Shown here: positions 1 through 64,000 of the stretch, piece after piece
Layout: every line of letters begins with the position of its first letter
How positions within the stretch are numbered: the first letter of the stretch is position 1
DNA from: a virus
Taxonomy: Duplodnaviria > Heunggongvirae > Uroviricota > Caudoviricetes
IMG/VR virus record: IMGVR_UViG_3300020429_000539
Coordinates: 172,263 to 236,262 of that record
DNA: 64,000 bases
Direction: 5' to 3' (one strand)
Notes under the pieces: model-generated
Database searches by the model: none
The model's input: only the letters and a program-made list of their open reading frames with translations
What the model was told of the DNA's origin: nothing
Position numbers and translations under genes: made by a program

Positions 1-136
1 CAATCGCTTTGATACTGAATCTGCCAGGCTCGTGGCGTCGCTTCTGTCACAGGCTCGCCATCTGGGGATTCTGCAAAGGCCCGCGCCCGACACGCCTGCC
101 GAATGCCGCCAGAACGAGTTGATGGCCTGCATTTGA

Positions 137-143
137 CCACATA
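137..143 (+). promoter_or_regulatory. First of ~60 CCACATA (some NCACATA) elements between 137 and ~39900; putative phage-specific promoter
   Basis: Exactly 25 nt to ATG 169; same spacing at dozens of other sites (see findings). Confidence 0.75.
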
Positions 144-168
144 CTGAAGAGCGGCGGTCTCAGCGTGC

Positions 169-621
169 ATGAACAACGCACGCTTTCTCCAAAACGTTGA
201 TGTCACCGAGGCCAGCCTTGGTTCGACATCTCTCGCCGTCTTCGAGGACCAGCAAGGCTGCGTCTTCGCAGTAGAAGAGTCCTTCGTGGACCAGGTGGGA
301 TGCATCGTCTCTTCGCCGATGCAGCACGGCGAACTGACGCTCCTGGCTGATGCCACCCCGACAGACGACGACCTCGCCGAGGTTGACCGAGAGGCTCTCG
401 CTGAGTTCGGCGAGAACCCCTTTGCTGTTCCTCAGTTCGTTCTGCTGACAATCCTCAACCTGATGGCCAGTGCCCATGAGTCTGCGTGGACGCGGGGTGC
501 CCTGAAGACGGTCCTCGTGCGTCGGGGTTGTTCTGAAGAGCAGTTCGAGGAAGCTCTTCGGCTCGCGACAAGCCAATACCAAGAGACCGTGGCAGGCACT
601 TCTTTGGCGAAGAAGGCGTAA
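169..621 (+). CDS. hypothetical protein
   Basis: 150-aa ORF, start 25 nt after CCACATA, abuts next ATG. Confidence 0.8.
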   Translation: MNNARFLQNVDVTEASLGSTSLAVFEDQQGCVFAVEESFVDQVGCIVSSPMQHGELTLLADATPTDDDLAEVDREALAEFGENPFAVPQFVLLTILNLMASAHESAWTRGALKTVLVRRGCSEEQFEEALRLATSQYQETVAGTSLAKKA

Positions 622-1047
622 ATGGGCTACACCATTACCATCAAGTCTAAAGACGATGCTGAGCGCCAGAAGATGTATGCATTCCTTCTTCGCGAGTTTC
701 GCGAATGGAAAGACATCTTCCCTGTCTACGAAGGCCACATGACAGGCTGCTCAGTGGTTGAAGAGGAAGACGGAAGCGTTGGCTTTCACTACAAGTCTTG
801 GATTGATGCTGCTGAGCGTCGCTACATCTATATGATCATGGTACTGCTTCATGACCTCGGCTTTGGCGATGGCATCTGGCTGTATGACGGCGCGTCTGAC
901 GGCGATGAACAACCTGACAGCTACAGAGAATACAGCGATACCTGGCGTCATTTTGCCAGTTTTTCGTGTCATGATATCGATCAAGTCATTTCCACCATCG
1001 AAGGAGAAGTCGAGCGGCTGAAGCAGTCGTGGGAAAGCCAGTCATGA
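622..1047 (+). CDS. hypothetical protein
   Basis: 141-aa ORF, ATGA overlap with next gene. Confidence 0.8.
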   Translation: MGYTITIKSKDDAERQKMYAFLLREFREWKDIFPVYEGHMTGCSVVEEEDGSVGFHYKSWIDAAERRYIYMIMVLLHDLGFGDGIWLYDGASDGDEQPDSYREYSDTWRHFASFSCHDIDQVISTIEGEVERLKQSWESQS

Positions 1048-1379
1048 ACAAGTTCCTCTATACGTATCGAGGCGTCGAGCTTTTGTGGGAGGTCGTTGCG
1101 GACCATGGTTCGAAAGGCCTGCTGTGCAAGACCATCAGCGGGATTTTCGGTGGGATGCAATATTACTCCTGCAATGCATCAGCGTACTTTTCGCCGTCGC
1201 ATGTCAGCAGGTTGGTCTCTGATGCTGAGTCGCGACGCTTGAGGCGGCTGTCCTCTCATCGAACAAGTGAACTTGGGACTGGGTATACTCTCCTCCATGG
1301 ACGAAAGACCCTATCGGAAGACCAAAAAAGAGAAGACCCCCAAGACGCAGTACATGCTCTACTACAGGACCAAGCCTGA
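1044..1379 (+). CDS. hypothetical protein
   Basis: ATGA-coupled start (MNKFLYTY); 3' part overlaps next ORF so end uncertain. Confidence 0.55.
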   Translation: MNKFLYTYRGVELLWEVVADHGSKGLLCKTISGIFGGMQYYSCNASAYFSPSHVSRLVSDAESRRLRRLSSHRTSELGTGYTLLHGRKTLSEDQKREDPQDAVHALLQDQA

Positions 1380-1542
1380 CTCGAAATACATAGAGTACGG
1401 CCCAATTCACTCGAAGAAGGCTGTGGTACAAACAGTGGCTAGATACAAGGGGATGTTCGGCGAAGAGGCTGCCTACTGGGAAGTCTATGACCCGAACGCG
1501 AGAAAGAAGAGCTATGGCAATCGACGGAGACATCCTGATTGA
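1297..1542 (+). CDS. hypothetical protein
   Basis: Basic ORF MDERPYRK...; start uncertain. Confidence 0.55.
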   Translation: MDERPYRKTKKEKTPKTQYMLYYRTKPDSKYIEYGPIHSKKAVVQTVARYKGMFGEEAAYWEVYDPNARKKSYGNRRRHPD

Positions 1543-1993
1543 ATTCATTCGCGAGTCGAATGCAATCGAGAACATCCATCGTGCGCCTCGCCAGACTGAG
1601 ATCGACATCCACGAGAAGCTTCTCGCGCGAGATGAAATAATCATCGCCGACCTCGTGGAGTTCGTATGGACCGTTCAACCTGGCGCGAACCTGCGCAACA
1701 GGCTCGACATGGATGTCTGGGTTGGGCGTCACACTCCGCCGCCTGGCGGACCGGATGTTCAAGAGATGCTTGACGGTTTGCTTCAGCGCATCTCGCTCCG
1801 TGACATCTCTCCTTGGGAGGCTCATGCCACCTACGAGACGATTCATCCCTTCATGGACGGTAATGGTCGTAGCGGACGGGCACTCTGGCTGTGGCATTCT
1901 ATCCGTGATGGCGAGTTTGTTCCAGGTCGTTCGTTTCTACAGCATTGGTATTACTCAACCCTTGACCGATTCCGACTGCCGAAAAGGATTTGA
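1514..1993 (+). CDS. fic: Fic/Doc family protein
   Basis: Fic motif HPFMDGNGRSGR; N-terminal ESNAIE. Confidence 0.9.
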   Translation: MAIDGDILIEFIRESNAIENIHRAPRQTEIDIHEKLLARDEIIIADLVEFVWTVQPGANLRNRLDMDVWVGRHTPPPGGPDVQEMLDGLLQRISLRDISPWEAHATYETIHPFMDGNGRSGRALWLWHSIRDGEFVPGRSFLQHWYYSTLDRFRLPKRI

Positions 1994-1995
1994 GC

Positions 1996-2286
1996 ATGAA
2001 GTTTGATTGCGAGAAATGCGGAGATGTCGATTCTGTCATCGTTGATGGCTACGGCTTTGGTGACCGGCTGCTCGAAGGCGTGATGTTCAAGGTCTTCTAC
2101 AAGGATGGAAAGCTTGTTGCTGAAGTCACGCCTGATAGCGCTGACTACTTCAATGACCTGAACACGAAGAAATGGCTCAAGGCCTGTGTTCAGCATGTCG
2201 AGGATATGGAGGATGATGTCGAGGGGCAATGCCCTTGCTGCAACGAAGACATCTACCTTCGACCCGACAATAAGCCTCGCGACTGA
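1996..2286 (+). CDS. Zn-ribbon hypothetical protein
   Basis: CEKC ... CPCC pairs. Confidence 0.75.
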   Translation: MKFDCEKCGDVDSVIVDGYGFGDRLLEGVMFKVFYKDGKLVAEVTPDSADYFNDLNTKKWLKACVQHVEDMEDDVEGQCPCCNEDIYLRPDNKPRD

Positions 2287-2326
2287 AAAGAATCTGACTT
2301 TTTGGAGTGAATTACTGAAGGAGTTC

Positions 2327-2354
2327 TTGACAAGGCTCCGAAAAGGGTTAGTAT
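2327..2354 (+). promoter_or_regulatory. sigma70-type promoter upstream of tRNA-Leu cluster
   Basis: TTGACA-N16-TAGTAT. Confidence 0.6.
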
Positions 2355-2521
2355 CATGACTATGCAGAGCGTCACGCTCCATCTCGGCTTGCTGTTACTC
2401 GCGTGAGGGGACGAACCCCACCAACGCTTGCAGTACGGCAAGACCTCACCATCAAAAACTGAAGAACATACTCGCTGAACCGCTCGCTTTATAGCTGACG
2501 TTCATAATGGGCGAGTTTTAT

Positions 2522-2603
2522 GGCTCCATGGCGGAACTGGCAGACGCGCCGGATTCAAAATCCGGTTCCGAGAGGAGTCCCGGTTCGACCCCGGGTGGAG
2601 CTA
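2522..2603 (+). tRNA. trnL: tRNA-Leu(CAA)
   Basis: Cloverleaf, ccgga-ttCAAaa-tccgg, long variable arm, no CCA. Confidence 0.95.
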
Positions 2604-2636
2604 TTGACTCTCGTCAACAGATGAGAGCTACTTTTA

Positions 2637-2718
2637 GGCCCTGTGGCGGAATGCAGACGCGCCTGCCTCAGAAGCAGGTTCCCGAAAGGGAGTGAAGGTT
2701 CAAATCCTTCCAGGGTCA
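2637..2718 (+). tRNA. trnL: tRNA-Leu(CAG)
   Basis: cctgc-ctCAGaa-gcagg, long variable arm. Confidence 0.95.
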
Positions 2719-2720
2719 TT

Positions 2721-2888
2721 ATGAAAAAAGAGAAGGAGGTCAAACGAATTGTTCGAGATAGGCTTCTTACCAAAGAAGAGGCCGAAAAAGACGAGCAAGT
2801 CAGACAGCAGGTTGAGAAAGAATCCGATGATCTGATTCAGGGTCATTTACAACGTGGGTGTGGCGGAATGGCAGACGCGCCACCTTGA
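2721..2888 (+). CDS. small charged ORF between tRNAs, runs into tRNA-Leu(GAG)
   Basis: MKKEKEVKRIVRDRLLTKEEAEK...; may be a gene remnant. Confidence 0.35.
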   Translation: MKKEKEVKRIVRDRLLTKEEAEKDEQVRQQVEKESDDLIQGHLQRGCGGMADAPP

Positions 2889-2936
2889 GGTGGTGGTTCC
2901 CGAAAGGGAGTGGAGGTTCGAATCCTCTCATCCACA
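2854..2936 (+). tRNA. trnL: tRNA-Leu(GAG)
   Basis: ccacc-ttGAGgt-ggtgg. Confidence 0.95.
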
Positions 2937-2944
2937 TTACATTT

Positions 2945-3026
2945 GGGGATATGGCGGAATTGGCAGACGCGCCGGCTTTAGGTGCCGGTGGGGAAACCCG
3001 TGCAGGTTCGAACCCTGTTATCCCTA
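2945..3026 (+). tRNA. trnL: tRNA-Leu(TAG)
   Basis: ccggc-ttTAGgt-gccgg. Confidence 0.95.
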
Positions 3027-3031
3027 TTGAT

Positions 3032-3113
3032 GGCTCCATGGCGGAATAGGCAGACGCGAGGGATTTAAAATCCCTTTCCTTCGGGAGTCCCGGTTCGAGC
3101 CCGGGTGGGGCTA
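3032..3113 (+). tRNA. trnL: tRNA-Leu(TAA)
   Basis: aggga-ttTAAaa-tccct. Confidence 0.95.
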
Positions 3114-3148
3114 CTTCCACATAGCCTGAAGCTGCCGCGTCATGCAAC

Positions 3149-3532
3149 ATGACGGATGAGGCGTTCATCTCTTTCTTGACGGCTCTGCGAGACCGCTGCG
3201 GCGCGAAGCTGTGCGGCTCGTGGGCTGAAGGCACCCAGGACATGAAGCCGGGGATGTTCTCGGACATCGACCTCGTGGTCCGCTACACAGACCGAGAAGA
3301 AGGCAAAACACGACCCATCGAGGAGGCCATCAAGGTCTTCGACGAGTTCGGGGTTCCGTGGGACAGCCATATCGTCGGTCAGATTTCCTCTCCGCGCGAT
3401 TTGCAGACGCTCCCTCGGCCTGTAGAAGTGATGGAGTCGTCGTGGATTGCACCCAAACCTGAATACAAGCCCGAGGTCAATGTCTTTGGCGTAACGTTTC
3501 AATCGTTTCGTCGTTCGTGGAGACAGAGATGA
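3149..3532 (+). CDS. minimal nucleotidyltransferase (Pol beta superfamily)
   Basis: LCGSWAEG...SDIDLVV motif (hG[GS]x9-13DxD). Confidence 0.75.
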   Translation: MTDEAFISFLTALRDRCGAKLCGSWAEGTQDMKPGMFSDIDLVVRYTDREEGKTRPIEEAIKVFDEFGVPWDSHIVGQISSPRDLQTLPRPVEVMESSWIAPKPEYKPEVNVFGVTFQSFRRSWRQR

Positions 3533-3933
3533 GTAGTGAATACAACTGGCATATGCCATCCAATCCGAATCGTTTTGAGTTTCAACGTGCTGTCGAGGAA
3601 TGCCAGAAGGTCTGCGAATATTTGAAGACGGCAGCCACGCCGGTTCATCTTGGAGGCTGGGACGGCAGTGGAGAGCCTCTTTTTACCCCAAGCCTCATCT
3701 CCTTCAACGGTCGTCACGATTCGGCGCAGACGTTTCAGATCAGGTTCGACGGCTCGGGTCCGAACTCGTGCGACACGGACTCGCTGCAATACGACATCGC
3801 GGTTCGCTGCTGTCTTCTCATCTTCGAGGAGCAAGTGAACGGGTTCACTTACACAGGTGGTCCTAGCCGCGAGGCGTGGGAATATAGTCGGGCACTGATT
3901 GAAAATGCTCGAACTAATGCAAGTGATAGTTAG
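3529..3933 (+). CDS. hypothetical phage protein
   Basis: ATGA-coupled 134-aa ORF. Confidence 0.8.
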   Translation: MSSEYNWHMPSNPNRFEFQRAVEECQKVCEYLKTAATPVHLGGWDGSGEPLFTPSLISFNGRHDSAQTFQIRFDGSGPNSCDTDSLQYDIAVRCCLLIFEEQVNGFTYTGGPSREAWEYSRALIENARTNASDS

Positions 3934-3980
3934 ATGCTGTAGAATATATCCTTCTATCCGTTTGAAGGAGCTACAGCGTT

Positions 3981-4253
3981 ATGAGTCACGAATCAGGCAC
4001 CCACGAGCAACGTAAACCAGCTTTTCACATCAATGATCCGAATCCACTGATGGGGAACCGAATCATCGTCACGATGAACCCACTGATGGCTCGGGCTTTG
4101 TGTGACTTGCTCGACAGTGTGGAACTCGGTGAAAACGAGAGCCATATCTACGCGATGAAAAAGCATATCCGTCGCTATTATCACAAGCTCAAAGAGCAAC
4201 GCGGCGGAGTTGAGGCATCGGAGGATGTCCGCGAGGTTGTCCTCAGCGAGTGA
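3981..4253 (+). CDS. hypothetical protein
   Basis: SD GAAGGAG upstream; 90 aa. Confidence 0.75.
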   Translation: MSHESGTHEQRKPAFHINDPNPLMGNRIIVTMNPLMARALCDLLDSVELGENESHIYAMKKHIRRYYHKLKEQRGGVEASEDVREVVLSE

Positions 4254-4297
4254 ACCTATAATAACAGGTTCATCTTTTTGCCGATAATAAGAAGCTT

Positions 4298-4371
4298 GGG
4301 CGATTAACTCAGTTGGCCAGAGTGCAACCTTTACACGGTTGAAGTCGGGGGTTCGAGTCCCTCATCGCCTA
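4298..4371 (+). tRNA. trnV: tRNA-Val(TAC)
   Basis: caacc-ttTACac-ggttg, canonical D and T arms. Confidence 0.95.
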
Positions 4372-4374
4372 CGT

Positions 4375-4447
4375 AGGCCCTTAGCTCAGCGGTCAGAGCA
4401 GGGAACTCATAATTCCTTGGTCGTCAGTTCGAATCTGACAGGGCCTA
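4375..4447 (+). tRNA. trnI: tRNA(CAT), probably Ile2 (lysidine) rather than Met
   Basis: gggaa-ctCATaa-ttcct; body resembles bacterial tRNA-Ile2 (GGCCCTTAGCTCAG...CTCATAAT..TTGGTCG). Confidence 0.8.
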
Positions 4448-4563
4448 TTTTAGGGGAGCCTCGTGGAACAGGCACTTCGCGGAAGATGGGTGCTATCTCT
4501 CCGCCCACATACGATTCCGCGACAACCCCATGAGGCGTGGACGATCGGAACCTCCTGCTCCTA

Positions 4564-4634
4564 GGGGCGTTGGTTTACAGAGATGCACGATGCTTCAATC
4601 GTCGTGTGAGGGGTTGCAATCCCCCTCCGTCCCA
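4564..4634 (+). tRNA. atypical tRNA with UCA anticodon (opal suppressor/Trp-like)
   Basis: Acceptor ggggcg/cgtccc, cgatg-ctTCAat-cgtcg, T arm agggg-ttgcaatc-cccct (8-nt loop), weak D arm. Confidence 0.55.
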
Positions 4635-4637
4635 TTT

Positions 4638-4760
4638 GCGAAAGTAGCTCAACTGGTAGAGCATCTTGCCCCATGATGGAGCGTACGCGAAGTCACAGCC
4701 AGTCCGGAACGGCTGCGGGGATCAACAAGAAGGTTAGGGGTTCGACTCCCTTCTTTCGCT
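4638..4760 (+). tRNA. Gly-like tRNA with 50-nt structured insertion in anticodon loop
   Basis: gcgaaag/ctttcgc acceptor, U73, perfect D and T arms, anticodon stem tcttg/caaga enclosing 57 nt. Confidence 0.8.
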
Positions 4761-4767
4761 TTCAGGA

Positions 4768-4836
4768 CTAGGGATGGTGTAATGGTAACACAGTCCTTCG
4801 GGACAGTCTATCGAGGTTCGATTCCTCGGCCCAAGG
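4768..4836 (+). ncRNA. tRNA-like RNA whose anticodon loop is a cUUCGg tetraloop
   Basis: D arm gtgt-aatggta-acac, gtcc-TTCG-ggac, T arm cgagg-ttcgatt-cctcg; acceptor has 2 mismatches. Confidence 0.7.
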
Positions 4837-4843
4837 TCCGTAG

Positions 4844-4981
4844 CTGCTGACAAGGCCCGCAAGGGAGGGTAACAGGAACCACCCGGAGTTGAAGCCAATG
4901 TTCCAAAGCCTCTTCGGACGCGGAGAGGCAATCTGGTCAGGCGACTGACTGGAACGGCAAAGAGGCACTCGCGGTCAGCAG
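4844..4981 (+). ncRNA. multibranched structured RNA, unknown class
   Basis: ctgctgac/gtcagcag closing helix; gttcca/tggaac; gcctct/agaggc; GCAA and GCGA tetraloops; no ORF. Confidence 0.65.
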
Positions 4982-4983
4982 AG

Positions 4984-5013
4984 GCCCTCGTCTTTCGGGA
5001 CGGGGGCTTTTTT
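4984..5013 (+). terminator. intrinsic terminator of the RNA island
   Basis: gccctcgtc-tttcgg-gacgggggc-TTTTTT. Confidence 0.85.
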
Positions 5014-5143
5014 CGTGTCCCTGCTTGATTCCGCCGAGATGCTCCTGTACCGTTACCACATACGTTGCAGGACTGGCTTCATGGGCCGTGAGACGGGACG
5101 TTCCCTCTTACACAGTCAACCGCCAGCATCAAGGAGATACATC

Positions 5144-5731
5144 ATGGCGAAGAAGGCATCCACCAAGAAGACCGGCTCGAAGGCCAAACGGACTCGTCGC
5201 GTGCGGTCCACCACCCGCTCGTCCATCATCCCCGTGTGGAGCGAGGGTCGCGAGGGCAGCAACAAGAACACGACCAAGCACAACCCCGAGGCGGGCAACC
5301 CCGATTCGCTCGTGGCGCACGTCAAGGAGTTCTTCGGCACGGTCGCCAAGCGGTTCGAGGCCAACAAGGGCTACGGTCGCCAGCACATCAACAGCAACGG
5401 CGTGGTCCATCCTGACGCGGCCCTGACCAAGAGCAATCGCGCCTGCACCAAGACGGCGATTCAGTTCATCGAGGTTCTCGCGCAGCGTGCTGCCCTCGCC
5501 GGCAACAAGGAAGCCGAGGCCATTTTCGAGGGCTCGCTGGCGACGCCCGCCGAGGCCAAGAAGTTCCTCGCCGACATCGCCAAGTTCGCCCGCGAACGCG
5601 CCAACCAGATCAAGGCCGATGAGAGCCAGGCGATTCTCGATGACATCGCCAAGGACATCGGCCTCGAAGACGGCTCGTCGCTCGTGCCCGCGTCGAAGGC
5701 CAAGGCCAAGCCGAAGGCCAAGGCTGGGTGA
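5144..5731 (+). CDS. Lys/Arg/Ala-rich putative nucleic-acid-binding protein
   Basis: SD AAGGAG, MAKKASTKKTGSKAKRTRRVR N-tail, KAKAKPKAKAG C-tail, strongly biased codons. Confidence 0.85.
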   Translation: MAKKASTKKTGSKAKRTRRVRSTTRSSIIPVWSEGREGSNKNTTKHNPEAGNPDSLVAHVKEFFGTVAKRFEANKGYGRQHINSNGVVHPDAALTKSNRACTKTAIQFIEVLAQRAALAGNKEAEAIFEGSLATPAEAKKFLADIAKFARERANQIKADESQAILDDIAKDIGLEDGSSLVPASKAKAKPKAKAG

Positions 5732-5757
5732 CAGGCACCTGATTCCCCTCACAAAAG

Positions 5758-5786
5758 GCCGCGCCTGTAATGGGCGTGGCTTTTTT
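5758..5786 (+). terminator. intrinsic terminator
   Basis: gccgcgcc/gggcgtggc hairpin + T6. Confidence 0.75.
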
Positions 5787-5823
5787 CTATCCACATACGA
5801 AGATCCTGCCGATACTATTAGGT

Positions 5824-6168
5824 ATGAACGCAGACGACATTCGTAGCGCGGTCGATGAGAAGTGGTCCCCAGAGGCACGGCTGCTCATCGAGAAGGCAGC
5901 ATCAACGGTTCACGAACACGCGGAAGCCCGTGTGGAACGTGAGCGAGAACTGATTGACGCGCTCGATGTTGCTCTGAAGGAAGCGACGACTCCGTGGTAT
6001 CTGAGTCTGTGGCCGAGCAAGAAAAGGTTCCGAGCGCTTGCGCATGCGTGCAGGATCGGAGATGAAGCTGAAGAAGGAATGATGGCGTTCGCCGAGGAAC
6101 AGGGAATCCATGTCGAGGGAACGGGATATCCGGCTGATGAAGAAGGTAGCCCGCGAACAGCGTCTTGA
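5824..6168 (+). CDS. hypothetical protein
   Basis: ATG 26 nt after CCACATA 5791. Confidence 0.75.
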   Translation: MNADDIRSAVDEKWSPEARLLIEKAASTVHEHAEARVERERELIDALDVALKEATTPWYLSLWPSKKRFRALAHACRIGDEAEEGMMAFAEEQGIHVEGTGYPADEEGSPRTAS

Positions 6169-6243
6169 ACGCGAACGCGAGCATGGCCGTCTCCGTGCCA
6201 AGTCATTCGGAGGCAAACCCTCGCCCAGGGCTGACCGTCGCAA

Positions 6244-6954
6244 ATGGAAACAGAACCGCGACGACCTATGAACAGACCAAGACTCAAACTCACAATCGAA
6301 GTCCCATTTGATGCGCCGTTGAGCGGCGAGACTGTCGAGGAGAAGACTGACAAACTCCTCGATGAGGTCCGTCGTGTTTTGCCTTCCGCCGAGATGTTGG
6401 GTGCAAGGGTCGAGGCAACGACTCTGTGGGAAAAGAACGAGGCGTCTGATTCGGACGACGTTTTGCGTCTGATCGATACGGCCTTTCTTCGTCTCGTGGC
6501 TATCGCTGACATCATCGGGGTAGACACGGCAGACGTGCGACGTGACCTGACTGTGGTTCCTCACCTTGATAATCACACTTCCAAGCCCGACCCGGGTGAG
6601 GCCCACGTTGTCCGGGTGGGCAGGCTCCTTCTTTACCGCTCCTTGTTCAACGGCGTGCGAGTATGGGTCGTGAGCGGTCAGCGTCGAGATGTCGAGCCAG
6701 GCACTCATGGTGGAGATGCTTTTCTGTCTGAACAGGTACAGGTTTGCAGAGATACGGAGTTCAGGGGTGTGCTGTCAGTTCTGCTCAATGCGCTGTCCAG
6801 CGAGAAGATCAACAGCCATTTTCGCGCGCAAGTTGACGAGTCTGAATACCTGATTCAAGTCGCGGAAGATTCCTCGGCGGCGCAGACCAAGGATTGTCAA
6901 GGGTTTATGAAGGGCGGCGAAAAAAGTCGCCCAAAAACAACCCCAAGCGGTTGA
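6244..6954 (+). CDS. hypothetical protein
   Basis: 236-aa ORF. Confidence 0.7.
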   Translation: METEPRRPMNRPRLKLTIEVPFDAPLSGETVEEKTDKLLDEVRRVLPSAEMLGARVEATTLWEKNEASDSDDVLRLIDTAFLRLVAIADIIGVDTADVRRDLTVVPHLDNHTSKPDPGEAHVVRVGRLLLYRSLFNGVRVWVVSGQRRDVEPGTHGGDAFLSEQVQVCRDTEFRGVLSVLLNALSSEKINSHFRAQVDESEYLIQVAEDSSAAQTKDCQGFMKGGEKSRPKTTPSG

Positions 6955-6979
6955 CGGTCGCGAGGGAGCGGTTTATACT
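6951..6979 (+). promoter_or_regulatory. sigma70-type promoter for the large ncRNA
   Basis: TTGACG-N17-TATACT. Confidence 0.8.
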
Positions 6980-6985
6980 TCCCCC

Positions 6986-8130
6986 ACGAGCCAAGGAAAC
7001 GAGGCACGCAACTGAGAGCTAACCAAGGAAACGAGGAAAGCTCAAAGTCGAATCGAAACTAAGGTCGCAAGACTAAGTTAAGATTCATCATCTTCAAACC
7101 AGAAATGGGATGAAGATGATTAGGAAAGCCAAGCTGCGAGGCCCATACTTTCCGACATATGCTGCGACCCAACCCTGCTTGCAGAAAGGGTCAAAAGCGC
7201 TAGGCTGAGCCAAATGCCAACCGGAAGGCGGGCATGTAACTCAAGACGCTCAACTCTTAGGTCTTGACCTGATTCTTGAGCGAGCGAGGAAGCGAAAGCA
7301 AAACTCGCCTAGAGCAGAAGGGCTTGAAACAGCCCCAAGCATGTGACCGAACCCACGCTCGACGCAGCGATGCGTAGAGAAATGGACGGTAACTGCTCAG
7401 CCAGTTTCGGCTGACTGAGTGGTTTAGAGCGGACTGAAAGGAAAGCTCGACTGCTAGAGGATGGCAAGCGGAATGCCCTATTCCAAAAGCAGATAGGCAA
7501 GCGCCGACGCGGATACCCGTCTTCGACCGCTGAGGATACTAGCCTATATTCTGCTGAGACGTAAAAAGCTCAGTAGGATTTAGACCAACCCGAAAGGGAG
7601 GTCGAGCCAGAAGGAAAGTCCATGCTTGGGCATGACGGCTACCTCTGGTATGTCAAAGCGAAGGACAGTTCCCAAGACTAGTCCCCAAGCTCACTGGCAT
7701 CAACCTGCTGGGTCTGAAAAAGCCCAGTAGGTTTTAGACCAAGGACGACCTGTAAAGGAAGCACCTAGTCGAGTAGACGGAGAGTCTCGAAGGCAACGGA
7801 GAGACAAACCGACATCTGGAGACTAAACTCATCGGTGACGATGAGGTAAACCTCCAAGGCAACATGAGTAACCTGTTCCCGCTTCGGCGAGAAAAAGATG
7901 CTCACGAGCCTCCAAGGAAGCGAAAGCAACACTTGGGATGGCGGAGAGGGCTTAGCCTCGGCAGCCCAAACCGATGCGTTCAAGAAGCAGGTCAGTAGAA
8001 ATACTGACACGAACCATTGAACAGGCAGCCCTGCGGGTAAAACCGTAGGGCTGTCTTCGTTTAACGACACAGGCACCTGACCTGTCCCAAAAACATTTCG
8101 GATGGCTTGCGGGTGAAATGTGGACGGCGT
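6986..8130 (+). ncRNA. ~1.1-kb highly structured RNA with RNase P-like core signatures in its 3' half
   Basis: No credible ORF; many GNRA/UUCG hairpins; duplicated modules with compensatory changes; GAAGGAAAGTCCATGC (7610), GGTAAACC (7845), CAAAAAC..ATGGCTT (8088-8108). Confidence 0.75.
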
Positions 8131-8217
8131 ATGATGGCGTCTTCCACATACGATTTCGCTACGAGATCGTGTGGCAGTCGCATCTTGTTCCGAGAACCCT
8201 TTTACGGAGAACCCCAA

Positions 8218-8730
8218 ATGGCTGATGAGCAGAACACCACGCCCGAGACCGAGGCCACCGAATCCACTGGACGGGCCACCGTCCCCGAGATCAACTCCAT
8301 CGAGGAACTCGGCGCGTACGTCGCCGAGTTGGAGGCCAACGAGACCGAGGGGCCGAGCGCCCGTGGCTACACCATCAACGGCGGCCTCCGTGCCGTGTCG
8401 CCGCTGTACTCCCTCTCGCCGAACGTCCTCCTCTCGATGGCGGGCTGCATCAACACGGCGCTCGCCACCCACATCAGCGAGGGAACCGAGGGCGCGCAGG
8501 AGGCTCTCGACCTCTCGATGGCGCACGCTCAGAACGCCGTCACCGTGACGCGCCACACCGCGCAGTTCAACAAGTTCCTCGACATGGCGATCGACCTCGG
8601 CTACGCCCCCGATGGCGCGAACACCGAGGCCCTGACCCACGAGCAGCAGGTCGCCACCGTCGATGCCTTCCTCGCCTCGCAGAAGGGCAAGGTCAACTCG
8701 TGGGCGGCGTGGCAGAAGGCCAACGCCTGA
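8218..8730 (+). CDS. hypothetical protein with highly biased codon usage
   Basis: SD GGAGA, CCACATA at 8144, terminator follows. Confidence 0.85.
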   Translation: MADEQNTTPETEATESTGRATVPEINSIEELGAYVAELEANETEGPSARGYTINGGLRAVSPLYSLSPNVLLSMAGCINTALATHISEGTEGAQEALDLSMAHAQNAVTVTRHTAQFNKFLDMAIDLGYAPDGANTEALTHEQQVATVDAFLASQKGKVNSWAAWQKANA

Positions 8731-8748
8731 ATCACGAACTCCCCCTCC

Positions 8749-8784
8749 GCAGCGTCGCCCTTTACGGGGCGGCGTTGCTTTTCA
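8749..8784 (+). terminator. intrinsic terminator
   Basis: gcagcgtcgccc/ggggcggcgttgc + T-tract. Confidence 0.8.
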
Positions 8785-8803
8785 TTTTCTTCGAGGATAT
8801 AAT
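8775..8803 (+). promoter_or_regulatory. sigma70 promoter giving a probably leaderless mRNA
   Basis: TTGCTT-N17-TATAAT, 6 nt before ATG 8810. Confidence 0.7.
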
Positions 8804-8809
8804 CTAGCT

Positions 8810-9628
8810 ATGGCTGGAAACCGAATCGGCATATCCGAGGCCCAAGCCCACCGTCTCATAGAAGCAGGACTAAACGCAGTACGAGTCCGCTCTCAACGCG
8901 ACGCCAATGGACATTTCCATTCGGGCACACTACTAGCACTGGTTGGGGACAAAGGGCAAGTAAAGCTCGCTTTCCATAAAGGCTCAGAACTAATACCCTT
9001 GCGCGATATTTTTCCATGGCGCAAGGGTAATCTGCTGCGCGGTTGTAAAGACATCAACGAACTTGACAAGATAGTTGGTAAGGACCAAGAGGAAGAAGCT
9101 GCTGTGTATTACGTCAACTATGACCGCAAGAACAGCTTGGTATGGTGTGGAACGACAAAGGGATGGACTCAACATCTTGTTCATGCCAAGTTATATCAAA
9201 GCCCAGGTCGCGCAAGCCAAGGCATGACGCGCGTTCTTAACCAAGACCGCTGGGCCAACATCTGCGACCGTAAGGATATCGACCAGATTCCCTACGAAGA
9301 GGCCGAAGAGCTTTTGGGAACCCTCTTCGCTCAGAAGGCTGAGCAGCAGAAGCCCAAGGCAGAAGAGCCTAAGAAGCAAGCCGCGCCCGCTGAGCCCACC
9401 AAGAAGGCCGAGGCTCCGACCAAGAAGGATGAAGCTCCGACCAAGAAGGCTGAAGCTCCGACCAAGCCTGACAAGGCCGATGACCTCATCAATCGTCTTC
9501 TCCGCACCAAGAAGGATGTCCAGGACGCTCGCGAAATGCTCGTGCTGGCTCAGTCTGAGTTCGAGCAGACGTTGGCCGAGCTTCAGCGTACGATGGGCAA
9601 CGAGACGGCTCAGGCACTCTCGACCTGA
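8810..9628 (+). CDS. hypothetical protein with PTKK(A/D)EA repeats and C-terminal coiled coil
   Basis: 272-aa ORF; 21-nt tandem repeats 9395-9466. Confidence 0.8.
   Translation: MAGNRIGISEAQAHRLIEAGLNAVRVRSQRDANGHFHSGTLLALVGDKGQVKLAFHKGSELIPLRDIFPWRKGNLLRGCKDINELDKIVGKDQEEEAAVYYVNYDRKNSLVWCGTTKGWTQHLVHAKLYQSPGRASQGMTRVLNQDRWANICDRKDIDQIPYEEAEELLGTLFAQKAEQQKPKAEEPKKQAAPAEPTKKAEAPTKKDEAPTKKAEAPTKPDKADDLINRLLRTKKDVQDAREMLVLAQSEFEQTLAELQRTMGNETAQALST
9395..9466 (+). repeat. ~3.4 x 21-nt in-frame tandem repeat
   Basis: cc(c/g)accaagaagg(cc/at/ct)ga(g/a)gct. Confidence 0.9.
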
Positions 9629-9661
9629 CCCACATACGTTCCGAGCTTCGTGCTGAAGAGC

Positions 9662-10249
9662 ATGAGCAACACACCGAACGTCGTGAACTACGGCCAAGAC
9701 TGCGACGCCATCAAGCTGGCGCTGCGGTCTGGCGAGCAGCGAGCCAAGGGCAACCCCGAGACCGCTGACCGCCTCCTTGTTGAGGCCCGAGCCGCTCTGT
9801 CTTCCGAGTTCGAGCCTCGCGAGGGCGACCCTCCGATGACCGAGTTCAAGCTGGCTAGCGATTCGATCGCTGCCACGCATCGTCGCTACATCAACAACCT
9901 CTACTCGGCCACGGTCTCGCCTCCGATGGATTTTCCAGGCGTGCCGTGCAAGGTTATCCACATCAGCATCTCGCGAATCGACCGCTCGAACTACATCCCG
10001 TGGCGGCACAAGCAGATCATCAAGAACAAGCTCATCGGCCCGACGCACGAGGCGGCTGAACTTTTCCCCTCTCGTGACCGCGTGATCGATGGCGCGAACC
10101 AGTTCCATCTGTGGGCTCTGGCTGACAGTAATGTCAGCTTCCCGTTTGGCTACCTCGGTGAGCGAGATGTCCTCGACCAAGAAGAGGCGAGGCGAGATGT
10201 CCCAGGCGTTCATCAGGCACCTTTCGTGGACGACCCCGAAGAGCTTTGA
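9662..10249 (+). CDS. conserved phage protein (HISISR...W...IKN.L.G...EA.ELFP....ID.ANQFHLW family)
   Basis: Recognisable phage family motif; ATG 25 nt after CCACATA. Confidence 0.75.
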   Translation: MSNTPNVVNYGQDCDAIKLALRSGEQRAKGNPETADRLLVEARAALSSEFEPREGDPPMTEFKLASDSIAATHRRYINNLYSATVSPPMDFPGVPCKVIHISISRIDRSNYIPWRHKQIIKNKLIGPTHEAAELFPSRDRVIDGANQFHLWALADSNVSFPFGYLGERDVLDQEEARRDVPGVHQAPFVDDPEEL

Positions 10250-10282
10250 CCCACATACGTTTCGCGAAGAAAGACGACGACC

Positions 10283-10678
10283 ATGAACAGCGAACTGTCC
10301 CAAATCATTCAGAGTCTTCTCGATTCCGAGAGCAATGAGGGCTGCTCTGATGACCTCACCGTTGTCAGCAGCGAGCCCATCGCCAAGCTCCGCGAACTGA
10401 TGGAGCAGCGCAACCTCTATGCCAAGAGGGACAGCAGCGGCCCCTACGAGGACCACCGCCGAGAGGTCGGCAACATGGGCGCTGGCAAGATGTGGGTTGT
10501 CAGATGGTCTTGCGACTTCGAGACCCGCATCAAGCTCGACCCCGATTCGACCGAGCAGGATGCCCGTGACATGGCGTGCGAACTCGACATCCCCGAGGGC
10601 ACAGCCGTCTACGTCGATGAGACGTTCGACATCCGCGAAATCGAAACCGAAGCCGACTACAAGGAGAAGTACGGATGA
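10283..10678 (+). CDS. hypothetical protein
   Basis: ATG 25 nt after CCACATA. Confidence 0.8.
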   Translation: MNSELSQIIQSLLDSESNEGCSDDLTVVSSEPIAKLRELMEQRNLYAKRDSSGPYEDHRREVGNMGAGKMWVVRWSCDFETRIKLDPDSTEQDARDMACELDIPEGTAVYVDETFDIREIETEADYKEKYG

Positions 10679-11028
10679 GAACTGTGACCGCAAACGCTCA
10701 GTTCACCGCCGACGACATCGAGTTCTGGAACCATGCTCTTCAGCACAAGGGGCGCATGAGCGACCAGCCGGATGTCATCGACAAGAAGACGGCAAACTTC
10801 GGCGGAGGCGTCGAGGTCGATATCAAGCTCTGCAACACCGATGGCACGGACGATAACAACGCGGGCGATGCTTCGACCCCGTATCTCGACATCGTTCTCT
10901 TCATCGACGGCTGCGAGGCCGGATGTCTTGAGCCGCGATTCTTCGCCATCGACAACGGCTACGAGTTCGACTTCGGCGAAGTTGATGACTGCAACTTCCG
11001 CGCCGTGGCTAAGGTCGAGGTCGTCTGA
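10675..11028 (+). CDS. hypothetical protein
   Basis: ATGA-coupled. Confidence 0.8.
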   Translation: MRTVTANAQFTADDIEFWNHALQHKGRMSDQPDVIDKKTANFGGGVEVDIKLCNTDGTDDNNAGDASTPYLDIVLFIDGCEAGCLEPRFFAIDNGYEFDFGEVDDCNFRAVAKVEVV

Positions 11029-11044
11029 AGTCGATAAGACCTAG

Positions 11045-11335
11045 ATGGAACTGGTAGAACATCTCAGGCACTTGGAATCCACCCTCCCCGAGGGGGTGGA
11101 TATTTCTGCGCGGATAAAGAAAATCGAGCTTGCAGAAAAGATGGGTGCAAGCACCTTCGAGCTTCTGATGCAGCTACTCCTCGACTTCGAGCCCATACGC
11201 ATCGAGAACCCCACCAAATACGACGAAATCCGACAGTTTCTCGCTCAACTCGGCGAACATCTCGAAGGGAAGCAACGATTCGTCTGGGAGAGGATTTTCC
11301 CACATACGGAAGAGGGCTCCGATGATGAGGCATGA
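11045..11335 (+). CDS. hypothetical protein
   Basis: 96 aa; contains both AGATGGGTGC (11139) and CCACATA (11300). Confidence 0.65.
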   Translation: MELVEHLRHLESTLPEGVDISARIKKIELAEKMGASTFELLMQLLLDFEPIRIENPTKYDEIRQFLAQLGEHLEGKQRFVWERIFPHTEEGSDDEA

Positions 11336-11535
11336 GTAATATCCAAGGCAGAACAATCGAAACCGTGCGCCCTATGACCCCCGACGAGCAAGATGTCGAG
11401 GGCTGGAGCCGTCCCGCCATAGTCATCGTTCTCGACGACGGAACCAAGATTTATCCGTCACGAGACCAAGAGGGCAACGGACCCGGAGCCATCTTCGGCG
11501 TCAGCGCTGCGGGAGAAACTTTCGGTCTCGCATAG
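11332..11535 (+). CDS. hypothetical phage protein
   Basis: ATG 25 nt after CCACATA. Confidence 0.8.
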   Translation: MSNIQGRTIETVRPMTPDEQDVEGWSRPAIVIVLDDGTKIYPSRDQEGNGPGAIFGVSAAGETFGLA

Positions 11536-11630
11536 TCCTTACGAACCCGAATCGGCGTCGGAACCAGAAAAGAAACCCGAACAGGCAAAAGCCGCTTGCC
11601 ACATACGCAGGCGACGCTTAGTCTTTTCGT

Positions 11631-11909
11631 ATGAACACAACACTTCCCATTCCGAACATTGGTCAGCGAGTCCGCTTTGTCCGCTCCGATTGGGGCGACG
11701 CAGGCATGAACATGCCGGTGGGCGCTGAGGGCAAAGTCATCGAGGCGAACGAGGACCGCATCACCCTCGAAATGGACGACCAGTGGCGAGAGAACACCGA
11801 GGACGGCGCGTGGGCTTTCTACCCCGAGTGTGGACCCGTGCCACATACGAATGGGTTCGACATGACACCCATCGAACAGTTCCACTTCCTCTGCGATTAC
11901 ATCAGTTAG
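11631..11909 (+). CDS. hypothetical protein (SH3-like beta pattern)
   Basis: IGQRVRFV...GAEGKVIE; ATG 25 nt after CCACATA, no SD. Confidence 0.75.
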   Translation: MNTTLPIPNIGQRVRFVRSDWGDAGMNMPVGAEGKVIEANEDRITLEMDDQWRENTEDGAWAFYPECGPVPHTNGFDMTPIEQFHFLCDYIS

Positions 11910-11919
11910 GAGACGCAAT

Positions 11920-12444
11920 ATGCCCTGTCGAAGCGACCACATGGAAGCCCAGCCCCGCGAAATCGAATCGCGTGCTGTTGCCAAGCACCTCGTCTATCTC
12001 ATCCCAATCGTGGGACACCCTACTGCGGGTCGCAACATCCCTGACGATATCCGCCACGCATCTACCAACTACTACGGCAATCGCGACAAACTCGACGAAT
12101 GGACCGCGCTGCTGTGCCGCATGTGCAAGGTTCTCGAATCGGATGAAGAGCGGGCAGATGAGTACCTGTGGGATGGGCGAAACAAGGATGCCCGCGCACT
12201 CGCCGATTGGTGGGAGCGTCACAAAGAGTTTGACCGCCAGCGCGAAGCGGAAGAGAACAAGGAAGACCTCAAGCTCAAGGCGCTCTCTGTTCTTGTTCAG
12301 GCGCTGTCGCAGACCGACTTCGGTGTGTCGGACGCCACATACGATGGCGACAACGACTCGGGCTCTCTCATCTTCAAGCTCGATGGCATGGAGATTCTGA
12401 TCCGAAGCCGAGATGTCCAAGTCTCAGAATGGAAGGACGACTAA
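11920..12444 (+). CDS. hypothetical protein
   Basis: 174-aa ORF. Confidence 0.75.
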   Translation: MPCRSDHMEAQPREIESRAVAKHLVYLIPIVGHPTAGRNIPDDIRHASTNYYGNRDKLDEWTALLCRMCKVLESDEERADEYLWDGRNKDARALADWWERHKEFDRQREAEENKEDLKLKALSVLVQALSQTDFGVSDATYDGDNDSGSLIFKLDGMEILIRSRDVQVSEWKDD

Positions 12445-12719
12445 TGCCCGACCGCAAGGTTTACGCGAAAGTCAAGGGGACCATCAACATCCCCGTCATG
12501 TGCGAGAAGGAAGTCATCGTGCGCGTTGACGAGGGCGGAGATGTTGACGCCGCCATCCGCGCAGCAGCCAACGGCGAGACTGGTGGAGACTACTGGGACC
12601 TGGTGGACGACGGCTCTCCCGAAATCATCGAAGAACTCGACGCCATCGACGCGACGCTCTCGTGCGTGGACCCTGACATCGCCAACTGCACGAGCGTCGA
12701 GATCACGGACTCGAAATGA
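12444..12719 (+). CDS. hypothetical protein
   Basis: TAATG coupling. Confidence 0.75.
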   Translation: MPDRKVYAKVKGTINIPVMCEKEVIVRVDEGGDVDAAIRAAANGETGGDYWDLVDDGSPEIIEELDAIDATLSCVDPDIANCTSVEITDSK

Positions 12720-12733
12720 AAGAGGGATGACCG

Positions 12734-12952
12734 ATGCCGAAGAAAGAAAAGGGCGGTGACGACGGCATTTCACTGCGCCTCGGCATCAAGATGTTCGCGG
12801 CATTTCAGCCGGGCACTTCTAGGGTGCTGAACTCTTACGAAGGGCCAATCATCGCGCGGTCGAAAGATTGCGTACAGCGAGAACTTCGTTGTTCTCAAAT
12901 CACTGAAGCCGAAATTCGTGCTGTTCGCCTCATGCCAATGGACGGCGAGTAA
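12734..12952 (+). CDS. hypothetical protein
   Basis: 72-aa ORF, SD AGGGA. Confidence 0.6.
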   Translation: MPKKEKGGDDGISLRLGIKMFAAFQPGTSRVLNSYEGPIIARSKDCVQRELRCSQITEAEIRAVRLMPMDGE

Positions 12953-12985
12953 GCCACATAGCACTGCGCACAGGCACCGTACCGC

Positions 12986-13219
12986 ATGAAGCGAAACACC
13001 TGGACATATCGCGGTTGCACCATCACGCCTGAGTCTGGCGATATCCGTTACTTCGGACACGCCGACTACACGCCTGGCTCGCGTCTTCCTCTCTACCGCA
13101 CGACTTGGTGGAAGGTGACGTTCCCTGACAATACCTGGATTTACTGCGGCACAAAGAGAGACTGCCGCGAGTATATTGATGACCCGCGCAACCGCCACCG
13201 TGGATTGGAGGCAGCATGA
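12986..13219 (+). CDS. hypothetical protein
   Basis: ATG 25 nt after CCACATA. Confidence 0.8.
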   Translation: MKRNTWTYRGCTITPESGDIRYFGHADYTPGSRLPLYRTTWWKVTFPDNTWIYCGTKRDCREYIDDPRNRHRGLEAA

Positions 13220-13692
13220 AGATGACGCGCCCACAGCTTATTGATGCCATCGAACTTCTGCTCTCGTGCTGCATCTCGAAGCTGACTGACCACTTCCCCG
13301 ATTCGTTCGATGTTTCCGAGCGACAGAGGATGACTGGCGGCAGCGCCACCGACTTGAGCGAATACGAACGAGGCATCATTCAGCAGACCATCTGGTCTAT
13401 CGCCTGCCTCACGGCACAGACCATTGATGACGGCATCGGCGAAGGCGACGCGGATGACATGCTTGGGAGGTTCAGCGAGAAGTGCGCCAAGTTCGTGAAG
13501 GCGAACTGGGAAGGATACGGGCACCCTTATCGGGCTCGTATGAAGGAAGCCATGAATCAGTTGGGCGGCGCAAGCTACCGTGTGTTCTGCCTCAACCACC
13601 CCGATGCGAGGGATATGGCCGAAAAGTTCGTGGACATGCTCGAAGATGTCGAGTTCCCACATAGCATTGTGGACGAGGCACAGAAAGCATGA
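13216..13692 (+). CDS. hypothetical protein
   Basis: ATGA-coupled, SD GGAGG. Confidence 0.8.
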   Translation: MKMTRPQLIDAIELLLSCCISKLTDHFPDSFDVSERQRMTGGSATDLSEYERGIIQQTIWSIACLTAQTIDDGIGEGDADDMLGRFSEKCAKFVKANWEGYGHPYRARMKEAMNQLGGASYRVFCLNHPDARDMAEKFVDMLEDVEFPHSIVDEAQKA

Positions 13693-13991
13693 GCAATCTC
13701 CGACGAACATCTCGACAGACCACCGCGCCGGCACGGACAGGCGACCGATACCTTTACGGGTTCACGATTCCGAACAGCGCAGGCACCGCCAACTACAGGA
13801 TCAGTTTCGATGCTGCGCCTGGCGCGATGTATTGGACCTGTTCTTGCCGAGGCTGCATCGCTCATGGTCAATGCAAGCACCTTACGGCTGCCGGGCTGCA
13901 AGGCCGCAAGTTCGGCGCGCAGTCGCTTCCGACCCCCAATCAAGGCCGTCGCGCTCAGAGCAACGGTCGCGCTCTTCCGGCGGGAGGCTGA
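13689..13991 (+). CDS. SWIM-type zinc finger protein
   Basis: WTCSCRG....GQCKHL (CxC..CxH). Confidence 0.75.
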   Translation: MSNLRRTSRQTTAPARTGDRYLYGFTIPNSAGTANYRISFDAAPGAMYWTCSCRGCIAHGQCKHLTAAGLQGRKFGAQSLPTPNQGRRAQSNGRALPAGG

Positions 13992-13993
13992 AC

Positions 13994-14323
13994 ATGGGTA
14001 TCTTCGATGACGACAACTACAACGCTGACCGCTACGGCGTCCCCACTCGCGCTGGCACGCCTGATGACTGGAAGGCTGCCTACGAAGACCGCATGGGTCG
14101 TGACCAGTACGAAGAGGTTCTTGGTTCGACCAAGACGGCACAAAGCCGCGAGCAGGAAGCAATCGCTATCCTCGAAATCACCGAGACGACCATCGTTGAG
14201 GGCGTGATCAAGCGGAGCTACCGCAAGCTCGCAATGAAGGTTCACCCTGACCACGGCGGCACACAAGAGGCGTTCGAACGAGTCCAAGCCGCCTACTCGC
14301 TGCTGATGGACCTTTACGGGTGA
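13994..14323 (+). CDS. J-domain (DnaJ-like) protein
   Basis: IKRSYRKLAMKVHPDHGGTQEAFERVQAAY, HPD motif; SD GGAGG. Confidence 0.9.
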   Translation: MGIFDDDNYNADRYGVPTRAGTPDDWKAAYEDRMGRDQYEEVLGSTKTAQSREQEAIAILEITETTIVEGVIKRSYRKLAMKVHPDHGGTQEAFERVQAAYSLLMDLYG

Positions 14324-14350
14324 ATAGCACTGATTGGGTATCATACGGCC

Positions 14351-15049
14351 ATGAACGAAGCTCTCTTTAAAGGCGTCATTGAACTTGTCGAGAACGGCTG
14401 CGAAATCCGCAATGCTGACGACGTTCGCAACGCGGTACTCGAAGCACATGCCGCTGGCGTCAAGGCCATTGAGAGCGGCATCAAAAACGTGCTGCCGATG
14501 AAGTTCCTCTTCCTGACGCAATCAGGACCGAGCCTCACGTTCACGCCCACACCTGAACTGTTTCCTCTCAAAGAAATGATTGGGATGTTCCTTCCGACGA
14601 TCATGAGGGGGCGACCTGATATCACTGCCGTCGTGCAGTTGTCAGAAGCAACGGCTTGCATCGCTGAAGGCTTGGCGCAGAAGGCAACGCTTGAGAAAGC
14701 GATGGCTGAGGGCAGGCAACTGAGCGACCTGAATCTCGGCAAAGATGTCGTGATTGCGGCAGGCACCTGTCGCTTTGGCGATCAGCGATTTACTTTCACG
14801 CGCATGACGGAAGTGGTCGGCGAGTTCCCGAACCGTCGCGCTGTCAACGACCTCATTGAGGGTGGGGACTGGTGCGACCAGTCGGATGGATTGTTCGTTC
14901 CGCCGATGGAACTGTTTCTGCCTATGGAAGGCGAGAAGCCCAAGATCGATGAGAAGATGGGCGGTCTCGTCAACAATCCCGAGCGAGGTAGAACCCACCT
15001 GCCTCACGCTGGCGGTAAGCCACATACGGCCCGCGACTGGCAGACGTAG
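14351..15049 (+). CDS. hypothetical protein
   Basis: 232-aa ORF. Confidence 0.75.
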   Translation: MNEALFKGVIELVENGCEIRNADDVRNAVLEAHAAGVKAIESGIKNVLPMKFLFLTQSGPSLTFTPTPELFPLKEMIGMFLPTIMRGRPDITAVVQLSEATACIAEGLAQKATLEKAMAEGRQLSDLNLGKDVVIAAGTCRFGDQRFTFTRMTEVVGEFPNRRAVNDLIEGGDWCDQSDGLFVPPMELFLPMEGEKPKIDEKMGGLVNNPERGRTHLPHAGGKPHTARDWQT

Positions 15050-15052
15050 GGC

Positions 15053-15556
15053 ATGAACCTCGAACAACTCATCAAAGCGTTCCGTCTCGTTCGTGCTGAC
15101 AGCGGCAAGGAAGAGGCGGTTTGTTATTTGCGAGACATGGGCTGCGGACCTGCTGTTATCGGCGTCATCGTTGAGAACGACGGCGACCGTGACGCATGGG
15201 AGGTCCGATTTGTAGCACCGCGCTACGAAGACCCTCGCTACGCAATCATCACAGCTATCGTAACCAATCCAGACCTCAAGGAAGAGACAAACTTCCTGGC
15301 TGAGCTTCGCCGCGCGGTAACGGAGTGGGTCAAAACGACCGAAGATGGGCGAGCCTGTTACGAATACGCGGGCGGAGACCTCAACATCGGCGACCTGCTT
15401 TCGCATGGCGGAGTTGAGGATGTCGTGGCGCTGATGCCGGATGTCGTGAGCCTCGACCTCGACCAGATCGGAGCCATCCGCAGCGGCGACTGGACCTACG
15501 ATACAACTCTCGTGAACGGGGATGAACTCGATGACACCGAAGGAAGCCAGGGCTAA
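15053..15556 (+). CDS. hypothetical protein
   Basis: ATG 26 nt after CCACATA. Confidence 0.8.
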   Translation: MNLEQLIKAFRLVRADSGKEEAVCYLRDMGCGPAVIGVIVENDGDRDAWEVRFVAPRYEDPRYAIITAIVTNPDLKEETNFLAELRRAVTEWVKTTEDGRACYEYAGGDLNIGDLLSHGGVEDVVALMPDVVSLDLDQIGAIRSGDWTYDTTLVNGDELDDTEGSQG

Positions 15557-15718
15557 TGCAGCCCGTGACCAAGCGTGGGCCGCTCTTCGTGAAAAGCATT
15601 CTGACATCGATCGCATTATCAGAGATGGCCCGTCTTCTGAACGAGACATGCTGATCGTCAAGCAATGCATGCTCGTCGTGGCTGGCGACCTCGCAATGAA
15701 TGCTGCGCAAGGATAACC

Positions 15719-15904
15719 ATGCCTGGACCTCGCTCTGACAGTGACGGTAGATGGACTTGCGACTTCTGCAAGCAGGCCACGGGCGATATCCGTCCCGAGC
15801 CGAGCGCCTGGCGGACCTGGAAAACGAACTGGTTGTGTCGCAGATGCAGTCGCAACCAAGCCCGCCGTATCGGACGCTTGCTCAAGAACCTTTGTTCCAC
15901 ATAG
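15719..15904 (+). CDS. small Zn-finger protein
   Basis: CDFC ... CRRC. Confidence 0.6.
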   Translation: MPGPRSDSDGRWTCDFCKQATGDIRPEPSAWRTWKTNWLCRRCSRNQARRIGRLLKNLCST

Positions 15905-15928
15905 CATTGCGCACAGGCACCGTACCGC

Positions 15929-16339
15929 ATGAGCAACACGCAATACCATTCACTGAACGAGGCGGCAAACAACGCCAGCGTCCGCGAGCAGACGCGAGAT
16001 TTTCTGTCTTCGCCTGAGAGCGAAGATGCTCCTGCTATCGAGGTTTGGTATGCCATCAACCCCGACTTTTCGGGCGACGGCATGTTCGAGCCGTTCGACA
16101 GCGATATGGGGCCGACCCACGCCAAGCTCGGCGAGGTTGAGTATCGCGCCGATTGGCAGTCTCTTTACGGCGCGCTTCAGGGCGACTTCTGGAGCCCGAA
16201 CGGAGAGGCTCGCTCGCTGATCATGAGCAAGGGCCTTCGCCATACTTCGATGAGCGTCGGCGACGTACTTGTTGTTCGTCACCCCGACCGTCCGACCGAA
16301 ACCTGGATGTGCGCCAACACGGGTTGGCGTCAACTCTGA
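15929..16339 (+). CDS. YodL-like domain protein
   Basis: GLRHTSMSVGDVLVV resembles YodL-like GHSLSVSDVVV motif. Confidence 0.6.
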   Translation: MSNTQYHSLNEAANNASVREQTRDFLSSPESEDAPAIEVWYAINPDFSGDGMFEPFDSDMGPTHAKLGEVEYRADWQSLYGALQGDFWSPNGEARSLIMSKGLRHTSMSVGDVLVVRHPDRPTETWMCANTGWRQL

Positions 16340-16350
16340 TTGGAGCGAGC

Positions 16351-16650
16351 ATGGAAGCCGATTTGTTGCAGGCACCGTTCGTCGTCGCTGTTCTCGGCGA
16401 CGCTGAAAAGAAGCACCGTTCCGTCATCCTGTTCAGCGAGACAGGCGAGATGTTCGTGGCGGCTCATCGACTTCGCAGCCGTGAACTCGAAGTGGGCGAG
16501 ACGCTGAGCTTTTACACTGATTCGCATGGGAACCCGATTTCGTGGCCTTTCCAAGGGTTCGAGGACGGAAAGCACATAGGACATGCGCGCGATTCCAGGT
16601 TGAAGACGCTTTGGGAACAGTTGGCAGCAAGACTGGGAGTGCCTGCATGA
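16351..16650 (+). CDS. hypothetical protein
   Basis: SD GGAG. Confidence 0.7.
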   Translation: MEADLLQAPFVVAVLGDAEKKHRSVILFSETGEMFVAAHRLRSRELEVGETLSFYTDSHGNPISWPFQGFEDGKHIGHARDSRLKTLWEQLAARLGVPA

Positions 16651-16814
16651 GCATCGAGCGCAATCCTGCATACGACGGGCCGATGGGTGTTTTTACCGGC
16701 TTCGGCGAGTTTGACGATTTTGACATCGGGCCTCAGATCGAAGAAACGCCCGAGTTCGCCGATTTCGAGGCGCGCGAAGAAGAGGAGCCACATACGGAAG
16801 AGTCGGAAGGCTAA
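16647..16814 (+). CDS. small acidic hypothetical protein
   Basis: ATGA-coupled. Confidence 0.6.
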   Translation: MSIERNPAYDGPMGVFTGFGEFDDFDIGPQIEETPEFADFEAREEEEPHTEESEG

Positions 16815-16819
16815 CAGGT

Positions 16820-17194
16820 ATGTTTGGAGGAAACCGCATCTTGAAAAGGGGCAAGAAAGAGATTGCCCAACTCAACAAGGAGCAACCTGTGAAAGAGCCG
16901 CCCAAAATCGAGATGGTCGAGGTCAACTTCGGCAAGACCGACTGGCAAGAATCGGCGATGCAACTCGCTGACGCCTGCAATGACTTTCTCTTCGACGCCT
17001 ACTCTGACCGCGAACTCCCTCGCTTTTTCGTGATGGGAACGGTCCTCTACATTCCCGCCTATTTCCTCCACGCTGACACGGCGGCGCAAGCGATGGCGAA
17101 CACGGTCTGCACGAACATCCCCGCTGGCCTCGCTCTCCGCGTCTGGACCGCGATGGCGAACATCGAGGGGTTCCAGCCGTCACGACTTCCCTAA
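16820..17194 (+). CDS. hypothetical protein
   Basis: ATG 25 nt after CCACATA; terminator follows. Confidence 0.8.
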   Translation: MFGGNRILKRGKKEIAQLNKEQPVKEPPKIEMVEVNFGKTDWQESAMQLADACNDFLFDAYSDRELPRFFVMGTVLYIPAYFLHADTAAQAMANTVCTNIPAGLALRVWTAMANIEGFQPSRLP

Positions 17195-17353
17195 TCGTTG
17201 CTCCCCTTCGTCCGCTGCCTCTGGCGCGGGCAAGGGTTTTTTGGGCACAAAAGATGGGTGCTAGGCTGTGAGGCGGCTGCTTCCCACATACGATACAATC
17301 ATGGTTCCGAGGGCTGTAGCAACGACAACCCCTTAACGGCTGGGAGGCCAACA

Positions 17354-18085
17354 ATGGACCAGACTCAACTCATGATCGAACTCTCTCGGATTCAAGGCGC
17401 ACGCTTCCTGAGCGTGACGAGCGCGACCGAGACCCGCATGAACAAGACCAACGGCAAGCGCAAGGCTGCCGAGAAGCGGCTGAATCCGTTTCATGGTCGC
17501 GTTCTGAGCGTTCGCAACTCGACCTACCAGCCCTGCTATGACTACGGCGCGGCGGTGGAGCGGGCGCGTGCGAAGTCCGAAACCTACGATGGTCCCACCG
17601 AATTCGAAGTGGGCGAATCGTGGCACGAGCGCGTCATGGACGCGAACGGCAAGCCGACCGCGTTCGTTCGCCACCCTGAAACCGAGCGGCTGTACTTCTA
17701 CGGGCGCGAACTCGTCAAGGGCAAGACCACCTACATCGCTGCCGAGGATATCCCTGCTCTTGGGGATGATAACCTCCCGACTGGCGCGCTGCTCTACCGT
17801 GCGGGCGACGAAATCGCCTACGATGACCTCTCCCCGTGGATGCCCGAATACAAGCCGAGCGCGAAGCAAGGTCTGAGCGAGGACGAAGAAATCAAGCCGC
17901 GCACCCTTAAGATCGAAAGCATCCGAGGGCTGAAGCGCGACGGCGTTCGCAAGGCCGTGGCGGTTCCCATCGCACGGGCCGAGCCCGAGGCCGTGACGCG
18001 CGTCATGGCGGCGGCTCTGAGCGACATGCCCGATATCGACCTCTCGACCATCCCCGAGCGATACCGCAACACGCCGGCAGCCTGA
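17354..18085 (+). CDS. conserved phage hypothetical protein
   Basis: SD GGGAGG, 243 aa, terminator 18098-18128. Confidence 0.85.
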   Translation: MDQTQLMIELSRIQGARFLSVTSATETRMNKTNGKRKAAEKRLNPFHGRVLSVRNSTYQPCYDYGAAVERARAKSETYDGPTEFEVGESWHERVMDANGKPTAFVRHPETERLYFYGRELVKGKTTYIAAEDIPALGDDNLPTGALLYRAGDEIAYDDLSPWMPEYKPSAKQGLSEDEEIKPRTLKIESIRGLKRDGVRKAVAVPIARAEPEAVTRVMAAALSDMPDIDLSTIPERYRNTPAA

Positions 18086-18186
18086 GCCTCCCAGCCGAAG
18101 GGTCGCCCGATTCGTCGGGCGGCCCTTTGCGTCTTACAAGTGAAAAAGATGGGTGCTAGAATACGCTCAACCCAAACGGAGGAACC

Positions 18187-18822
18187 ATGAGCCTCAAAGA
18201 ACTCAATCTGGACGAATCGCAAAAACTGTTCGAGATGCTGGCTGGCGGCGCGAAGCCTGCTGATATCTTCGATACCTTCGCGCCCGATGACGACGATATC
18301 GACACGATCGAGGCTGGCGTCAAGTTCGACCCGAAGGACGAAAACAACATCGTCTACAAGATGCTGCGTACGCTCGGCAAAGATGTTCCCGACCCACCTG
18401 ACTTGGAGAAGATGGAAGAGCAACTTCCGCCGAATGCTCCGAAGGTCATGCGCGAACTCTTGAAGACCGAGCCTATTACGGCAATCGCAACCATCAAGGT
18501 TGGGCGTGACGGTTCGCTCGATGGATTCGGCTTCGACAGCGGCAAGAAGAAGAACGGCGAACGACTGAGCATCGAAGACCTCATCGGCAAACTTACGGGC
18601 GACAGTGGCGATGGCCCGAAGATGCCGAAACTGAATGGCTTGGGTGGCCTGCTCGGTTCGCTCGCGGAGGCCGCATCGAATGGCGTCGCTCCTAGCGGCG
18701 ACATGCTGACCATCAAGGTCGGGCGCATCAGCATCAAGGGTGGGAACGGCTCGCCTGTCAACATCGGCGTGGAGGATGTCGAAATCTCGGCTCCTGCCCC
18801 GAATGCCGAAGTCGAAGAATAA
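18187..18822 (+). CDS. hypothetical protein
   Basis: SD GGAGG, 211 aa. Confidence 0.8.
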   Translation: MSLKELNLDESQKLFEMLAGGAKPADIFDTFAPDDDDIDTIEAGVKFDPKDENNIVYKMLRTLGKDVPDPPDLEKMEEQLPPNAPKVMRELLKTEPITAIATIKVGRDGSLDGFGFDSGKKKNGERLSIEDLIGKLTGDSGDGPKMPKLNGLGGLLGSLAEAASNGVAPSGDMLTIKVGRISIKGGNGSPVNIGVEDVEISAPAPNAEVEE

Positions 18823-18997
18823 TCAAACCCACCAGTTCCGTTTGGGGAACGGGCACCGCCTAACTGACCTTGGGTGGTGCCTTTTTCTGCGCGCACAAAA
18901 GATGGGTGCTAAAGAGTCAGCATCGTGTTAGGCGGTGTACAAATATAGTAAGAGCCCTTTCTTCACCACATAGCATATTTTTCCGAATCCTTGAACT

Positions 18998-19225
18998 ATG
19001 AACAGAACACGATGCCTTTGTCTGAACGCCATGTTTGTCGCGGCATCAATGGAAGCGATTCCCGAGATGCCCGAACTGAGAGACACCGACCGCGCGCCGT
19101 GGGCTCGGAAGGGTCGCGGACCTGGACAGCGGCGAGGGTGGGGCGATACGAAGGCAAGCCGCAAGACGAGCCCGCGATTCACTCGCAACGGGCGTACGCT
19201 CAAGCGGAAGAAGCGGAGCCGCTAA
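18998..19225 (+). CDS. small basic hypothetical protein
   Basis: ATG 25 nt after CCACATA, no SD. Confidence 0.65.
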   Translation: MNRTRCLCLNAMFVAASMEAIPEMPELRDTDRAPWARKGRGPGQRRGWGDTKASRKTSPRFTRNGRTLKRKKRSR

Positions 19226-19258
19226 GCCACATACGCGCAGAGAACAAGGACGAGAAGC

Positions 19259-19645
19259 ATGAGCAACGACGACAAAGACATTTTCGCCGACGCCCCCATC
19301 ATCAGCAGTTATTCGACCGACGAGGCAATCGCTGATGGCGTTCTCATCCATTTCGTCAGCATCGCGCCTGGCAAGTGGTGTGTGACGCAAGGCGTGTACG
19401 CTGAGGTCGAGAAGAACGCCGGACCTGGTCGCACGCCCGAGCAGGCCCTTCACAACCTGATGAGCGATGTTCTCGCCTTTATCAAGGCGAACCGTGACGA
19501 GGTTGTGAAGCAGGCGCAAGACGGTATCCCCCTGTTCTGCGATGACTTCGCTAAGTGGATGGAGGGCAATGTCACGGGCAAGAAGTTGTGGCTCGGCGGC
19601 AACGAGACCGGCGGATTCACCGTCATGTTCCCGGAGGAACGATAA
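19259..19645 (+). CDS. DUF6573-like protein
   Basis: ISSYSTDEAIADGVLI ... TVMFPEE pattern. Confidence 0.6.
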   Translation: MSNDDKDIFADAPIISSYSTDEAIADGVLIHFVSIAPGKWCVTQGVYAEVEKNAGPGRTPEQALHNLMSDVLAFIKANRDEVVKQAQDGIPLFCDDFAKWMEGNVTGKKLWLGGNETGGFTVMFPEER

Positions 19646-20130
19646 TGGACGCCGAACGACTCGCCGCGCTCGAAGCGTGGGAAAACGAGATGATGCAGAA
19701 GCATGGTTGGTACGCCCACATGGTCGGCCCATCATGCGAGTGCGAAGCGTGTGGCGAGCATGACACAGAGGGCGATACCGACTCGCCTACCCTCGTCAAC
19801 TACCACACGCACGGGCTGACGACTCTCGGGCACACGGACCTGCAAATCGTTCTGCCTATCAATCCGAATCTGGCGATGAGCATTTTTCACACCATCGTCG
19901 GCAACATCAAGGATGGGCAGACCTACGAGCCTGGCGAAACCTATCACGATGTTCTCGGCGACAACCGCGAGGGTCACGAAGGCGGAAGTATGCCCGTGGC
20001 GTTTGCTCTTGCGTCCGAGGGCGCAGACCATCCTGTGCTGCGAGTTATCATTCCCGACGAAGCGGGTTGTGTTGACCGCGAGGCGATGGACGAACAGTAC
20101 GCGATTCAGTGGGAGGGCTTGACAGACTGA
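19645..20130 (+). CDS. DUF4262-like protein
   Basis: HGWYAHMV ... YHTHGLTTLGHTDLQIV. Confidence 0.6.
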   Translation: MDAERLAALEAWENEMMQKHGWYAHMVGPSCECEACGEHDTEGDTDSPTLVNYHTHGLTTLGHTDLQIVLPINPNLAMSIFHTIVGNIKDGQTYEPGETYHDVLGDNREGHEGGSMPVAFALASEGADHPVLRVIIPDEAGCVDREAMDEQYAIQWEGLTD

Positions 20131-20256
20131 GGGCGGCGGCGCGTTGAAGCGTGAACTTGTCACTCACGGCAAATCCCGGATAAGGTGGACAACAAAAAAC
20201 AAACCCCGGGCACGCCGCCCTTTTCCACATACGAAAAGGCAGCAACAACAGAACAC

Positions 20257-20448
20257 GAGCGGTAAAGCAGTAATCAATCCAAGGGGATGCTCTTGGGCGC
20301 GTCGAGGCGCTAACCTCGCTGGGCGGAGACATCCGCCACCGCTCTTTGCGAGATTGAAGCAAGGGCCCTGTATGCTTCAGACAGGAAGATGGACATGCCG
20401 GTTCGACTCCGGGCCTGTCGGGGAATGCGCATTCCCCTCTCGCTTTTT
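20257..20448 (+). ncRNA. ~190-nt structured small RNA with tRNA-like T-arm
   Basis: Starts at predicted +1 of CCACATA 20225; gagcggt/accgctc junction with 3 hairpins; ccgg-TTCGACT-ccgg inside gacagg/cctgtc; terminal ggggaat-gcgc-attcccc + T5. Confidence 0.65.
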
Positions 20449-20507
20449 CGCGCACAAAAGATGGGTGCTACTCGACCACATACGCTCGACATCAAGAGCC
20501 GATGACC

Positions 20508-20738
20508 ATGAAGATTCGACTCATCAAAGAATACGATGACCACGAACCCGTTGTTCTCGGCACGGTCACAACTCACAACTCTACGCTACACGAGAACGCG
20601 GCTCGTGCCCTCATCGATGTGGCATGGTCTGAGTTCCAGTCAACCGAGCCTGACTGCGATTCCGATTTTCCCGATTGGCTTGTCAAGAATCATCCATTCG
20701 AGATGGTTACTGACGACACGATGGATGTCATTCTGTAG
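20508..20738 (+). CDS. hypothetical protein
   Basis: ATG 25 nt after CCACATA 20476. Confidence 0.8.
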   Translation: MKIRLIKEYDDHEPVVLGTVTTHNSTLHENAARALIDVAWSEFQSTEPDCDSDFPDWLVKNHPFEMVTDDTMDVIL

Positions 20739-20785
20739 CCACATAGGTACGGCGGCTATAGTCGTGAAGCGAAAGGAGCAACGAC

Positions 20786-21616
20786 ATGGCAGCACGATAC
20801 ACTTCCATTTCCCGCGACGAGATTCAGGCGTTCTTCGACAGGCACCATCTCGATTGGACCCCGAACCGTTCGGGCGATGAACTCGTCTTCGACCACTCGC
20901 TTGCGCTCGGCTACACGCTCCGCGTCAACACCAGCCTGAGGTTCGACCGCGATACCTCGCGTCCCTCTGGTAGCGACGCCATCCGAACTTTTGCCTTTAT
21001 CGACGGCGGACGCGGACTCGTCAAGTCGATGGTCACGAAGCGCACGCAGAACTGGCGGCGCAACCTCGCTGACCGTATCGACGAGGTTCGCCAGTTGGCC
21101 GAGTTCCGCATCGAGGACCAGATGGAGCGTGAGGCCAACCGTGCCGAAGCCGCCCAAGCCGAGGAGGAGGTTCGCCCGAACCTGCGGCATATCCCCGAGT
21201 GTGTCGCCATCCACAACGGAACCTACACCATCAAGAACCGTTCGACGGGCGACCACCGCACGCTCGAAATCAAGACGGTCCTGCCCGACGACTCGTTGCC
21301 CGACAACCACTTCAAGAACCAGAACAGCGGACGGCGCACCGTGTCTCTGCTTACGGGCCCCGACAACACGAGCGACTACACGATGATCGGTTGGCTCGAA
21401 GAGCGCAACATCCGCATGACGCAGCGTTACCGCGACAGCCGCCCCACACGGGCTATTGCCTACATGCTGTTCGACCTCGCGCTCCACGGCGAGAACAGCC
21501 CCTACGCGGCGCAGTATGAACTTCTCAAGGAAGGGCGTTGCTTGCGCTGCAATCGCAAACTGACCACGCCCGAGTCGATTTCTAAAGGAATTGGACCGAT
21601 TTGCGAAGGACTATAA
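20786..21616 (+). CDS. DUF6011-domain protein
   Basis: C-terminal CLRCNRKLTTPESISKGIGPIC; SD GAAAGGAG. Confidence 0.8.
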   Translation: MAARYTSISRDEIQAFFDRHHLDWTPNRSGDELVFDHSLALGYTLRVNTSLRFDRDTSRPSGSDAIRTFAFIDGGRGLVKSMVTKRTQNWRRNLADRIDEVRQLAEFRIEDQMEREANRAEAAQAEEEVRPNLRHIPECVAIHNGTYTIKNRSTGDHRTLEIKTVLPDDSLPDNHFKNQNSGRRTVSLLTGPDNTSDYTMIGWLEERNIRMTQRYRDSRPTRAIAYMLFDLALHGENSPYAAQYELLKEGRCLRCNRKLTTPESISKGIGPICEGL

Positions 21617-22102
21617 GGCCCAACACCTGAATAGGAGGTATGGACCAACATAAATACTGCAACGGATGTAAGAAAACGCTGCTCTTAGATAAGTTTGGGC
21701 AGCGAATGAAACGAGGAAAGAAGACATATCGTGCGCGCTGTAAAAAGTGTGATGCGGATTCTGCTCGAAAATGGAGACAAAATAATCCTGAGAAGTTTCG
21801 AGAACAAAAAGCGAAATGGAACAAGGCAAACCCTCGCGCACGAACTCTATCAAAATGGAGATCATTTGCCCGTAAGCATGGGCTCGACCCTCAAGAAATA
21901 ACCGAGATGATTGAGGGACATTGTGGGAAATGTGATATTTGCGGAGAAACACAAAGTAAAAACGGAACTTCTTTGCATGTCGATCATTGTCATTCTACTC
22001 ATAGGATTCGAGGACTGCTTTGCGACCGATGCAACATTGCTATCGGTCACTTACGAAATGATCCCCAACTTTGTCGAAAGGCCGCAAAATATCTCATGTA
22101 AC
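21578..22102 (+). mobile_element. 525-bp homing-endonuclease insertion carrying a replacement 3' end of the DUF6011 gene
   Basis: Removal rejoins PES-IESGIGPVCAGR* and restores ATGA coupling to 22138; insert is AT-rich. Confidence 0.8.
21640..22101 (+). CDS. endonuclease VII-family (HNH) homing endonuclease
   Basis: CDICG...LHVDHCHSTHRIRGLLCDRCNIAIG; N-terminal Zn finger CNGC..CKKC. Confidence 0.9.
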   Translation: MDQHKYCNGCKKTLLLDKFGQRMKRGKKTYRARCKKCDADSARKWRQNNPEKFREQKAKWNKANPRARTLSKWRSFARKHGLDPQEITEMIEGHCGKCDICGETQSKNGTSLHVDHCHSTHRIRGLLCDRCNIAIGHLRNDPQLCRKAAKYLM

Positions 22103-22137
22103 ATTGAGAGCGGCATCGGACCTGTGTGCGCTGGCCG

Positions 22138-22572
22138 ATGAACTTCACGACCGCCGAACTCGACCACCAAGAGCGTATCGCTCGCCACCGTGACGGAGTT
22201 GCAGCACTGCAACTCGACCGCCCCTCAACCCTCGCCGAATGCGTAGAAGCACTTGTAGCCCTTTACGAGCAGAACTGGAACGCTGACGCATTTCAGATCA
22301 ACTGTGGCGATTGCGATGCCTTTGCGATGGAACTGATACAGATTTGGACGGGCGAGGACCGCGAGACAGATGACGCTGTGGTGCTGTGGGGCGAAGACCT
22401 CGAAGACGACGAAGACCGTTCCGAGGATATCGCGGGTCTTCATGCTTGCGCGAAGATTGAGGGACGCTACTACGACAGCGAGTGTCCGGAGGGCGAAGAT
22501 GATTGGCGGGCACTTCCATGTTTTGCCCGCTACTTTGGAAGCGTTCTAAAAGCGCAACCGCACACCGCCTAA
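22138..22572 (+). CDS. hypothetical protein
   Basis: MNFTTAELDH..., coupled to displaced original stop. Confidence 0.75.
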   Translation: MNFTTAELDHQERIARHRDGVAALQLDRPSTLAECVEALVALYEQNWNADAFQINCGDCDAFAMELIQIWTGEDRETDDAVVLWGEDLEDDEDRSEDIAGLHACAKIEGRYYDSECPEGEDDWRALPCFARYFGSVLKAQPHTA

Positions 22573-22892
22573 CAGACAATGAAACTGTTTAAGGTAAAAT
22601 ATGCACGATACCTAATACCCATAAGTCGCCGACTGGCTTGGGTTTAGGTTCGTTTTTTAAAAGGAATGACACTCACACCACCGAACATCGTCATCGGGGT
22701 TTGTTTTTATTAAACACACGCTGCCTAACACGCACAAGTCATTGAAAACAAAGAGTTTATGGTTTATTATTTATAATATAAATGCACACCACCGAACAAA
22801 AAGATGGGTGCATGATTCACGCCATGACAGTTGCGCGCTAGTCGAGCCACATACAAGTGAACGGTGGCGTGGTAGACTAAAGGAGCAGCAAA

Positions 22893-23096
22893 ATGTTTGA
22901 TTCCAACTTCAAGCCGTCACCCAACTCGACCGCCATTTGCATCGAGATTCCCGAGGACTTGCCGCCCGAGCGTCGCCGTGATTTGGCGCAGCGTCTTGCC
23001 CGCGCAGCGGCTCAGGAGGGAGCGCAGGGAGCCCGCGTTCTGTGGAGCGAGGTCTACGATGACCGCCTTGGGCCGCCAGTCTTCTACCAGCCGTGA
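22893..23096 (+). CDS. hypothetical protein
   Basis: SD AAAGGAG begins at predicted +1. Confidence 0.75.
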   Translation: MFDSNFKPSPNSTAICIEIPEDLPPERRRDLAQRLARAAAQEGAQGARVLWSEVYDDRLGPPVFYQP

Positions 23097-23175
23097 CCCA
23101 CATAGCGTAGTGGTTTGATGCTGATGTCTGAGCAAAGCAGCGCATCTCTGAAGCGCTCAGCGAGGAGCAACGACA

Positions 23176-23655
23176 ATGGCAGTCAAAATCACCATTCGCC
23201 GCCGAGGACGGTTCTCTGTTCCGAATCTGACTTTCACCAACCAGTGTGGCCGCGAGGGTCAGCGAGAGTTCGACTTTTCGTGCCGCATCACGGTTGCGCG
23301 GCTCGATGACCAAGGCTTCGTGTGCGACAACTTCAAAGTAGTGCCCGCCCTTCAGAATAAGTTTGGAAGGGGCCGATGGCTCGCGTCGTGCGAGCAGTTG
23401 GCTGGCGCGGGCGTGTGGTTGATGCACGAACTCTGCGGAGGTCGCGCCACCCGCATCGAGTTCGAGGTCAGTCCCATCGCTGAGGCCGGCGTGACTGTTG
23501 AGTGGGAGTCAGGCGACGAGTTGCCCGACTTCTACCCCAGGCAACTCGACCGTGTTGAGCGTCAGCGAGGGATGCGCAACCATCGCACAAACACAGGCGC
23601 GAATCAGTGGGAGAGGATGAACCCGCGAGAGGTTCTGGCGGCGGCTCCGTTCTAA
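23176..23655 (+). CDS. hypothetical protein
   Basis: SD GAGGAG, 159 aa. Confidence 0.8.
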   Translation: MAVKITIRRRGRFSVPNLTFTNQCGREGQREFDFSCRITVARLDDQGFVCDNFKVVPALQNKFGRGRWLASCEQLAGAGVWLMHELCGGRATRIEFEVSPIAEAGVTVEWESGDELPDFYPRQLDRVERQRGMRNHRTNTGANQWERMNPREVLAAAPF

Positions 23656-23687
23656 CCACATAGGCACTTTGTCGGAGAACGAGAGAC

Positions 23688-24077
23688 ATGGGATACATGG
23701 ATATTTCAATGGGAGGTTCGGATTTTGCGGCTGGTCTCGCCAGCAACGCTTTCGATGCCCTCGCAAAAGTCTTCCGCAAGCACATGAAGGAAGAAGACGG
23801 CAACGCCTACAACACGAGCGGCGTGGTCAATGTCGCGCTGTGGTTTGAGGGGTGTGTTTCCGAAGCCCTCGAAGGGTGGTGCGAACTCTGTGAGAACCCG
23901 CTCTACAATGTCGCCGTCGAGTGTCGTGACCGCTTGATCGAAGAAGAAATCAAGCCCGCGCAGAAGAAATCGCTTTGGGAAAACGAAGACAACCGCATCT
24001 ACCACCTGACCCGCTACCGCGAACTCCGCAACGCGCTCAACAAGTTCATTCGTGCCTATGAGCGACAGTGGGACTAA
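23688..24077 (+). CDS. hypothetical protein
   Basis: ATG 25 nt after CCACATA. Confidence 0.8.
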   Translation: MGYMDISMGGSDFAAGLASNAFDALAKVFRKHMKEEDGNAYNTSGVVNVALWFEGCVSEALEGWCELCENPLYNVAVECRDRLIEEEIKPAQKKSLWENEDNRIYHLTRYRELRNALNKFIRAYERQWD

Positions 24078-24109
24078 CCACATACAGCAACGAAAGAAGA
24101 CCGACAAGC

Positions 24110-24580
24110 ATGAGCAAGACCATCAGCGAAAGCGAACGCCGAGAGACTCTCAAGAAGTTCTCTGACCTCCACAAGCGAGACTTCCTGCTGCCTGAGGCCG
24201 CGACCCTCGATGACATCTTCACGGAGGTCGGTAAGGACATTGAGGAGCAGGTTCTCGGCTCGTTCTGCGGCGAGACATACCGCGACCCCAGCACCCTCCG
24301 CGAGCGAGTGGACCGCTGCCAGGTCGGCAACGGCATCTGGGCCTTCCGCACTCGTCTGAACGGGCACTTCCGCTGCGGCGGACTTCAAGAGGGCGTGCTG
24401 ACGAAGATTCGTGAGAGCATGCTGCCCGTTGATAATGATCGGCTTTACTTCGAGATTGTCGAGTGGTCGTCGGACAACCTCGCCCTCGTCATCGTCAAGC
24501 ACAATGCCATCCTCGGCTCCCGTTACCTCGCGCTGATCGATGCTTCGAGTCTTGATAAGGTCAAGACGGGCACCACATAG
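24110..24580 (+). CDS. hypothetical protein
   Basis: ATG 25 nt after CCACATA. Confidence 0.8.
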   Translation: MSKTISESERRETLKKFSDLHKRDFLLPEAATLDDIFTEVGKDIEEQVLGSFCGETYRDPSTLRERVDRCQVGNGIWAFRTRLNGHFRCGGLQEGVLTKIRESMLPVDNDRLYFEIVEWSSDNLALVIVKHNAILGSRYLALIDASSLDKVKTGTT

Positions 24581-24604
24581 CATTTTTGCGCGGAATCAAA
24601 AAGC

Positions 24605-24901
24605 ATGAGCAACAAGAGTTACAGCCATGTCACGGACGGAATCATCCACGGCGTAAAAATGCGAAGCGGTATCACTGGATGGCGCACGCGGCTTCAAAAC
24701 AGTTATGACAGCCGCGCTCAGTTTCGTGCGTATTCCGAAACCCACGGACTTCTCGAACGGATGGACGGTTTTGATTATGTCAGCGATGCGTGGGAAGCCA
24801 ACCCCATCATCGAGGGCAGCGTCAATCCTCTCGACTTCCGCGTGGTGCCCGAGGATGAGGTTCCCGCAGACCAACGGGCGCTGCTTGGGCTTTCCACATA
24901 G
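24605..24901 (+). CDS. hypothetical protein
   Basis: ATG 25 nt after CCACATA. Confidence 0.8.
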   Translation: MSNKSYSHVTDGIIHGVKMRSGITGWRTRLQNSYDSRAQFRAYSETHGLLERMDGFDYVSDAWEANPIIEGSVNPLDFRVVPEDEVPADQRALLGLST

Positions 24902-24925
24902 CCAACAAGCAAGGACACACGAAGT

Positions 24926-25249
24926 ATGAGCAACGAAGCCAAGTTTGCCGCCTGCCTGCCTGATGGAAGCATGATGCGCCCGAGCCGTTCGGAGGAGGTC
25001 TATACCTTTCCGACGCCCGACGACGCTCTGATGGCTCTCCGCAAGGCGTATCCCGACCAGTTTGACGAACGGTGGCACGCCGTTCAGTTGAGCGGGCCGC
25101 CCGAGCCGAAGCGACTCGATACGGTGGAGCGGTTCTGCAAAAAGCACGGTATCCCGCTTCCCGAGGACCACCCGCGCCACGGACTGCCTATCACTGAATG
25201 GGGCTTCTACCCGACGAAGAACGGCGAAGCCTACGCCAAGACCGCTTGA
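24926..25249 (+). CDS. hypothetical protein
   Basis: ATG 25 nt after CCACATA. Confidence 0.8.
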   Translation: MSNEAKFAACLPDGSMMRPSRSEEVYTFPTPDDALMALRKAYPDQFDERWHAVQLSGPPEPKRLDTVERFCKKHGIPLPEDHPRHGLPITEWGFYPTKNGEAYAKTA

Positions 25250-25349
25250 TCGTTGCTCCCCTCCGTCCGTCCATTCGTGGGCGGCGAGGGTTTCCGCGCA
25301 CAAAAGATGGGTGCTAACCACATAGCACCGAATGGGGAGGACGGTTATC

Positions 25350-25604
25350 ATGATCAAAGGCACAGTCACGGAACACGGCAACTTTATCATCAGCGGCGAC
25401 GAACCTTTCAGGTTGGAGATTGGGCACGCCCAAGATTCGCACCTTGACCGTCATGGAGTCATCGTCGATGTTTATACGGGTTCAGAAATCGACCCGAATC
25501 AGGAGCCCATCGGCGGCTTCGATAGCGTTCATATGAGCGCGGACGAGAACAAGTCGTGGGTTTACCCTCCACATAGCGAAGTCGGCGACAACCAAGAAGC
25601 ATGA
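25350..25604 (+). CDS. hypothetical protein
   Basis: ATG 25 nt after CCACATA. Confidence 0.75.
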   Translation: MIKGTVTEHGNFIISGDEPFRLEIGHAQDSHLDRHGVIVDVYTGSEIDPNQEPIGGFDSVHMSADENKSWVYPPHSEVGDNQEA

Positions 25605-26104
25605 CACAACTCCAAACAACGCTCGACCCCGCCAACCTTCCCGACGAAGCATGGATGATGCGTCTGCGAGAGCGATGCTTTACGGCTGACACAAACTTTT
25701 GTGTCAACGAGCGCGTCGGCGGCAAGATCGACCCCCGCATCGAGCAACTGAAGCAGAAACTCATCGGCGCGCTCGGTGTGGCTGCGGTCATGCCCGTCAT
25801 CGAGGAAGACATCGTTCCGCTCTTGGAGCGTGGCGAGTTTCTGGAGATGATGCGAGTCACGAAGGCTCCCGGCGAAGCGAGCCGATGCCACACCAACAGC
25901 GCGTTTATCTGGGAACTCGACCCCGACCGCTACGAACTGATGACGGGCTACGGACTGAGCAAGGATGGGGTTTGGCGGCAGCACTCGTGGGTCTACGACA
26001 CGAAGGAAGGCGAGATCATCGAGACAACCGAGGAGCGCGTGGTTTACTACGGCTTCCGCATGACCAAGGACGAGGCGAACAAGTTTTACTGGGACAACTG
26101 TTGA
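25601..26104 (+). CDS. conserved phage hypothetical protein
   Basis: CHTNSA...TGYGLSKDGVWRQHSW motif. Confidence 0.8.
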   Translation: MTQLQTTLDPANLPDEAWMMRLRERCFTADTNFCVNERVGGKIDPRIEQLKQKLIGALGVAAVMPVIEEDIVPLLERGEFLEMMRVTKAPGEASRCHTNSAFIWELDPDRYELMTGYGLSKDGVWRQHSWVYDTKEGEIIETTEERVVYYGFRMTKDEANKFYWDNC

Positions 26105-26153
26105 CCCACATACGATTCGGGCACTCGGTCATGCTCTGAAAGGAGCAACGACC

Positions 26154-26414
26154 ATGACTCGCGAAGAAGCAGCAAACCTCATCCGCCGCATCGAGCCGAA
26201 CGACCGCGTGACCATCAATGTCCCGAACGGGCGCGGGCGCAACGGCATCGAATACAAGGAGAAGACGGGCCGCGCGGTTATCTGCAACCACAAGCGCGAC
26301 CCGAACAACCTCACCGTTGCCCTGAACATGGGCGGACCTCACGGAACCCCTGGCGTCGCCACTGTCGAGAACATCGTCAAGGCTCCCGCCGCAGCACGGA
26401 GGAAACTGGCATGA
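26154..26414 (+). CDS. hypothetical protein
   Basis: SD GAAAGGAG at predicted +1. Confidence 0.8.
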   Translation: MTREEAANLIRRIEPNDRVTINVPNGRGRNGIEYKEKTGRAVICNHKRDPNNLTVALNMGGPHGTPGVATVENIVKAPAAARRKLA

Positions 26415-26614
26415 AGATCCGCTGACCGCATTCACTGAATGACCGAACACACGCCACAACCATCAACGGAGCCGGAACTGAAATGGATTGTATGAGAGGG
26501 GAAGAACCCCACCACGCACAAGAAAGTTGAAAGCGGCCCCCTGATGGCGTGGGGCCGTTTTCTTTTGTCCACATACGATAGTTTTCTGCGCACGAGGATA
26601 GAAGGGAGGCAATC

Positions 26615-27028
26615 ATGCCTGAGACCAGCATCCAGCAACACACCGACGCAATCGCCGCCATCGAGGACTTCATGGGCTACGCCGCTGATGACGGCATGAT
26701 GGCCCGCCTGAGCAACGAAGGTTATACCTACAACCTGGACACCTTCCACCTGAACTACAAGACCTTCCCTCTACCGATGGGCGTGGCCGTTCGTGTTCTG
26801 GCGCAGTTTGCGCAGATGCGACTCGCCGAACTCGGCCACCGCATCATGGACCTGCGCCACGAAGGAAACTACCGTTGGACCGGCCAACTTCTCCGCGACC
26901 GATTCGATACACCGCGAGAGATGACCGTCACAACCGATTCGCATGACTACTCATCCGCGCTCGCCTCTCTTATCCTTCACACTCGCATCCTCCGCGAACT
27001 GTTCGATGAGATGATGCCGAAAAACTGA
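26615..27028 (+). CDS. hypothetical protein
   Basis: SD GGGAGG. Confidence 0.8.
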   Translation: MPETSIQQHTDAIAAIEDFMGYAADDGMMARLSNEGYTYNLDTFHLNYKTFPLPMGVAVRVLAQFAQMRLAELGHRIMDLRHEGNYRWTGQLLRDRFDTPREMTVTTDSHDYSSALASLILHTRILRELFDEMMPKN

Positions 27029-27134
27029 CCCTCCTTTCCCTTGCTCCCCGATTCATTTCGGGTCGAGCGAGGTTCTACATAGAAGATGGGTGCTAACTCA
27101 ACCCACATACGACGCTGCATCGAGGACACGCGGC

Positions 27135-27359
27135 ATGAGCGACACAATGACCGTTGGAGAACTGATCGCAGAACTCCAGAAACACGACGCGAACAAGCCC
27201 GTCTTTGTCTACGACGAGGGCGAGCCCGAATCCATCGGCCTTCTCTCCATCGACGAGGGCGAGGAAGATGGCGGGCTATTCGTGGACACGGCTTGCGACG
27301 GCGTGTATTCTGGACGCGAGCGGCCCGTGGTTCAGATTCGTGTTTCCATCCCCACATAG
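27135..27359 (+). CDS. hypothetical protein
   Basis: MTVGELIAELQKHD phage-type N-terminus; ATG 25 nt after CCACATA. Confidence 0.8.
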   Translation: MSDTMTVGELIAELQKHDANKPVFVYDEGEPESIGLLSIDEGEEDGGLFVDTACDGVYSGRERPVVQIRVSIPT

Positions 27360-27383
27360 CATCCCAAGGAAGGACCATCGACC

Positions 27384-28073
27384 ATGAGCAACAACACCCA
27401 ACCGTTTGAACCTGCCCGGTTTACTCCGACGCAGTTTAGCACTGCCGAGGTCAAGGCCAGTTTCGGCAATGACCTTGTTCGGTTCATGCTCAACGGCTTC
27501 AAGTGGGCCGACTTCTCGGATTTCGTGTACAAGAACCTGAGCAACTGCTTTGGGCACATCGCCCACTACAACCGCAGCGGCTTCTTTGACACATGGTTCA
27601 GCGAGCCGAATCAGATTCGCGCGTGGCTCGATCATGTCGCCAGCGCGACGCCCGTGGGCTCGCCTTCGCACACCTTCAGCGATTTCGAGCGAGCGTTCCA
27701 GGTCTGGCTGAGCGAGAACCGCAACGAGATTCGCGCCGCCATCGAGGGCAAGGGCTCCGAGCAGCAGGCACTCGCCGACAACGCTGGCGAGAAGGTCGAG
27801 TTTATCATCGTCGCGGTCAGCAAGAACACGGGGCCGTTCGGCCACAAGCAGCACATCCTTGTCGGTCGCAACGGCGTGGGCTTTAAGGGCGAACGCCAGC
27901 CGTCCGCGCATGTCCCCGGCAACGAGGACTTGGCCGAGGGTCGCGTGTTCGAGTGGACGGTGGACGCCGAGGGGATGCCCGTCGAGCGTCATCAGTGGTT
28001 CGAGACGACGAGCAAGATGCCCGACAAGGCTCCCGATGAAGTCATCGAGGAAGCCTTCGCAATCGCAACCTGA
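27384..28073 (+). CDS. conserved phage hypothetical protein
   Basis: LSNCFGHIAHYNRSGFFDTWF motif; 229 aa. Confidence 0.8.
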   Translation: MSNNTQPFEPARFTPTQFSTAEVKASFGNDLVRFMLNGFKWADFSDFVYKNLSNCFGHIAHYNRSGFFDTWFSEPNQIRAWLDHVASATPVGSPSHTFSDFERAFQVWLSENRNEIRAAIEGKGSEQQALADNAGEKVEFIIVAVSKNTGPFGHKQHILVGRNGVGFKGERQPSAHVPGNEDLAEGRVFEWTVDAEGMPVERHQWFETTSKMPDKAPDEVIEEAFAIAT

Positions 28074-28165
28074 TTCCTCCTTTCAACCCCCGCAAGGGGG
28101 CCGTCCCACGAAAGATGGGTGCATATACCTGTCCCACATAGGATGCAGTTATGATACCAGTCAAT

Positions 28166-28369
28166 ATGAAGATGTTTGCTATGACAACTGAGCAAGGGAC
28201 AGCCGCGTCTGAAACGGCTTTGTGCGAGATTTGCATAAAGAGCAATTCAGCAGTGCAAATTGCCCGTGATGCGGCTAGGCAATCAACAGACCTACAACCT
28301 GATCAAGAGTTTGCAGATTGTACCGGAAATGAATCTCTCTCGTGTTGCGCGTGTGGCAAATCCACATAG
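28166..28369 (+). CDS. small Cys-rich protein
   Basis: CEIC ... CCACG; ATG 25 nt after CCACATA. Confidence 0.7.
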   Translation: MKMFAMTTEQGTAASETALCEICIKSNSAVQIARDAARQSTDLQPDQEFADCTGNESLSCCACGKST

Positions 28370-28411
28370 CATAGTTTCTTCGTGCCGAGAGATAACGAAA
28401 GGAGCAACGCA

Positions 28412-28759
28412 ATGCCAATCGAATCACACAACGGAGGCGGAATGACAATCACGGGCAAGGGAGACCTGCCCAGCGGTGGGCTGAGTTTCTTCACGCTCAT
28501 CAACGCCTACCAAGCGGCCAAGATGCATGTGCAGACTGGCGGACGGATGCGGCTGACGAGGACCGCGACTCCCTCGAATCTCGTCCGCGTCCTCAACCAA
28601 CACTACCCCGACCGACCCGATGGGCCGTTCAAGGGCCGCACGATGTCCGTTCTGTTGAAGCAGATCAAGGCCGAGGTTCAGCGACAGAACGACCTCCACC
28701 GAGCCAGCCTTGACGAGGCGCAGCGAGCAGCCTTCGACCGAATCCTCAACGAATCGTGA
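28412..28759 (+). CDS. hypothetical protein
   Basis: SD GAAAGGAG. Confidence 0.8.
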   Translation: MPIESHNGGGMTITGKGDLPSGGLSFFTLINAYQAAKMHVQTGGRMRLTRTATPSNLVRVLNQHYPDRPDGPFKGRTMSVLLKQIKAEVQRQNDLHRASLDEAQRAAFDRILNES

Positions 28760-28852
28760 ACCAGCAATAATCCCCCTTATGGGGGATTTTCTATTCTGCG
28801 CACGAAAGATGGGTGCTAACCCACATACGACAACCAAGACGAACCAAGAGAC

Positions 28853-29362
28853 ATGAGCGACACAACCATCGGCCACACGAACCACGACGAAGAAACCGCA
28901 ACCGAGAACCTCCGCGAGTTTGTCGAGAACACGGCAGATGCCGACGACCTCGCCCGACTCGTCAGTCTGGTACTCGATGGCGACATCGTGACGGTCACGA
29001 TGAACAACGGCGCAACGAGCCAGCCGTTCCACGACGGGCACCTGCTGACCGCTGGCTGGCGCATCGTGATGGTTGGCGAGAAGGGCATCGAGGGCGAGAC
29101 TCTTTACTGGTCGAACGATGAAGGATGGGTGGGCCGCGAATCCGCCACGCTTTTCACGAACGACGAACGGGAGATTTATCCGTCTATCCCGCAGGGAGGC
29201 AAGTGGGAGTACGCCCATTCACTGAACGACCGCCCCACATACGATGAACTCGCGTCGGCCCTAGAGGGAATGGTGGTTGAATGGGGCAGCCGACGCGACC
29301 AGCAGAAGGCCCTCGACAACGCAATCGAAATCCTCAAGCGACTCGGAAGGGACCACGAATAA
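28853..29362 (+). CDS. hypothetical protein
   Basis: ATG 25 nt after CCACATA. Confidence 0.8.
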   Translation: MSDTTIGHTNHDEETATENLREFVENTADADDLARLVSLVLDGDIVTVTMNNGATSQPFHDGHLLTAGWRIVMVGEKGIEGETLYWSNDEGWVGRESATLFTNDEREIYPSIPQGGKWEYAHSLNDRPTYDELASALEGMVVEWGSRRDQQKALDNAIEILKRLGRDHE

Positions 29363-29574
29363 TGACCGATACATGCGAGCGGTGCGGAGCGCGAGGCCGC
29401 GCGATGACCATGAGCAAGTTCAACACGGAGATGATCTGTACGAGCGGCGACAACAACTGCAAGCAGCGCGAGCGCGAGCATCCGAAGTACGCCGAAGCAG
29501 ACAAGGCAGAATGCGAGGCCGTGCGGCGAGGGGAAACCAACTTCCCCGGCATCGGCAAACCCTCAGACCTCTAA
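29362..29574 (+). CDS. small Zn-binding phage protein
   Basis: CERC..MSKFNTEMIC...C. Confidence 0.7.
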   Translation: MTDTCERCGARGRAMTMSKFNTEMICTSGDNNCKQREREHPKYAEADKAECEAVRRGETNFPGIGKPSDL

Positions 29575-29586
29575 CGGAAGGAGCGC

Positions 29587-29823
29587 ATGAGCGACAAAGA
29601 ACCCGACACGCCCAACATGGAAGAAATCACGGTTCACGGCACGAAGGCATGGACCTACGCGACCGTGGGAGGCCGAGACTTCAAGGTCCACCAAGACGAA
29701 GAAGGCGATATCGAAATCCAAGAGCGGACAGGCGAAAACACCTGGGTTCACCGCTACGACAGCGGATACGACACGCTGGCCGAGGCGATTCTAAACCACG
29801 CCGCAATCAACGACGAATTCTGA
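29587..29823 (+). CDS. hypothetical protein
   Basis: SD AAGGAG. Confidence 0.75.
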   Translation: MSDKEPDTPNMEEITVHGTKAWTYATVGGRDFKVHQDEEGDIEIQERTGENTWVHRYDSGYDTLAEAILNHAAINDEF

Positions 29824-29949
29824 TTCCTTTCTCCCCGCAAGGGGGATTCTTTATAGAAGATGGGTGCAAAACTCACGCTATGACAGTTGCGTGCGGTCCC
29901 ACATACGAAAAACTCCGAGCATCAACACATAACGAAAGGGGCATGAAAC

Positions 29950-30339
29950 ATGCAAAGGCACGAAGTCAACGCAATCAGCGAAGAAATCATGGGCATTCTT
30001 GAGGCGGCGCAGGCCGAGGGGAAACTCCAGGGCTACGACATCAAGCGCGGCAGCGGTCGATTCGGCGCGAGCGGATTCGACATGAAAATCAGCATCACGC
30101 CCCAGCGAACCGATGCCGACCGCGCACGCATCGCCAACACGCAGACCGATGAGTTGGTCCGCCGTGGGCTCGCGGCACCAGGCACCCCTATCATCAGCGG
30201 AACGCAGCGAGGCGAAATCGTCAAGGCTCGGCGGAGCCGCTACCTTGTCAAGGGGTTCGGCGGCAAGTTCGATGGTCAGCAGTTCACGACGCTGTTTACC
30301 GCCTGCCGACTCGATGCGCCCGCCACCGCGAACGCATGA
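29950..30339 (+). CDS. hypothetical protein
   Basis: 129 aa cassette gene. Confidence 0.75.
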   Translation: MQRHEVNAISEEIMGILEAAQAEGKLQGYDIKRGSGRFGASGFDMKISITPQRTDADRARIANTQTDELVRRGLAAPGTPIISGTQRGEIVKARRSRYLVKGFGGKFDGQQFTTLFTACRLDAPATANA

Positions 30340-30417
30340 CCCAAACCCCCGCAAGGGGGATATCATAGAAAAGATGGGTGCCTGACCACATACGAAAACT
30401 CGCATCGCCCGATGACC

Positions 30418-31026
30418 ATGAAAACAACTTTCCTACCATCGTTTGAGGTTTGCGACATCGAGGGCAACGAGCATATCGTGGACATGCTGCTTGCCGAGGC
30501 GGACGACGACAGCCGCATGGTTCTCATGTTCGTGCCCGGCACGACTGAGACAGCCCCCGCCGATTCGTTGGAGTTTCACGACAACGAGATTCAAGGGTGG
30601 TGGGACCACGCAATGCCACACATGAGAGAGGCCCCGTGCGTCTGCGAGCCCTGCACAACAGACCCCGGCGGTAACTGCGTCAACTGCCTGCGACCCGCTG
30701 GGCCTGTGACCAATCTCGACCGATTCGTTGAACTCGCGGGCGACCTTATCCGCGCCGACGAGAGGCGAGAGGATACGGGCAACGCCGCCCGTGCGCTCCG
30801 CGAGTTTATCGTGGACACGCTCAAGCGACCCGACCCGCTCGGGCTCATCCCTTCCGACATGCCAACGCTTGCGACCGTCACGGAGCAGGGCGAACTTATC
30901 GGACAATCGCCGTGCGGAAGGGACAACAACGGGTGCGAAGAAGAATACGAATACGAGGGGCATAGGTACATCGTCGGATGGGAGCCGGGCAAGGATTCGT
31001 GGTTCTATCGCAAGGAGGAAGAATGA
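30418..31026 (+). CDS. hypothetical protein
   Basis: ATG 25 nt after CCACATA. Confidence 0.8.
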   Translation: MKTTFLPSFEVCDIEGNEHIVDMLLAEADDDSRMVLMFVPGTTETAPADSLEFHDNEIQGWWDHAMPHMREAPCVCEPCTTDPGGNCVNCLRPAGPVTNLDRFVELAGDLIRADERREDTGNAARALREFIVDTLKRPDPLGLIPSDMPTLATVTEQGELIGQSPCGRDNNGCEEEYEYEGHRYIVGWEPGKDSWFYRKEEE

Positions 31027-31241
31027 CCCTCAAGGAAATACTCGAAGCCCTCGACGGCTACGGGCTCATCCTGACAGATGACGAACTCATCGAAGAAAGG
31101 TTGAAGGAACTGGGTATCGACATCGCCAAGCCCGTGCAGTAAGCCAATAGAGCCCAGAAATGGGTTCTTTTCCGCGCACAAAAGATGGGTGCTAGCCACA
31201 TACTACTGCGTGCTGCTATCATTCACTGATTGGAGGCAACG

Positions 31242-31538
31242 ATGCAAGTAAAGCAGGCCGTGGATTTCGCTGAGCAGTTTCTACGCAAGGTCGTCGGACC
31301 TGGCATGTTGCACCGAATGGCCCCCGAGCCGTGTCCCGAGGGGACTTTCATCGGGCAGTATGACAGCAAGGCGCAACTCTACAGCGTCGCCATCAAGCCG
31401 ACGCACGACAGCCGTGGCACGCCCTACATCTCTGTTCACATTCAGACCGCCGACGATGCCGAGAAGCGCAGCGGCGACTGGCGGATTTACAGCGAGGCGG
31501 GCGATTGGGATTTGCCGCGCCGTCCGCTTTGCCCTTGA
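31242..31538 (+). CDS. hypothetical protein
   Basis: SD GGAGG. Confidence 0.75.
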   Translation: MQVKQAVDFAEQFLRKVVGPGMLHRMAPEPCPEGTFIGQYDSKAQLYSVAIKPTHDSRGTPYISVHIQTADDAEKRSGDWRIYSEAGDWDLPRRPLCP

Positions 31539-31586
31539 CCCACATACGAATACCTGCCCGTCCCGTAGCATGAAAGGAGCAACGAC

Positions 31587-31934
31587 ATGCGAACCGCTTA
31601 CCACTACAACGGGCACCTCATCGACATCTGGGAGGACCGCGAGGACGATAACATCAAACTGTTTCATGATGTGTTCCCGCCCGGCGCGTGGACCGGCAAG
31701 GGCGAAGTCACGGGCCGCGACTGCCGCGCCTGCAAGATGCTCGACCTATCACCGTACGGCACGAACGACCTCACGCTCTGCGCCGCGATGATCGACCTCG
31801 GATTCCCGACCCGCGAGGACATTCTGCCGAACGGCAGCATCGGCCCGCTCCACCGCGAGGATGTGGAAACCCTCTGGCGGGCGAAGTTCGGCGACAAGCC
31901 GATGCCGACGATGGACGACCTCACCCAACTCTAA
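31587..31934 (+). CDS. hypothetical protein
   Basis: SD GAAAGGAG at predicted +1. Confidence 0.8.
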   Translation: MRTAYHYNGHLIDIWEDREDDNIKLFHDVFPPGAWTGKGEVTGRDCRACKMLDLSPYGTNDLTLCAAMIDLGFPTREDILPNGSIGPLHREDVETLWRAKFGDKPMPTMDDLTQL

Positions 31935-32037
31935 CCAAACGGAGCCCCCGCAAGGGGGATACTTCATAGAAGATGGGTGCATAGTCGTTGACCACATAGC
32001 ATAGTTGCGCCTCGTCATGCGATGAAAGGAGCAACAC

Positions 32038-32397
32038 ATGGCAAAGTTTCAGCGAACCCCGCAGCCCCACCACCGCGAAGTCACCGAGGCCGAGATGGAC
32101 CGTCTCGTGGACTGGATCGCGGAAATGAATCGACGGTATTACGAGGCCAACTTCCCGCGCCTCACGCCGCCGACCTTCCGCTACCAGATGGGTCCGACGA
32201 ACATCAAGGTGATCGTAGTCGGCGACGACGGCAAGGACCGCAGCGTGTGGTGCTTCGTCGAGAAGGCGAGCGGCGCGATCATGAAGGCCGCCGGATGGAA
32301 GGCCCCCGAGCCCAAGCGGTACGAGCGCGGAAATGTCCACCTGCCCGAGGGTTGGGCCAAGTGGCTCACCCCCAACGGTCCCCAGTATCTCAACTGA
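32038..32397 (+). CDS. conserved phage protein (SV..FV.K..G.I.KAA.WKAP family)
   Basis: Motif familiar from myovirus hypotheticals; SD GAAAGGAG. Confidence 0.75.
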   Translation: MAKFQRTPQPHHREVTEAEMDRLVDWIAEMNRRYYEANFPRLTPPTFRYQMGPTNIKVIVVGDDGKDRSVWCFVEKASGAIMKAAGWKAPEPKRYERGNVHLPEGWAKWLTPNGPQYLN

Positions 32398-32653
32398 GAC
32401 CAGGCACTCCCCATTCGTGGGGAGTTTCTTTCGCGCGCACAAAAGATGGGTGCAACCCCACATAGCTACCAGCTTCGGCGTCTTCAAGCATGGACACCGA
32501 TAGCCTCAAGTTTGAAGTCTTCCAGCTTCGGCAGCGAATCGAGCGAATCGTCCGGCGTCGGGGGATTGTCGAGTCGCACATAGCTATCCGCGCGGTCGCC
32601 ATTCTTAGCGTTCGCGTTCGGCTGCTTGAGGTTCAGATCAGAAAGGGCAACAC

Positions 32654-32986
32654 ATGAAAAGCGTACACGGCAAGCTCGGCAACATGCGGAAGGCGGTTAG
32701 CTGGACCGTTTACCCCAACAGCTACAACGAGAGCAAGAGCGAGACAGCGGGCGCGCGGACCATCTTCATCCAGAGCGACAAACGAGCCTGCGCTATCAAT
32801 GTCGAGACCGGCAAGGGTATGCTCAGCAACGGGCGCGGACACCCCGGATTCCATTCGACGATGCCCGCGCTCGGGGCCAAGGAGGTCGATGTCCCGCGCG
32901 AGTTCATCGACGAATGCCTGAAAGCTCAGCCCAAGAGCGGCGACACCATCGGACGCGCGGGCACCGCCGTTGTTCGCATCGCATAA
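32654..32986 (+). CDS. hypothetical protein
   Basis: SD GAAAGGG. Confidence 0.75.
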   Translation: MKSVHGKLGNMRKAVSWTVYPNSYNESKSETAGARTIFIQSDKRACAINVETGKGMLSNGRGHPGFHSTMPALGAKEVDVPREFIDECLKAQPKSGDTIGRAGTAVVRIA

Positions 32987-33080
32987 CCAAACGCCCCACA
33001 AGGGGCAACTGCTACAAAAGATGGGTGCTAGAACACATACGGTAGAAGCGGGCGACCATGCCATGAAAGGAAGGCAAACC

Positions 33081-33506
33081 ATGACCGCAACCACGACAGC
33101 ATTCAAGTACCGGGCCGTTTATCTTTCCGCCGACACGGAAGAGGACAAGTGGGGCGACGGATGCCAGCCCGGCACGCGCTGCTGCAAGATGGACCAGAAA
33201 ATCAGTGTCGAGTCCGATTCGCTCAAGGGCCTGCTTGAAACTCTCGCGCAAGAGTGGGGGTTCAGCGAAGAACCCAGCGACGGCTGGATCATGATGCGTA
33301 ACCATGACGACACGGTGCGCCTCATCTATCAGCAGAACGAGAACGCGGACGGGCACCCCCTGACCGACAGCGAGCGCGAACGCTGGAAGAAGAACGAGAT
33401 CAAGGTCTGGCTCGCGGATTATTCGTTCACGGTCGAGAAGGCCCCCGCCGAGACATTCATCATCGGCGACGACGAGGCCGAGAGCATCGGGCTGGAAGTT
33501 AGTTGA
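33081..33506 (+). CDS. hypothetical protein
   Basis: SD GAAAGGAAGG. Confidence 0.8.
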   Translation: MTATTTAFKYRAVYLSADTEEDKWGDGCQPGTRCCKMDQKISVESDSLKGLLETLAQEWGFSEEPSDGWIMMRNHDDTVRLIYQQNENADGHPLTDSERERWKKNEIKVWLADYSFTVEKAPAETFIIGDDEAESIGLEVS

Positions 33507-33588
33507 CGCCAACTCTCCCCATAAGGGGAGGGCCTCGCAAAAGATGGGTGCTACTCGCACATAGCACCGCGCGACAGCCCCGTAGGGC

Positions 33589-33702
33589 ATGAACCTACTC
33601 ATGCTCATCATAAGCATCATCATCCTCATGGTCAAGTACTGGTACATTTCCGTGCCCGTGCTTGGCATCATCGCATTCCTCTGGGCGAAGGCGCAGGACT
33701 GA
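33589..33702 (+). CDS. 37-aa membrane micro-protein (not in ORF track)
   Basis: MNLLMLIISIIILMVKYWYISVPVLGIIAFLWAKAQD; ATG 25 nt after GCACATA. Confidence 0.7.
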   Translation: MNLLMLIISIIILMVKYWYISVPVLGIIAFLWAKAQD

Positions 33703-33750
33703 CCACATAGGTTAGTTTCAGGCACCCGTGGCATGAAAGGAAGGCAAACC

Positions 33751-34155
33751 ATGACACGCGACGACCTGACCCCATTCGCCCGAGGATACATTCAAGGGCT
33801 GCTCGCCACCAGTCTCGATGACGACCAGGAGCCGCTGGACGCCAACTACGATATCGAGGACATTCACCCCGATTCGCTTGAGAAGATCGCCGACGATTGC
33901 GCCAAGTTCGTCGCGGCGAATGAATCGCACTACGCCGATGCCGAGAATCTTTCCTGCTCGGACGGCATCTGGAAGCCCGCCGAATCCGCTGGCCTTGATT
34001 TCTGGCTGACGCGCAACGGCCACGGAAGCGGATTCTGGGACCCCGACCGCAAGCGGCACTATGGCGAGGCGAACGCGGAAGCGATGAACGCCTACAGCGA
34101 AGCCGCCGGCGGATGCGACGCCTACATCGGCGATGATGGCAAGGTCCACATCTGA
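33751..34155 (+). CDS. conserved phage protein
   Basis: AGLDFWLTRNGHGSGFWD motif. Confidence 0.8.
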   Translation: MTRDDLTPFARGYIQGLLATSLDDDQEPLDANYDIEDIHPDSLEKIADDCAKFVAANESHYADAENLSCSDGIWKPAESAGLDFWLTRNGHGSGFWDPDRKRHYGEANAEAMNAYSEAAGGCDAYIGDDGKVHI

Positions 34156-34306
34156 TCCTTTCCCCCTCCCCGCCGCAAGGCGGGTTGTAGGGGTGCATAG
34201 ATAAAGATGGGTGCTATCACTGTTTGGCATGCGCAAGTTAGTAGTTGCTATTTTCGTGCCACATAGTTTATATTCTGCGCGCCGAGGATTGAAAGGAAGG
34301 CAACCC

Positions 34307-34819
34307 ATGACAATCACAGCCGATAGCAACACGATTTTCCACGCCAAGAAGATCAGCCGCTCGCGGTGGGGGTTCGAGTTTCATCCGAATCTCACCGAGG
34401 TCGAGCGCGTCCGTTGCGTCGTGGAGTTCAACTACAAGCGCGGCACGGTATTCGTGACGACCGCCGAGAATCGAGACCTGAAAGCCCCCGGCGACGACTA
34501 CTACGAGTGGGACGCCATCGTGGAGGCGGGCAAGTCCTACATGGTCGGTTCGGATGTTCCGACCGATTCGTTCCTGAAGTCTCATTCGTCGTACATCCCC
34601 GCAGACCACTGGCTCGCGTTCGCCGTTGATTGGGCGTTCAAGAATCCCACGCAGCGGCTCATCGTCACCAAGCACAGCGGCCAGCCGCTCCACTACGAGG
34701 TCTACAAGCGCGGCGACTATGTTGAGATCGCGCTGCCCCACCACGGGCAAGGCGGAGAGAAGCACTGGGCGGTCCACGCCGACAGCCCCCGCAAGAAACT
34801 GCTCATCAATGTTGATTGA
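34307..34819 (+). CDS. hypothetical protein
   Basis: SD GAAAGGAAGG. Confidence 0.8.
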   Translation: MTITADSNTIFHAKKISRSRWGFEFHPNLTEVERVRCVVEFNYKRGTVFVTTAENRDLKAPGDDYYEWDAIVEAGKSYMVGSDVPTDSFLKSHSSYIPADHWLAFAVDWAFKNPTQRLIVTKHSGQPLHYEVYKRGDYVEIALPHHGQGGEKHWAVHADSPRKKLLINVD

Positions 34820-34923
34820 CGGGCACCTGCCCGACAGCCCCGCAAGGGGCAAGCCCTATAGAAGATGGGTGCAAGGCCACATAGCATAGTTGTTGCGGCT
34901 CGTCGATTATAAGGAGCAACACA

Positions 34924-35163
34924 ATGGACGCCCAGAACATCAGCATGATTCAGCACCACGCCCAGACTCTTCTTCGCGAATCGGGCTATAACGCCTCGAT
35001 TCTCAAGGGCGAGGGACGCAAGGGCGAGGATTATAGCCGCGCCATGGGGCTCTGGAAGGATTCGTGCAAACTCGTCCGCGAAGTGTTCCCCGAGGATGAG
35101 GCCGAGCGCATGATCGAAGCCACCTGGAACCCGAATAAGGTTGCGTTCCTGGAGAAGGCCTAA
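34924..35163 (+). CDS. hypothetical protein
   Basis: SD AAGGAG. Confidence 0.75.
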   Translation: MDAQNISMIQHHAQTLLRESGYNASILKGEGRKGEDYSRAMGLWKDSCKLVREVFPEDEAERMIEATWNPNKVAFLEKA

Positions 35164-35195
35164 CCACATACAGGCACCGCGCGAGGACGATGAAC

Positions 35196-35375
35196 ATGAG
35201 CAACACGAAGCAAACCAAGACCGATGGACCGACTCTTTGCTGCCCGTTTGGGCGCACGCCCGGCTACCCCTGCCGCATCTGTCGAGGCTCAGCCGTAACA
35301 GCCTACAACGGCATGAGCCGCGAGGAGCGCGACAAGCGTGACGCGCAAGCCCGATTCTCACAGTCCTGCAAGTAA
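35196..35375 (+). CDS. small Cys-containing protein
   Basis: ATG 25 nt after CCACATA 35164. Confidence 0.7.
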   Translation: MSNTKQTKTDGPTLCCPFGRTPGYPCRICRGSAVTAYNGMSREERDKRDAQARFSQSCK

Positions 35376-35459
35376 CCCCGAAAGGGGAACGACGCGAAAG
35401 ATGGGTGCAAGGCCACATAGGTTAGTTGTCCGCTCTCGTGCGATGAAAGGACAGCAACC

Positions 35460-35819
35460 ATGAAGACCCTGAAACTGAAAGACTTTCCGACTCTCGCGGC
35501 CCAAGTCAAGCGGTGGGTGCCCGGCTACCGTAAGCACAGCGTTATGGTGGCGGTCGCCGAGCGCGAAACCCCGTTCGGGTGGTGGTGGGACGAGGGCAGC
35601 AAGAGCGACTATGCTACGGCCCGCATCGGCGGCAGCGGCACGACTCCCTGGTACCCTCCGCAATACCCCGAGACGAAGGCCCAGCCGATTCCGACCGGCG
35701 GCGAGACTGTCGTGGTCGAGACCGGGGTATTCTGCGGCAAGCCCGCGACGATGCAACTCACCATCCACCCCAACGACCTCGCCCGCCTGGGCCTGAGCCC
35801 CGAGGACACGAAGCGATAA
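35460..35819 (+). CDS. hypothetical protein
   Basis: cassette gene, SD GAAAGGA. Confidence 0.8.
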   Translation: MKTLKLKDFPTLAAQVKRWVPGYRKHSVMVAVAERETPFGWWWDEGSKSDYATARIGGSGTTPWYPPQYPETKAQPIPTGGETVVVETGVFCGKPATMQLTIHPNDLARLGLSPEDTKR

Positions 35820-35914
35820 GCAAGGAGACCCCCGAAAGGGGGATATCATAGAAAAGATGGGTGCTAACGCACATAGGTTAGTTTGTTCGTGCCGAGGAAT
35901 GAAAGGAGCCAACA

Positions 35915-36124
35915 ATGGCATGGAACAAACTCCCCAAGTCTCGACCCGCGAAGCCCAAGCTCGACAAGTTTGACCTCGAAGCCGAGGCCGAGGGCAACGC
36001 AATCCGCACCGGCCCCACCGTCATCGGGCCCGTGGGCAAGCGCATCGCCCGCACGCGACGCGAACACGACCGAGGCAACGCCATCGCCGAGCGCGCCGCC
36101 ACCCGCCACATCCAAGTTGCCTAA
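35915..36124 (+). CDS. small basic protein
   Basis: cassette gene, SD GAAAGGAG. Confidence 0.75.
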   Translation: MAWNKLPKSRPAKPKLDKFDLEAEAEGNAIRTGPTVIGPVGKRIARTRREHDRGNAIAERAATRHIQVA

Positions 36125-36221
36125 TCGGGCACCCTCCCCAAGAGGGAGGCGTCGCATAAAAGATGGGTGCTAGAACACATAGGTTAGTTTCCTTTGCCCG
36201 TGGGTTGAAAGGAAGCCAACC

Positions 36222-36470
36222 ATGACCGAAATCGCTTACCCCCGTCGAACGCTCCAGAGTCTTTCACCGTTCCGCGAAATCATCGCCGTGGAGCCCCACA
36301 TGACGGCCATCCCCGCGTACTCGGACAAGCCGACCATGACGCTCGACGAAATGCGGACGCACGCCAAGAAGAATGGCGGAGGCACGATCATGCAGCAAGA
36401 TGATTCGATGCTCCCGCCGTTCGTGCTGACCAAGTACGACGCCGAGGGCAATGTCGCCAGCGTTTCCTAA
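36222..36470 (+). CDS. hypothetical protein
   Basis: cassette gene. Confidence 0.75.
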   Translation: MTEIAYPRRTLQSLSPFREIIAVEPHMTAIPAYSDKPTMTLDEMRTHAKKNGGGTIMQQDDSMLPPFVLTKYDAEGNVASVS

Positions 36471-36639
36471 ACTACCAGGCACCTCCCCTTGAGAAAGGGA
36501 GGATGCCTCGCAAAAGATGGGTGCTAAGTTATCAACCGCTATCAATCTTTATCCCACATAGGATAAGTCTTTGATATCGTGGGACAGTTGAGCGAGTTGC
36601 TCAAGTCAGAAACGGAAACCCTTTTTCAAGGAGATTCAT

Positions 36640-36858
36640 ATGTCCGCCAACAGCATCGAGATCGCCCTGCTCCACCCCCGCGCCGCCAAGCCCCTCGGCA
36701 AGATCAACCGCGTGCCGACCGTGGCCAGCGACGGCTCGATGACCGTCAACTACAAGGGCCGCAAGTTCTCGGTCCTCAACCTCGACGGCAAGAGCGTCCT
36801 GTACGTCAACCGCCCGCTCGGCTCCGAATACAAACAGCGCGAGGCCGTGGCCGCGTGA
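36640..36858 (+). CDS. hypothetical protein
   Basis: SD AAGGAG, terminator after. Confidence 0.75.
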   Translation: MSANSIEIALLHPRAAKPLGKINRVPTVASDGSMTVNYKGRKFSVLNLDGKSVLYVNRPLGSEYKQREAVAA

Positions 36859-36988
36859 CCACACAGCAAACCGTCCCCTCCCGGTGTTTGGACTCCGCCG
36901 GGAGGGGCGGTTTTTCCGCGCACAGAAGATGGGTGCTAACGCACATACGATGAACTCCGCCGCCCGTGGGTTGAAAGGAAACAAACCC

Positions 36989-37255
36989 ATGAACATCGGA
37001 AACCTCATCGTTCAGACCATCGACCGCTCGCGCCTCTGCATCGACGGCGAGATCGACACGGGCGAGAACAACGGTTCGGGCGAAATCATCGTCCGCGCAA
37101 CAGGCGCGACGCCCATCACGGCCCGCTCATTCCAGTTTACGGGCGTGACCGTCGAGACAAGCGGCGACTACGCCACATGGAGCGAGGACAACCTTAAGGA
37201 CGAGGCCGCGCAGATGCTCGCCCGCGACTACACCGAAGAAGTGGACGAGGACTAA
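36989..37255 (+). CDS. hypothetical protein
   Basis: cassette gene. Confidence 0.75.
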   Translation: MNIGNLIVQTIDRSRLCIDGEIDTGENNGSGEIIVRATGATPITARSFQFTGVTVETSGDYATWSEDNLKDEAAQMLARDYTEEVDED

Positions 37256-37304
37256 CCCACATAGGTTAGTTTCAGGCACCCGTGGGTTGAAAGGAACCCA
37301 AGCC

Positions 37305-37532
37305 ATGACCGAAACCAAGAATGAAACCGTCTACGATGCCCTGAAGAACGCGGGCTGCAAGTTGGACAATCACGAATCGGACCTCTATGTAGAGGACACC
37401 GCGACGGCCCGCGAGATCATCGCCCGATTCGACCTCAAGGCCAAGCCGTTCCGAAGCCAGATCGACCAGGCCATGTGGCTCGAACTCCCCTTCATGCACC
37501 AGCCGTTCTGGGACCGCAAGGCGAGGGGATAA
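37305..37532 (+). CDS. hypothetical protein (DNHESDLYV motif)
   Basis: cassette gene. Confidence 0.75.
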   Translation: MTETKNETVYDALKNAGCKLDNHESDLYVEDTATAREIIARFDLKAKPFRSQIDQAMWLELPFMHQPFWDRKARG

Positions 37533-37685
37533 CGGACCTTTCAGACCGCTGACCCGCCCGAGCGCAACCGCGAGGCGTTCCACCCCGAGACGCCTGGCGG
37601 GCGCGGTCTTTAATATCGCACAGAAGATGGGTGCATGAACACATAGCATAGTCCGCCATCCCCGAGCGATGAAAGGAAGCAAACC

Positions 37686-37886
37686 ATGAGCGACCCACGC
37701 ACGACCCCCGAGCAGCCCTTCGATGACTTCGACACGCAGAGGCAGGTGGAAGAAGAGTATCCCGACCCGCCCTATGATGGCGCGGACGAGGACGGGCTCA
37801 CGGACGTTGAAGCCGACGCCATGACCCTCCGCGACTGCGGCATGGGCACGGACGAGGACTATGGCTTCGCGGCGGACATTATCTAA
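37686..37886 (+). CDS. small acidic protein
   Basis: cassette gene. Confidence 0.75.
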   Translation: MSDPRTTPEQPFDDFDTQRQVEEEYPDPPYDGADEDGLTDVEADAMTLRDCGMGTDEDYGFAADII

Positions 37887-37981
37887 CCTCAACACCCCGC
37901 AAGGGGGGCAGCATAGAAAAGATGGGTGCCTGACCACATACGAAATACTGCCAGTCCCGAGCGATGAAAGGAACCCAAGCC

Positions 37982-38260
37982 ATGAACATCAAGCCCGTAG
38001 CCAAGCGATTCTATGATGACCTCATGCTCGACTCGATGCCGTCGTCGCTCGCCGTTCTCGTGGACTTCGGATTCAATCACGCCCACCCGCAGAAGCGGCT
38101 TTATGAGGCCTATCAGAAGGGAGCCCGCGCGGGCACCTTCACGCTCGAAGAAATGAGCGAAGCCGTTGGCGACGGTCCCGCCCTGACCCGACTCATTCAG
38201 CGCGTCGATTCGTCCCTCGAAGTTGTGACCGACTACGACTTCCTGGACGAGCCGATGTAA
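37982..38260 (+). CDS. hypothetical protein
   Basis: cassette gene. Confidence 0.75.
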   Translation: MNIKPVAKRFYDDLMLDSMPSSLAVLVDFGFNHAHPQKRLYEAYQKGARAGTFTLEEMSEAVGDGPALTRLIQRVDSSLEVVTDYDFLDEPM

Positions 38261-38374
38261 ACCACCCAAGCCCCCTCCACCGAGAGGGGAGCGGTCATAT
38301 AAAAGATGGGTGCATAACTCACATTCCCACATACAAACTTTTCCGCGCGCCGAGAAATGAAAGGACGCGGAACT

Positions 38375-38737
38375 ATGAAAGCCTCAGAACTCGAAAAGCA
38401 ACTGCCGCCCATCGCCCGTGGGCTCTACAACCTGAAACGGTGCTTTGGCTCGAACGCTACCATCGGCATCGTGCTAGGACCCGGCTGTAGGACCGGCCAC
38501 TATCGAACCCTCGCCGAACTTGAGGACGCGGGCCACATCCCACCAGGCTACAGGCACCTAGACCCGTATCTGGCAGCCGTTCCGACCGTCTACACATGCA
38601 CGACGGAAGAAGTCGAACTCATCCCCAGCCGCAACCCAGAAGGCCCAGAGTGCCCGTGGGTCGAGGCAAACCGCAGAGCAGCGGAAGCCCGCGCACGAGT
38701 CGCCCGCAAGCGAGAAATCGCCCGCCTCAACACATAG
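38375..38737 (+). CDS. hypothetical protein
   Basis: cassette gene. Confidence 0.75.
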   Translation: MKASELEKQLPPIARGLYNLKRCFGSNATIGIVLGPGCRTGHYRTLAELEDAGHIPPGYRHLDPYLAAVPTVYTCTTEEVELIPSRNPEGPECPWVEANRRAAEARARVARKREIARLNT

Positions 38738-38777
38738 GATAATCTCACGCGCCCGAGGCATGAAAGGACGGGCAACT

Positions 38778-39236
38778 ATGACCGAGGCAGAAACCAAAAT
38801 CCTCCCCAACCCCTCAATCGTGCAAATCAGAGAGGACTTCAGCCGCGAATGGCTGCGCACGAACCGAATCGACCGCGTGATGGGGCAGTACGCCTACGAT
38901 GCTGCAAAGCAGGTCCACTGCTGCGAAATCACGCCGAGTTATGAACTCACCTTCATCCGATACGAGGCCGTCTACGCCGAGGGATACGAGCCCGACGACG
39001 AGACCCGCGAGCATATCGAGGTCGAACTGACCGAGGCCAGCGCAATCGACCAGGGCGTCATCTATATCCACTGCCGCTCGGTCGATGCAATCGCCGAGGT
39101 CGCCGAACTGTCAGACATCCCAACGGGCGAGCCGTGGCGCATGGCTTGGAATAAGGAGGACGAGAGGCACGACCGCGACGACTCGGACGAGCAGGTCGAA
39201 GAGGTCCGCGAATACTTCAACTGCAATCACCACTGA
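38778..39236 (+). CDS. hypothetical protein
   Basis: cassette gene. Confidence 0.75.
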   Translation: MTEAETKILPNPSIVQIREDFSREWLRTNRIDRVMGQYAYDAAKQVHCCEITPSYELTFIRYEAVYAEGYEPDDETREHIEVELTEASAIDQGVIYIHCRSVDAIAEVAELSDIPTGEPWRMAWNKEDERHDRDDSDEQVEEVREYFNCNHH

Positions 39237-39336
39237 CCAACCCCTCCCCCTTGAGAAAGGGGAGGCCACGCACAGAAGATGGGTGCTAGAACACATACGA
39301 TATCTTTCCGCGCACGAGACGAGAAGGGAGCCGACA

Positions 39337-39588
39337 ATGAGAATCACGATCGATACCGACGAGTCATACGCCCCAGGCTGCTTCCTGCTCTGCCAGGTCG
39401 ATGACTCGGACAACTGGGATACGCGCGACGAATCGCGTACCATCCTCGTCCAGCGAGATACAGACTTTCCCGCGATGGCCCGAAACTTCGGCTGGACCGG
39501 CGAGGACTCGGATATCGAGCAAGCCGTGGACTATCTTCACGATACCGCGTGCGGAGAGATCATCGACGACCCCGGCTATTTCAACTGA
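39337..39588 (+). CDS. hypothetical protein
   Basis: SD GAAGGGAG. Confidence 0.75.
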   Translation: MRITIDTDESYAPGCFLLCQVDDSDNWDTRDESRTILVQRDTDFPAMARNFGWTGEDSDIEQAVDYLHDTACGEIIDDPGYFN

Positions 39589-39635
39589 CCCACATAGGTT
39601 AGTTTCTGCCGCCCGTGGCATGAAAGGAGTCAACA

Positions 39636-39833
39636 ATGACTTGGGAAGAATTCGTCAAGGCGTGCAACAAGGCCGTGGAGCGCAAGATCGGGATGCATCG
39701 GGACGACCTCCCCGATACCATCGACCTGGCGGACTACTGGGACGAGTCAATGAGCCGCGAGGACTGCGAGCGCGCCGCCAAGGAATTCGCCGACGACCTC
39801 GTGAGCGAGCAAATGGAAGAAATGGGATTCTGA
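39636..39833 (+). CDS. small acidic protein
   Basis: SD GAAAGGAG. Confidence 0.75.
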   Translation: MTWEEFVKACNKAVERKIGMHRDDLPDTIDLADYWDESMSREDCERAAKEFADDLVSEQMEEMGF

Positions 39834-39936
39834 ACGGAGCCCCCGAAAGGGGGATATCATGCAAAAGATGGGTGCTACTCGCTCTCGCTCCCACATAGTT
39901 TATCATTCGCCGCCCGTGGGTCGAAAGGAGCAAACA

Positions 39937-40404
39937 ATGCTTAGCCACCTGACCCGCCTCATCGGAATCGTCAACGCCTGCAACGCCGCTCTCGCGAACC
40001 TCTCCGACCCCCGCAGCCTTGCCGAGGTTGCCACGATGAAGCAAACCGCCGAGATCCTGATGTCCTCGCTCGCGACCGATGACCCCAACCGCGACGCGAC
40101 GCTCGAACTCGTCTGGGCCAGCCCGCTCAACTTCGCCCTCGCCTGCCAGGTCGTCAACGAGAACCCCGCCGAGGATGTCGAGACGACGCTCTACCTCATC
40201 GCCGAACGCTGCTACCTTGTCGCCGATGCGACCGAGACGGGCACCCGCGAGACCGTGATGCACGAGCCGCACCCGATGGATCGCAAGGTCTCGCTCGCCG
40301 CCAGCATCCGCCGTGGGGCGTGGGGACCGTTCCACCGCCAGCAGAAGTACCCGAGCAAGCCCAGGGGCTCGACGCTCAGCGACAAGCGCAAGGCCGTGGC
40401 CTAA
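39937..40404 (+). CDS. hypothetical protein
   Basis: last cassette gene, SD GAAAGGAG. Confidence 0.8.
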   Translation: MLSHLTRLIGIVNACNAALANLSDPRSLAEVATMKQTAEILMSSLATDDPNRDATLELVWASPLNFALACQVVNENPAEDVETTLYLIAERCYLVADATETGTRETVMHEPHPMDRKVSLAASIRRGAWGPFHRQQKYPSKPRGSTLSDKRKAVA

Positions 40405-40654
40405 CTAACCACCTCACAGCACACACGAACTAACTAGCCCCTAACTTAGGGGTTATGTTAGCTTAACTAATATGCACGCCACCTAACATATGGTAGGCTG
40501 TATAGAAGATGGGTGCAAAACTGTTTTGGGGTAGCCCCCACCATACTCCCCATTTTCCTAAAACTAAGGTATCCATATTGGGGGTATGGGTTCCCTTTTG
40601 GTATATCTACCCTTTTTATGGAGGAGCTAAAACGCTTTTGGAACATTAGGAGAT

Positions 40655-41083
40655 ATGCCCACAAACGACCCAGAAAAACAGAAGCAATATAGGCGAGAAT
40701 ACTACCATCGTAATAAAGACAGGATTCTCAAAGAGCTAAAAGAGCAGCGTATCCGCGACAATGGTGGCGAATATAGAAAACCTGGCAGACCCAAAATAAA
40801 TGAAGAAGCTAAGCGTGCCGCGCGGAGAAGGTATAAAAAGCGGATAAGAGATGAGGCTTTATACTATATAGATGAATACAAAAAGCAACATCCGTGCATT
40901 CGGTGTGGTGAGACCCATGTAGGATGCTTACAGTTTCACCATACAGACCCTAATGCCAAAGAAGGCAACGTATCAGCCCTAGTTAAGAAAGGTATCAAGG
41001 CTGTCAAAGAAGAGATAAAGAAGTGCGATGTGCTTTGCGCAAACTGCCATATGAAACTACATTACGAGGAACGTCAGGCCTAG
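40655..41083 (+). CDS. HNH endonuclease
   Basis: CIRCG...LQFHHTDP...KCDVLCANCHMKLH. Confidence 0.85.
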   Translation: MPTNDPEKQKQYRREYYHRNKDRILKELKEQRIRDNGGEYRKPGRPKINEEAKRAARRRYKKRIRDEALYYIDEYKKQHPCIRCGETHVGCLQFHHTDPNAKEGNVSALVKKGIKAVKEEIKKCDVLCANCHMKLHYEERQA

Positions 41084-41382
41084 GCGGGCCATACTCCCCA
41101 TTAAACATATAGGGACTCCCATCGCTCCAGGGGATACCTTAGAGGCATCTCCTCGACGCTTTCTTCGAGAACGAGACCCCCACCCCCATAAAAACGCATA
41201 GGGACTCCTAGGCAAAATAAACCGCGCGAGGCCCGGAAAATTCCGGACACAAAAAATCGCGCAGAACAATCGATATCCTAGCGGTATTGCCGCTGACTGC
41301 ATCCCACTGCACGAAGCGGCGATGAATTCGCGCAAAAGAGAGTGAACTAATAGTATGGCTTCATCGCATTGGGCGATACGAA

Positions 41383-41958
41383 GTGCATAGCAACGCCGAT
41401 GGTGGCGTATGCAGCGAATGGAAGAACGAGATGGATAAAACCGCAGAAGAAATCATCAAGGGCAACGCCTGCTTCAAGACAGCATGGCGAATATTGAACC
41501 ACCCCGCCGTCAACGAGCATGGCTTCGCCGAGCTTCACGGAGCAAGAGGGCAGGCCTCTCGCGACATACGGAATAAATATGGCACGACCGAGATGTGCTT
41601 CGGAATGGCCGTCTGGTATCTCAATAAGCTCGGATACGTTGAGCGAGAAAGCAGCAAAAACTCGCGATACCGCCGCACTCGCCTTGGAACAGATGTATTG
41701 AATAACCTACAAAAGTTTGCGCACGAAATAAGAGAGCAGCAGCGAAGCTGCCAAAGCAGGTCAAAAAAGAAAAAAGAAGAGCAAGAGCGTCGCGAGAGGA
41801 CGCTGTTTCTCGAAAACGAGCAGACCCGTACCGTGGTCCCGCAGCCTTTGCAGCAGACACAGCCCGCTCAGAACGGATACACGAAAGATGAACTCATGAC
41901 CCTCGCTATCGAATCAAAAAGCTTCGAAGCCGTACAGTTCGTGCATTCGCTTTCCTAA
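41383..41958 (+). CDS. hypothetical protein, possible winged helix + coiled coil
   Basis: MAVWYLNKLGYVERES..RYRRTRLG; start uncertain. Confidence 0.6.
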   Translation: MHSNADGGVCSEWKNEMDKTAEEIIKGNACFKTAWRILNHPAVNEHGFAELHGARGQASRDIRNKYGTTEMCFGMAVWYLNKLGYVERESSKNSRYRRTRLGTDVLNNLQKFAHEIREQQRSCQSRSKKKKEEQERRERTLFLENEQTRTVVPQPLQQTQPAQNGYTKDELMTLAIESKSFEAVQFVHSLS

Positions 41959-42387
41959 ATACGAAAGGCTAAGCAATAACCCCCAAAGCTAGGCACTATT
42001 TACAATACCAAACACCCACCAACAAACACGGCCCGTCGAGGCCGTGTTTTTATGTTAGCTGTTTGTCCAGTTGCAGCTACGTGTAACTTATACAATAGCT
42101 AACCGATACCTAACTGCATCTGGTGAACGGTTATAAGGTGGTTTATAATAAACTATAAGACGTACAACGCCTAACAGCTAGCAAATAGTTGAGCCGTTGC
42201 AGCGGTTCTTGCATGCAAGCATTGGAACAAAAAAGCGCAAGACGGGTTGCTAAGTTAGTTTTGTTTACTAAAACCTTACGGTATACACACCCAAACACAG
42301 ATAATACAAACGCATATAAGAGGAGAATGGGCTATCACGAAGAAAAACATAAGCGTATCGCTCGACATCAGCTTCTAGGAGAAGAAC

Positions 42388-44871
42388 ATGGCCCGAATAC
42401 TTGCCGGAGGTTTTACAGCTTATACAGAAGACACAACTCAGACAAAAAGCGTGACCTCCCCGATAGGAACTCCGAATATCAGCGCTACGGCCATCACGCT
42501 GCCGCCCGGCGAGGACGCCAAGAACTTTGTAAGGGCCGACATATTCAACCTGTCGTTCTCGGCAAGCTCGGTCGTGGACGCCGATGGCTTGGCGACTTCG
42601 GCGTTCTGGACCTACGGAGACACGCAGGTAAACTGGACCATCGAGTACCGCGCCGACTCGGACTCCGCGTGGGCCACAGACACGAGCGACGCGCACACGC
42701 TTCCGTTCGAGGTCGGCACGAGCGACCAGATGAACCGCACGATTCATCAGCTAGGGCCGCAGTGTCTTATAACGGTCACGAAAACGGGGCAGTACCGAGC
42801 CAAGGCGACCGTATCGTGGCTCAAGGCATCGGGCCGCGACAGCACGACGTATACGACGCCAACGGTAACGGTGAGCGCGTTCTCGGGAACAACATACTAC
42901 ATCGACGCCGTAGACGGCGACGACCTCGCGGCAGGAACAAGCGAGGAAACCGCGTGGAAAACGGGTAACAAAGCGTTGACGCTCTTCGCGGACCTCGTTA
43001 CGGACACGGCGGTATTGTTCAAAAGAGGCGGTACATACGATTTCTCGGACAGAGCGACCGGCTTCAAAAGAAACGAGAACTTCCATGTCGGAGCCTACGG
43101 CACGGGGGCCAAGCCGATACTGCGGGCAACGGCGGGCTTGCAGAATCCGTTGCTCCGTGGCAACATCGACAGCGGAACATCGCCGAACGAAGAAAGGCTC
43201 GTGAACGTCACGTTCGGAAACTTCAAGTTCGATGGCAACGACCAGAGCAGAGGCTTCCTGAATCCGAGGTCTTCCGGTGGAGGAGAAACACGGATCGACG
43301 GCATCTCGGTCTACAACTGCGAGTTTGACAATATAACAGAGGGCAGCGTTGATACGCAATACATCAGCGTATCCGTGGGACAAGCGGACGATACATCAGC
43401 TTATAAGAACCTGTTTATAGTTGATAACATCTTTGGCTCTGCCGACCAACACGAAGTCAAGCAATATGTATACGCTCAGATGACTGGTGTTATTATATGC
43501 GGCAACAGGTTCGCGGGAACCGTGATAGGCGCTGCCCACGGCGAGACGAGCGAGAGTCAGGGCGACCTCGTGCTGAATCACCGCATCTATATCAACGGCG
43601 GAGAGCATATAACTCTGTTTGATAACGACCAGGACTACCTTGACCTCGGAAGCTCGACAGGAAACACGCAATGCAGCACGCTGCTCAACGCGGGTCTCGA
43701 TGACGGCGTTGGCAAAACCTATCAGGGAGTGTTCTGCTACTACAACAGAGCCTCTTCGTGCCTGAACGCATTCGACATAAGTCAATCTCAGTTTAGGCGA
43801 TGGTCAAACGTGTCCGATGTCGTTCAGTCGAATCCGACCGAGTTCAAAGACGTGGTTATAGAGCGAAACCTTGTCGAGGCAGCCTCGACCACGATGTCAA
43901 CGATGGCGTTTCTATCTACGATGACAACCTGGGCCTTCAGGCACAACGTATACATAGGTTCGGGCGAGGCAGCCGTTTCGCTCAGCATCAACGGAGAGGA
44001 CGTTGAACTCAAGTATGACGCCGATGAACTAGACACGCCAGGAAGCGGCGAGGACTTCGACCCTTATAGTCTGGGGCGGATACACAACAACATAATTGTT
44101 GGAGATACGTCGCTGTCGAGCGTAGATGTACTCAATACGGGGGCCACGAAGTACCGCAATAACGTGGTTATGAACGAGACGCCCGACTCGACCGAGGGTC
44201 TCGACCAGTTCTCGTTCGACCACGTAGCGGCGGGCTACAGAGCGGACAACGACTGGTATTCGGACAGCGTAAACTTTAGAAACCGAGTTCCGCCGTCTAC
44301 TCCTATATCGACGGTCAACTACGCAGCCGCTCAGAACACGTTCGAGACCGATGCGGACCAGTCAACCTATGCCACGACATACGCCAACGACTCGTTCGCG
44401 GCCTATGCAACAACGGCTCTCGTGGGCTTCGCCACCGATGACTACAGGCTTCTATCAGACTTGCCTGTCTCGGACGATGGCGGAGGCAACGGCTCGGGAG
44501 GCTCCTCTTTCAGAAGGTTGAGGAAGCCGGTTCAAGAAAACGCCGCCCCCGTTCCGCAACTCGCGGGAAGAAGCAACGTTCTAAGCACGGCGAGACTCGG
44601 AATAGACAACGTAACCGAGAAGACCGTGGGCAGTCCGCAGATACGCGGCCCGTTCACGTTCAGCTTCGGAGAGGTTCCCGCCGGTCAAGAGATTCGTTAC
44701 ACGACGAACAACAGGAACCCGAATAGCACCAGCAAACTGTATACAGGGCCGATACGCATAACCAGAAACCTGACCGGCTCGGACAATACTGTCATCAAGG
44801 CCCGCTATTTCGACCCAAGCAACCCAAACTTCAAGAGCAAGATCATACGGATCGAGTTCCGAGTCTTTTAG
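42388..44871 (+). CDS. large beta-helix (pectin-lyase-like) protein with C-terminal CHB_HEX_C/Fn3-associated-like module; probable virion/adsorption protein
   Basis: YYIDAVDGDD..AGTSEETAWKT, VLFKRGGTY, Asn/Gly-rich repeats; EIRYTTNNRNP..LYTGPI. Confidence 0.7.
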   Translation: MARILAGGFTAYTEDTTQTKSVTSPIGTPNISATAITLPPGEDAKNFVRADIFNLSFSASSVVDADGLATSAFWTYGDTQVNWTIEYRADSDSAWATDTSDAHTLPFEVGTSDQMNRTIHQLGPQCLITVTKTGQYRAKATVSWLKASGRDSTTYTTPTVTVSAFSGTTYYIDAVDGDDLAAGTSEETAWKTGNKALTLFADLVTDTAVLFKRGGTYDFSDRATGFKRNENFHVGAYGTGAKPILRATAGLQNPLLRGNIDSGTSPNEERLVNVTFGNFKFDGNDQSRGFLNPRSSGGGETRIDGISVYNCEFDNITEGSVDTQYISVSVGQADDTSAYKNLFIVDNIFGSADQHEVKQYVYAQMTGVIICGNRFAGTVIGAAHGETSESQGDLVLNHRIYINGGEHITLFDNDQDYLDLGSSTGNTQCSTLLNAGLDDGVGKTYQGVFCYYNRASSCLNAFDISQSQFRRWSNVSDVVQSNPTEFKDVVIERNLVEAASTTMSTMAFLSTMTTWAFRHNVYIGSGEAAVSLSINGEDVELKYDADELDTPGSGEDFDPYSLGRIHNNIIVGDTSLSSVDVLNTGATKYRNNVVMNETPDSTEGLDQFSFDHVAAGYRADNDWYSDSVNFRNRVPPSTPISTVNYAAAQNTFETDADQSTYATTYANDSFAAYATTALVGFATDDYRLLSDLPVSDDGGGNGSGGSSFRRLRKPVQENAAPVPQLAGRSNVLSTARLGIDNVTEKTVGSPQIRGPFTFSFGEVPAGQEIRYTTNNRNPNSTSKLYTGPIRITRNLTGSDNTVIKARYFDPSNPNFKSKIIRIEFRVF

Positions 44872-44896
44872 TAACGCACAAGCATAGGATATAACG

Positions 44897-45367
44897 ATGA
44901 AAGAATACTTCCGTCTCGTAGAATCGCAGAGAGGCTCCCGAAGACTAAAGCTTACCGATGAAGAGAAACAGCAGATGGCCCAAATGTATCAAGAAGGAAA
45001 GAGCCTGAGAGAAATAGGTTTTAACTTTCACGGACTATCGCCCAAGTATATCAGTCAGATACTCAAAGACCAGGGTATCGAGATGAGGCCCAGAGGATGG
45101 CCCAAGGGTAGGCCTTTTGTATCTGACTTCCATAGAGGAAACAAGATAACCCCACAAATCAAGGATGAGGTCGTAAGACTCTACACGCAATACAACCTGA
45201 ATCAAGAAGCTGTTGCAAGAGAAACAGGCGTATCGCCGCAGGCGGTGCTGAATATCCTCAGAGAGCGTGGCATACAGGTGGAACGCCAGGGCGTCAACAG
45301 AGAGCGTGGAGAGCCTGGCTCCTACGATGTCAGCCCTGATATCTTCCCCAAGTCGGCGGGTAGTTAG
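44897..45367 (+). CDS. tandem helix-turn-helix protein
   Basis: KSLREIG...SPKYISQILK; NQEAVARETGVSPQAVLNILR. Confidence 0.75.
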   Translation: MKEYFRLVESQRGSRRLKLTDEEKQQMAQMYQEGKSLREIGFNFHGLSPKYISQILKDQGIEMRPRGWPKGRPFVSDFHRGNKITPQIKDEVVRLYTQYNLNQEAVARETGVSPQAVLNILRERGIQVERQGVNRERGEPGSYDVSPDIFPKSAGS

Positions 45368-45376
45368 AAGAAAACG

Positions 45377-46015
45377 ATGGGCATGGACGAGAAACTGCAA
45401 AAAAGTCTCACAGAACAAGAAGAGCTTTACGACTATATCTACAAGAAGGACAACAAATATGGTATCAGCGGTTACAGGATACCCATACTCAGCAGAGCCG
45501 TGGCCTCGCTGCCCCGCAAGCACGTTACGAGCGTCCTCGACATCGGAGCGGGCAGAGGTCAGCTACTAAACTGGTTCAAGAAACACTATAATCCAGAAGT
45601 TCTTGCGGGAGTCGAGATAAGCAAAAAAGCTATCAAAAAAAGCCGCAGAGCAAAATGGATAAAACACGGCTCGGCGCAGCAGGTACCCTTCGACGACAGT
45701 TCCTTCAACGTGGTTGTCTGTACCGACGTTCTCGAACATGTACCCCCAAACGAGCTTGGGCTCTGTCTCGACGAGATGCTCAGAGTCGGACGGAAGTGGT
45801 GGATAGTCGAAACAGACAACGGCAAAGCAAGAGAAGACAAGCATCTTAGGAAAAGCCCCGTCAAGCAGAAGACCCTCCACCTGATACGCAAAGACATCAA
45901 CTGGTGGATGCTCCAGTTTCAGAAGCACGGCTTCAATGTCCGAAGAGCCTCGAAATATTACGATTCGAAGATGCTCTTCGTGATGACACGGGCACCCGTT
46001 GTCAAAAAGGACTAG
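45377..46015 (+). CDS. class I SAM-dependent methyltransferase
   Basis: VLDIGAGRG, GVEIS, FNVVVCTDVLEH. Confidence 0.9.
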   Translation: MGMDEKLQKSLTEQEELYDYIYKKDNKYGISGYRIPILSRAVASLPRKHVTSVLDIGAGRGQLLNWFKKHYNPEVLAGVEISKKAIKKSRRAKWIKHGSAQQVPFDDSSFNVVVCTDVLEHVPPNELGLCLDEMLRVGRKWWIVETDNGKAREDKHLRKSPVKQKTLHLIRKDINWWMLQFQKHGFNVRRASKYYDSKMLFVMTRAPVVKKD

Positions 46016-46056
46016 CGGCCCTTACGGGTGAAAAGAAAACGCGATAAAGTGAAGGC

Positions 46057-46602
46057 ATGAGAAATCGCGGAAAGAATCTCACGACACCCGAAGCCACCAA
46101 GAAGCTCGAAGCCCTGCCCGGCGTTGTCACGAAAAGGCGGTTCAGAGAACTGCTCAAAGAGTTCGGCGTCAAAGACGAAACGCTCCGCAAAAGGCTCAAG
46201 AAACTCGGAAAGAGCGTCGAACCGAGTAGCAGCGTCTACCAGAATGCATCGCTCAGACAGAAGGACATCGACAAGCTTCCGCAGGTTGTTGAGCCCTACG
46301 AGGTCGGAAGGCTCGCCAGAAGGCATGATGTCTCGGAAACCACCATCCGCAGAGACATTCGGCTCGCAGGTAAAGATATCCGAGCCAAGGAGCAGCCGAG
46401 GTCGCCGCGAGTCACGAAGATCGAAAAGATGCTCCTGCTCGGTATCGATGAACAAACCATCGAACGGCTCATGACAGCCACGAGCAGCGAACTCAAAGTC
46501 ATCAAGAAACGGCTCGACAAAGAAATCGAAGAAATCCTGGAGACCGCGATGCACGAGCCCGTCACGCCGGACAAACCCGTCAGGCACCTCGCTCAGGCAT
46601 AG
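46057..46602 (+). CDS. HTH-containing protein
   Basis: GRLARRHDVSETTIRRDI. Confidence 0.7.
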   Translation: MRNRGKNLTTPEATKKLEALPGVVTKRRFRELLKEFGVKDETLRKRLKKLGKSVEPSSSVYQNASLRQKDIDKLPQVVEPYEVGRLARRHDVSETTIRRDIRLAGKDIRAKEQPRSPRVTKIEKMLLLGIDEQTIERLMTATSSELKVIKKRLDKEIEEILETAMHEPVTPDKPVRHLAQA

Positions 46603-46614
46603 AGAAGAACCGTT

Positions 46615-47145
46615 CTAAATGCTCAACAGCGCCTTGCGCTGCTCGAATCGCAGAACAACCTCGGACGTAAGAATCGGCTCCCAGAGGCCGTTTGGATTTC
46701 TGGTCATCTCCTCTTCGTAGACCTCGATGAGGATATCCGACCAGAGCTTCGAGCGGCTGTTCTTCTGAGAAACCTGCTCATAGTAACTGCGGGCAAGGTC
46801 TCGATAGTTCGTGCCACACGTATCAGGTATGTCAACAATCTGCTGAGGCACGAAGTAGATATGGTTCTCGAACTCGATATTGAAGAACCAGCCATGGTAG
46901 CTGTCGTCGAGACCGAACTCGATGCAGCCGAGATTCGTGACAGAACCCTCAAGGTAGCCGCTGGTCATTTCGAGCATCGGACCATCGGTCGAGCAGAGGA
47001 TATCAGGATGAACCCGACGAAACCACTTGGGGTCATCGGTCGGCACAACGCGCTGACGATAGAACTGCAAATCCTCAAGCAAGCGGATACACTTGCCGAA
47101 AGGCTTCTGCATCTCCTGCTCTGACTTGATGCGGAACTTGGTCAT
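46615..47145 (-). CDS. hypothetical protein
   Basis: MTKFRIKSEQ start, 176 aa. Confidence 0.7.
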   Translation of the reverse strand: MTKFRIKSEQEMQKPFGKCIRLLEDLQFYRQRVVPTDDPKWFRRVHPDILCSTDGPMLEMTSGYLEGSVTNLGCIEFGLDDSYHGWFFNIEFENHIYFVPQQIVDIPDTCGTNYRDLARSYYEQVSQKNSRSKLWSDILIEVYEEEMTRNPNGLWEPILTSEVVLRFEQRKALLSI

Positions 47146-47212
47146 GCAAAACCCACGGCTACAGGAAGAATAAAAATCGCGCACAAAGGAACAAAGAATA
47201 TGGCCCTTGGCG

Positions 47213-48184
47213 TCAGCCTTGGGCCTTCTTTGCGTCTGCCAAGAGGACCGCCCACCGCTCACGCATGTCCGCCAACAAAGCCTTGCGGCACACGATAAAG
47301 TCCCGTGCCTCTCTGATATGGGAAACCCTACGCTGCTTCTCGTCTTCCAACAGTTTCAGGTAGGCATCGTCCTGCATCCGCTGCGGCTGACGCCCCTCGT
47401 ACATGGGCTGGTATCCATCAAGGCGGAGTCGCTCCCAGGCGATGGTCGTGTGGCGGACCTCCCAGATGTCGGCCAGGTCGTTGTTGCTGATACGCATGTC
47501 CATGTCGGGAACGGCGTGGGGGTCGATGGGGACAACGTAGTCGATGTATTCGCCAAGAATCTGCCCAACCCGCATTCTACGGGTATCCAAGGACTCTTCC
47601 TTGTCGGGGTCCGAGCAGATTTCGGCCCACTCGATGTAGCTGATGATGCCGTTGGATTGTTCCGCGAACTCGCTTGCGAGGTTGTGGATAGCGACGGTCA
47701 TTGGAACTCTGGGTCCGCGATGAACCTTCTTGGGGACGTTCTGCTTGTTGAGCGACTGCCGCTTGAGCGTCACCGCCCACCGCGAGCAGCCGAGTTCGTC
47801 GGCGATCTCGCAGTTGGGGCGGCTCCAATCGACCTTGGACCAATCATACCTGTCTTCTTGCGCGCGAGATTTTTTCTTTGTTTCGTACCCGAACTCTCTT
47901 GCGCGGGCCGAGGCCGTCGCTCTTGAGCAGTTGGCGAGGTTCATGATCTCGTCGATGGTGAGCGGGTCTTTGTCTGCAAGGTTCGCGAAGAACTGTTCCC
48001 AGAAGAACTGTTTGCGGTTCTTGGGCTTGTACCCGTGTTCGCGGCAGACGTTCGCTGCCGTCATGTAGCCGACACCGAGGGCATCGGCGACCTGTTCGAG
48101 CGTGAGACCGGGGCCGAGTTCTTTGAGCTTTCGGCGTCGTTCGGCTTGAAGAGTGTTGCGGGGCGGCTTGAGATTGGTTGTCAT
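47213..48184 (-). CDS. multi-HTH DNA-binding protein
   Basis: LTLEQVADALGVGYMTAAN; DWSKVDWSRPNCEIADELGCSRWAV. Confidence 0.75.
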   Translation of the reverse strand: MTTNLKPPRNTLQAERRRKLKELGPGLTLEQVADALGVGYMTAANVCREHGYKPKNRKQFFWEQFFANLADKDPLTIDEIMNLANCSRATASARAREFGYETKKKSRAQEDRYDWSKVDWSRPNCEIADELGCSRWAVTLKRQSLNKQNVPKKVHRGPRVPMTVAIHNLASEFAEQSNGIISYIEWAEICSDPDKEESLDTRRMRVGQILGEYIDYVVPIDPHAVPDMDMRISNNDLADIWEVRHTTIAWERLRLDGYQPMYEGRQPQRMQDDAYLKLLEDEKQRRVSHIREARDFIVCRKALLADMRERWAVLLADAKKAQG

Positions 48185-48335
48185 GGGCCTATCCTAGTCG
48201 CTCGGTTTTATTCGTCAAGCGGCGATTCGAGCTTTTCCGTAGATTGCAGCGGTCGCGTGGTACGTACGTGGGCTGCCACAAAAAATTTCAAGGCGGCGGT
48301 TACGGCGAGAGGCGGCATCAGCGAGCAGGGGCGGC

Positions 48336-48800
48336 TCAATGGTAGGTAGGCGGGTCAGGGTCATAGACTTTTTTGATAACCGAGAGTTTCTTTCTGGTCA
48401 TCATCTTCTTCTTGCTCCTTGGCTTTTTCGCAGGAACAGCTTCCGCTTCCGCTTCCTTTATCCAGCCCTGCCGAACCGCCCAACTCCGAGCATTTCTGCT
48501 CGATGCCGCCTCTTCGATTATCCACTCCCTGAAAAGAGTCCTCAAACGAGCCGTTTCTAGCCCCAAATTGTCGAATATATCCAGAACTCTGGCATGTTCT
48601 TCGGGAAACGGAGAACTTGGGCGAAACTCGATGATGGTTTTGATTTCGCGAATCTTCAGGTTATCCGCGAAATAGTCGCCCGCTTCATCAAGGGCCTTCA
48701 GGCACTCTTTTTCATACTCGGACGGGTCTTTGGGGCCAATATCAAGCTTTGTCACGGTTGTACTTCCGCGCTTGTGCGATATCTGCTTGCGGATGGGCAT
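48336..48800 (-). CDS. hypothetical protein
   Basis: 154-aa ORF with basic tail. Confidence 0.7.
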   Translation of the reverse strand: MPIRKQISHKRGSTTVTKLDIGPKDPSEYEKECLKALDEAGDYFADNLKIREIKTIIEFRPSSPFPEEHARVLDIFDNLGLETARLRTLFREWIIEEAASSRNARSWAVRQGWIKEAEAEAVPAKKPRSKKKMMTRKKLSVIKKVYDPDPPTYH

Positions 48801-48877
48801 GCATTGAGGATACTCGAAAGAAGTTTCACTTGAATGCAGAACTGTCTTCGCGGCCTTTGTTCCGCGAAGACTGAGGA

Positions 48878-50122
48878 TTAGAGGTCAGGTATATCTGATA
48901 GCTCGCCATTGATGAGGAACTTGTGTTCGCCTGGCTGTATCTTGTAAATACCTACATGGGCCTCTCGGTTTGAAAGGTTGCTGAAGAGCATGATACGGTG
49001 TCCCGCGACCTTGATGCCGGACCAGTTGAATCCGCTTCGTTTATCAGTTTCGAGGTTCATGGGCTCTTTCTCGACAGGAAGAGAGAATAGCCCATTGAGC
49101 AGGTTCCATGCGTTCATGGCTAGCTCGATGTAATCGCGCTGGAAGCTCTGTGCAAAAGCATAGAAGCAACGCGCTTTTCTCATGCGGAAGTGAAGCATGA
49201 GGGCTGTATTGTCCTCATCAGAAGGCTTAGGCGCATTATAGCTAGGACTTGGGTGGTAGATATATTCTCCAACCCAAGGCATAAGCATATGATTTTCGGG
49301 TAGCGCACGAGCAGCGACGCTGTGCCGTTCTAGAGCTTGCCAGAAGATAGCGGCCCTGCCATTCGGCGCAACGTTATCGCCCTGCGTGTATGCTGAAAGG
49401 TGCTGCGATGCGGTAGCATAGGGATATGCGTTGGGCATCGATACGTCCAAACAGTCGAGATAGAGCTTTGTCATGTCATGACCTTCGTGTCGAGTTCTTA
49501 GGTTTCTCCTGTCAGGCCAAATAACGGACTCATCGTATTCGGCAGCCGAATATGCGTAGTTACCGAGTCTTGCGCGGCTAAACTTGGGGTCAGGATGTTC
49601 TCTGACCATTCTATGAATCTCGCGAATATTGAGTTCGACCATATCTCGCTCGCCGCCTTCAAGGTCCATGAGGACATAATCGAGCTTTGGCAGGTTTTCT
49701 AGCGCAAGACGAAACGCATCTGGCGAGCCTCGCTCATCAGCGTCCGAGCCGTATGGGAACGGACAGTTGTAGTTGCGGATCATGAGAGCGATCTGACCAC
49801 CCGCGTCGGCGATGGCTTTCGCAAAGTCGATAGCATACCACCCATACCAGGAATCTTCTTTATACAGGGGACCGCCGTGACCTCCGCCCGAGTGCGGAAC
49901 GGGCGTATAACCGAGCGGATGAGGCTCAAACGTCAGCGACGGCCTTTCGTCTCCGTTTCTGATACGGTTTGGGTAATCCCGCATCGTGTCTCCATACTGA
50001 TAAAAGAAGTCCGCGAATATAGGCTCTTTCTGGTCAAATTTAGGCTTGTCTGTTCGGACCTTTTCCAGGCTCTTGTTGAGGTCGTCAACTATTCCCTTTA
50101 GTTGTGCTTCCTTAATTTCCAT
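48878..50122 (-). CDS. hypothetical protein, possible glycoside-hydrolase-like barrel
   Basis: 414 aa; YVLMDLEG, aromatic-rich; fold guess only. Confidence 0.65.
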   Translation of the reverse strand: MEIKEAQLKGIVDDLNKSLEKVRTDKPKFDQKEPIFADFFYQYGDTMRDYPNRIRNGDERPSLTFEPHPLGYTPVPHSGGGHGGPLYKEDSWYGWYAIDFAKAIADAGGQIALMIRNYNCPFPYGSDADERGSPDAFRLALENLPKLDYVLMDLEGGERDMVELNIREIHRMVREHPDPKFSRARLGNYAYSAAEYDESVIWPDRRNLRTRHEGHDMTKLYLDCLDVSMPNAYPYATASQHLSAYTQGDNVAPNGRAAIFWQALERHSVAARALPENHMLMPWVGEYIYHPSPSYNAPKPSDEDNTALMLHFRMRKARCFYAFAQSFQRDYIELAMNAWNLLNGLFSLPVEKEPMNLETDKRSGFNWSGIKVAGHRIMLFSNLSNREAHVGIYKIQPGEHKFLINGELSDIPDL

Positions 50123-50309
50123 GTTGGTCTCCGTTGTTGGGCAACCCTAGATTGGTTGCAATAGGTGTTAATATAGATAAAAACAGGAATATCATTCTAT
50201 TTTATCTACAAACAAAATGCTTCGTACAAAACTTTATTAGAATGCCTATTTTGGTCTTTATACGAAGGCTCTGCAAAGGACTTCGCTGATATTGGTCGAA
50301 AATCTTGAT

Positions 50310-51047
50310 ATGAAAACGGTTCATTCGCAAACTTCCGAAGACAAGGTTCTGTATATTATGCGCGGAATTTCTGGTTCCGGCAAGTCTACGCTAGCGAGAC
50401 AACTCGGAGAAGGCGGCGCTGTATTTTCTACGGACGACTTCTTCATGGTCAACGGCGAGTATCAGTTTGACCGTGACTTTATGAGCGAGGCTCATTTCTG
50501 GAACCAGACTCGTGCCGTTGAAGCGATGGATAAGGGAATCTCGCCCATCGTCATCGACAACACAAACGTAGAGGCTTGGGAGCCAAAGTTCTATGTAGAA
50601 GAAGCGATGAAAAGAGGGTATCGGGTTGAAATCAAGGAATCGCAGACTCCCTGGAGATTTGATGCCGAAGAACTCGCCCGCAGAAACACGCACGGAGTTC
50701 CCCTCGATGTCATCCAGGGAATGATCGACAGATGGCATCAAGATATGACCGTTGACGATATTCTAAACGCAGAAAAACCAAAACTATCAAACTCAAAGGT
50801 TAGAAACATGAAAGCAAACTGGTATGGCAAACTCAAACTAGCTTCTCGGTTCACAAACTATCCTCGCATGTCTGAAGAAGACAAGGAGTCGATTGTTCAG
50901 ATGATCAAGGGGCTAGGGAGCAGCAGAGGCGTTAGCGAGGGAACCCAAGAAAGCATTATCAATGAAGTCATGTCCAAACTTAATGCAGGATATGATGTAG
51001 AAGCGATTCGCAACTGGGCACGAACCGCCGTGCAGCAAGCAGCTTAA
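50310..51047 (+). CDS. N4BP2-like/AAA_33 polynucleotide kinase with C-terminal extension
   Basis: YIMRGISGSGKS, FSTDDFF, VIDNTN, RNTHGVP. Confidence 0.85.
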   Translation: MKTVHSQTSEDKVLYIMRGISGSGKSTLARQLGEGGAVFSTDDFFMVNGEYQFDRDFMSEAHFWNQTRAVEAMDKGISPIVIDNTNVEAWEPKFYVEEAMKRGYRVEIKESQTPWRFDAEELARRNTHGVPLDVIQGMIDRWHQDMTVDDILNAEKPKLSNSKVRNMKANWYGKLKLASRFTNYPRMSEEDKESIVQMIKGLGSSRGVSEGTQESIINEVMSKLNAGYDVEAIRNWARTAVQQAA

Positions 51048-51057
51048 GGAGGCATAA

Positions 51058-53172
51058 ATGGCTTGGCCTGCAACAACATTGGGCAGATGGTCAGCGGCAG
51101 GACTGTCTTCTCTGACTGGAGTTACCGAACTTACAGACAACACTGGCAACGGATACCCGTTGCAGTTTGGAGGCACTGCGCCAACTTTAGGCACAGATGA
51201 CAACGGAAACGGTTATCTTATTTTTGCAGAAGATACAACAAGCGCCCTCACGACGCCTTCGCCCGGTTCGACGCCGTTCTTTGATGCTTCTCGATTTGAT
51301 CCTGCCGAGTCTTGGGCGCTTCTGCTGCTTGTGGACGTTCTTGATTGTAGTCAGTTAAAAACCGGCTCGCCCGACCGTGTATTCGGTACAAATGGAAACT
51401 TCCGTGGAGCGCTGCGACTTAATGATGAAGGAAGCGGAACTTATGACTGCATATGGCAGACAACAAACCACTTGCCCGCTACGGCTTTGGTTAATAATCA
51501 GTCTACGGACACTGGTTACCCAATACTAATATCTGTATGGTTTAATGGTTCAAACGCAACAAAGCTCACAACATACAGGACATTTCCTGCGTTCCGAGAA
51601 GGTCACTCTTCTCTTTCATTTTCATCAACTACTACAATTACGAATGATGCAGCGAGTTCGAACTGGCAAGGAGAGACGCTCGCACTAAATGAGAACCAGC
51701 ATGGTCTAAGGTTCTATTCTGCTGCGGTTTTGGCAAAAACGGGAGCAACCGAAGTTACTCAACAGCACGTTGACGATGCGGCTCTTGAAATGATGGCAGA
51801 CGGCTGGTTCGGTTCTTACGAAGGCATCGTTATTTGGGGTCCGGGCGATTCGTTGACTAATGTCCGAGAACAAACCAACGAAGCCAGAGTGCCGGGCTGG
51901 GCCGAACGAATACAATCTCAGTGGAAAAGCTCAAGGGTGCGAACCTTTGACCTTGCGAATGCCGGCGCTCGAATCAATCAGACTCCCACAATAGGAAGCT
52001 GGTGGGATACTGATGCCCGCGATTACGCGGAAGAACTTTGCCGTCTTATATCTCAGGCTTATCCGGTTACGTTTTGCTCTATGATAGGAACAAACGACGT
52101 AGGAGATATCGAGGCTGAAGATGCGAATGCAATTACAGTGTCCGAAATAGCAGACGAGATACGCGCAGCAGCAACTTTGCTAAAGGACGCGGGCACCGCA
52201 GCAAATATCACGGGTGTTTGGCTTGGAACCTGTCCCGATTGGCAAGGCGACACTCTGAGCCCCCTGACTGGCCGTGTAGCTGTCAATGAAAACATCCTTG
52301 CCACGCCGGGAAATTTTGACCATACCCTTGATGTGCTGACAGACGATGACACCTGGTTCTATGGCAACAACTTGTCTAGCGAAGATTCGTTGATGGATGA
52401 CAATACTCATCCGAATACAGCAGGCAACTTAGATATAACTAATCTATTTTATCCTGAACTATCCAATATCATATTCTCGTCTACATATTTACCGCTTACG
52501 GTTACAGCTTCGGCGGGTGGAAGTTCAATAATCGTAACTTATGATGCAAGCGTTTCGTGGAGCAGTGACCCATCGTTTACGGTTACTAAATCGGGCGGTC
52601 CTTCGATTACTGTTGACTCCATTTCAGGCACAGGAACCAACACGGTTACTCTCTCAATATCGGGCGCATCGCCTGCTTCGGGCGAAACATGGACAGTTGC
52701 TCTTGATAACTCAGATGGAGAACTAACAGATACAACTAGCGGCTCATATATGGCTAGCTTTGAGAGCTTTTCAGTTGCGATTAGTTCTTCCAATCCAACG
52801 CCAATATTAGCCCCACGGCCACAGCTTCGTCCTGACATTGCTCCTGTTTCTGTTCCTTCGCCAAACTTTCTTGTCAATGCGCAAGGATATACAACTAGAT
52901 CAATAGACCCCAACATTGAAGCAACGGTTGAACCGATAGTTATGCGAGGCCCGGTGACTATTAGCCTACCCGCAACGTCTTCTAATAACGAAATTCGCTA
53001 TACAACAAACAATCGTAACCCTACGAGCAAGAGCCTTTTGTATACAGGTCCAATATCTATAACTAGAAACCTCACCGGCAGCGATAATACTGTTATCAAG
53101 GCTCGTATATTTAACAAAAACAATCCTAATATCAAAAGTAGGATATCCAAGATTGTTGTTAAGGTATTCTAA
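51058..53172 (+). CDS. SGNH/GDSL hydrolase-domain protein with the same C-terminal module as 42388
   Basis: GDSLT, IGTNDV, DNTHPN; C-terminal EIRYTTNNRNP..TRNLTGSDNTVIKAR. Confidence 0.8.
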   Translation: MAWPATTLGRWSAAGLSSLTGVTELTDNTGNGYPLQFGGTAPTLGTDDNGNGYLIFAEDTTSALTTPSPGSTPFFDASRFDPAESWALLLLVDVLDCSQLKTGSPDRVFGTNGNFRGALRLNDEGSGTYDCIWQTTNHLPATALVNNQSTDTGYPILISVWFNGSNATKLTTYRTFPAFREGHSSLSFSSTTTITNDAASSNWQGETLALNENQHGLRFYSAAVLAKTGATEVTQQHVDDAALEMMADGWFGSYEGIVIWGPGDSLTNVREQTNEARVPGWAERIQSQWKSSRVRTFDLANAGARINQTPTIGSWWDTDARDYAEELCRLISQAYPVTFCSMIGTNDVGDIEAEDANAITVSEIADEIRAAATLLKDAGTAANITGVWLGTCPDWQGDTLSPLTGRVAVNENILATPGNFDHTLDVLTDDDTWFYGNNLSSEDSLMDDNTHPNTAGNLDITNLFYPELSNIIFSSTYLPLTVTASAGGSSIIVTYDASVSWSSDPSFTVTKSGGPSITVDSISGTGTNTVTLSISGASPASGETWTVALDNSDGELTDTTSGSYMASFESFSVAISSSNPTPILAPRPQLRPDIAPVSVPSPNFLVNAQGYTTRSIDPNIEATVEPIVMRGPVTISLPATSSNNEIRYTTNNRNPTSKSLLYTGPISITRNLTGSDNTVIKARIFNKNNPNIKSRISKIVVKVF

Positions 53173-54188
53173 TGAACTGGTATCAAATACTTAAGTTTGC
53201 TAGTTTTTGGGAAAGCGATTCGGACGGGTCGTTCGAGGATGAGTTGCGCAGGCTTTATGAGTTAGAATACAAATACAACATGATGCGACAGTTGCCTTTT
53301 AATGGCAGAGAAGAGCGTAGAGCTAATATACTTGCAAGACTAGAATCGGAGCTTGGGAATATTATTGTCTATCTCAAAAGCGTCATAGAGCCTGTGTTTA
53401 GCCAGTGGCTCGCGAATCACGCTATTCTAGACCCTCAGCAGTGGGCTGAAGCAAGGGTCAATGGTATCGATGAATACTACTTTGATACAGGTAACACAGA
53501 AGAAGCTTTTGGCTATTTTACAGGCGAGTTTATGGACCTAACCAATCAGCAGCCCAGAGGCTTCGGGGTTCCAAACTTAGATTGTTCGATGGTCGTTCAG
53601 TATCTCAATAACAATGCCAAAGAGTTCGAGCCTTTCATGAATATGGTGCGGAATGACCGCAGAGAAATGGAATACAACGACATCCAAAGCGAAATGTTCG
53701 ACACCGAAGAAGAGCGAGAAGCCGAGCTTGAATCAAGAACTGCAAGACTTGATGAGATGACCATAGGCGACTGGATTACTGATTTTTTCGGTAGCTCGTG
53801 CAGCGATATATCAGAAGCTATGGAGACTATATCCATTCATATTCCGCTTCGCAATATCATGGTTGCCTTGTATCGCGATATTTTGTTCCCGATGTGGATG
53901 GACAGATGGAGGCCGCAAGGCATTGAGGATACACGAAAAGCTATCGAGGATATATATGCTCGTCTTCAGAATATTGAGAACCAAAGTATCGCCGAGGCAA
54001 CCGCGACCATTAACCTTGCTCTCCATGCATCGCATCAAACAGGCGATATGACAGACTATCTTCAAGAACATGAAGATGTTGACTGGGATATCAAATCGGT
54101 TCTCGATGAACTAACCGCCACAGACACAGAGGAAATTCGTAAATGGATGCAGGATCTTAAATCTGTCGGAGTGGAGATTGCAGCATGA
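53172..54188 (+). CDS. hypothetical protein with MNWY leader
   Basis: MNWYQILKFAS. Confidence 0.85.
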   Translation: MNWYQILKFASFWESDSDGSFEDELRRLYELEYKYNMMRQLPFNGREERRANILARLESELGNIIVYLKSVIEPVFSQWLANHAILDPQQWAEARVNGIDEYYFDTGNTEEAFGYFTGEFMDLTNQQPRGFGVPNLDCSMVVQYLNNNAKEFEPFMNMVRNDRREMEYNDIQSEMFDTEEEREAELESRTARLDEMTIGDWITDFFGSSCSDISEAMETISIHIPLRNIMVALYRDILFPMWMDRWRPQGIEDTRKAIEDIYARLQNIENQSIAEATATINLALHASHQTGDMTDYLQEHEDVDWDIKSVLDELTATDTEEIRKWMQDLKSVGVEIAA

Positions 54189-55105
54189 ACTGGTATAGAA
54201 TATTAACAGCTAGAGTCAAGAAGATTGCATCGGTCACGTTCTTTGTGAATGATTCGCATAAAATTGCTCAACCCAAAGACCTTCTTGGTCTTAGTTCTGA
54301 GTTGGCAAACTTCTTTTACTACAACTCGAAAAGTAATGAGCCGAAGCGGGCAGCGCCTACCATGAACGACATTGTTCCCGATACTTCTCACTCGGATTTT
54401 GATGGACATACAGGCACTATCAACGTGTATCCAAATCCACGCAAAATAGGCCCTCAAAACATGGACTGGCAGAAAGTCTACGAACTCAGTCCAGAAGAAC
54501 TTCGTGCGTCAGGTGGAGAATACTATGAAAACTCTCTCACAGATATGATGCCCGTTATTGATGAATGGATTCAAAACAAACAAGACGAGGGATACGCCAT
54601 CTCAAAGAGGATGGACAAGTCTAACATGACCGATGGGCCAGTTCTTAGGCTTGATATCAAGGATAATCCAAGCGCTGAATATCCTGAAATACCTGAAGTC
54701 AATTTGTCTAATATCAATGCGTATGCCATGTTCCGTATGCTAGGCTTGCCGCAAGAGCCATCTGGTTCCGTCAATGCCCAGGCGCTAAAAACTCGTATTG
54801 AGCAAGTTTCTCGCGAAGAAATGGAAAAAGAGATTCAGCCTTCTGGATGGGTTACTCCACCTGAAGACACAGGCGATCAGAACGCCGAAGACGATGCCTA
54901 TGAGAGCGTGTTTGGTGGAGACCACACTAGAGACCCATGGGAAACGCCAGAGCCCATACCTGTTCAACCTAATCAGCCTGAAGGTCAAATGGGCATGTAC
55001 ATGCAAGGAAGAGATGAGGCCTATATAGACCGTAGACTTCAAGACTTGTATCGAATCGCAGATTTTGCTGTTGAGCATGGTTTTCAGGAGATTGCATGGG
55101 CATGA
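54185..55105 (+). CDS. hypothetical protein with MNWY leader
   Basis: MNWYRILTARVKKIAS. Confidence 0.85.
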   Translation: MNWYRILTARVKKIASVTFFVNDSHKIAQPKDLLGLSSELANFFYYNSKSNEPKRAAPTMNDIVPDTSHSDFDGHTGTINVYPNPRKIGPQNMDWQKVYELSPEELRASGGEYYENSLTDMMPVIDEWIQNKQDEGYAISKRMDKSNMTDGPVLRLDIKDNPSAEYPEIPEVNLSNINAYAMFRMLGLPQEPSGSVNAQALKTRIEQVSREEMEKEIQPSGWVTPPEDTGDQNAEDDAYESVFGGDHTRDPWETPEPIPVQPNQPEGQMGMYMQGRDEAYIDRRLQDLYRIADFAVEHGFQEIAWA

Positions 55106-55716
55106 GTTGGTACAGAAGAATACAAGCGGCTACTTTGCCCATGAGAGACCTAGGCAAAGCTATACGTGAAACCTTGAAAAATATGATACCCGGAGTTTCT
55201 CAGGTTTATCTAGACTATGTTTTTGTTAATCAAAATCCTGGCGAACCAAGAAGAACAGTCCTTGAAGGCAAGGCTCCCTTTTTTAGTGCTAGGTTTCCAA
55301 TTATGTATGTCATATTTGTTCATGCCACCTATAATTATGGAACTGAAACCTTTGAAACAGATAGTGCGTCAGAAGGTATCACGTATACTGTTGGCTTTGG
55401 CATTAATATGGAGTGGACGCTAGCTGCTCTTGATAGCAGACCTCATTACAAAGAAAAGATACTATCTCTCGTTGATAAAATGAGAATAGGTAAGTTTAGT
55501 TCAGCAGACCTAATACACGAAGGCGAATATAGGTCTATTTATGAAGCGTCTACTAAAGCCGTAGAGTTTATGAACTATTTTGAATCTCTAATTGACCGAG
55601 GCGGCGATGGAGAGGATGATACTGAGCATGACCCCTGGTTCCCAGGCGACCCCGCTGCGGATTGGGAGTTTGAGCAAGAAGAACAGTCCATGATTCCTAA
55701 GAGCAGCTATTTATGA
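55102..55716 (+). CDS. hypothetical protein with MSWY leader
   Basis: MSWYRRIQAA. Confidence 0.8.
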   Translation: MSWYRRIQAATLPMRDLGKAIRETLKNMIPGVSQVYLDYVFVNQNPGEPRRTVLEGKAPFFSARFPIMYVIFVHATYNYGTETFETDSASEGITYTVGFGINMEWTLAALDSRPHYKEKILSLVDKMRIGKFSSADLIHEGEYRSIYEASTKAVEFMNYFESLIDRGGDGEDDTEHDPWFPGDPAADWEFEQEEQSMIPKSSYL

Positions 55717-56390
55717 ACTGGTATCGTAGACTAAAACTTGCACAGATTCATGGCGAATGGTGGATAGACGATTCGGGTTCTGCTATGTACGCAGACGGAG
55801 ATGTCGGTGACGCCAATCACGAAACGCACGTTATTGACGCTGTGCTACATAAATATCTTGATATTCCAGAGTTTACAGATGCAAACAGTAACGAGTTTAT
55901 CGATGGGTATATACAAGAAAACTGGGAAGAGGTTGTAGAATGGATGATAAACGTTGAGGGTCTTATCAGCGAAGACGAGAGGCAACTCGCCTATGCTGGC
56001 GCGCAGAACGAATCGCCAAGCAATCCAGGAGAAAACTTCTTTGAGTTAGCATCAAATAACATGGCGCTTTCTGATATCCTCAAGATGAACGGAGCCTCCG
56101 ATGAGGAGGCTAATATCGCTATAGGACAAGGCGATGTCAGGTTATACGCTGCCAAAAACTGGGGATGGGTAAGGGTTCAAGGAAGAGAAGTTGAAGCTTT
56201 TAGGTTAACTTCAGATGTCATAAGAAGAATAGCAAACGGCCTTTATGATGCCTATGGAGAAGACGCCGAATCAGCAACATACAACGTGTTTTCATACGAA
56301 AACAAAAAGTGGTTCAATGACGTACCCTTCCATATTCTAGAATCAGGCAATCCGGCTGCTTTGAGGCAGTATCAGTTCGTGGGGTGGTAA
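55713..56390 (+). CDS. hypothetical protein with MNWY leader
   Basis: MNWYRRLKLAQ. Confidence 0.85.
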   Translation: MNWYRRLKLAQIHGEWWIDDSGSAMYADGDVGDANHETHVIDAVLHKYLDIPEFTDANSNEFIDGYIQENWEEVVEWMINVEGLISEDERQLAYAGAQNESPSNPGENFFELASNNMALSDILKMNGASDEEANIAIGQGDVRLYAAKNWGWVRVQGREVEAFRLTSDVIRRIANGLYDAYGEDAESATYNVFSYENKKWFNDVPFHILESGNPAALRQYQFVGW

Positions 56391-56393
56391 AAA

Positions 56394-56603
56394 ATGAACT
56401 GGTATAAGAAAGCTCAGTTTGGCTTAGCTGTAATCAATGTAGATAAACCTCACAAGAACAAGATTAATCTACATCTCAATCGTGCAATGCGAGATGTCAG
56501 TAGCGTTCTTAGTAAATCACGAGACGAAGACGACCGCAAAAAACTCAGGCACGCTCTTGAGCAAATCGGACAGGCTCAAAGGAAAATAGACTTTGCGATA
56601 TGA
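56394..56603 (+). CDS. small protein with MNWY leader
   Basis: MNWYKKAQ. Confidence 0.8.
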   Translation: MNWYKKAQFGLAVINVDKPHKNKINLHLNRAMRDVSSVLSKSRDEDDRKKLRHALEQIGQAQRKIDFAI

Positions 56604-58630
56604 GATATCTACTAATAGGCAATGGACCATCTGTTCTAGACCAAGAACTAGGTACTGTCATAGATGATTTTGACGGCCTTGTTGTTCGTTTCAACGATTA
56701 TAGAACAAATGGGTGGGAGAGATATGTTGGGTCACGTACTGATGTTTGGTGGACCACAATCTTTTATCCTCATCCTCAAAAACTCAATGCTACGTATCGT
56801 GAGGTTTCCTTTGTTTCGATGAAGTCCGGTGCGCGTAGAAACGATTACGAGTCTCTCAAAGAGCATTTTCCTTCTCTGAACTGGATTGTCAAACACAAGG
56901 TCTTTGAGGAAATCGGAGAGCAGTTCAGGCACTTATCCGAAAGCGAAGCTTCTTCTACGGGCGCGGTTTGCGCCGCTTACCTGCTTGCCCAGGGTCATGA
57001 AGTATGGCTTCATGGCTTTGACTGTTTTGACCCAAATACTCTACACCATTACTATTTTACTGCTAACGCATTCAATGATAACCAGAAGAAAATATGTTCT
57101 CATAATCATGAATATGAGAAAAAGTTCTTTGACAATATACGACTGTCTGATAAAGTCTTTGACTTAGATAATAAGGCTCCTCAAGAAACTATAGAAGTAC
57201 CTAAAAAAATAGAAGTAGATTCAGTCCCCTTTTTCCGAGGAACAGGGCAGCACTTTTTGCTCATCGGTAATGGCCCTTCTGCTGTTCATAAAAAAGCAGG
57301 CGAACTTATAGATAGTTTTGATGGCACAATAGTTAGATTTAACAACTATCATATTGATGGATACGAAGATTTTGTAGGCACAAGAACAGATGTATGGGCA
57401 ACATGCAAAGAGATTAGCAAACCTACTAAAGCCAAACTAATTCTGTATCTGACTACTGAAAAAGCTAATTTAGAAAAACTTGCCTACAGAAGACTAAAGA
57501 AGATGTATCCCAAGAAAATGATACTTCCAATTGTCAAAGAACAGATTGCCTCGATGTCAAAAGATAAGAGTAACTTGTTTGATGAGAATGGAGCAAACTC
57601 TTCGGGAGCATATGTTGCAAACCTTCTAACAGGTCTTGGTCATAAGGTTCATCTTTACGGATTTGACCACTTTAGCAAGACGGTTCACCATTATGGCGAT
57701 GGAGTCCCCCTTATCTCACAGCACAACGAGGAGCGTGAGAGAAAGCTTTTTGATTCGCTTGAAAAGGAGGGCAGGGTCGTCCGCTTTGCCACCCATTTAC
57801 CCAAAGAAAGAATCCATCCTTTAGTCCACACGATTATTCCTAAATCTCTTGAAAAAGAAGATAAGGTAAAGAACATATTTGGCAATCATCACGTAGTAGA
57901 ATCAACTGACCAGTCTATTGAGTTACATGACAAACTCAGAAATGAAGGTAAAGAAGTTTGGATTTTTGGACAAACTGATGTTCCTTATTTTTTAGACTTA
58001 GCTATGACAAATGACTGTTTTTTCTATAAATACTTTACTACATACTTTGATATACCATCAAAAAGAACCATTCCTAATAGCTACAAGTTTCAGTATTGGC
58101 ATTCCTATGTGGCAGACAAGTGCGAGAACAAAAGCGTCCTGCTCGTGGGAAAAGGCTTGTCTCATGCCAAGCAAACTTTTGAGCAATATGGAGTATCTCA
58201 GGTCGAAACATGCGACCCCTATAAGGGTAACTCTCTGCTTGACTACAAGAGAAAAAGTTTTGACGTAGTGGTTTCAATAGGCTTTCCAAGCTATTTGTGT
58301 AATGACTTATTGATTCGGGATTATGGCTACAAAATAGCTCGATACGCCGTGTATATTGGATGCTATAACTCATGCTCTATGGAGATACCTATAGAGAACA
58401 AAGCAAGGCTTTTATCAGGAAGCAGGTTTTGGAATGCATGGTACCTAGATGAGCTTTGGTCCGGCAGAGCTTATGACGCCTTTGATGCCAGGCCTCATTT
58501 AGAGCGAAAAACACAAGGCGTTTTTTCTCATGCCTCTAATGTCTATTTAGAAAAAGGCCTCGGCAATCTCAGAGAGTATGACGGCAAGCCGTATGACCCA
58601 GAGTTTTGGCTAGGTGTTCGTTACGTATAA
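56600..58630 (+). CDS. tandem GT29 (sialyltransferase-like) glycosyltransferase with C-terminal extra domain
   Basis: Two copies of LIGNGPS...ID.FD..VVRFN.Y...G.E..VG.RTDVW and S[ST]G...LL..G..V.L.GFD.F...HHY...H..E. Confidence 0.85.
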   Translation: MRYLLIGNGPSVLDQELGTVIDDFDGLVVRFNDYRTNGWERYVGSRTDVWWTTIFYPHPQKLNATYREVSFVSMKSGARRNDYESLKEHFPSLNWIVKHKVFEEIGEQFRHLSESEASSTGAVCAAYLLAQGHEVWLHGFDCFDPNTLHHYYFTANAFNDNQKKICSHNHEYEKKFFDNIRLSDKVFDLDNKAPQETIEVPKKIEVDSVPFFRGTGQHFLLIGNGPSAVHKKAGELIDSFDGTIVRFNNYHIDGYEDFVGTRTDVWATCKEISKPTKAKLILYLTTEKANLEKLAYRRLKKMYPKKMILPIVKEQIASMSKDKSNLFDENGANSSGAYVANLLTGLGHKVHLYGFDHFSKTVHHYGDGVPLISQHNEERERKLFDSLEKEGRVVRFATHLPKERIHPLVHTIIPKSLEKEDKVKNIFGNHHVVESTDQSIELHDKLRNEGKEVWIFGQTDVPYFLDLAMTNDCFFYKYFTTYFDIPSKRTIPNSYKFQYWHSYVADKCENKSVLLVGKGLSHAKQTFEQYGVSQVETCDPYKGNSLLDYKRKSFDVVVSIGFPSYLCNDLLIRDYGYKIARYAVYIGCYNSCSMEIPIENKARLLSGSRFWNAWYLDELWSGRAYDAFDARPHLERKTQGVFSHASNVYLEKGLGNLREYDGKPYDPEFWLGVRYV

Positions 58631-58834
58631 AAAACAACCCCGCCCATCGTCTGGCGGGGTTGCCCCTCCGAAGAGGTAGCGGGAAGAATGAGACGGCGTG
58701 AGCCGCCTTCATTCTTATTATCGTCTTTGCTACCGTTTTCCTTTACTACGATTATTCTCTCAACATTGAAAGGTCTGGCAAGTGCTGCCAGAGTAGTACA
58801 ATTATCCTCTAACCACCTATATAGGAGACTGATA

Positions 58835-60133
58835 ATGTCTAGAGACTTTATTGTATACCTTGAACGGCGGCCTGATTTGCTGTCTGAAATGCTCGAACTT
58901 CTTGAGCCATACATTCAGTTTGACCTTTTTGAGCCACCCGAAAACAACGATGTCCGCTTCTTTGCATGGAGCGGCGGACCCGAGGACGACCACTGGCATA
59001 TAACTTTTGATTGGATAAGAAACAACTCTCAATGGCACCCGCCCGTTCAAGAAGCAGAACAAGCCGCTGAGCGGTTCGCGACCATGAAAGAGGGCGACAG
59101 ATGTCTGTTTATTTGGAAACCCAATGACAGCTACGGCTATGAGCCCGCCATAAGCAGCAGCGAACTATACAAGATGTTAACTAAAGGTCCAGACTTTAGC
59201 TCTAAAGCTTGGTTTATCGAATTCTTTGCTCATCTCAAAGAGCTTGGCGGACAACCAGATATCATTGTTTTAGACTACGAAGGTGGGCCTGTTCTTTGGA
59301 ACCTTGATGACGACACCAAGGCTGAGCAGATGAGACTTATTCTTGAAGAACCTGAAGCTCTAAAGAAGTTGCCTCCTATTTTTCGCAATATAGAACCCGA
59401 TGATATTCGTGTCGGCGCGGGTTCTCTTCGCAACGCGCTCCATAACGAATGGCAATCGTGGGCAAGGCCATTCATCGCGGATACGATGAAAAAGCTCATA
59501 TATGATGCCTACTTTGAGATTTATGGTAAAGAGATTCCTTTTTCTAACTATGGGTCTCAAGAGGTTTCTTTCCCAATCCGTCTTCAAAACGGGTTTATCC
59601 GTGATTACTCATCTTCTGAAACTGGATACTCTGCTCCTGTAAACTATATGCTTTCTCGCGAGCATAACTGGCGCGAAAAGGTAGTAGCGTGGCGGAACGG
59701 CGAGAGAAAGCATCCTCGTTGGGGCGTCTTTATCGACCGCATCAATAAAAACCGCTCAGCAGCAAATGTCAATGGAGGCAACCGTGTAATGCCTTGGATT
59801 GCCCCTCTTGGCTACCAACATCTGCACGATAAATACAACCTTGCTCCTGATTTCTTAGATGTTGAACTGCTTAAGCATTGCATTGCTATAGGCTGCAACA
59901 AGTTTCATTACTGGAATCCTGGCCCTCCATCTCAGTTTCCTGACAATATCCGACAGAGAAGCGATGTTATTTATGCTGAAACTATTGAGTTCATGAAGAA
60001 CTTTTCGCTACAAGAAAGGGCGGGCGACTTTAAATCTATTGACAGAGACGCAGACGTTGTAGACACGCTTGGTCTTAGGACTACTTATGAAGAGTTTGAG
60101 GCCACAGGCATTGACCCGAGAGACTTTGGCTGA
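58835..60133 (+). CDS. hypothetical protein, possible glycoside-hydrolase-like
   Basis: SD AGGAG; IIVLDYEG; 432 aa. Confidence 0.7.
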   Translation: MSRDFIVYLERRPDLLSEMLELLEPYIQFDLFEPPENNDVRFFAWSGGPEDDHWHITFDWIRNNSQWHPPVQEAEQAAERFATMKEGDRCLFIWKPNDSYGYEPAISSSELYKMLTKGPDFSSKAWFIEFFAHLKELGGQPDIIVLDYEGGPVLWNLDDDTKAEQMRLILEEPEALKKLPPIFRNIEPDDIRVGAGSLRNALHNEWQSWARPFIADTMKKLIYDAYFEIYGKEIPFSNYGSQEVSFPIRLQNGFIRDYSSSETGYSAPVNYMLSREHNWREKVVAWRNGERKHPRWGVFIDRINKNRSAANVNGGNRVMPWIAPLGYQHLHDKYNLAPDFLDVELLKHCIAIGCNKFHYWNPGPPSQFPDNIRQRSDVIYAETIEFMKNFSLQERAGDFKSIDRDADVVDTLGLRTTYEEFEATGIDPRDFG

Positions 60134-60152
60134 TAGAGCCGATACATAGGGT

Positions 60153-60923
60153 ATGTCGTTTATACCCAAGGTCTTTCATCAAATCTGGATAGGGACTGAA
60201 GACACAATTCCTGTAAGCTACAAAGTCCTCAGGGACCACACTCTAAACTTGCATCCTGATTGGGATTACAGGTTGTGGCTTCCTGAGGACTTTTTGCCTC
60301 TTATTAATCAGGACTCATACGACCTATACAAAGCTGCGATGTATCGAGCAGATATCGCCAGGTATGAGATTATGGCGATCAACGGCGGAGTCTACCTTGA
60401 TTGGGACTTCTATATTTTCCGCAATATTGAGCCGCTCATCCGTGAGACGGATAACTTTGTTATCTCGGAACCAATGGATTTGCCCGTGAACTCGATATTC
60501 GGTCTAAGCCCAAATCACTGGTTTGCTTGGCGGCTTGTCCGTGAGCTTCGCTCTAACGCGATTACGGAGCGAACACGGTTGATGGGTGGCGCAAAGAATC
60601 CTCTTCACGGCGTCGGCGCTCGTTATTTTAGCAAACAGGTTCTTGAATGCGAAGACCGTCTCAATATTTTACCTCGTTCGATTTTCACGCCGTATGCTTA
60701 TTCTTATTTCAAATGTGGAAACTGGGACTATAAAACAGTTCGTGGCGGTTACGGAATCCATCTTTGGAATTCTAATTCTACGCCAACTATATTCAATGAT
60801 TTTGTTCGCCGTCTTGACGAAAGCCAGAACTATACAGAAGAACTTGACGCTGAGGCTCGCTTGCTAGAAGAAGAGGCGGCTGTCAAGAAGCAGCTAGAAC
60901 TTAGAAAAGATGAACATGAATAG
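60153..60923 (+). CDS. GT32 (DxD sugar-binding, OCH1/SUR1-like) glycosyltransferase
   Basis: IPKVFHQIW, HPDWDYRLW, ADIARYE..GGVYLDWD. Confidence 0.9.
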   Translation: MSFIPKVFHQIWIGTEDTIPVSYKVLRDHTLNLHPDWDYRLWLPEDFLPLINQDSYDLYKAAMYRADIARYEIMAINGGVYLDWDFYIFRNIEPLIRETDNFVISEPMDLPVNSIFGLSPNHWFAWRLVRELRSNAITERTRLMGGAKNPLHGVGARYFSKQVLECEDRLNILPRSIFTPYAYSYFKCGNWDYKTVRGGYGIHLWNSNSTPTIFNDFVRRLDESQNYTEELDAEARLLEEEAAVKKQLELRKDEHE

Positions 60924-61464
60924 CATACCTAAAATCATTCATATCTATGAAAAGAGTGGGAAGATGCCCGAGTATGCTCAGAGGGCTGCTATTTTGCATC
61001 CAGAGTGGGAAATAATGGTCTGGAACGATTTCAGTTCTTTTGAGGCTGTCAACTGTCATCTTGTCAACGAAAAAATGCAAAACAGGCACATGCTGTCTTT
61101 GATGAAAATGGAGATTCTCTGCTACCACGGAGGGCTATGGCTTGGCGATTCAATCATGCTTACAAAACCTGTTGATAGCCTAATAGAGAACACAGATCAT
61201 ATCTTGCTCGATGCACCACGACATAGGATTGACCCTGATTTTATGGCATTCAAGCCTAACCATCGCATTGTCTGGCAATATCTATGGAAGATACAGTCGA
61301 GGTTTTTTAGTTTGCAAGATGAGGAGTGGGCATTTGACCCTGCTTTCATTCGAGAGCTAGCCGATGATTTCATACGTTACCCTCTTATACTTCCTGCGGA
61401 TTGCTTCTCTAGGAACGATTACACAGCTTCGATGGCATGTTTTGGCCAGAAAGTTTCATCATGA
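60910..61464 (+). CDS. degenerate GT32 glycosyltransferase
   Basis: IPKIIHIY, HPEW, GGLWLGDS (DxD altered). Confidence 0.75.
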   Translation: MNMNSIPKIIHIYEKSGKMPEYAQRAAILHPEWEIMVWNDFSSFEAVNCHLVNEKMQNRHMLSLMKMEILCYHGGLWLGDSIMLTKPVDSLIENTDHILLDAPRHRIDPDFMAFKPNHRIVWQYLWKIQSRFFSLQDEEWAFDPAFIRELADDFIRYPLILPADCFSRNDYTASMACFGQKVSS

Positions 61465-62192
61465 GTAGTATCCCGAAAATCATTCATCAAATTTGGATTG
61501 GAGATGAAGATAAGATACCGGCTTCATGTTTGGTTTTTCGAGACCACATGCTAAACCTGCATTCTGATTGGGAATACAAGCTGTGGACACAAGAAAACAT
61601 ACCAGAACTTGTTAACCAAGAAATCTTTGACGCCCTTCGAAGCCATGTCGTGTTTCAGTCTGATATCGCGCGCTACGAAATACTAGCGCACTATGGAGGG
61701 GTGTATATCGACTGGGATATGTGCCTAACAAAACCTATTGATGAGCTTATTGAAGGTACAGACCATTTCTTTATTGAAGAGAGCGGTCTCAATGTAACAA
61801 ATTCTATCTACGGAGTCTGTCAAAATCATTGGCTCTCCTGGAAGGCGGTAAGAGAAGCACAGCAGAGCTTTAAGCGACACAACAACTCGAATCTATTCTT
61901 CTATCCCTACAAGAACTACCTTGTTGGCGTGGGGGCTATATTCTTCAGTGACCTTGTTCTTGATGCTGCTAAGCGAGTTCCTATTAACATACTTCCTTGG
62001 CAACTTTTCAACCCATTCAAGCCCGTAGAGTTTAGGCGAGTCAATTTTGACCCTGATATTCCCGAATACTCGTTCGGTATGCATACCTACAATAGCGTTG
62101 TTGACCAAACAAAGATTGGCGCTCACAGGCGGCTGCCAGAATATGAGAGATACAGAAGCCTCGACGAGAGGCAGAAGGCGGAAGGTATCTAA
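61461..62192 (+). CDS. GT32 glycosyltransferase
   Basis: IPKIIHQIW, SDIARYEILAHYGGVYIDWD. Confidence 0.9.
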   Translation: MSSIPKIIHQIWIGDEDKIPASCLVFRDHMLNLHSDWEYKLWTQENIPELVNQEIFDALRSHVVFQSDIARYEILAHYGGVYIDWDMCLTKPIDELIEGTDHFFIEESGLNVTNSIYGVCQNHWLSWKAVREAQQSFKRHNNSNLFFYPYKNYLVGVGAIFFSDLVLDAAKRVPINILPWQLFNPFKPVEFRRVNFDPDIPEYSFGMHTYNSVVDQTKIGAHRRLPEYERYRSLDERQKAEGI

Positions 62193-62866
62193 TGCAGTCT
62201 ATTCCTAAAATAATCCATCAGATTTGGTATCAGGGAGAGGATGAGATGCCTGAATGCTATCGCTATTTTGCGAAGCATCTAAGAGAGCTTCATCCTGATT
62301 GGGAATACAGGCTATGGACAGCAGACAATATGATTCCGCTCATCAATCAGCAGATACACGATGAGCAGCCTCGCTATCTATTCAAGTCAAACATCTCTCG
62401 GTTTGAAATACTAGCACGATACGGTGGCGTTTATATAGACTCAGACTTCCTGATACTCAAGAACCTTGAACCGCTCATGCAGAACACTGACCACGTTTTA
62501 CTGGGGAACTTCCGCAAAGGAGCCTATCAGGTCTGTAACGGGTTTGTTGGTGCAACTGCAAACCACCCGCTATGCTGGCAGATGGTCCGTGGGCTTGCAA
62601 ATCGTTCGCGGGAGTTTCCTGAACAGAATCGGTATGCTAACTGTATTCCATACTTTGATGATACCGTCAAGAAGGTTATTGCTGAGCCGCTTATCATTCC
62701 AATGGAACTATTCTTTCCTGTGCATGCAAACCTGGTTATGGATAATCAGTTTGAGTATTCAGGCATGCACTACGCTACGCATATGTTCAACAACAGGCAT
62801 GATGGAGAAGGCATTGTGGCGCACAAAAAGTTACCCTGCTATTTGCGGGACCATCCTTGCGAGTGA
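62192..62866 (+). CDS. GT32 glycosyltransferase
   Basis: IPKIIHQIW, SNISRFEILARYGGVYIDSD. Confidence 0.9.
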   Translation: MQSIPKIIHQIWYQGEDEMPECYRYFAKHLRELHPDWEYRLWTADNMIPLINQQIHDEQPRYLFKSNISRFEILARYGGVYIDSDFLILKNLEPLMQNTDHVLLGNFRKGAYQVCNGFVGATANHPLCWQMVRGLANRSREFPEQNRYANCIPYFDDTVKKVIAEPLIIPMELFFPVHANLVMDNQFEYSGMHYATHMFNNRHDGEGIVAHKKLPCYLRDHPCE

Positions 62867-62920
62867 AGAATCTTGCTGTATACTATGGACTCGGAGTAGT
62901 CGATCTAGCGGAGGTCAGTC

Positions 62921-63217
62921 ATGCCGGTTGCGTTTGTTGTGATTGCAGGCGTTCTGATGGCGGTTGGCGTCTTTTTGGCGGCGGTGGTTGTCAATGAGAT
63001 GCCATCGATCAAGAAGGCAATCAGCAAAATGTTTCAGTCTCGCGCTGAACTGAAGAAGGCCAAGATTGAACTAGCCCGTCGCCGACTCGAAATCGAGCAT
63101 GAAGAGCGGATGGCTGCGTGGAGAGGTATCGATGACGAACCTGAGCCTATCAAAGGCGCTATGCCTACTTCATTAAGGCCCAAACAATCTGGTGACGAGG
63201 AACAGGTAAAGGCGTAG
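62921..63217 (+). CDS. single-pass membrane protein with coiled coil
   Basis: N-terminal hydrophobic helix; SD GGAGG. Confidence 0.75.
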   Translation: MPVAFVVIAGVLMAVGVFLAAVVVNEMPSIKKAISKMFQSRAELKKAKIELARRRLEIEHEERMAAWRGIDDEPEPIKGAMPTSLRPKQSGDEEQVKA

Positions 63218-63267
63218 TCGCTTTGCTGCATGCAGGTGAATGATTATGCCGCTACAATGACATCGTG

Positions 63268-64000
63268 ATGTTCAGTTCGGTTTTTGCAGAGAGACAACGC
63301 AGGGACTCAATGGTTGAAGCCGCCCTGAGCGGTCATTCTATCGCAAAAATTGCAAGAGATTTCGGTGTCACAGAGCGGGCGGTCAGAAAGGCATGCAATG
63401 ACAAAGGCGTCTCAATGTACGACGCCAAGGCTGCGCGTGAGCGACGGGTAGCCGATTGTGTCCAAAAAGGCATGACTCGTGCAGAAATCGAGAGTCAATA
63501 CGGTGCAAACCTGTCGTTTATTCGAACTGCATGCGAGAAGTATGGGGTGGCCTTTGAGCCATTGGGCCTCAATACGGACAAATCATTGAAAATTCTCTCT
63601 CTTCTGTGTAACACAAACAGAAGTTTGGCCGATATTGCATCTACAGAGGGTGTTTCAGAGAAGACGGTTAGCGACCTGCATATCAAAGCTATTCGGCATG
63701 GACTCCCAATCAAACAAAGGGAATTCAGGAGAAGAGAAGAAACACTAAAGATGAAGGTGGGATTGAGCTTTGAGAACACCATCGAAGCTTTCCCAGACCT
63801 TTTTAGACTCATTACAGGAAGGATTCGAGATGTCGCAGAACTCCATATTCTCACTTCTGGACAATGGAATGATGTTGCTACAGTCGAAGCTCGACTCGGC
63901 AGCCTCCAGATTGGATACGATTGCATCGCTTCTATCGATGCCGACCCCGGATACATCAACGAACAGGGCATCAAAGTCGTCATCTCCGATGAAGATGCGC
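63268..64000 (+). CDS. multi-HTH protein, truncated by window end (absent from ORF track)
   Basis: Open frame to 64000: HSIAKIARDFGVTERAVRK...RSLADIASTEGVSEKTVSDL. Confidence 0.75.
   Translation, partial: MFSSVFAERQRRDSMVEAALSGHSIAKIARDFGVTERAVRKACNDKGVSMYDAKAARERRVADCVQKGMTRAEIESQYGANLSFIRTACEKYGVAFEPLGLNTDKSLKILSLLCNTNRSLADIASTEGVSEKTVSDLHIKAIRHGLPIKQREFRRREETLKMKVGLSFENTIEAFPDLFRLITGRIRDVAELHILTSGQWNDVATVEARLGSLQIGYDCIASIDADPGYINEQGIKVVISDEDA

Follow-up and report, generated by a model that had tools for sequence, protein, structure and literature searches.

A predicted phage-specific promoter class with a fixed 25-nt ruler, repeated about 70 times in the genome of a marine megaphage

The heptamer CCACATA recurs along one strand of the phage DNA studied here, at a fixed distance from the starts of genes and RNAs. 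What does this motif do, and which enzyme would read it? The window is a stretch of 64,000 nucleotides from a 488,051-bp genome, and positions refer to the window unless given as genome coordinates.

On the + strand, positions 137-39897 of the window hold 56 CCACATA copies where about 3 are expected by chance (3.3, sd 1.8, from shuffles of the window; 0 of 100 reached 57 copies), and the - strand has a single one, at 58106. This agrees with the earlier note, which had counted about 60 + strand copies and noticed none beyond 40 kb. That note had also proposed a search of the full genome. There, 61 + strand copies fall in one block at genome 160-212 kb (1.5 expected), and beyond the block the counts are at chance levels, 12 on the + strand (15 expected) and 14 on the - strand (19 expected). 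Further, the block contains 11 [AG]CACATA sites with the same downstream features as CCACATA. The full array extends over about 50 kb of GC-rich DNA, from genome 161.8 to 212.2 kb, and its start therefore lies about 10.4 kb upstream of the window.

137..39923, + strand: promoter array, window part; includes 62 of the 67 [ACG]CACATA sites in which three or more of the four downstream features are present.

In the block as a whole there are 72 [ACG]CACATA sites. A spacer of exactly 25 nt leads from the motif to an ATG at 27 of these, all other offsets giving at most 11, and at one more site it leads to a GTG that is predicted to be leaderless in the same way. Leaders of the GAARGGA type begin after 25 nt at 22 sites and after 28 nt at one. 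In single cases the 25 nt lead to the 5'-terminal base of a structured small RNA, or to a point 11-27 nt 5' of a tRNA. Altogether the spacer length is constant in 49 of the 50 interpretable sites, and every coordinate for which the ruler had been claimed was recovered. An alternative in-frame start upstream is lacking for 19 of the 27 leaderless ATGs. If transcription starts 26 bp past the end of the box, about 28 mRNAs would therefore open with their start codon, and about 25 would open with GAAAGGAG, with a leader of 14-19 nt. This would be a large-scale phage case of leaderless mRNA production. The following units illustrate the different kinds; G001 is a fragment of a related phage.

137..171, + strand: leaderless promoter; box 137-143; a 150-aa ORF has the A of its ATG at the predicted +1 (169).
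3117..3151, + strand: leaderless promoter directly 3' of tRNA-Leu (3032-3114); ATG at 3149.
4505..4537, + strand: promoter without a downstream ORF; predicted +1 at 4537, 27 nt 5' of a tRNA-like gene (4564-4634).
20225..20257, + strand: sRNA promoter; predicted +1 at 20257, where the pairing of a structured small RNA begins.
20739..20788, + strand: Shine-Dalgarno-type unit; predicted +1 at 20771, the G of GAAAGGAG; ATG at 20786 (+15).
24573..24607, + strand: leaderless promoter; ATG at 24605; orthologue at G001 1089 with diverged spacer and identical spacing.
31540..31589, + strand: Shine-Dalgarno-type unit; predicted +1 at 31572, ATG at 31587; conserved in G001 at 5508.
39291..39339, + strand: ACACATA variant; predicted +1 at 39323, the start of the run X18 contig.
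39590..39638, + strand: Shine-Dalgarno-type unit; predicted +1 at 39622, the start of the run X20 contig.
39891..39939, + strand: last promoter of the array; predicted +1 at 39923, ATG at 39937.

The small RNA at 20257-20450 has a minimum free energy of -80.1 kcal/mol (z -2.3). The tRNA-like gene at 4564-4634 is followed by a tRNA with an insert (4638-4760). Just 3' of the last promoter the GC drops from about 59% to about 52%.

Next to the ruler, single bases are conserved at fixed positions. Numbered from the predicted +1, the 61 block sites have S at -25 in all 61, Y at -9 in 47, C at -8 in 52, R at -7 in 54, W at -6 in 49, Y at -1 in 57 and R at +1 in 56, and the C at -8 and the YR step at the start that had been noticed before are thereby retained. 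When 30 sites with mutually dissimilar spacers are taken, C-8 is present in 23 and Y-1 in 26. According to the position matrix of the 61 sites, the region from -12 to -1 is GC-rich rather than AT-rich. The layout is thus CCACATA at -32..-26, 16 nt, and YCRW at -9..-6, which is the two-element spacing of sigma-70-family promoters.

The 55 proteins encoded downstream show no paralogy among them, and four DUF hits are all that they give; being unrelated, they indicate that the motif did not spread by being copied together with genes. The same elements are kept in G001, which has 66-86% nucleotide identity to the window. In 12 orthologous promoters CACATA, C-8 and the exact spacing are all found 12 times, while the other spacer positions have an identity of about 60%.

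The earlier note overlooked that the promoter belongs to a larger cassette, which consists of a hairpin, AAGATGGGTGC and the promoter.

4485..40516, + strand: second repeated box, consensus CNYAYARAAGATGGGTGCWA; 36 GATGGGTGC copies in the block, 31 of them in the window.
30346..30420, + strand: complete cassette junction; leaderless ATG at 30418; conserved in G001 at 4228.

All 36 GATGGGTGC copies are on the + strand of the block, with a CACATA box following after 4-45 nt (in most cases 4-16 nt), and each copy is preceded by a GC-rich hairpin in which a GNRA loop is frequent and a T-run mostly absent. At the junction listed above, the hairpin CCCCC-GCAA-GGGGG (30346-30360) is followed by AAGATGGGTGC (30371-30381), CCACATA (30386-30392) and the C-8 (30410). 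In general each promoter is preceded by the hairpin of the previous gene and by the AAGATGGGTGC box.

Cassettes of this kind recall the PeSL promoter-terminator cassettes of T4-like phages (PMC2839356, PMC4122927), which also place a stem-loop and promoter module between small orphan genes of a hyperplastic region, and at which the homology of related phages is interrupted. Here, too, the stem-loop stands immediately 5' of the repeated promoter and between small variable genes, and the insertions, deletions and replacements that separate G001 from the window are bounded by cassettes. The homology breaks at the box at 28821-28827 and returns 20 nt before the box at 29899, and at G001 1413 (window 24894) the box is shared but the genes downstream of it are different. 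However, the promoter is not of the sigma-70 early type, a conserved AAGATGGGTGC box is added between hairpin and promoter, and the array, at about 50 kb, is far larger. The composite modules are also sites where genes have been exchanged or lost among related phages, which makes them a case of promoter-terminator cassettes serving as exchange points of orphan genes outside the T4 group.

Two marine metatranscriptome contigs bear on the start site. One, from run X18, is error-free, covers 39323-39824 and has its left end at the predicted +1 of 39323; the other, from run X20, extends over 39622-39822, its first base being the predicted +1 of 39622. Among the 23 left ends listed these are 2 at a predicted +1, with about 0.05 expected, although the ends of assembled contigs cannot prove a start, primary and processed 5' ends being indistinguishable in them. 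Other RNA contigs bridge promoters (22693-22906, 34116-34345, 37141-37454).

Taken as a prediction from sequence, a promoter with its +1 located 26 nt past the box, as the earlier note had proposed, is well supported. This is because one ruler marks three kinds of 5' end (an AUG, the beginning of a Shine-Dalgarno leader, and the base at which pairing in an sRNA sets in), because a Y-1/R+1 initiator is present, because box, C-8 and spacing are kept in a diverged relative, because two RNA contigs begin at +1, and because the 55 downstream proteins are unrelated orphans.

Which polymerase would use it? The note had argued that a phage sigma factor or RNA polymerase is implied and had identified no such gene in the window. 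The sigma part has found candidates: four sigma-70-family genes, all with regions 2 and 4, lie outside the block, at genome 96.6, 134.6, 259.5 and 458.1 kb. One is FliA/WhiG-like, one a divergent FliA-like, one SigH-like and one divergent. The polymerase part has not: the profiles PF00940, PF00562 and PF00623 are unmatched in the genome, the PF00940 (T7-type) search having been made without a positive control, and the catalytic D-x-D-G-D motif is absent from every long ORF. Jumbo phages that lack a polymerase typically encode sigma factors (PMC7824862). The sigma factors in the genome also point to a bacterial host.

Several known promoter types were considered and rejected. A sigma-54 promoter (GG at -24 and GC at -12; TGGCAC-N5-TTGC) has elements that the position matrix does not contain. 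A T4 late (gp55) or -10-only promoter does not fit an invariant element at -32..-26 with one conserved base near -10. For the hairpin promoters of the N4 virion polymerase, a stem of at least 5 bp flanks no more than 8 of 72 boxes, with 3.4 expected. A promoter of a T7-like or multisubunit phage polymerase is not matched by any polymerase hit or DxDGD motif, with the PF00940 reservation given above. Finally, the layout of a -30 box, a -8 element and an Inr resembles archaeal and eukaryotic TATA/TFB-type promoters, and no TBP or TFIIB domain is encoded in the genome.

Three characterised systems resemble the array in part. The sigma factor gp47 of Salmonella phage 7-11 uses the bipartite promoter GTAAtg-N16-aCTA (PMC8948821); shared are a private upstream box with a very short element 16 bp downstream and, as a candidate here, a phage-encoded sigma factor with region 4 that works with the host core polymerase. 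In contrast, there are about 70 copies here and 8 there, the upstream box is invariant here, 5 nt lie between the YCRW element and the inferred +1 compared with 6-9 nt from proximal element to start in phage 7-11 (PMC8948821), and half of the mRNAs here are predicted to be leaderless. Sigma-28 (FliA) promoters, TAAA-N15-GCCGATAA (PMC12784957), are similar to CATA-N15-rYCRWGrr in spacing and in a CCGA-like core, and the phage sigma factors include two of the FliA/WhiG-like kind. However, the -35 sequence is different, the TAA half of the -10 element is missing and the promoter is about 5 bp closer to +1; a strict TAAA-N15-GCCGATA occurs once in the whole genome. The middle promoters of T4, about 60 in number and serving prereplicative genes, combine a MotA box (-35..-26, centred at -30) with an AsiA-remodelled sigma-70 (PMC2988021), and they share a phage-specific box near -30 that replaces the -35 element. 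Here, however, the sigma-70 -10 hexamer is absent, as the position matrix has no A/T conservation for TAnnnT at -12..-7, and MotA and AsiA (PF09158, PF09010) have no match in the genome, in a search made without a T4-type control genome.

The novel geometry that had been claimed is overstated. The 16-bp gap between the elements is ordinary for sigma factors, but the proximal C at -8 and the box centred at -29 are both 4-5 bp nearer the inferred +1 than is the norm for sigma-70 and sigma-28; in the sigma-28 fliC promoter the -35 element is at -36..-30 and the -10 element at -15..-8 (PMC12784957). Sigma-70-family promoters in general have a -35 element at about -35..-30 and a -10 element at about -12..-7, from which the start is 6-9 bp away (PMC12784957, PMC8948821). 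If the inferred +1 is correct, the contacts might be nearer the active site, by 4-5 bp, than those of all sigma-70-family holoenzymes characterised so far, which would call for a phage sigma factor or sigma-activator pair with an unusually short open complex or for a non-canonical phage polymerase, the latter amounting to a TATA/Inr-like layout operating in a bacterium. We find this doubtful. Should the start sites be confirmed, the displaced geometry would be informative on how sigma factors set the start.

We hold it to be probable that the array is a phage-specific promoter class, used by the host core polymerase with one of the four candidate phage sigma-70-family factors. The promoter would consist of CCACATA(S) at -32..-25, YCRW at -9..-6 with its near-invariant C-8, and the Y(-1)/R(+1) initiator. 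A helix-turn-helix of the region-4 type would read the box as duplex, the C-8 element 16 bp further on would be recognised by region 2, and initiation would take place 26 bp past the last base of the box. Each of the about 70 copies in the hyperplastic, GC-rich block would serve one small gene or, now and then, a tRNA or small RNA. The analysis shows the statistics of the motif, the ruler, the conservation in G001, the sigma genes and the failure to detect a polymerase; the start site, to which the RNA contigs lend weak support, the dependence on a phage sigma and which sigma it is are what we infer. If a sigma made by the phage is needed, the promoters would not be immediate-early. Arrays of such promoters are typical of early regions, which counts against that need. 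The GC-rich region from -12 to -1 and the short distance of both elements from +1 also speak against the sigma reading.

Other readings are less probable. With its early look, an array of takeover-type orphan genes would gain from needing no phage protein, and the phage may have copied promoters of a host alternative sigma, the block being read by the host holoenzyme and the phage sigma genes acting on other gene classes. We consider this quite improbable, since no characterised alternative sigma consensus fits (neither sigma-54 nor sigma-28) and seventy near-identical copies resemble a private code. An unrecognised phage RNA polymerase, single-subunit or of a non-canonical two-barrel type and possibly carried in the virion, would account both for the early look and for the distance from element to +1, which departs by 4-5 bp from what is normal for sigma-70, sigma-28 and ECF factors (PMC12784957). 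Many large ORFs are without an annotation, several of 900-2769 aa matching no family, and the negative T7-type search lacked its control. Yet Rpb1, Rpb2 and T7-type enzymes are unmatched, D-x-D-G-D is absent from the long ORFs, the box has no N4-type hairpin around it, and the presence of four sigma genes favours transcription by the host core enzyme. The promoters of known phage polymerases are also contiguous and near +1, with no separate box at -30, and we regard such an enzyme as improbable.

The proximal element carries little information, and this leaves room for an activator similar to sigma appropriation in T4: a separate phage DNA-binding protein, in place of sigma region 4, would sit on the CCACATA box near -29 and recruit a sigma holoenzyme, of host or phage sigma, by which the short proximal element alone is read. 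The box at -32..-26 nearly matches the position of the MotA box (PMC2988021), and HTH-rich proteins are encoded near the array (47213-48184 on the - strand, and a three-HTH protein from about 63265). The MotA/AsiA homologues are missing, however, as is the TAnnnT -10 hexamer that T4 middle promoters require, and we rate the activator as unlikely. The motif could also act in RNA, read-through transcripts being cleaved 25 nt past CCACAUA, between Y and R, which would yield the leaderless and the SD-first 5' ends alike. The RNA contig ends are open to this, some RNA contigs bridge promoters, and the hairpins are mostly without a T-run. However, the hairpin is upstream of the box in each unit and the surroundings of the box have no general structure; we know of no nuclease that measures 25 nt from an unstructured heptamer, and Y-1/R+1 is, to our knowledge, a universal preference of initiation. 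Cleavage is therefore highly improbable.

With the promoter reading, an uncultivated marine megaphage would have a sharply defined regulon of about 70 near-identical promoters, a ruler precise to one base and four candidate sigmas. For about 70 genes that could not otherwise be annotated, the motif enables annotators to correct the start codon and the transcription unit.

Hexamer pairs of the sigma-70 type are not enriched in the block (8, with 6.5 expected) and are enriched in the adjoining DNA (31, with 20.1 expected); a good TTGACG-N17-TATACT lies at 6950-6979. This speaks against the array being of the host sigma-70 type. Beyond the block, plausible copies of the promoter are seen at genome 326194 (+ strand) and at 6329, 45277, 2996 and 40595 (- strand), and at the last of these a tRNA begins 11 nt past the predicted +1.

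The box CCACATA (with variants [ACG]CACATA; -32..-26, the predicted +1 being the 26th base after the box) occurs 56 times on the + strand of the window, at 137-39897, while shuffles give 3.3 copies. The earlier note had placed all copies on the + strand and none after 40 kb. This holds for these 56 copies, but there is also one on the minus strand, at 58106. Further, 11 sites with A/G-CACATA lie in the same stretch and have the same downstream features. The full-genome motif check that had been proposed gives a clear answer: 61 + strand copies of CCACATA are found in one block (genome 160-212 kb) versus 1.5 expected, and the remaining genome is at chance level, with 12 and 14 copies versus 15 and 19 expected. 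Searching the literature for CCACATA in the role of a phage promoter returned chance primer matches only.

The 25-nt ruler is real and rigid. Among the 72 [ACG]CACATA sites of the block, an ATG follows after exactly 25 nt in 27 cases, with fewer than 12 at every other offset, while a GAARGGA-type leader follows after exactly 25 nt in 22 cases and after 28 nt in one. The conserved C at -8 and the pyrimidine at -1, first noticed in 20 spacers, are borne out by a position matrix built over 61 sites. These signals are still present in a 30-site subset with dissimilar spacers (C-8 in 23/30, Y-1 in 26/30).

Conserved positions in the matrix (position relative to the predicted +1, base, sites)
-25, S, 61/61
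-24, G or C, 53/61
-9, Y, 47/61
-8, C, 52/61
-7, R, 54/61
-6, W, 49/61
-1, Y, 57/61
+1, R, 56/61

To see what the promoter units drive, we typed the 67 sites that have at least three of four downstream features. A start codon is located at +1 in 28 of them (27 ATG, 1 GTG), and for 19 of these 27 leaderless ATGs no other in-frame start is available upstream. At about 25-27 sites the start lies at +14 to +19 and is led by a Shine-Dalgarno sequence, 8 have longer leaders, and at a few an ORF is absent. The ORF-less sites include one whose predicted +1 is the first paired base of a structured RNA (20257-20450) and one with a tRNA-like gene 27 nt downstream. Outside the block, on the opposite strand, the predicted +1 of a copy lies 11 nt before a tRNA:

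genome 40480-40552 (locus L159:381-453), - strand, tRNA with CUA (amber-reading) anticodon, tRNA-Pyl according to ARAGORN

The presence of this tRNA behind a CCACATA promoter may point to suppression of TAG codons in infected cells. In general, one fixed distance leads to an AUG, to the first base of a ribosome-binding leader and to RNA genes. The only property that these have in common is an RNA 5' end, which argues against the motif being a translational signal.

The 55 downstream proteins are mutually unrelated and nearly all orphans, with four DUF matches. As there is zero paralogy among them, an origin of the repeat by gene duplication was rejected; the repeat is thus part of the regulatory DNA and did not multiply together with the genes.

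Pattern scans of IMG/VR gave one clear relative, the 104-kb phage fragment G001, and otherwise chance singletons rather than further array-bearing relatives. Sigma-based searches added two fragments, both without the block; all available relatives are fragments. G001 is 66-86% identical to the window and collinear with it at 24.1-34.2 kb and then from 41 kb onward. In 12 orthologous promoter pairs CACATA, C-8 and the 25-nt spacing are each conserved in 12/12, while the other spacer positions have a mean identity of about 60%. The homology breaks repeatedly at modules: it stops at the box at 28821-28827 and restarts 20 nt before the box at 29899, and the box at window 24894 (G001 1413) is in common but followed by different genes.

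Upstream of each promoter there is usually a GC-rich hairpin, often with a C5/G5 stem and a GNRA loop; most of these hairpins lack a T-run. A second conserved box, with the consensus CNYAYARAAGATGGGTGCWA, always has such a hairpin in front of it. Its core, GATGGGTGC, is present in 36 copies in the block, all on the + strand, of which 31 are in the window (4485-40516). It lies 4-45 nt upstream of the CACATA box, a variable distance that speaks against the second box belonging to the core promoter. Possible roles of the second box are those of a regulator site, a 3'-end signal or a recombination point. At window 63265-64000 and past the window edge (genome 235527-236378), a 283-aa protein is encoded that has three sigma-region-4-like helix-turn-helix repeats and a weak PF08281 match. 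This protein is a candidate DNA-binding regulator adjoining the array and a candidate binder of the second box AAGATGGGTGC. The architecture unites three known ideas, namely phage-sigma private promoters, leaderless mRNAs and PeSL-like promoter-terminator cassettes (PMC2839356, PMC4122927); what is new is the form of the combination and its unusually large scale.

RNA was studied in four marine metatranscriptome assemblies, where the coverage is low and too patchy for ranking the genes or for demonstrating termination. An error-free contig from run X18 (39323-39824) and a contig from run X20 (39622-39822) both start exactly at a predicted +1. Given 45 predicted +1 positions within 20 kb and the 23 contigs listed, chance would produce about 0.05 matches of this kind. 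This is weak RNA support for the predicted +1 positions: a contig is no proof of a primary 5' end, and promoters are bridged by other RNA contigs. A further X18 contig (20026-20257) ends precisely where the small RNA promoter has its predicted +1. At window 33598-33634 the apparent depth is very high in two runs (bin means 1154 in X19 and 18 in X21). The pieces listed there are 31-nt contigs with 3 mismatches each, and the X19 matches are mostly 90-95% alike; the depth probably comes from unrelated RNA of low complexity that matches a hydrophobic 37-aa ORF at its ATC-rich start.

That the CCACATA element is a promoter is well supported, and we hold it with high confidence. The earlier note had called its geometry novel. 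For the spacing between the elements this does not stand: in CCACATA-N16-YCRW the elements are as far apart as in ordinary bipartite sigma promoters. Promoters of the phage 7-11 sigma factor gp47, which were defined by experiment, read GTAAtg-N16-aCTA, with starts 6-9 bp downstream (PMC8948821). Rewritten as CATA-N15-rYCRWGrr, the promoter resembles the sigma-28 layout TAAA-N15-GCCGATAA. It is the distance to the inferred start that departs from the norm. In the sigma-28 fliC open complex the elements occupy -36..-30 and -15..-8, and A-11 is flipped out (PMC12784957), whereas in the phage promoter they would be at -32..-26 and -10..-3, which is 4-5 bp below the norm if counted from the inferred start.

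A phage sigma factor or RNA polymerase had also been implied, and candidates were found for the former only. Four sigma-70-family proteins are encoded, all outside the block:

genome 259520-260371, FliA/WhiG-like, 283 aa
genome 134552-135265, divergent FliA-like, 237 aa (a relative was looked for and none found)
genome 458139-458933, SigH-like, 264 aa
genome 96583-97383 (-), divergent, 266 aa

Genome searches for polymerase domains (Rpb1, Rpb2, T7-type) found none. Sigma factors without a polymerase are the pattern described for polymerase-less jumbo phages (PMC7824862), and this genome is alike. Within the block, canonical sigma-70 hexamer pairs show no enrichment (8 vs 6.5), but just outside it they are enriched (31 vs 20.1). 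Further, a good sigma-70-type promoter, TTGACG-N17-TATACT, is located at window 6950-6979, indicating that the phage uses host-type promoters too. Together these suggest that the host enzyme looks conventional and the CCACATA class private to the phage.

The mechanism that we favour, with some reserve, is that the host core polymerase together with a phage sigma factor reads the promoter. Less likely, an activator-assisted scheme would agree with the position of the box, which is similar to that of the MotA box of T4 (about 60 promoters, with the box centred at -30; PMC2988021), but other features of the MotA system are absent here, and searches for MotA, AsiA, TBP and TFIIB domains found none. 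A cryptic polymerase is a further rival; the D-x-D-G-D catalytic motif is in no long ORF, and the 15 largest ORFs are structural-like or without a match. The other rivals, likewise less probable, are mimicry of a host alternative sigma factor and RNA processing. A hairpin-presented (N4-type) promoter was rejected, since stems around the box barely exceed the control.

For the favoured reading by a phage sigma factor, the motif cannot be assigned to one of the four by elimination, as no other stereotyped motif is present to pair with the remaining sigma factors. K-mer enrichment outside the block for other promoter classes gave only tRNA T-arms and a 12-bp terminal tandem repeat, and a strict sigma-28 consensus is found at a single site. 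Upstream of the sigma genes no box or sigma-70-like promoter is evident.

The record is a single 488,051-bp IMG/VR virus of marine origin with many tRNAs, and the window corresponds to genome positions 172263-236262. In composition the block stands apart: GC is 55-60% vs 44-50% elsewhere, and GC3 is 0.62 in the promoter block (window 1-40000) vs 0.47 for the remaining genome. The orphan genes of the block may be adapted to another tRNA pool, either host or phage, or may differ in origin. At each end of the record (genome 1-130 and 487930-488051), the "direct terminal repeat" is a 12-bp tandem repeat, (CTGTAGGTGGTT)n, so the completeness call rests on tandem, not unique terminal, sequence. Downstream of the array, at window 42388-62866, there is a glycosyltransferase cluster (GT29 sialyltransferase-like, DXD type), with a GDSL esterase and with large proteins whose C-terminal domains are chitobiase/Fn3-associated.

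Follow-up and report, generated by a model that had tools for sequence, protein, structure and literature searches.

The window, a 64,000-nucleotide stretch of a marine phage record (488,051 bp), carries a short word that always lies on the same strand, grows denser towards 40.5 kb and then stops, which raises the question of whether the word points to something at that place or acts at the genes beside it. The analysis suggests that it is most likely a transcription signal in reusable hairpin-promoter cassettes ahead of small unrelated genes, rather than a pointer to a genome end. An exact search for AGATGGGTGC found 31 window copies, all on the + strand and none reversed, as the initial annotation had reported, against 0.17 expected by chance and a maximum of 2 in shuffles of the window. 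Its counts of eight copies before 27 kb and 23 in 27–40.5 kb were reproduced, and the absence of copies after 40.5 kb was true across the whole record, which holds 36 copies (36 on +, 0 on the reverse strand), five of them upstream of the window. The invariant core, AAGATGGGTGC, is one base longer and is hereafter called the 11-mer; it is followed by (T/A)A. It is all-or-none, present in exact copies only, and a search for variants with one or two mismatches elsewhere returned only chance-like matches inside coding sequence and no credible one-mismatch variant. About 33 of the 36 copies are intergenic, and about three lie within ORFs. The copies in the window are as follows.

4483–40516, + strand: series of 31 copies of AAGATGGGTGC, by exact search
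4484, 11139, 17252, 18147, 18900, 20459, 22802, 25305, 27084, 28113, 28807, 29858, 30372, 31183, 31971, 32444, + strand: AGAT starts of copies 1–16
33019, 33542, 34205, 34863, 35399, 35855, 36161, 36515, 36927, 37625, 37920, 38304, 39277, 39866, 40507, + strand: AGAT starts of copies 17–31
11138–11148, + strand: copy within an ORF of 96 aa, lacking a hairpin and any box within 70 nt

No copy lies outside a single high-GC block of roughly 50 kb (genome 162,946–212,778, window −9.3 kb to 40.5 kb), which makes up approximately 10% of the genome of a huge and probably lytic phage. The block genes are transcribed on the + strand, in the same direction as all 11-mer copies. The cassettes share a fixed order: a GC-rich RNA hairpin that closes the preceding unit, 10–11 nt, AAGATGGGTGC(T/A)A, a CCACATA(C/G)-N16-CG(A/T)G promoter, and the gene. 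Almost every short-hairpin cassette of G000 and its close relative G001 has 10–11 nt between the hairpin 3′ end and the 11-mer, despite differing spacers. The CACATA element is a lineage-specific promoter box with a regular register (C at offset 23 in 87%, Y at offset 30 in 90%, and R at offset 31 in 93%). The whole block holds about 71 CACATA(C/G) boxes, 42 of them without an 11-mer within 70 nt upstream and often directly behind the previous stop codon. Each of the 22 units of the dense array contains a hairpin, 10–11 nt, the 11-mer, CACATA(C/G), and a predicted start 31 nt past the box C, with the ATG directly at that start or a GAAAGGA ribosome site and the ATG at 45–47. Seven 11-mer copies have no CACATA box at all, and upstream of the 211-aa gene at window 18146 the 11-mer is the sole recognisable signal. 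The arrangement of 11-mer and box ahead of the UCA-anticodon tRNA is kept in relative L107.

138–39597, + strand: CACATA(C/G) promoter boxes, by box scan
27083–40404, + strand: dense array of 22 single-gene units, each with hairpin, 11-mer and box
35829–35917, + strand: typical cassette, with hairpin 35829–35842 (CCCCC-GAAA-GGGGG), 11-mer 35854–35864 and box 35870–35876
35901 (predicted start), 35902–35907 (ribosome site) and 35915 (ATG), + strand: downstream part of this cassette
18146–18189, + strand: box-less copy, with a strong terminator hairpin, 13 nt, 11-mer, 29 nt with GGAGG, and the ATG of the 211-aa gene
4483–4634, + strand: first window copy, with 11-mer, box at 4506 and UCA-anticodon tRNA 4564–4634

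This anatomy resembles that of the PeSLs (promoter-early stem-loops) of T4-like phages (Arbiol et al. 2010, PMC2839356; Comeau et al. 2014, PMC4122927), which are also composites of stem-loop and promoter repeated in one orientation before small ORFan genes in a hyperplastic, ORFan-rich region. However, PeSL promoters are of the sigma70-consensus early type with AT-rich upstream sequence, whereas the present cassettes have no sigma70 consensus but a G-rich word. They further differ in combining the invariant 11-mer and the CACATA promoter as two promoter-like modules, and in that most of their hairpins lack a T-run.

The density climb described in the initial annotation is real but tracks gene density and is not a polar DNA signal. 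CACATA boxes per 5 kb rise along the block from 1–7 to 11–13, and the share of boxes preceded by an 11-mer rises from 5 of 29 (17%) in genome 160–195 kb to 21 of 30 (70%) in 200–213 kb; the 11-mer therefore becomes denser towards 40.5 kb because genes are shorter and cassettes more complete there. The inverted repeat GCAC-N9-GTGC, said to be contained in many copies, exists but was found in only 10 of the 31 window copies, where it arises incidentally from the GCGCACA prefix of cassettes that have a classical terminator.

A Chi-, KOPS- or pac-like signal, steering a helicase, translocase or terminase toward 40.5–41.3 kb or a genome end, would suit the absolute strand polarity, the rise toward 40.5 kb and the abrupt end of the series. 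In DNA run X1, contig depth was approximately 20.3–20.9 over window 2.5–41.5 kb and 10.3 beyond, an unexplained step for which a collapsed terminal repeat is one conceivable cause. However, the depth break falls inside an ORF, a 477-kb assembly obtained independently continues across the block with no end there, and the record's own 'terminal repeat' is a mere 39-bp overlap. Chi and KOPS motifs are spread genome-wide, including coding sequence, whereas the 11-mer occupies 50 of 488 kb, avoids coding sequence and consistently accompanies gene starts; its copy number follows cassette number in G001, and gene length and cassette share account for the gradient. Such a signal, and with it the earlier proposal of a packaging or ejection pointer, is thus extremely unlikely. 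The locus itself contains the following feature.

40506–41330, + strand: last copy (40506–40516) and the following conserved stretch, with no confident gene and no box

The stretch past the last copy is split in the window by an insertion of about 550 bp with a weakly HNH-like ORF (40655–41083), and CCATACTCCCC is duplicated at 40541 and 41089. In G001 this stretch is uninterrupted, and no Rfam match was found in it. The host-takeover module in the SPO1 terminal redundancy and the T5 pre-early region pack small early-type genes densely and provide every one of them with a strong promoter and a terminator. The present block is similar in these respects, but its promoters are not sigma70-type, and toward a terminal redundancy there is only the one unexplained 2:1 depth step.

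The layout of the core resembles that of a promoter: nAAGAT as a −10-like hexamer, GGGTGC as a G-rich discriminator, and a pyrimidine-purine step 7–8 nt past GAT in 34 of 36 copies. At the level of sequence, the A at −11 and the T at −7 of nAAGAT are invariant in 36 of 36 copies. Between paired cassettes of G000 and G001 the 11-mer showed 100% identity and its flanks 47–53%, and in the relative L106 (49% identity) every copy reads GATCGGTGC at orthologous places. The hexamer lacks the T at −12, having A or G in 35 of 36 copies; no TG extension is present, positions −15 to −13 being A-Y-A; and no −35 enrichment was detected upstream of the 11-mer (mean score 2.36 versus 2.37 for the null). The primary-sigma holoenzyme alone may therefore read the 11-mer poorly. 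Sigma70-consensus promoters in the array were not above chance (4 matches versus 4.6 expected). An exception to the missing −35 is the second copy of a tandem 11-mer pair that precedes the block's first gene, within a divergent control region; the pair occurs in G000, L107 and L106. This copy keeps a −35-like hexamer in the three lineages (TTGCGA, TTGCGG and TCGACA at 17, 17 and 16 bp), while the intervening sequence has diverged. In L106, a metallophosphoesterase gene (MKILGDIHG) that has no SD begins immediately after TAAGATCGGTGC, which puts the A of its ATG 7 nt past the hexamer; this is a single instance that translational coupling could also cause. Nine motif-bearing genes are of the leaderless class. 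An SD, predicted for genes behind the 11-mer, was more frequent there as a trend only (odds ratio 3.6, p = 0.051), which was lost from window 22 kb onwards (p = 0.49). The RNA-library contigs examined were short, unstranded and of low depth.

On these features, the 11-mer is best read as the core of an additional promoter (P1), which would lie upstream, work independently of a −35 element and sit within PeSL-like cassettes, a reading from sequence to which we give about an even chance. nAAGAT would serve as the −10 hexamer, GGGTGC would be read as discriminator on the non-template strand, and transcription would start at the conserved pyrimidine-purine step. The reader might be the host RNA polymerase, using the host's primary sigma or else one of four two-domain sigma-like proteins of the phage; searches of the phage proteins found no phage RNA polymerase. 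The T4 late promoter TATAAATA, used with gp55, is a single-element phage promoter read by a phage sigma factor, and T4 late promoters, like the 11-mer, are short, nearly invariant, −35-less, near −10, and present in tens of copies. Their sequence differs, and the four sigma-like ORFs all keep a region-4 helix-turn-helix, unlike gp55. P1 and the CACATA promoter (P2) would then supply two inputs, probably of two temporal classes, to one gene.

The same word also resembles a pause signal. Sigma-dependent pause elements are defined as −10-like plus discriminator-like sequence (PMC9191641), recognised by sigma regions 2 and 1.2 (PMC9191641; region 1.2, PMC3173786). The sigma70-dependent pause element of lambda PR′, AACGATGGGT (read from J02459), matches the core at 9 of 10 positions (AA-GATGGGT); both have a hexamer whose second base is A and whose sixth is T, and then GGG (AACGAT + GGG in lambda). 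This match also speaks for the sigma-type geometry of P1. A polymerase that passes the weak hairpin while carrying or rebinding sigma could be caught by the −10-like/GGG word and halt about 5 nt beyond, which would insulate units or load a Q- or RfaH-type elongation factor. Most hairpins have no T-run, making read-through likely, and the lack of a −35 element also fits. However, the lambda element occurs once, at +1 to +10 of a transcript that starts from a complete sigma70 promoter, and sigma pauses of the known promoter-proximal kind are found 10–25 nt past a sigma70 start, whereas the 11-mer occurs 36 times behind hairpins and has no promoter immediately before it. A single loading site would be enough for each operon, and initiation is the better explanation for copies placed directly at an ATG or preceded by a conserved −35. 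A pause or checkpoint role is accordingly judged improbable.

The spacing between the two modules bears on whether the 11-mer is instead an operator. The gap from 11-mer to CACATA ranges over 4–57 nt, usually 4–5, with a mode of 5 (12 of the 29 copies with a box within 70 nt) and no helical phasing, in agreement with the earlier observation that CCACATA has no fixed −35 partner in this word. Since abutment at 4–5 nt is combined with tolerance of 6–57 nt without phasing, independent abutting modules fit better than a spacing-dependent activator. An operator, stoperator- or activator-like, would be bound by a regulator that the phage encodes, acting as a monomer on the double-stranded asymmetric 11-mer just upstream of CACATA promoters and either switching all units together or blocking read-through from the previous unit. 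L5-type stoperators share with the 11-mer their asymmetry, strong conservation, multiple intergenic copies and single orientation relative to transcription, and mycobacteriophage stoperators also show full 11-bp invariance. Stoperators occur along both arms of temperate phage genomes, where the immunity repressor binds them, whereas the 11-mer lies in one block of a huge, probably lytic phage; no immunity repressor or integrase was identified among the phage proteins scanned. The 5-nt gap puts the site centre near −42 of P2, a classical activator position, and the single base altered in every L106 copy is what co-evolution with a binding protein could produce. The tandem pair precedes the block's first gene, which has homologues in all five lineages compared (the tandem pair was examined in three) and a weak winged-helix-like model; but the fold model is poor (pLDDT 52), with no significant fold match. 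The copies without a box also argue against an operator, for which it would be coincidence that the word resembles the lambda element read by sigma region 2 and that a pyrimidine-purine step follows at the distance expected of a start. Taken together, an operator is possible but rather unlikely.

The hairpins suggest one further explanation, at the RNA level. They stay paired through C-to-T changes that are G-U compatible on the + transcript only, and GNRA tetraloops are common. The hairpin and AAGAUGGGUGC in read-through transcripts could form a processing or 3′-end-forming site, for example for a sequence-specific endoribonuclease cutting polycistronic RNA into hairpin-protected monocistronic mRNAs; the fixed hairpin-to-word spacing also speaks for this. 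However, the genome offers no complementary partner (0 reverse-strand copies), in-ORF and tandem copies lack the hairpin, no structure is predicted for the word, and there is no known nuclease candidate; this explanation is very doubtful. The initial proposal of an activator or anti-terminator site thus holds as to its transcription-related kind, given that the copies lie at gene starts, co-oriented and mostly intergenic, between hairpin and box, with a sigma-type −10 and discriminator look. At the 11-mer, transcription may start, RNA polymerase may pause or a regulator may bind.

The cassettes are also the places at which related genomes differ. Over 8 kb, G000 and G001 are distinguished by at least six gene gains or losses and one transposed unit, which break at cassettes, as indels and a transposition between close relatives do at PeSLs. 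At PeSLs, mini-circles are a further product of recombination. In the sampled 8-kb end of the block in G001, seven of the nine copies lie at synteny breakpoints. The array genes are mutually unrelated ORFans: 10 of 10 array genes had no Pfam family, 9 of 10 had no PHROG, and no paralogy was seen among 52 block proteins. Near-identical cassettes before unrelated genes would thus double as recombination points, which may explain the growth, shrinkage and reshuffling of the array between relatives and the pile-up of copies toward 40.5 kb.

The window covers bases 172,263-236,262 of the 488,051-bp virus record. The block at genome positions 160-215 kb of this record had a G+C content of 55-60%, compared with 44-48% in the remaining genome, and was densely filled with small plus-strand genes. 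The initial annotation had reported 31 copies of a repeated motif in the window, all on the plus strand, and exact counting of AGATGGGTGC confirmed this number (31 versus 0.17 expected). The genome-wide map that it had proposed gave 36 copies, every one of them on the plus strand and within 162,946-212,778, showing that the word occurs neither on both strands nor uniformly. The invariant core of this 11-mer was AAGATGGGTGC, followed by (T/A)A, and approximately 33 of the 36 copies were intergenic. A mismatch-tolerant search added only chance-like matches in coding sequence, indicating that the word is all-or-none. No GenBank phage was nearly identical to the array, a literature search for the word returned unrelated primers only, and the Rfam matches of the window were all tRNAs, with no match in the first 20 kb of G001, a close relative.

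To characterize the surroundings of the word, a second element, the (C)CACATA(C/G) box, was analyzed, which occurred approximately 71 times on the plus strand of the block and was almost absent outside it. When all 71 boxes were anchored on the C of CACATA, 87% had a C at offset 23 with R-W-G after it, 90% had a Y at offset 30, and 93% had an R at offset 31. In approximately 27 genes, the ATG lay exactly at offset 31 without a ribosome site, so that these genes are apparently leaderless, and in approximately 25 genes, a GAAAGGA ribosome site beginning at offset 32 preceded an ATG at 45-47. As judged from this register, the box is a bipartite promoter with a predicted start at offset 31. The RNA-library contigs X18-X20 were short, low-depth, and unstranded; one began exactly at a predicted CACATA start (window 39323), and the others did not. 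Consensus scans of the dense array showed that neither sigma70-type promoters (4 versus 4.6 expected) nor T-run terminators (19 versus 16.9 expected) exceeded chance.

The 11-mer preceded 29 boxes at a modal gap of 5 nt (range, 4-57 nt) without helical phasing, in agreement with the variable motif-box gap described in the initial annotation, and seven copies of the 11-mer had no box. Upstream of the 11-mer there was almost always a hairpin, in one of two forms.

Hairpin forms of the cassette
Form 1: short, T-run-free CCCC-GNRA-GGGG hairpin whose 3' end lies 10-11 nt ahead of the 11-mer
Form 2: classical terminator followed by TTTCCGCGCACAA, upstream of the 11-mer

Three long-gap cassettes (window 22812-22847 and 29868-29899; 651-690 of L103, the G001 locus) shared a conserved insert between 11-mer and box, approximately tcacgc-Y-atgacagttgcg-Y-gc. 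This insert, with its short inverted repeat CACGC/GCGTG, may represent an additional operator or a small hairpin.

Among the array genes, a Pfam family was absent in 10 of 10 and a PHROG in 9 of 10. A comparison of 52 block proteins revealed no resemblance between any two; therefore, the cassettes did not spread as passengers of gene duplication, and an origin as by-products of tandem duplication was rejected. The cassettes of hairpin, 11-mer, and box are conserved regulatory modules ahead of unrelated ORFans. Integron attC sites were also rejected, because such repeats are absent and each unit has its own promoter.

To assess conservation, IMG/VR was scanned with the pattern 11-mer-gap-CACATA. 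Among the 90 stretches returned, G001 was the only true relative and the rest were single chance matches; a scan for the variant pattern of L106, a more divergent relative, gave chance matches only. G001, a 104-kb fragment with 70-85% nucleotide identity, contained nine 11-mers, all on the plus strand of its first 7.9 kb; the other 96 kb had none. In seven cassette pairs between the virus record (G000) and G001, the 11-mer was 100% identical, and each flanking segment was 47-53% identical. Over 8 kb, single genes had been gained or lost at least six times between the two genomes and one unit had been transposed, and seven of the nine G001 copies lay at gene-content breakpoints. In a further relative, L107 (GHKL protein 79% identical), the word was found at the same places. 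In L106 (49% identical), every copy read GATCGGTGC at orthologous places, namely a tandem pair ahead of the first gene of the block (spacing 49 bp; 48 bp in G000) and a site upstream of the GHKL gene, and the promoter box was TTCACATGC in place of CCACATAC. The L106 contig L175 (1300-19800) held 15 TCACATGC boxes in 20 kb, all on the plus strand, but GATCGGTGC only twice, one of them new; boxes are thus many and 11-mers few, which makes the word an old one whose amplification was restricted to the G000/G001 array. In more distant relatives (37-40%), GGACTAAACTT was combined with a TATAAT-like hexamer, the ATGs were leaderless, and no 11-mer was seen. The L106 block also carries TerD, TerB, VWA, Na/Ca-exchanger, and DnaJ-like genes, which are absent from the G000 block.

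The initial annotation had considered either a transcription-type site or, given the rising density of copies, a directional signal pointing to the 40.5-41.3 kb locus of the window. The rise itself was reproduced: boxes per 5 kb increased from 1-7 to 11-13, and the 11-mer accompanied 17% of the boxes (5 of 29) in genome 160-195 kb, rising to 70% (21 of 30) in 200-213 kb. However, the density climbs because the genes get shorter and the cassettes more complete, and the series ends because the array ends, so the polar meaning fell away and a polar DNA signal is exceedingly improbable. The transcription alternative held in kind: the word is very probably a transcription signal acting in cis, embedded in regulatory cassettes prone to recombination, rather than a signal for DNA tracking or packaging.

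With regard to the genome ends, the "direct terminal repeat" of the record is only a 39-bp end overlap and is therefore uninformative on the physical ends. In Logan contigs of the DNA run X1, the k-mer depth was 20.3-20.9 over window 2.5-41.5 kb and 10.3 in the contig from 41,502 (ratio 2.0). This step, at window 41495-41502, lies approximately 1 kb beyond the last motif copy and inside an ORF, and an independent 477-kb assembly was continuous through the block. Many independent assemblies of this phage exist, as contigs of 477-502 kb. Strain heterogeneity would explain the step more simply than a long, collapsed terminal repeat; this 2:1 depth step is also the sole hint that the block as a whole may be a terminal redundancy of roughly 50 kb with a host-takeover array. 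An apparent joint from 25317 to 31167 in X1 was rejected as a repeat artefact, since it had 23 nt on one side and linked two near-identical cassettes. Past the last motif copy (window 40528-41330; L103 7925-8400), a stretch with neither a confident gene nor an Rfam match is conserved, at up to 90% identity to G001. It is uninterrupted in G001 and split in the window by an approximately 550-bp insertion, which contains a 142-aa ORF with a weak, below-cut-off HNH match (E = 0.014) and is flanked on both sides by duplicated CCATACTCCCC. Downstream of the block (window 50000-64000), the G+C content falls to 41-48%. Several glycosyltransferases (GT29 sialyltransferase-like, DXD-motif, and capsule-synthesis-like) are encoded there, as are a GDSL lipase-like protein and large proteins whose C-terminal domains are chitobiase/Fn3-associated.

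To further examine the word itself, its sequence was compared with promoter elements. In the segment nAAGAT, position 2 is A and position 6 is T, the two key bases of a -10 element, the GGG that follows is like a consensus discriminator, and a pyrimidine-purine step lies 7-8 nt past the T in 34 of the 36 copies. Sigma region 1.2 contacts DNA just downstream of the -10 element, and promoter types without a -35 element exist (PMC3173786). Three stand-alone contexts are compatible with initiation. At window 18146, a terminator is followed by the word, an SD, and an ATG, and the box is absent; in L106, TAAGATCGGTGC directly adjoins the SD-less ATG of a metallophosphoesterase, placing the A of the ATG 7 nt past the hexamer; and the second tandem copy has a -35-like hexamer at 16-17 bp, kept in three lineages despite diverged intervening sequence. 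A -35 element was absent at the other copies, so the word, if a promoter core, would be -35-independent. The top-ranked reading, to which we give about an even chance, is that the word forms the core of an upstream promoter of this kind.

The 11-mer also agrees at 9 of 10 consecutive positions with the sigma70-dependent pause element of lambda PR' (J02459; PR' region, TTGACT-N17-TAAATT-tgactc-AACGATGGGTTAAT). Such pause elements combine a -10-like with a discriminator-like sequence and are bound by sigma region 2 (PMC9191641). The word could thus be a pause or insulator site, that is, a reiterated sigma-capture element behind every weak hairpin and not an initiation site; this reading ranks third and is unlikely. 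Polymerase leaving one unit would then be held (or released) at each cassette, and each ORFan gene would be insulated and dependent on the phage-sigma CACATA promoter just downstream. The hairpin stems kept their pairing through C-to-T changes tolerated only in plus-strand RNA; that the word is an RNA-level processing element ranks fourth and is quite improbable. A sigma54 -24/-12 promoter was rejected because GG and GC are separated by just 2 nt, an N4-type hairpin promoter because the spacing does not fit, and a short ORF from the internal ATG because the frame is inconsistent.

A phage RNA polymerase was not found with PF00940, PF00562, and PHROGs on 14 large proteins, a weak negative because the PF00940 control matched nowhere. 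Four sigma-like ORFs outside the block, at genome 259520-260371, 96583-97383, 458139-458933, and 134537-135265, each carry region 2 and a region-4 helix-turn-helix. Together, these results make the host polymerase, redirected by phage sigmas, the likely machinery. The block's first plus-strand gene (genome 164,439-165,314; 4439-5314 of L105, the piece over the left edge) encodes 291 aa, with homologues in all five lineages compared and no Pfam or Atlas match. Its product has an invariant segment, IRVLQRLGG-NPYGLKLAQ-G-CI, and a low-confidence AlphaFold model (pLDDT 52) showed a helix-turn-helix and a beta-hairpin; Foldseek returned nothing significant, its weak rows being winged-helix-like only. 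The tandem 11-mer pair precedes this gene in G000, L107, and L106, the three lineages whose upstream DNA was compared. The product is a candidate reader of the word, as a lead only, and the second-ranked reading, in which the word is an operator of a phage regulator, is possible but doubtful. The left-edge control region (genome 162,960-164,230; L105 2960-4230) holds six copies of another word, AGCACTGAT(A/T)(G/A)G, whose L106 counterpart CTTACACTGAATGGG occurs in 6-10 copies, and six minus-strand CACATA(C/G) boxes spaced 42-93 bp apart, in DNA that is non-coding and lies downstream of a Fic-family gene (Pfam, 28.9 bits). A tRNA cluster at window 2521-4760 contains five tRNA-Leu, Val, and Met; the first motif copy and box are directly followed by a tRNA with the anticodon UCA (4564-4634), and Rfam matched a tRNA over 123 nt at 4638-4760.

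The PeSLs of T4-like phages combine a stem-loop with an early promoter, cluster in hyperplastic regions, and act as points of recombination (PMC2839356, PMC4122927). Like PeSLs, the cassettes are stem-loop/promoter modules before ORFans, with gene-content changes at the modules. PeSL promoters are of sigma70 consensus with an AT-rich upstream region, whereas here the 11-mer fills the upstream place and the main promoter is lineage-specific. The expression and renewal of huge-phage arrays of unknown small genes are poorly understood, and this case provides a clean sequence-defined regulatory cassette, reused before dozens of unrelated genes and marking the points of gene gain, loss, and movement. 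The concerted one-base G-to-C change in L106 offers a natural specificity pair (GATGGGTGC/GATCGGTGC) for identifying the reader, and the near-identity to the lambda pause element is a concrete hypothesis testable in vitro; if the pause reading were true, sigma-dependent pausing would act as a transcriptional insulator at genome scale. The words can also serve as annotation marks for transcription units in this phage group. With these results, the PeSL idea reaches beyond T4-like phages, whose promoters are host-type, to a marine megaphage that has a promoter vocabulary of its own.

Follow-up and report, generated by a model that had tools for sequence, protein, structure and literature searches.

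The question raised by this locus is what becomes of a 123-nt tRNA-shaped gene whose anticodon stem encloses 57 nt: whether an insertion of 50 nt is removed by protein splicing to leave a decoding tRNA, or is retained in an unspliced RNA that uses the tRNA as a scaffold. Both possibilities had been put forward in an earlier note on this DNA, and the evidence assembled here favours the second and tells against the first. With a little better than even confidence, the gene is interpreted as an unspliced, tRNA-framed small non-coding RNA that is neither a decoding tRNA nor an intron-bearing tRNA. It lies in the window (the whole stretch of 64,000 nucleotides that was analysed), which corresponds to positions 172263-236262 of the complete genome of a marine phage (488,051 bp, with direct terminal repeats) in which ARAGORN finds approximately 70 tRNA genes and a tmRNA. 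The host is bacterial, because the phage carries the tmRNA and an RNase P class A-like RNA. The match to bacterial RNase P RNA class A (genome 83050-83299, minus strand, the same as L002:8050-8299) lies inside a large tRNA array and scores 53 bits against a gathering score of 100, yet its E value is 4e-14.

The tRNA body and the module that it encloses

The gene belongs to a small-RNA operon with the following features, in which L119 and L122 designate relatives of the phage.

4505-4515, plus strand: phage-specific box CCACATACGAT ahead of the small-RNA operon, a putative promoter
4564-4634, plus strand: tRNA (anticodon UCA; ARAGORN), leading gene of the operon, 3 nt upstream of the tRNA-shaped gene
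4638-4760, plus strand: tRNA-shaped gene of 123 nt, in which a 50-nt module replaces the anticodon loop of a tRNA body (Rfam RF00005)
4768-4836, plus strand: tRNA mimic with its anticodon stem capped by UUCG, 4 nt at the site of the loop (Rfam tRNA, 29.4 bits)
4844-4981, plus strand: structured RNA of 138 nt, the one constant component of the operon (identity of 83-89% in L119 and L122)
4984-5015, plus strand: intrinsic terminator at the end of the operon (terminator-like site with a T run)

The tRNA-shaped gene and the UUCG-capped mimic are separated by 7 nt. Over the whole window, the gene matches all 71 positions (1-71) of the Rfam tRNA model with 51 bits (gathering score 29, E 5e-8), far beyond chance, and the alignment places a 56-nt insertion within the anticodon loop. 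By default ARAGORN overlooks the gene, and with introns allowed it returns a meaningless Leu-CAG call. The parts of the tRNA body are as follows.

4638-4644 with 4753-4759, plus strand: acceptor stem GCGAAAG/CUUUCGC, seven Watson-Crick pairs including G1-C72, C2-G71 and G3-C70
4647-4662, plus strand: D arm GCUC-AACUGGUA-GAGC, with A14, G18, G19 and A21; its stem is invariant in three variants
4664-4668 with 4726-4730, plus strand: anticodon stem UCUUG/CAAGA, enclosing 57 nt (4669-4725) where 7 are usual
4736-4752, plus strand: T arm AGGGG-UUCGACU-CCCUU, with U54, U55, C56 and A58 (sequence and Rfam)

The variable loop is AGGUU and the discriminator is U at 4760, so that the textbook tRNA body described in the earlier note, with G1-C72, C2-G71, U73 and an anticodon stem around 57 nt, is confirmed by the sequence and by Rfam. 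The full set of nucleotides associated with the L shape (U8, A14, G18-G19, A21, R15-Y48, U54-U55-C56 and A58) is present in the window gene and in L122; in L119, where G15 faces U48, the R15-Y48 pair fails. There is no 7-nt anticodon loop having U33 and a purine at position 37, the loop being 57 nt long. No close paralogue of the gene body was found among the phage's own tRNAs, and the label 'Gly-like' rests on the GCG/CGC acceptor end and U73 only, because U73 is common among the tRNAs of this phage. The tRNA frame is genuine and subject to selection.

The minimum free energy (MFE) fold of the module is the same in all three variants of the gene, and consists of a helix (P1), two hairpins (P2 and P3) and a 5-nt bulge on the 3' side.

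4669-4672 with 4717-4720, plus strand: P1 helix CCCC/GGGG, continuous with the anticodon stem's 5' strand and invariant
4674-4695, plus strand: P2 hairpin with base UGAU/GUCA, a purine-rich 3x3 internal loop GGA/GAA and the tip GC-GUAC-GC
4696-4715, plus strand: P3 hairpin CAGCC (4696-4700)/GGCUG (4711-4715) with the 10-nt loop AGNNNGGAAY
4721-4725, plus strand: bulge of 5 nt in the 3' strand, AUCAA (in L122 ACCAA), separating P1 from the anticodon stem

After the 5' strand of P1 a single A leads into a three-way junction, and a single C stands between P3 and the 3' strand of P1. Two of these elements, the pairing of CCCC at 4669 with GGGG at 4717 and the CAGCC-N10-GGCUG hairpin, had been recognized in the earlier note and are found where it had placed them. 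The AUCAA bulge may be what is left of positions 34-38 (NCCAA) in a loop of the Gly type. Because the module is no more stable than shuffled sequence (z from -0.3 to -1.0), the support for its structure comes from conservation, not from energy.

Searches of Rfam by cmscan (the window at the gathering score, 2300-6500 at E 1 and 4655-4740 at E 10) returned nothing except tRNA for the gene, apart from two meaningless snoRNA matches (E 0.9 and 8), and no Rfam family, whether of ribozymes, Y RNAs or others, matched the module. Eight nucleotides are identical to the apex of E. coli 4.5S RNA, which is attributed to chance: the identity is unconserved in L119 and the pairing context differs. A box C/D reading in which AUGAUGG is box C was rejected for want of a box D. 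No 10-mer complementary to the P3 loop exists elsewhere in the genome, and the duplexes predicted with the 138-nt RNA do not surpass those of shuffled sequences.

Conservation and loss among relatives

Relatives were obtained as syntenic metagenome contigs through the protein clusters of two flanking ORFs, and one more through a DNA pattern scan. IMG/VR yielded no relatives by protein with the 238-aa or 827-aa ORF and no matches to a degenerate P2 pattern; an exact 18-mer had one chance match in public collections, inside a coding region; and a pattern search of metagenomes returned two lineages that were already known. The gene with its module is present in two further lineages, at L122:577-699 (identical to L124:55-177) and at L119:3367-3484; L123 is the same contig as L119, and L121 is identical to the window. 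There are thus three distinct sequences, 84-95% alike, and the divergence of the gene in the three lineages is about equal to that of its surroundings.

The substitutions fall within a preserved framework. In L122, the acceptor pair A4-U69 is replaced by G4-C69, a compensatory change, G31-C39 of the anticodon stem becomes G-U, and the pairs of the T stem are kept despite one-sided changes. In the module of L119, nine substitutions break none of the 15 pairs: the U-G at the base of P2 becomes C-G, the C-G at its tip becomes U-A by a double change, and a G-C of P3 becomes G-U, while the middle of the P3 loop reads CAU in place of UCC in the window. When nine substitutions were placed at random, all 15 pairs of the module survived in 2.8% of trials; the figure was 1% if a compensatory double change had to arise as well. 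Across the three distinct sequences, 98% of cells are paired and there are two double changes, but 110 of 500 shuffles did as well; with only three distinct sequences the covariation is not statistically significant. A deletion of 5 nt has also deprived the L119 copy of the 3' strand of its anticodon stem, two more mismatches occur elsewhere in its tRNA body, and it scores 31.1 bits against the Rfam tRNA model, with the module still intact. Since L119 lost this strand and kept the module, selection appears to follow the module and not a spliceable tRNA.

In the close lineage L127-L130 (upstream ORF 91% identical), the 138-nt RNA and the terminator come immediately after the promoter box, and the UCA tRNA, the tRNA-shaped gene and the mimic are all missing. 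No allele of this tRNA free of the insert was found among the relatives examined. Since the whole gene is missing from L127-L130 and there is no insert-free allele, body and insert appear to have been gained or lost as one cassette. A covariance model of the anticodon stem and insert matched only the gene itself in the 488-kb genome, only L119, L122 and L124 among the relatives, and nothing credible in 100 other phage loci (best score 15.5 bits, not in a tRNA). With a single copy in this genome and none in the other phage loci searched, the module cannot be shown to work outside a tRNA.

These data bear on the proposal that the gene is a dying, functionless tRNA whose anticodon loop took up junk DNA; this would account for a fold energy no better than that of shuffles, for the absence of the whole gene from a lineage as close as L127-L130, for the 5-nt deletion and two stem mismatches of L119, and for the uniqueness of the module in the genome. 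The L119 copy taken alone could be merely a decaying gene. However, decay would not be expected to leave the gene in three lineages with a divergence about that of its surroundings, compensatory changes in the acceptor stem and P2, no module pair broken by nine substitutions, the nucleotides of tertiary interactions intact in two lineages, and a place in an operon that has a terminator and a conserved promoter box of its own; loss of function is therefore considered unlikely. The earlier note had named homologues without the insertion, and a lack of structural conservation, as the marks of a one-off pseudogene; instead, three lineages keep the insert and their changes preserve its pairs.

The operon was compared between window positions 4450-5015, L119:3180-3870, L122:1-870 and L127:3040-3300. 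A box reading CCACATAGGAT occupies the position equivalent to that of the promoter box in L119, L122 and L127. The UCA tRNA is present in L119, does not adjoin the gene in L122 and L124, and is absent from L127, where the 138-nt RNA is the sole RNA between box and terminator. Behind its CCACATA(C/G)GAT box, the operon is modular between lineages that are approximately 90% identical, and the 138-nt RNA alone is constant; the UCA tRNA, the tRNA-shaped gene, the UUCG-capped mimic and an RNA of approximately 230 nt occur, are missing or stand in another order according to lineage. The latter RNA, which begins with gaccaggcacctggg, is downstream of the tRNA-shaped gene in L119 and upstream of it in L122. 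Elsewhere in the window (1487-1993, plus strand), just upstream of a tRNA-Leu cluster, is an ORF of 168 aa with a Fic/DOC domain (32 bits), the position of which is conserved in L119 and L127.

Splicing, Ro60 binding and self-cleavage as alternatives

Excision of 50 nt from the anticodon loop can produce eight different 7-nt loops, of which six have C33, two have G33 and none has the U33 that is found in all of the approximately 63 ordinary tRNAs of the phage; no canonical anticodon loop can be made in this way. Removal of 4673-4722 leaves CCCCCAA (Gly-CCC), as the earlier note had proposed, and ARAGORN assigns the products of alternative 50-nt cuts to Asp-AUC, Glu-CUC or Trp-CCA, thereby agreeing with the CTC and CCA of that note and adding AUC. 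The resemblance of the helix next to the anticodon stem to a relaxed bulge-helix-bulge (BHB), also suggested there, does not hold up. A BHB has two 3-nt bulges on opposite strands with a 4-bp helix between them, of which only the 4-bp helix is present: it is flanked on the 3' side by a 5-nt bulge and on the 5' side by one A and then the three-way junction, and the BHB cutting rule applied to this gene would leave a 9-nt loop. The splicing endonuclease EndA (PF01974) has no match in the complete 488-kb phage genome, although control genomes were matched, and Archease is absent from the complete genome as well. The genome search that had been suggested as a check thus found RtcB and not EndA: an RtcB ligase (PF01139), of the type that seals 2',3'-cyclic phosphate and 5'-OH ends, is encoded at genome 133085-134212 (plus strand, 349 bits). 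Its neighbours (L004) are a DUF6065 protein, a sigma-70-like factor (regions 2 and 4) and a NUDIX hydrolase, and it is not beside the Ro60 gene.

As a true intron, the module would be cut on both sides by an endonuclease of the phage or its host and the exons joined by the phage RtcB to give tRNA-Gly(CCC) with the loop CCCCCAA. The phage has Gly-UCC and Gly-GCC tRNAs and lacks Gly-CCC, and the spliced product would fill this gap; the GCG/CGC acceptor end and U73 suit a glycine tRNA; the 3' part of the loop, CCCAA, equals the NCCAA loops of the phage Gly tRNAs; and CCCC and CAA are unchanged across the three variants. There is also precedent, on which the earlier note was correct, for intron-containing tRNAs in huge phages, namely the unexplained 'enigmatic introns' of Lak megaphage tRNAs (PMC6784885), and many phage tRNAs in IMG/VR have insertions of 40-55 nt beside intact anticodon loops, a hint that some route of tolerance or removal exists. 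Nevertheless, the mature loop would have C33 in a phage whose approximately 63 ordinary tRNAs all have U33, there is no BHB, EndA or Archease, L119 retains the insert without the 3' strand of the anticodon stem, an intron-less allele was not found among the relatives examined, and substitutions that preserve helices of the insert are unusual for protein-spliced introns outside the splice motif. Splicing by some nuclease together with the phage RtcB finds little support and is considered doubtful, and the specific proposal that this bacterial virus has a small tRNA intron of a novel kind, lacking a BHB, cut by an unrecognized endonuclease and sealed by RtcB to yield tRNA-Gly(CCC) with C33, is slightly more doubtful. 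A group I intron was rejected: the insert is only 50 nt long, as the earlier note had objected, and has no match to Rfam Intron_gpI at E 1 or E 10.

Another possibility is that the module is a divergent tRNA/Y-RNA chimera that docks the Ro60 protein of the phage. Ro60 (TROVE and vWA_Ro60 domains) is encoded at genome 484520-485461, adjoining a gene for Hsp20, and a motif scan of the genome finds at least ten Y-RNA-like modules, several of them within tRNA bodies. Five more oversized tRNA-like genes are located elsewhere in the genome, four of which share CUUACUC-loop-GAGUCGAU...GGUUAUC, and the Y-like motif of the phage agrees with the bacterial Ro60 site GNCGAA(N)G, the vertebrate equivalent of which is GGUCCGA (PMC4201824). 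Three Y-module chimeras on the minus strand (genome 621-748, 76685-76810 and 84290-84413) appear by eye to have a complete anticodon arm after the module, with His-GUG, GCU and Cys-GCA loops that contain U33; their module is at the 26/27 junction and not in the loop. One other gene with a Y-like module (84653-84774) has it in the anticodon loop, and in the P3 loop of the module studied here the string GUCCGGAA is near to both the vertebrate and the bacterial site (PMC4201824). However, the scan that finds ten modules does not include this one: GUCCGGAA sits in a hairpin loop instead of a bulged helix, and L119 has GCAUGGAA in its place. Being both unconserved and located in a loop, the string is rejected as a sign of kinship to Y RNA. 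Furthermore, the module lacks CUUAC and the signature of this genome, RGUCGAW...GGUUAWC, neither Y_RNA nor YrlA matches it even at E 10, and the gene is on the other strand from the Y-like arrays and approximately 90 kb away. Docking of Ro60 by the module is judged very unlikely.

The module has also been considered as a hammerhead-like self-cleaving element or its relic, nicked between C4716 and G4717. Its topology is that of type I, with stem I (P1) open and two hairpins closed, and UGAUG(G/A)A follows stem I, GAA follows the second helix, and a C is just 5' of the 3' strand of stem I. The core is nevertheless wrong in all three variants, with A at the position of C3, G at that of A9 in two of the three and A at that of G12 in L122; four extra nucleotides precede stem III, stem II has just 2 bp, the predicted fold pairs UGAY with GUCA, no ribozyme family matches at E 10, and a single cut would excise nothing. 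Self-cleavage is accordingly the most improbable of the explanations considered. A separate look-alike of a hammerhead in L131, the string CUGAUGAG...CGAAAC, has no Rfam match at E 0.05.

The reading that is preferred, an unspliced RNA on a tRNA frame, is favoured because no single excision of 50 nt yields a U33 loop; because the module is kept with its pairs intact in all three lineages that have the gene; because EndA and Archease are missing from the complete genome; because the next gene is itself a tRNA mimic without an anticodon loop, in a genome that has Y-like modules and its own Ro60; and because a tRNA-shaped RNA of the relative L120 likewise bears a 70-nt extended anticodon arm. The RNA would be transcribed from the promoter box of the phage together with the UCA tRNA, the anticodon-less mimic and the 138-nt RNA. 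With acceptor, D and T arms intact, it would be excised from the precursor by RNase P and the 3'-end and CCA machinery in the manner of a tRNA, which the spacing of 3 nt and 7 nt from the flanking tRNA-like genes would fit. The predicted product is a stable L-shaped RNA of approximately 123-126 nt, in which the anticodon stem extends into the 4-bp P1 that bears the 50-nt three-way junction, with the 5-nt bulge on the 3' strand, and which would be incapable of reading codons. The junction module, with the purine-rich internal loop of P2 and the 10-nt loop of P3, would be the working part, most likely a docking site for protein or RNA, and the molecule might serve as an adaptor or decoy that joins a factor recognizing tRNA to whatever binds the module. 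The proposed adaptor role may be likened to that of Y RNAs, which tether Ro60 to other proteins.

Oversized tRNA-shaped RNAs and known systems

A pattern search of IMG/VR, in which a common D arm had to be separated from a T arm by 62-88 nt, found matches on more than 113 contigs. Among the matches listed, at least 68 different tRNA-shaped genes combine a good acceptor stem with an insertion of 40-55 nt. In 40 of the 68, the insertion precedes or interrupts the anticodon stem's 5' strand, the loop remaining normal; in nine it is in the loop, as in the gene studied here; and 19 are unclassified. In a large class (IMG/VR loci L006-L118), approximately 40 nt are inserted after position 28 or 29, within the anticodon stem's 5' strand. 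The insertion consists of a covarying 7-bp hairpin and then an invariant CAGCAA; the 7-nt anticodon loop is normal and many anticodons occur. To our knowledge, this class of phage tRNAs has not been described. Examples from IMG/VR are the following.

L021:11133-11246, minus strand: tRNA with the CAGCAA insertion
L010:6628-6745, plus strand: tRNA with the CAGCAA insertion
L044:4041-4165, plus strand: tRNA with the CAGCAA insertion

Two GC-rich tRNA-shaped genes (L046 and L092) resemble the gene studied here in their layout of anticodon stem, 3-4-bp helix starting with CC, and 4-nt bulge on the 3' side; they have a different three-way junction with the common hairpin UGGU-RAAGG-ACCA-AAA. In the syntenic RNA island of a 58%-identity relative, L120:1928-2063 (Ga0348270_1000109) is a tRNA-shaped RNA with an extended anticodon arm, made up of a 16-bp helix and approximately 50 nt more, with a fold z of -6.9; its D loop has no GG and its T loop is UUUAAUU, and therefore the contacts of the elbow are gone. 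A tRNA-Met and an ORF of 119 aa follow it directly. Oversized matches are also located in tRNA-Leu clusters of more distant relatives (L135:791-899, 109 nt, 36 bits; L131:1485-1595, 111 nt, 33 bits).

If the preferred reading of the gene as an unspliced tRNA-framed RNA is correct, then the tRNA shape is a natural carrier with which phages present other functional RNA modules, giving them tRNA-type processing, stability and access to factors that bind tRNA. Alongside the anticodon-less mimic and the Y-RNA chimeras, it would suggest that huge phages possess a toolbox of small RNAs framed as tRNAs, and oversized phage tRNA genes that have been labelled 'introns' or pseudo-tRNAs, such as those of Lak, may partly be RNAs of this kind. 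The gene offers a compact, conserved three-way junction of 50 nt. If it is spliced instead, the route of splicing is one not known in bacteria or their viruses.

A search of the literature found nothing on this module, which can be compared with five known systems. Group I introns of bacteria, which are at least approximately 200 nt long with a P3-P8 catalytic core, interrupt tRNA anticodon loops such as that of tRNA-Leu UAA (bioRxiv 10.1101/2020.01.27.920355). The anticodon loop of a bacterial-type tRNA gene is likewise interrupted here, but by 50 nt without a match to the Rfam group I model. The BHB introns of archaeal and eukaryal tRNAs are cut by EndA/TSEN and joined by RtcB (PMC4090602). 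Shared with these are the site in the anticodon loop, the 4-bp helix beside the anticodon stem, a length of tens of nucleotides and the presence of RtcB, whereas the phage gene lacks the paired 3-nt bulges and a canonical mature loop, EndA is missing, and the host is bacterial.

The tRNAs of Lak megaphages contain 'enigmatic introns' for which no mechanism was given (Devoto et al. 2019, PMC6784885). As in Lak, oversized tRNA genes occur in a phage of approximately 0.5 Mb, the insert is highly conserved between variants, and there is no known splicing route. However, the intron of Lak tRNA-Tyr is approximately 93 nt long at the canonical 37/38 site after a normal anticodon, and alleles exist with and without it (PMC6784885), whereas the insert described here is 50 nt long, a normal anticodon is missing, and no allele free of the insert was found.

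The YrlA Y RNAs (Rfam RF02553; PMC4201824) and the phage's own chimeras resemble the gene in combining a tRNA-like domain with an extra module, the docking function of which is putative here; the chimera at genome 84653-84774 is further like it in having the module within the anticodon loop and closed by a 4-bp helix, and the phage has Ro60 and RtcB, as in bacterial rsr/rtc loci. Unlike YrlA, the phage module has no Ro60-site motifs and no Rfam match, and YrlA RNA ends at the anticodon side, with its acceptor stem closed by a loop, whereas the phage gene has normal tRNA ends. Lastly, in the engineered 'tRNA scaffold', a recombinant RNA replaces the anticodon loop for stable expression in E. 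coli (the method is used in PMC3753655). The scaffold and the phage gene alike have intact acceptor, D and T arms and an anticodon stem that continues into a foreign structured RNA, and tRNA-type processing and stability are expected of the frame in both; the scaffold is man-made, whereas the phage gene is natural and conserved between lineages, with processing that is predicted.

What the first reader, a model, noticed from the sequence alone, without database searches (positions are those of the whole stretch)
4768..4836. Anticodon-less tRNA mimic: anticodon loop replaced by a cUUCGg tetraloop
Seen: a Gln-type D arm (gtgt-aatggta-acac) and a perfect T arm, but the anticodon arm is gtcc-UUCG-ggac, 3 nt shorter than normal; a 7-nt loop cannot be drawn with a paired stem. 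A hyperstable tetraloop in place of the loop suggests selection rather than decay. Inference: an L-shaped decoy that cannot decode and resists anticodon nucleases. It could titrate tRNA-binding defences, synthetases, EF-Tu or T-boxes, or be a substrate of the RNase P-like RNA.
Basis: partly seen in the sequence, partly recalled or inferred. Interest (0 to 1): 0.7.

Follow-up and report, generated by a model that had tools for sequence, protein, structure and literature searches.

The report
Lineage-specific anticodon-less phage tRNA look-alike
A 488-kb uncultured phage carries a 69-base gene that folds like a tRNA but has a four-base UUCG cap where the anticodon loop should be, so it cannot read codons; five related phage lineages lack it, so nothing yet supports a role as a decoy.

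Summary
Window 4768-4836 (+) matches the Rfam tRNA model at 29.4 bits (cut-off 29). It has an intact D arm, T arm and elbow nucleotides. Between them sits GUCC-UUCG-GGAC, and no 7-nt loop with a paired stem can be drawn.

The 7-bp acceptor stem has two mismatches. In the transcript the closing helix is predicted to shift register and extend into both flanks.

The element lies in one transcription unit: promoter box, tRNA(UCA), a tRNA body with a 57-nt insertion, this element, a conserved ~140-nt structured RNA, then a terminator. Only the ~140-nt RNA and the promoter/terminator frame recur in the three close lineages (86-91% neighbour-protein identity). At this slot one lineage has nothing, one has an unrelated ~225-nt module, and one has no tRNA-like genes in the unit at all. 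Two remote lineages (57-60%) have only ordinary tRNAs and a third (58%) has none in the equivalent stretch. All copies in the window's own lineage are identical. The nearest paralogues are the phage's tRNA-Gln(UUG) genes.

I read it as a tRNA-derived, non-decoding passenger module, probably still cut out by tRNA-processing enzymes. A neutral relic is nearly as likely. A trans-acting decoy is unsupported, and aminoacylation is unlikely. This scan has noted similar anticodon-less phage tRNA look-alikes on other DNA.

The parts
4505..4515 (+). Promoter box CCACATACGAT that heads the transcription unit
Evidence: Sequence. The box is kept as CCACATAGGAT in L002, L005 and L162 at the same place. A second copy, CCACATACGTT, lies at 5056-5066 after the terminator.
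4564..4634 (+). Odd tRNA with anticodon UCA, an 8-bp anticodon stem and a weak D arm; first gene of the unit
   Evidence: ARAGORN and fold. L002 has UUA at the same place. The gene is absent in L005 and L162.
4638..4760 (+). tRNA body with a 57-nt structured anticodon loop
   Evidence: Rfam tRNA 51 bits with a 56-nt insertion. Conserved in L002, L005 and L161. Absent in L162.
4762..4844 (+). About 83-nt segment specific to the window's lineage: the tRNA look-alike plus its pairing flanks. Boundaries are uncertain by 1-3 nt.
   Evidence: In L005 and L161 the insertion-bearing tRNA is followed directly by the ~140-nt RNA. L002 has an unrelated ~225-nt module here.
4768..4836 (+). The 69-nt anticodon-less tRNA look-alike (the finding)
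   Evidence: Rfam RF00005 29.4 bits. Cloverleaf minimum-energy fold. Own model R1 gives 90.5 bits and finds no other copy in the genome.
4765..4769 (+). 5' strand (GGACU) of the extended, register-shifted closing helix; pairs with 4835-4839
   Evidence: Fold with flanks at -26.1 kcal/mol; pair probabilities 0.92-0.94.
4777..4791 (+). D arm GUGU-AAUGGUA-ACAC
   Evidence: Sequence and Rfam alignment. Matches the phage tRNA-Gln(UUG) at G000 67443 at 23 of 25 alignment columns, including a 2-nt gap.
4793..4804 (+). Hairpin GUCC-UUCG-GGAC in place of the anticodon arm
   Evidence: Sequence. Pair probability 0.80.
4812..4828 (+). T arm CGAGG-UUCGAUU-CCUCG
   Evidence: Sequence and Rfam alignment. 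Pair probability 0.97.
4835..4839 (+). 3' strand (GGUCC) of the extended closing helix
4843..4985 (+). Conserved ~140-nt multibranch RNA, the only RNA gene of the unit found in the window and all three close lineages
   Evidence: Present in the window, L002, L005/L161 and L162. Of 39 predicted pairs, 11 keep pairing through changes on both sides.
4983..5014 (+). Intrinsic terminator closing the unit
   Evidence: 12-bp GC-rich stem plus U tract. Conserved in relatives.

Best explanation
The element is a tRNA-derived RNA module with a Gln-type 5' body. It has lost its decoding arm. It sits as lineage-specific cargo in the variable leader of a conserved ~140-nt structured RNA gene.

It is co-transcribed from the CCACATACGAT box with two other odd tRNA-shaped RNAs. 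It folds into a tRNA-like four-way junction whose elbow is intact and whose third arm is an inert 4-bp stub with a UUCG cap.

The most likely mode of action is in cis. Host tRNA-processing enzymes (RNase P, and RNase Z or RNase E) still recognise the acceptor/T-arm/elbow shape and cut at its borders. This separates the upstream tRNA-shaped RNA from the downstream ~140-nt RNA and releases a stable by-product with no function in decoding.

Shown: tRNA descent, inability to decode, position inside a transcription unit, absence from relatives. Inferred: transcription, processing, and any benefit from it.
For: - tRNA model match with the anticodon loop replaced by 4 nt, and a cloverleaf fold.
- All elbow and tertiary nucleotides are present.
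- The nearest paralogues are the phage tRNA-Gln(UUG) genes: 44 and 42 bits with model R1, and 23 of 25 matching in the 5' part.
- The element lies between a conserved promoter box and a conserved terminator, on the strand of all neighbouring RNA genes.
- It abuts tRNA-shaped RNA 7 nt upstream and the covarying ~140-nt RNA 7 nt downstream.
- In lineage L005/L161 the ~140-nt RNA follows a tRNA body directly, so release of that RNA by tRNA 3'-end processing is the arrangement already used in a relative.
- The slot takes different modules in different lineages, which fits cargo rather than a core part.
- UUCG loops are inert caps rather than docking loops (established RNA structural knowledge).
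Against: - There is no expression or end-mapping data.
- The closing helix is imperfect in the 7-bp register. It is predicted to extend into both flanks, which would make it a poorer RNase P substrate than a normal pre-tRNA.
- Relatives manage without the element, so it is not needed to release the ~140-nt RNA.
- No covariation can be measured, because the only copies are identical.
Confidence: 0.4

Rival explanations
1. Neutral relic. The element is a disabled or chimeric tRNA gene left by recombination in a hot spot for RNA-module turnover. It is transcribed only because of where it lies, and it is not maintained by selection.
For: - Absent from all six related lineages, with no paralogue in the genome.
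- Two acceptor-stem mismatches; it barely reaches the Rfam cut-off and ARAGORN misses it.
- The 5' part best matches tRNA-Gln while the 3' part best matches a long-arm tRNA-Ile at G000 80124 (29 of 33 alignment columns, including gaps). This suggests a composite origin.
- The genome holds other tRNA fragments and decayed tRNA look-alikes, at G000 53977-54022 and 84290-84354.
- A relative shows a tRNA 3' fragment duplicated next to an HNH-type ORF (L003).
Against: - The arm is not what one deletion would leave. A perfect 4-bp stem with a C:G-closed UUCG, plus a lengthened 7-nt variable region, needs several changes. Meanwhile the D arm, T arm and every elbow nucleotide stayed intact.
- The flanks add 3 more pairs beyond position 1 (5 pairs in the shifted register) to the closing helix.
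- The lineage carrying it is sampled unchanged in many assemblies.
Confidence: 0.35
2. Trans-acting tRNA mimic. The released L-shaped RNA would bind a protein that reads the tRNA elbow or acceptor end. Candidates are a host tRNA-directed defence enzyme, a modification or processing enzyme, or the phage's own Ro60-like protein.
For: - The elbow is intact and the cap is hyperstable.
- The phage encodes a TROVE/Ro60 protein at 122 bits. Bacterial Y RNAs carry tRNA-like modules that lack an anticodon loop (10.1101/312249).
- Clean tetraloop-capped tRNA look-alikes with perfect acceptor stems occur in unrelated viral contigs: L008 CCAC-UUCG-GUGG and L145 GCCU-GUGA-AGGU.
- Earlier notes of this scan report conserved anticodon-less families in other phages (unchecked leads).
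Against: - It is not conserved in any relative.
- The Ro60 gene is 307 kb away and no Y RNA signature is found. RF02553 is far below its cut-off and hits only tRNA junctions. The topology is canonical, not permuted like YrlA.
- No identity set for anticodon-independent charging is present.
- Enzymes that read the anticodon loop have nothing to bind.
Confidence: 0.15
3. It is a working tRNA that is aminoacylated and decodes, or it is an integral domain of the downstream ~140-nt RNA, or it is protein-coding sequence on the minus strand (ORFs 4734-4931 and 4768-4968).
For: It passes the Rfam tRNA cut-off by 0.4 bits. It lies 7 nt from the ~140-nt RNA. Two minus-strand ORFs of 65-66 aa overlap it.
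Against: - No 7-nt loop or anticodon can be drawn.
- The ~140-nt RNA is complete and covaries in relatives that lack the element.
- The ORFs run antisense to a promoter-terminator unit made of RNA genes, and they span RNA whose variation is compensatory rather than codon-like.
Confidence: 0.03

Closest known systems
Phage tRNA pseudogenes and 'undetermined anticodon' tRNA calls
   Same: A tRNA body in a phage tRNA island whose anticodon loop is not 7 nt. Comparable calls appeared in other viral loci fetched here: ARAGORN 'tRNA-???' in L015, L066 and L124.
   Different: The loop here is a closed cUUCGg tetraloop on a perfect 4-bp stem rather than a 6- or 8-nt loop. The element also has an extended closing helix.
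mascRNA, the MALAT1-associated tRNA-like small RNA (Rfam RF01684)
   Same: A tRNA-like cloverleaf with a reduced anticodon arm. It works as an RNase P / RNase Z processing signal inside a longer non-coding transcript (my own knowledge).
   Different: mascRNA is eukaryotic and not homologous. In the 3-kb scan the RF01684 model matched only a tRNA-Leu, at 22.8 bits, and not this element.
YrlA-type bacterial and phage Y RNAs (Rfam RF02553) with Ro60/Rsr
   Same: A close tRNA mimic that keeps the D/T elbow contacts and lacks an anticodon loop (10.1101/312249). The phage encodes a Ro60-like protein.
   Different: YrlA is circularly permuted, with a sealed acceptor stem and ends at the anticodon stem. 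This element has canonical order and a sealed anticodon stub. RF02553 gives no match to it. The Ro60 gene is 307 kb away.
tRNA-like domain of tmRNA
   Same: Acceptor and T arm with no anticodon arm.
   Different: tmRNA is charged through G3.U70 and A73, ends in CCA, and carries a tag reading frame. This element has A3.A70 and G73, and no CCA. The phage has a separate tmRNA at G000 50171-50520.
Phage T4 species 1 and 2 RNAs (rnaC, rnaD); RNase P-processed C4 antisense RNA precursor of phages P1/P7
   Same: Small stable non-decoding RNAs co-transcribed with phage tRNAs or cut by RNase P at a tRNA-like structure (my own knowledge, not checked here).
   Different: No sequence relation was tested or expected. 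Those RNAs are conserved within their phage groups, whereas this element is confined to one lineage.

Membership tests
Canonical tRNA (Rfam RF00005) | Score at or above the curated gathering score | tested here: met
   29.4 bits against 29, over the full model length. The margin is only 0.4 bits.
Canonical tRNA (Rfam RF00005) | D arm and T arm with the conserved elbow nucleotides (G18, G19, U54-U55-C56, A58, G53:C61, U8, A14) | tested here: met
   All are present in the sequence.
Canonical tRNA (Rfam RF00005) | 5-bp anticodon stem with a 7-nt loop carrying U33 and an anticodon | tested here: not met
   The arm is a 4-bp stem with a 4-nt UUCG loop. Rfam aligns 4 nt where 9 are expected. ARAGORN makes no call.
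Canonical tRNA (Rfam RF00005) | 7-bp acceptor stem with a free discriminator and 3' tail | tested here: inconclusive
   5 of 7 positions pair (A3.A70 and A7.G66 do not). The favoured fold shifts register and pairs positions -3 to -1 with 74 to 76.
Aminoacylatable tRNA mimic (tmRNA-like or minihelix-like) | An anticodon-independent identity set: G3.U70 with A73 (Ala), G-1:C73 (His), or a long variable arm (Ser, Leu) | tested here: not met
   The element has C1:G72, U2:A71, A3.A70, G73 and A-1, and no long arm. Compared with the identity table in PMC9976931.
YrlA Y RNA (RF02553) | Circularly permuted order (T arm before D arm, sealed acceptor stem) and a model score above 69 bits | tested here: not met
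   The order is D arm, stub, T arm. RF02553 does not match the element. The best genome hit is 28.5 bits, at a junction between two tRNAs. Topology of YrlA from 10.1101/312249.
YrlA Y RNA (RF02553) | Ro60/Rsr gene next to the RNA gene | tested here: not met
   A TROVE gene exists, but at G000 484397-485461, 307 kb away.
tRNA pseudogene or relic | Descent from a tRNA gene, loss of decoding, and no conservation in relatives | tested here: met
   for descent. for absence in relatives.
tRNA pseudogene or relic | Evidence of neutral drift, meaning disruptive polymorphism among copies | not testable with these tools
   All four retrievable copies of the lineage are identical over the whole island.

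The most novel reading that the evidence does not exclude
The element belongs to a sporadic but recurrent class of phage-encoded tRNA bodies whose decoding arm is replaced by a tetraloop-capped stub. Other examples are L008, L145, the alanine-type L014 found here, and the anticodon-less families noted earlier in this scan. Such RNAs would act in trans as elbow or acceptor mimics for a tRNA-reading protein such as a host defence sensor, a repair or processing enzyme, or Ro60. This copy would be a recently captured member.
Probability: 0.13. Interest if true: 0.7.

Novelty: new variant of a known kind. Interest (0 to 1): 0.3.

Why it matters
If the module is only processed cargo or a relic, it matters mainly as an annotation caveat. 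Phage tRNA counts and codon-supply arguments should not include it.

It also marks a striking locus. The leader of a conserved ~140-nt phage RNA swaps tRNA-shaped and other folded RNA modules between close lineages.

If it instead binds a tRNA-reading protein, it would join a growing set of phage tRNA mimics that do something other than decode. That is an open question for huge phages with 60 or more tRNA genes.

Tried and rejected
Searches for relatives and homologues:

- Close relatives in IMG/VR through three neighbouring proteins: none.
- Exact-pattern scan of IMG/VR for the D arm plus a UUCG stub: 0 hits.
- Looser pattern GGTA-N7-9-CTTCGG-N9-13-GGTTCGA: 31 loci. Only L008, L014 and L015 are tRNA-like; the rest are chance matches in coding DNA.
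- D-arm plus T-loop pattern: 118 loci. These are mostly ordinary tRNA-Trp or tRNA-Gln, and none is a homologue of this element.
- Metagenome scan with the invariant core of the ~140-nt RNA: only the L002 contig and one more L005-type contig.
- Covariance model R1 (this element plus L008): no second copy in the 488-kb genome. In ten relative loci it found only normal tRNAs at 36 bits or less. In about 0.95 Mb of viral loci only L008 (used to build the model) and the imperfect L015 show a stub.
- Whole-record search of the relatives' contigs: not possible, because the records are not held.
- One 73%-identity relative has no retrievable DNA.

Alternative readings of the element:

- YrlA or Y RNA reading: rejected on topology and model scores.
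- Terminase families as a route to relatives: no match.
- Neighbouring proteins: no Pfam, PHROG or PDB-sequence annotation except a Fic/DOC domain at 1487-1993.
- Alternative fold pairing GGAC 4765 with GUCC 4793, and GGAC 4801 with GUCC 4836: -17.7 kcal/mol and pair probabilities at or below 0.04, so rejected.
- Folding the whole 459-nt transcript gave competing long-range pairs and was not informative about the element.
- The 10-nt identity of the stub with the variable-arm hairpin of tRNA-Leu(UAA) is too short to count as evidence of origin.

Full report
**What is there.** The window is positions 172263-236262 of a 488,051-bp virus record with direct terminal repeats. ARAGORN finds 63 tRNA genes and a tmRNA in that genome. 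At 4768-4836 on the + strand the sequence reads as a tRNA body:

- acceptor 5' strand CUAGGGA, then U8 G9;
- D arm GUGU-AAUGGUA-ACAC, then A26;
- hairpin GUCC-UUCG-GGAC, then AGUCUAU;
- T arm CGAGG-UUCGAUU-CCUCG;
- acceptor 3' strand GCCCAAG, then G73.

Rfam's tRNA model matches it end to end at 29.4 bits (cut-off 29; E = 0.0022 in a 3-kb search). The alignment has 4 nt where the model expects 9 around the anticodon loop. The 69 nt fold into exactly this cloverleaf. ARAGORN does not call it. Every nucleotide that builds the tRNA elbow is present.

In the 7-bp register the acceptor stem has two non-pairs, A3.A70 and A7.G66. When 8 nt of flank are included, the favoured closing helix shifts by one. 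It becomes GGACU (4765-4769) paired with GGUCC (4835-4839), then a small internal loop, then GGG/CCC. That fold scores -26.1 kcal/mol, against -20.1 for the canonical register. In the primary transcript the element is thus a closed four-way junction rather than a pre-tRNA with a free tail.

**Setting.** The element lies in one transcription unit. After it come four RNA genes and a terminator:

- a tRNA with anticodon UCA and an 8-bp anticodon stem (4564-4634);
- a tRNA body whose anticodon loop holds 57 nt (4638-4760);
- the element;
- a ~140-nt multibranch RNA (4843-4985);
- a strong intrinsic terminator.

A second copy of the box follows the terminator, ahead of the next gene. That gene's frame has 84% G+C at third codon positions.

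**Relatives.** IMG/VR held no close relative. Two neighbouring proteins did find relatives in the large protein collection, and I fetched their contigs. Alignments give a clear picture.

| Lineage | Neighbour-protein identity | Content of the unit |
|---|---|---|
| Window's own (L004, L172-L174; from three different sequencing samples) | 100% | Identical to the window over the whole island, element included |
| L002 | 90% | tRNA(UUA instead of UCA), insertion-bearing tRNA, an unrelated ~225-nt module where the element should be, then the ~140-nt RNA |
| L005 / L161 | 86% | Insertion-bearing tRNA followed directly by the ~140-nt RNA. A ~400-nt module that includes part of L002's module lies upstream, in place of the tRNA(UCA) |
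| L162-L165 | 91% | Promoter box runs almost straight into the ~140-nt RNA, with no tRNA-like gene in the unit |
| L003 | 58% | A different non-coding stretch of about 1.2 kb, with no tRNA-model match at E of 1 or less |
| L166, L170 | 57-60% | Ordinary tRNAs only |

The ~140-nt RNA is the constant member. Of its 39 predicted pairs, 11 keep pairing through changes on both sides. Relative to L005, the window-specific segment is about 83 nt (4762-4844). That is the element together with the flanks that extend its closing helix.

**Homologues and paralogues.** A covariance model built from the element and its closest analogue (R1) finds the element at 90.5 bits. Nothing else of the kind appears in the 488-kb genome. 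The next hits are the two tRNA-Gln(UUG) genes at 44 and 42 bits. In ten relative loci the model finds only normal tRNAs at 36 bits or less. Local alignments suggest a composite make-up. The 5' part matches tRNA-Gln(UUG) at 23 of 25 alignment columns, with a 2-nt gap. The 3' part best matches a long-arm tRNA-Ile at 29 of 33 alignment columns, with gaps.

**Is the tetraloop evidence of selection?** It is suggestive, not decisive.

In favour:
- A single deletion in a normal arm would not give a perfect 4-bp stem, a C:G-closed UUCG and a 7-nt variable region. Several changes are needed, yet the D arm, T arm and elbow are untouched.
- The flanks pair.

Against:
- The acceptor stem is imperfect.
- The element is confined to one clonal lineage.
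- The same genome contains decayed tRNA look-alikes and fragments, at G000 84290-84354 and 53977-54022.
- The slot plainly turns modules over.

**Function.** Decoding is excluded. Charging is unlikely. The acceptor end (C1:G72, U2:A71, A3.A70, G73, A-1) fits none of the identity sets that work without an anticodon, as tabulated in PMC9976931. Without charging, EF-Tu binding is not expected. T-boxes and anticodon nucleases read the loop that is missing.

What remains is recognition of the acceptor/T-arm/elbow shape. The most economical reading is that tRNA-processing enzymes still cut the element out. This separates its neighbours, much as the insertion-bearing tRNA directly precedes the ~140-nt RNA in L005. 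I put this at 0.40, a pure relic at 0.35 and a trans-acting mimic at 0.15.

The phage does encode a Ro60/TROVE protein, and bacterial Y RNAs contain anticodon-less tRNA mimics (10.1101/312249). Three points count against a link. Those mimics are circularly permuted. The YrlA model does not match here. The gene is 307 kb away.

**Wider context.** Pattern scans of IMG/VR turned up a few clean analogues in unrelated contigs:

- L008 has a perfect acceptor stem with CCAC-UUCG-GUGG.
- L145 has GCCU-GUGA-AGGU.
- L014 has a 6-bp UUCG hairpin with G3.U70, A73 and an encoded CCA.

They are rare. In about 0.95 Mb of viral loci with 185 strong tRNA-type matches, only L008 and the imperfect L015 show a stub. 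Earlier notes of this scan describe similar anticodon-less tRNA look-alikes in other phages. One is a GAGA-capped case judged to be a recently disabled tRNA, and several are conserved families. These are unchecked leads. They show that this kind of object is recurrent, not that this copy works.

**Verdict.** This is a new variant of a known kind, a tRNA-derived non-decoding element, and it is of modest interest on its own. The more notable feature is the module-swapping RNA locus in which it sits.

Noticed in passing
window 4564-4634; L002 about 9295-9365: The odd tRNA with an 8-bp anticodon stem reads UCA in the window and UUA in the 90% relative. A single C-to-U change turns an opal-reading anticodon into an ochre-reading one. 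The gene is missing in L005 and L162.
   Followed up: partly
window 4505-5014; L002 9190-10005; L005 1-1002; L162 2774-3432: The leader of the conserved ~140-nt RNA is a cassette site. Lineages carry different sets of folded RNA modules between the same promoter box and terminator. One ~60-nt module start (GACCAGGCACCTGGG...) lies after the insertion-bearing tRNA in L002 but before it in L005.
   Followed up: partly
window 4843-4985: The ~140-nt multibranch RNA is conserved in four lineages, with compensatory changes in 11 of 39 predicted pairs. No Rfam family matches it.
   Followed up: partly
G000 84654-84773(-), 624-747(-), 76688-76808(-), 77622-77725(-); window 4638-4760: At least five tRNA bodies carry insertions of 30-57 nt. 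Three share a motif (AACTTGCT ... GCCGA ... ACGGTTA) with a covarying hairpin that is UUCG-capped in two of the three. These look like a conserved insertion family or tRNA-framed RNAs rather than ordinary introns.
   Followed up: no
G000 484397-485461 (-), locus L155: A Ro60/TROVE-domain protein (PF05731, 122 bits) lies in a 576-aa open frame. No Y RNA model match was found within about 1.5 kb on either side.
   Followed up: partly
L008 418-483(-); L145 12878-12941(-); L014 3082-3146(-); L015 9345-9412(-): Unrelated IMG/VR contigs carry tRNA bodies with a tetraloop stub instead of an anticodon arm. L008 and L145 have perfect acceptor stems and stand alone, just upstream of a gene. L014 has the alanine identity pair G3.U70, A73 and an encoded CCA.
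   Followed up: partly
L054, L066, L092, L137, L152, L154: Six viral contigs share a tRNA-like gene with a non-canonical arm (GGUCCGUAUACAACC) and an encoded 3' end of GCCA (GCTA in L152 and L154). The acceptor stem shows a compensatory change (U:A to C:G) between copies, so this is a conserved non-standard tRNA-like family.
   Followed up: no
G000 80124-80210, 80495-80577, 82152-82234, 76235-76326, 87427-87513 (all -): tRNA-Ile, Asn, His, Arg and Lys genes of 82-92 nt appear to carry an extra long variable arm, which is normally limited to Leu, Ser and Tyr tRNAs.
   Followed up: no
G000 53977-54022(-), 84290-84354(-), 85414-85472(-): Sub-threshold tRNA-model matches. These are a 46-nt anticodon-arm-plus-T-arm fragment, a Cys-like body with a broken acceptor stem, and an Ile-like body with a loop reading ACGAUAG. 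They are probably tRNA relics.
   Followed up: no
L003 8067-8590: An HNH-type ORF (8200-8559) follows a tRNA-Met. It is followed in turn by a duplicated tRNA 3' fragment and a variant promoter box (TTCACATGCGAT). This looks like a homing-endonuclease insertion at a tRNA gene.
   Followed up: no
window 1487-1993 (+): A Fic/DOC-family protein (PF02661, 32 bits) is encoded just upstream of the five-gene tRNA-Leu cluster and is conserved in relatives L002 and L162.
   Followed up: no
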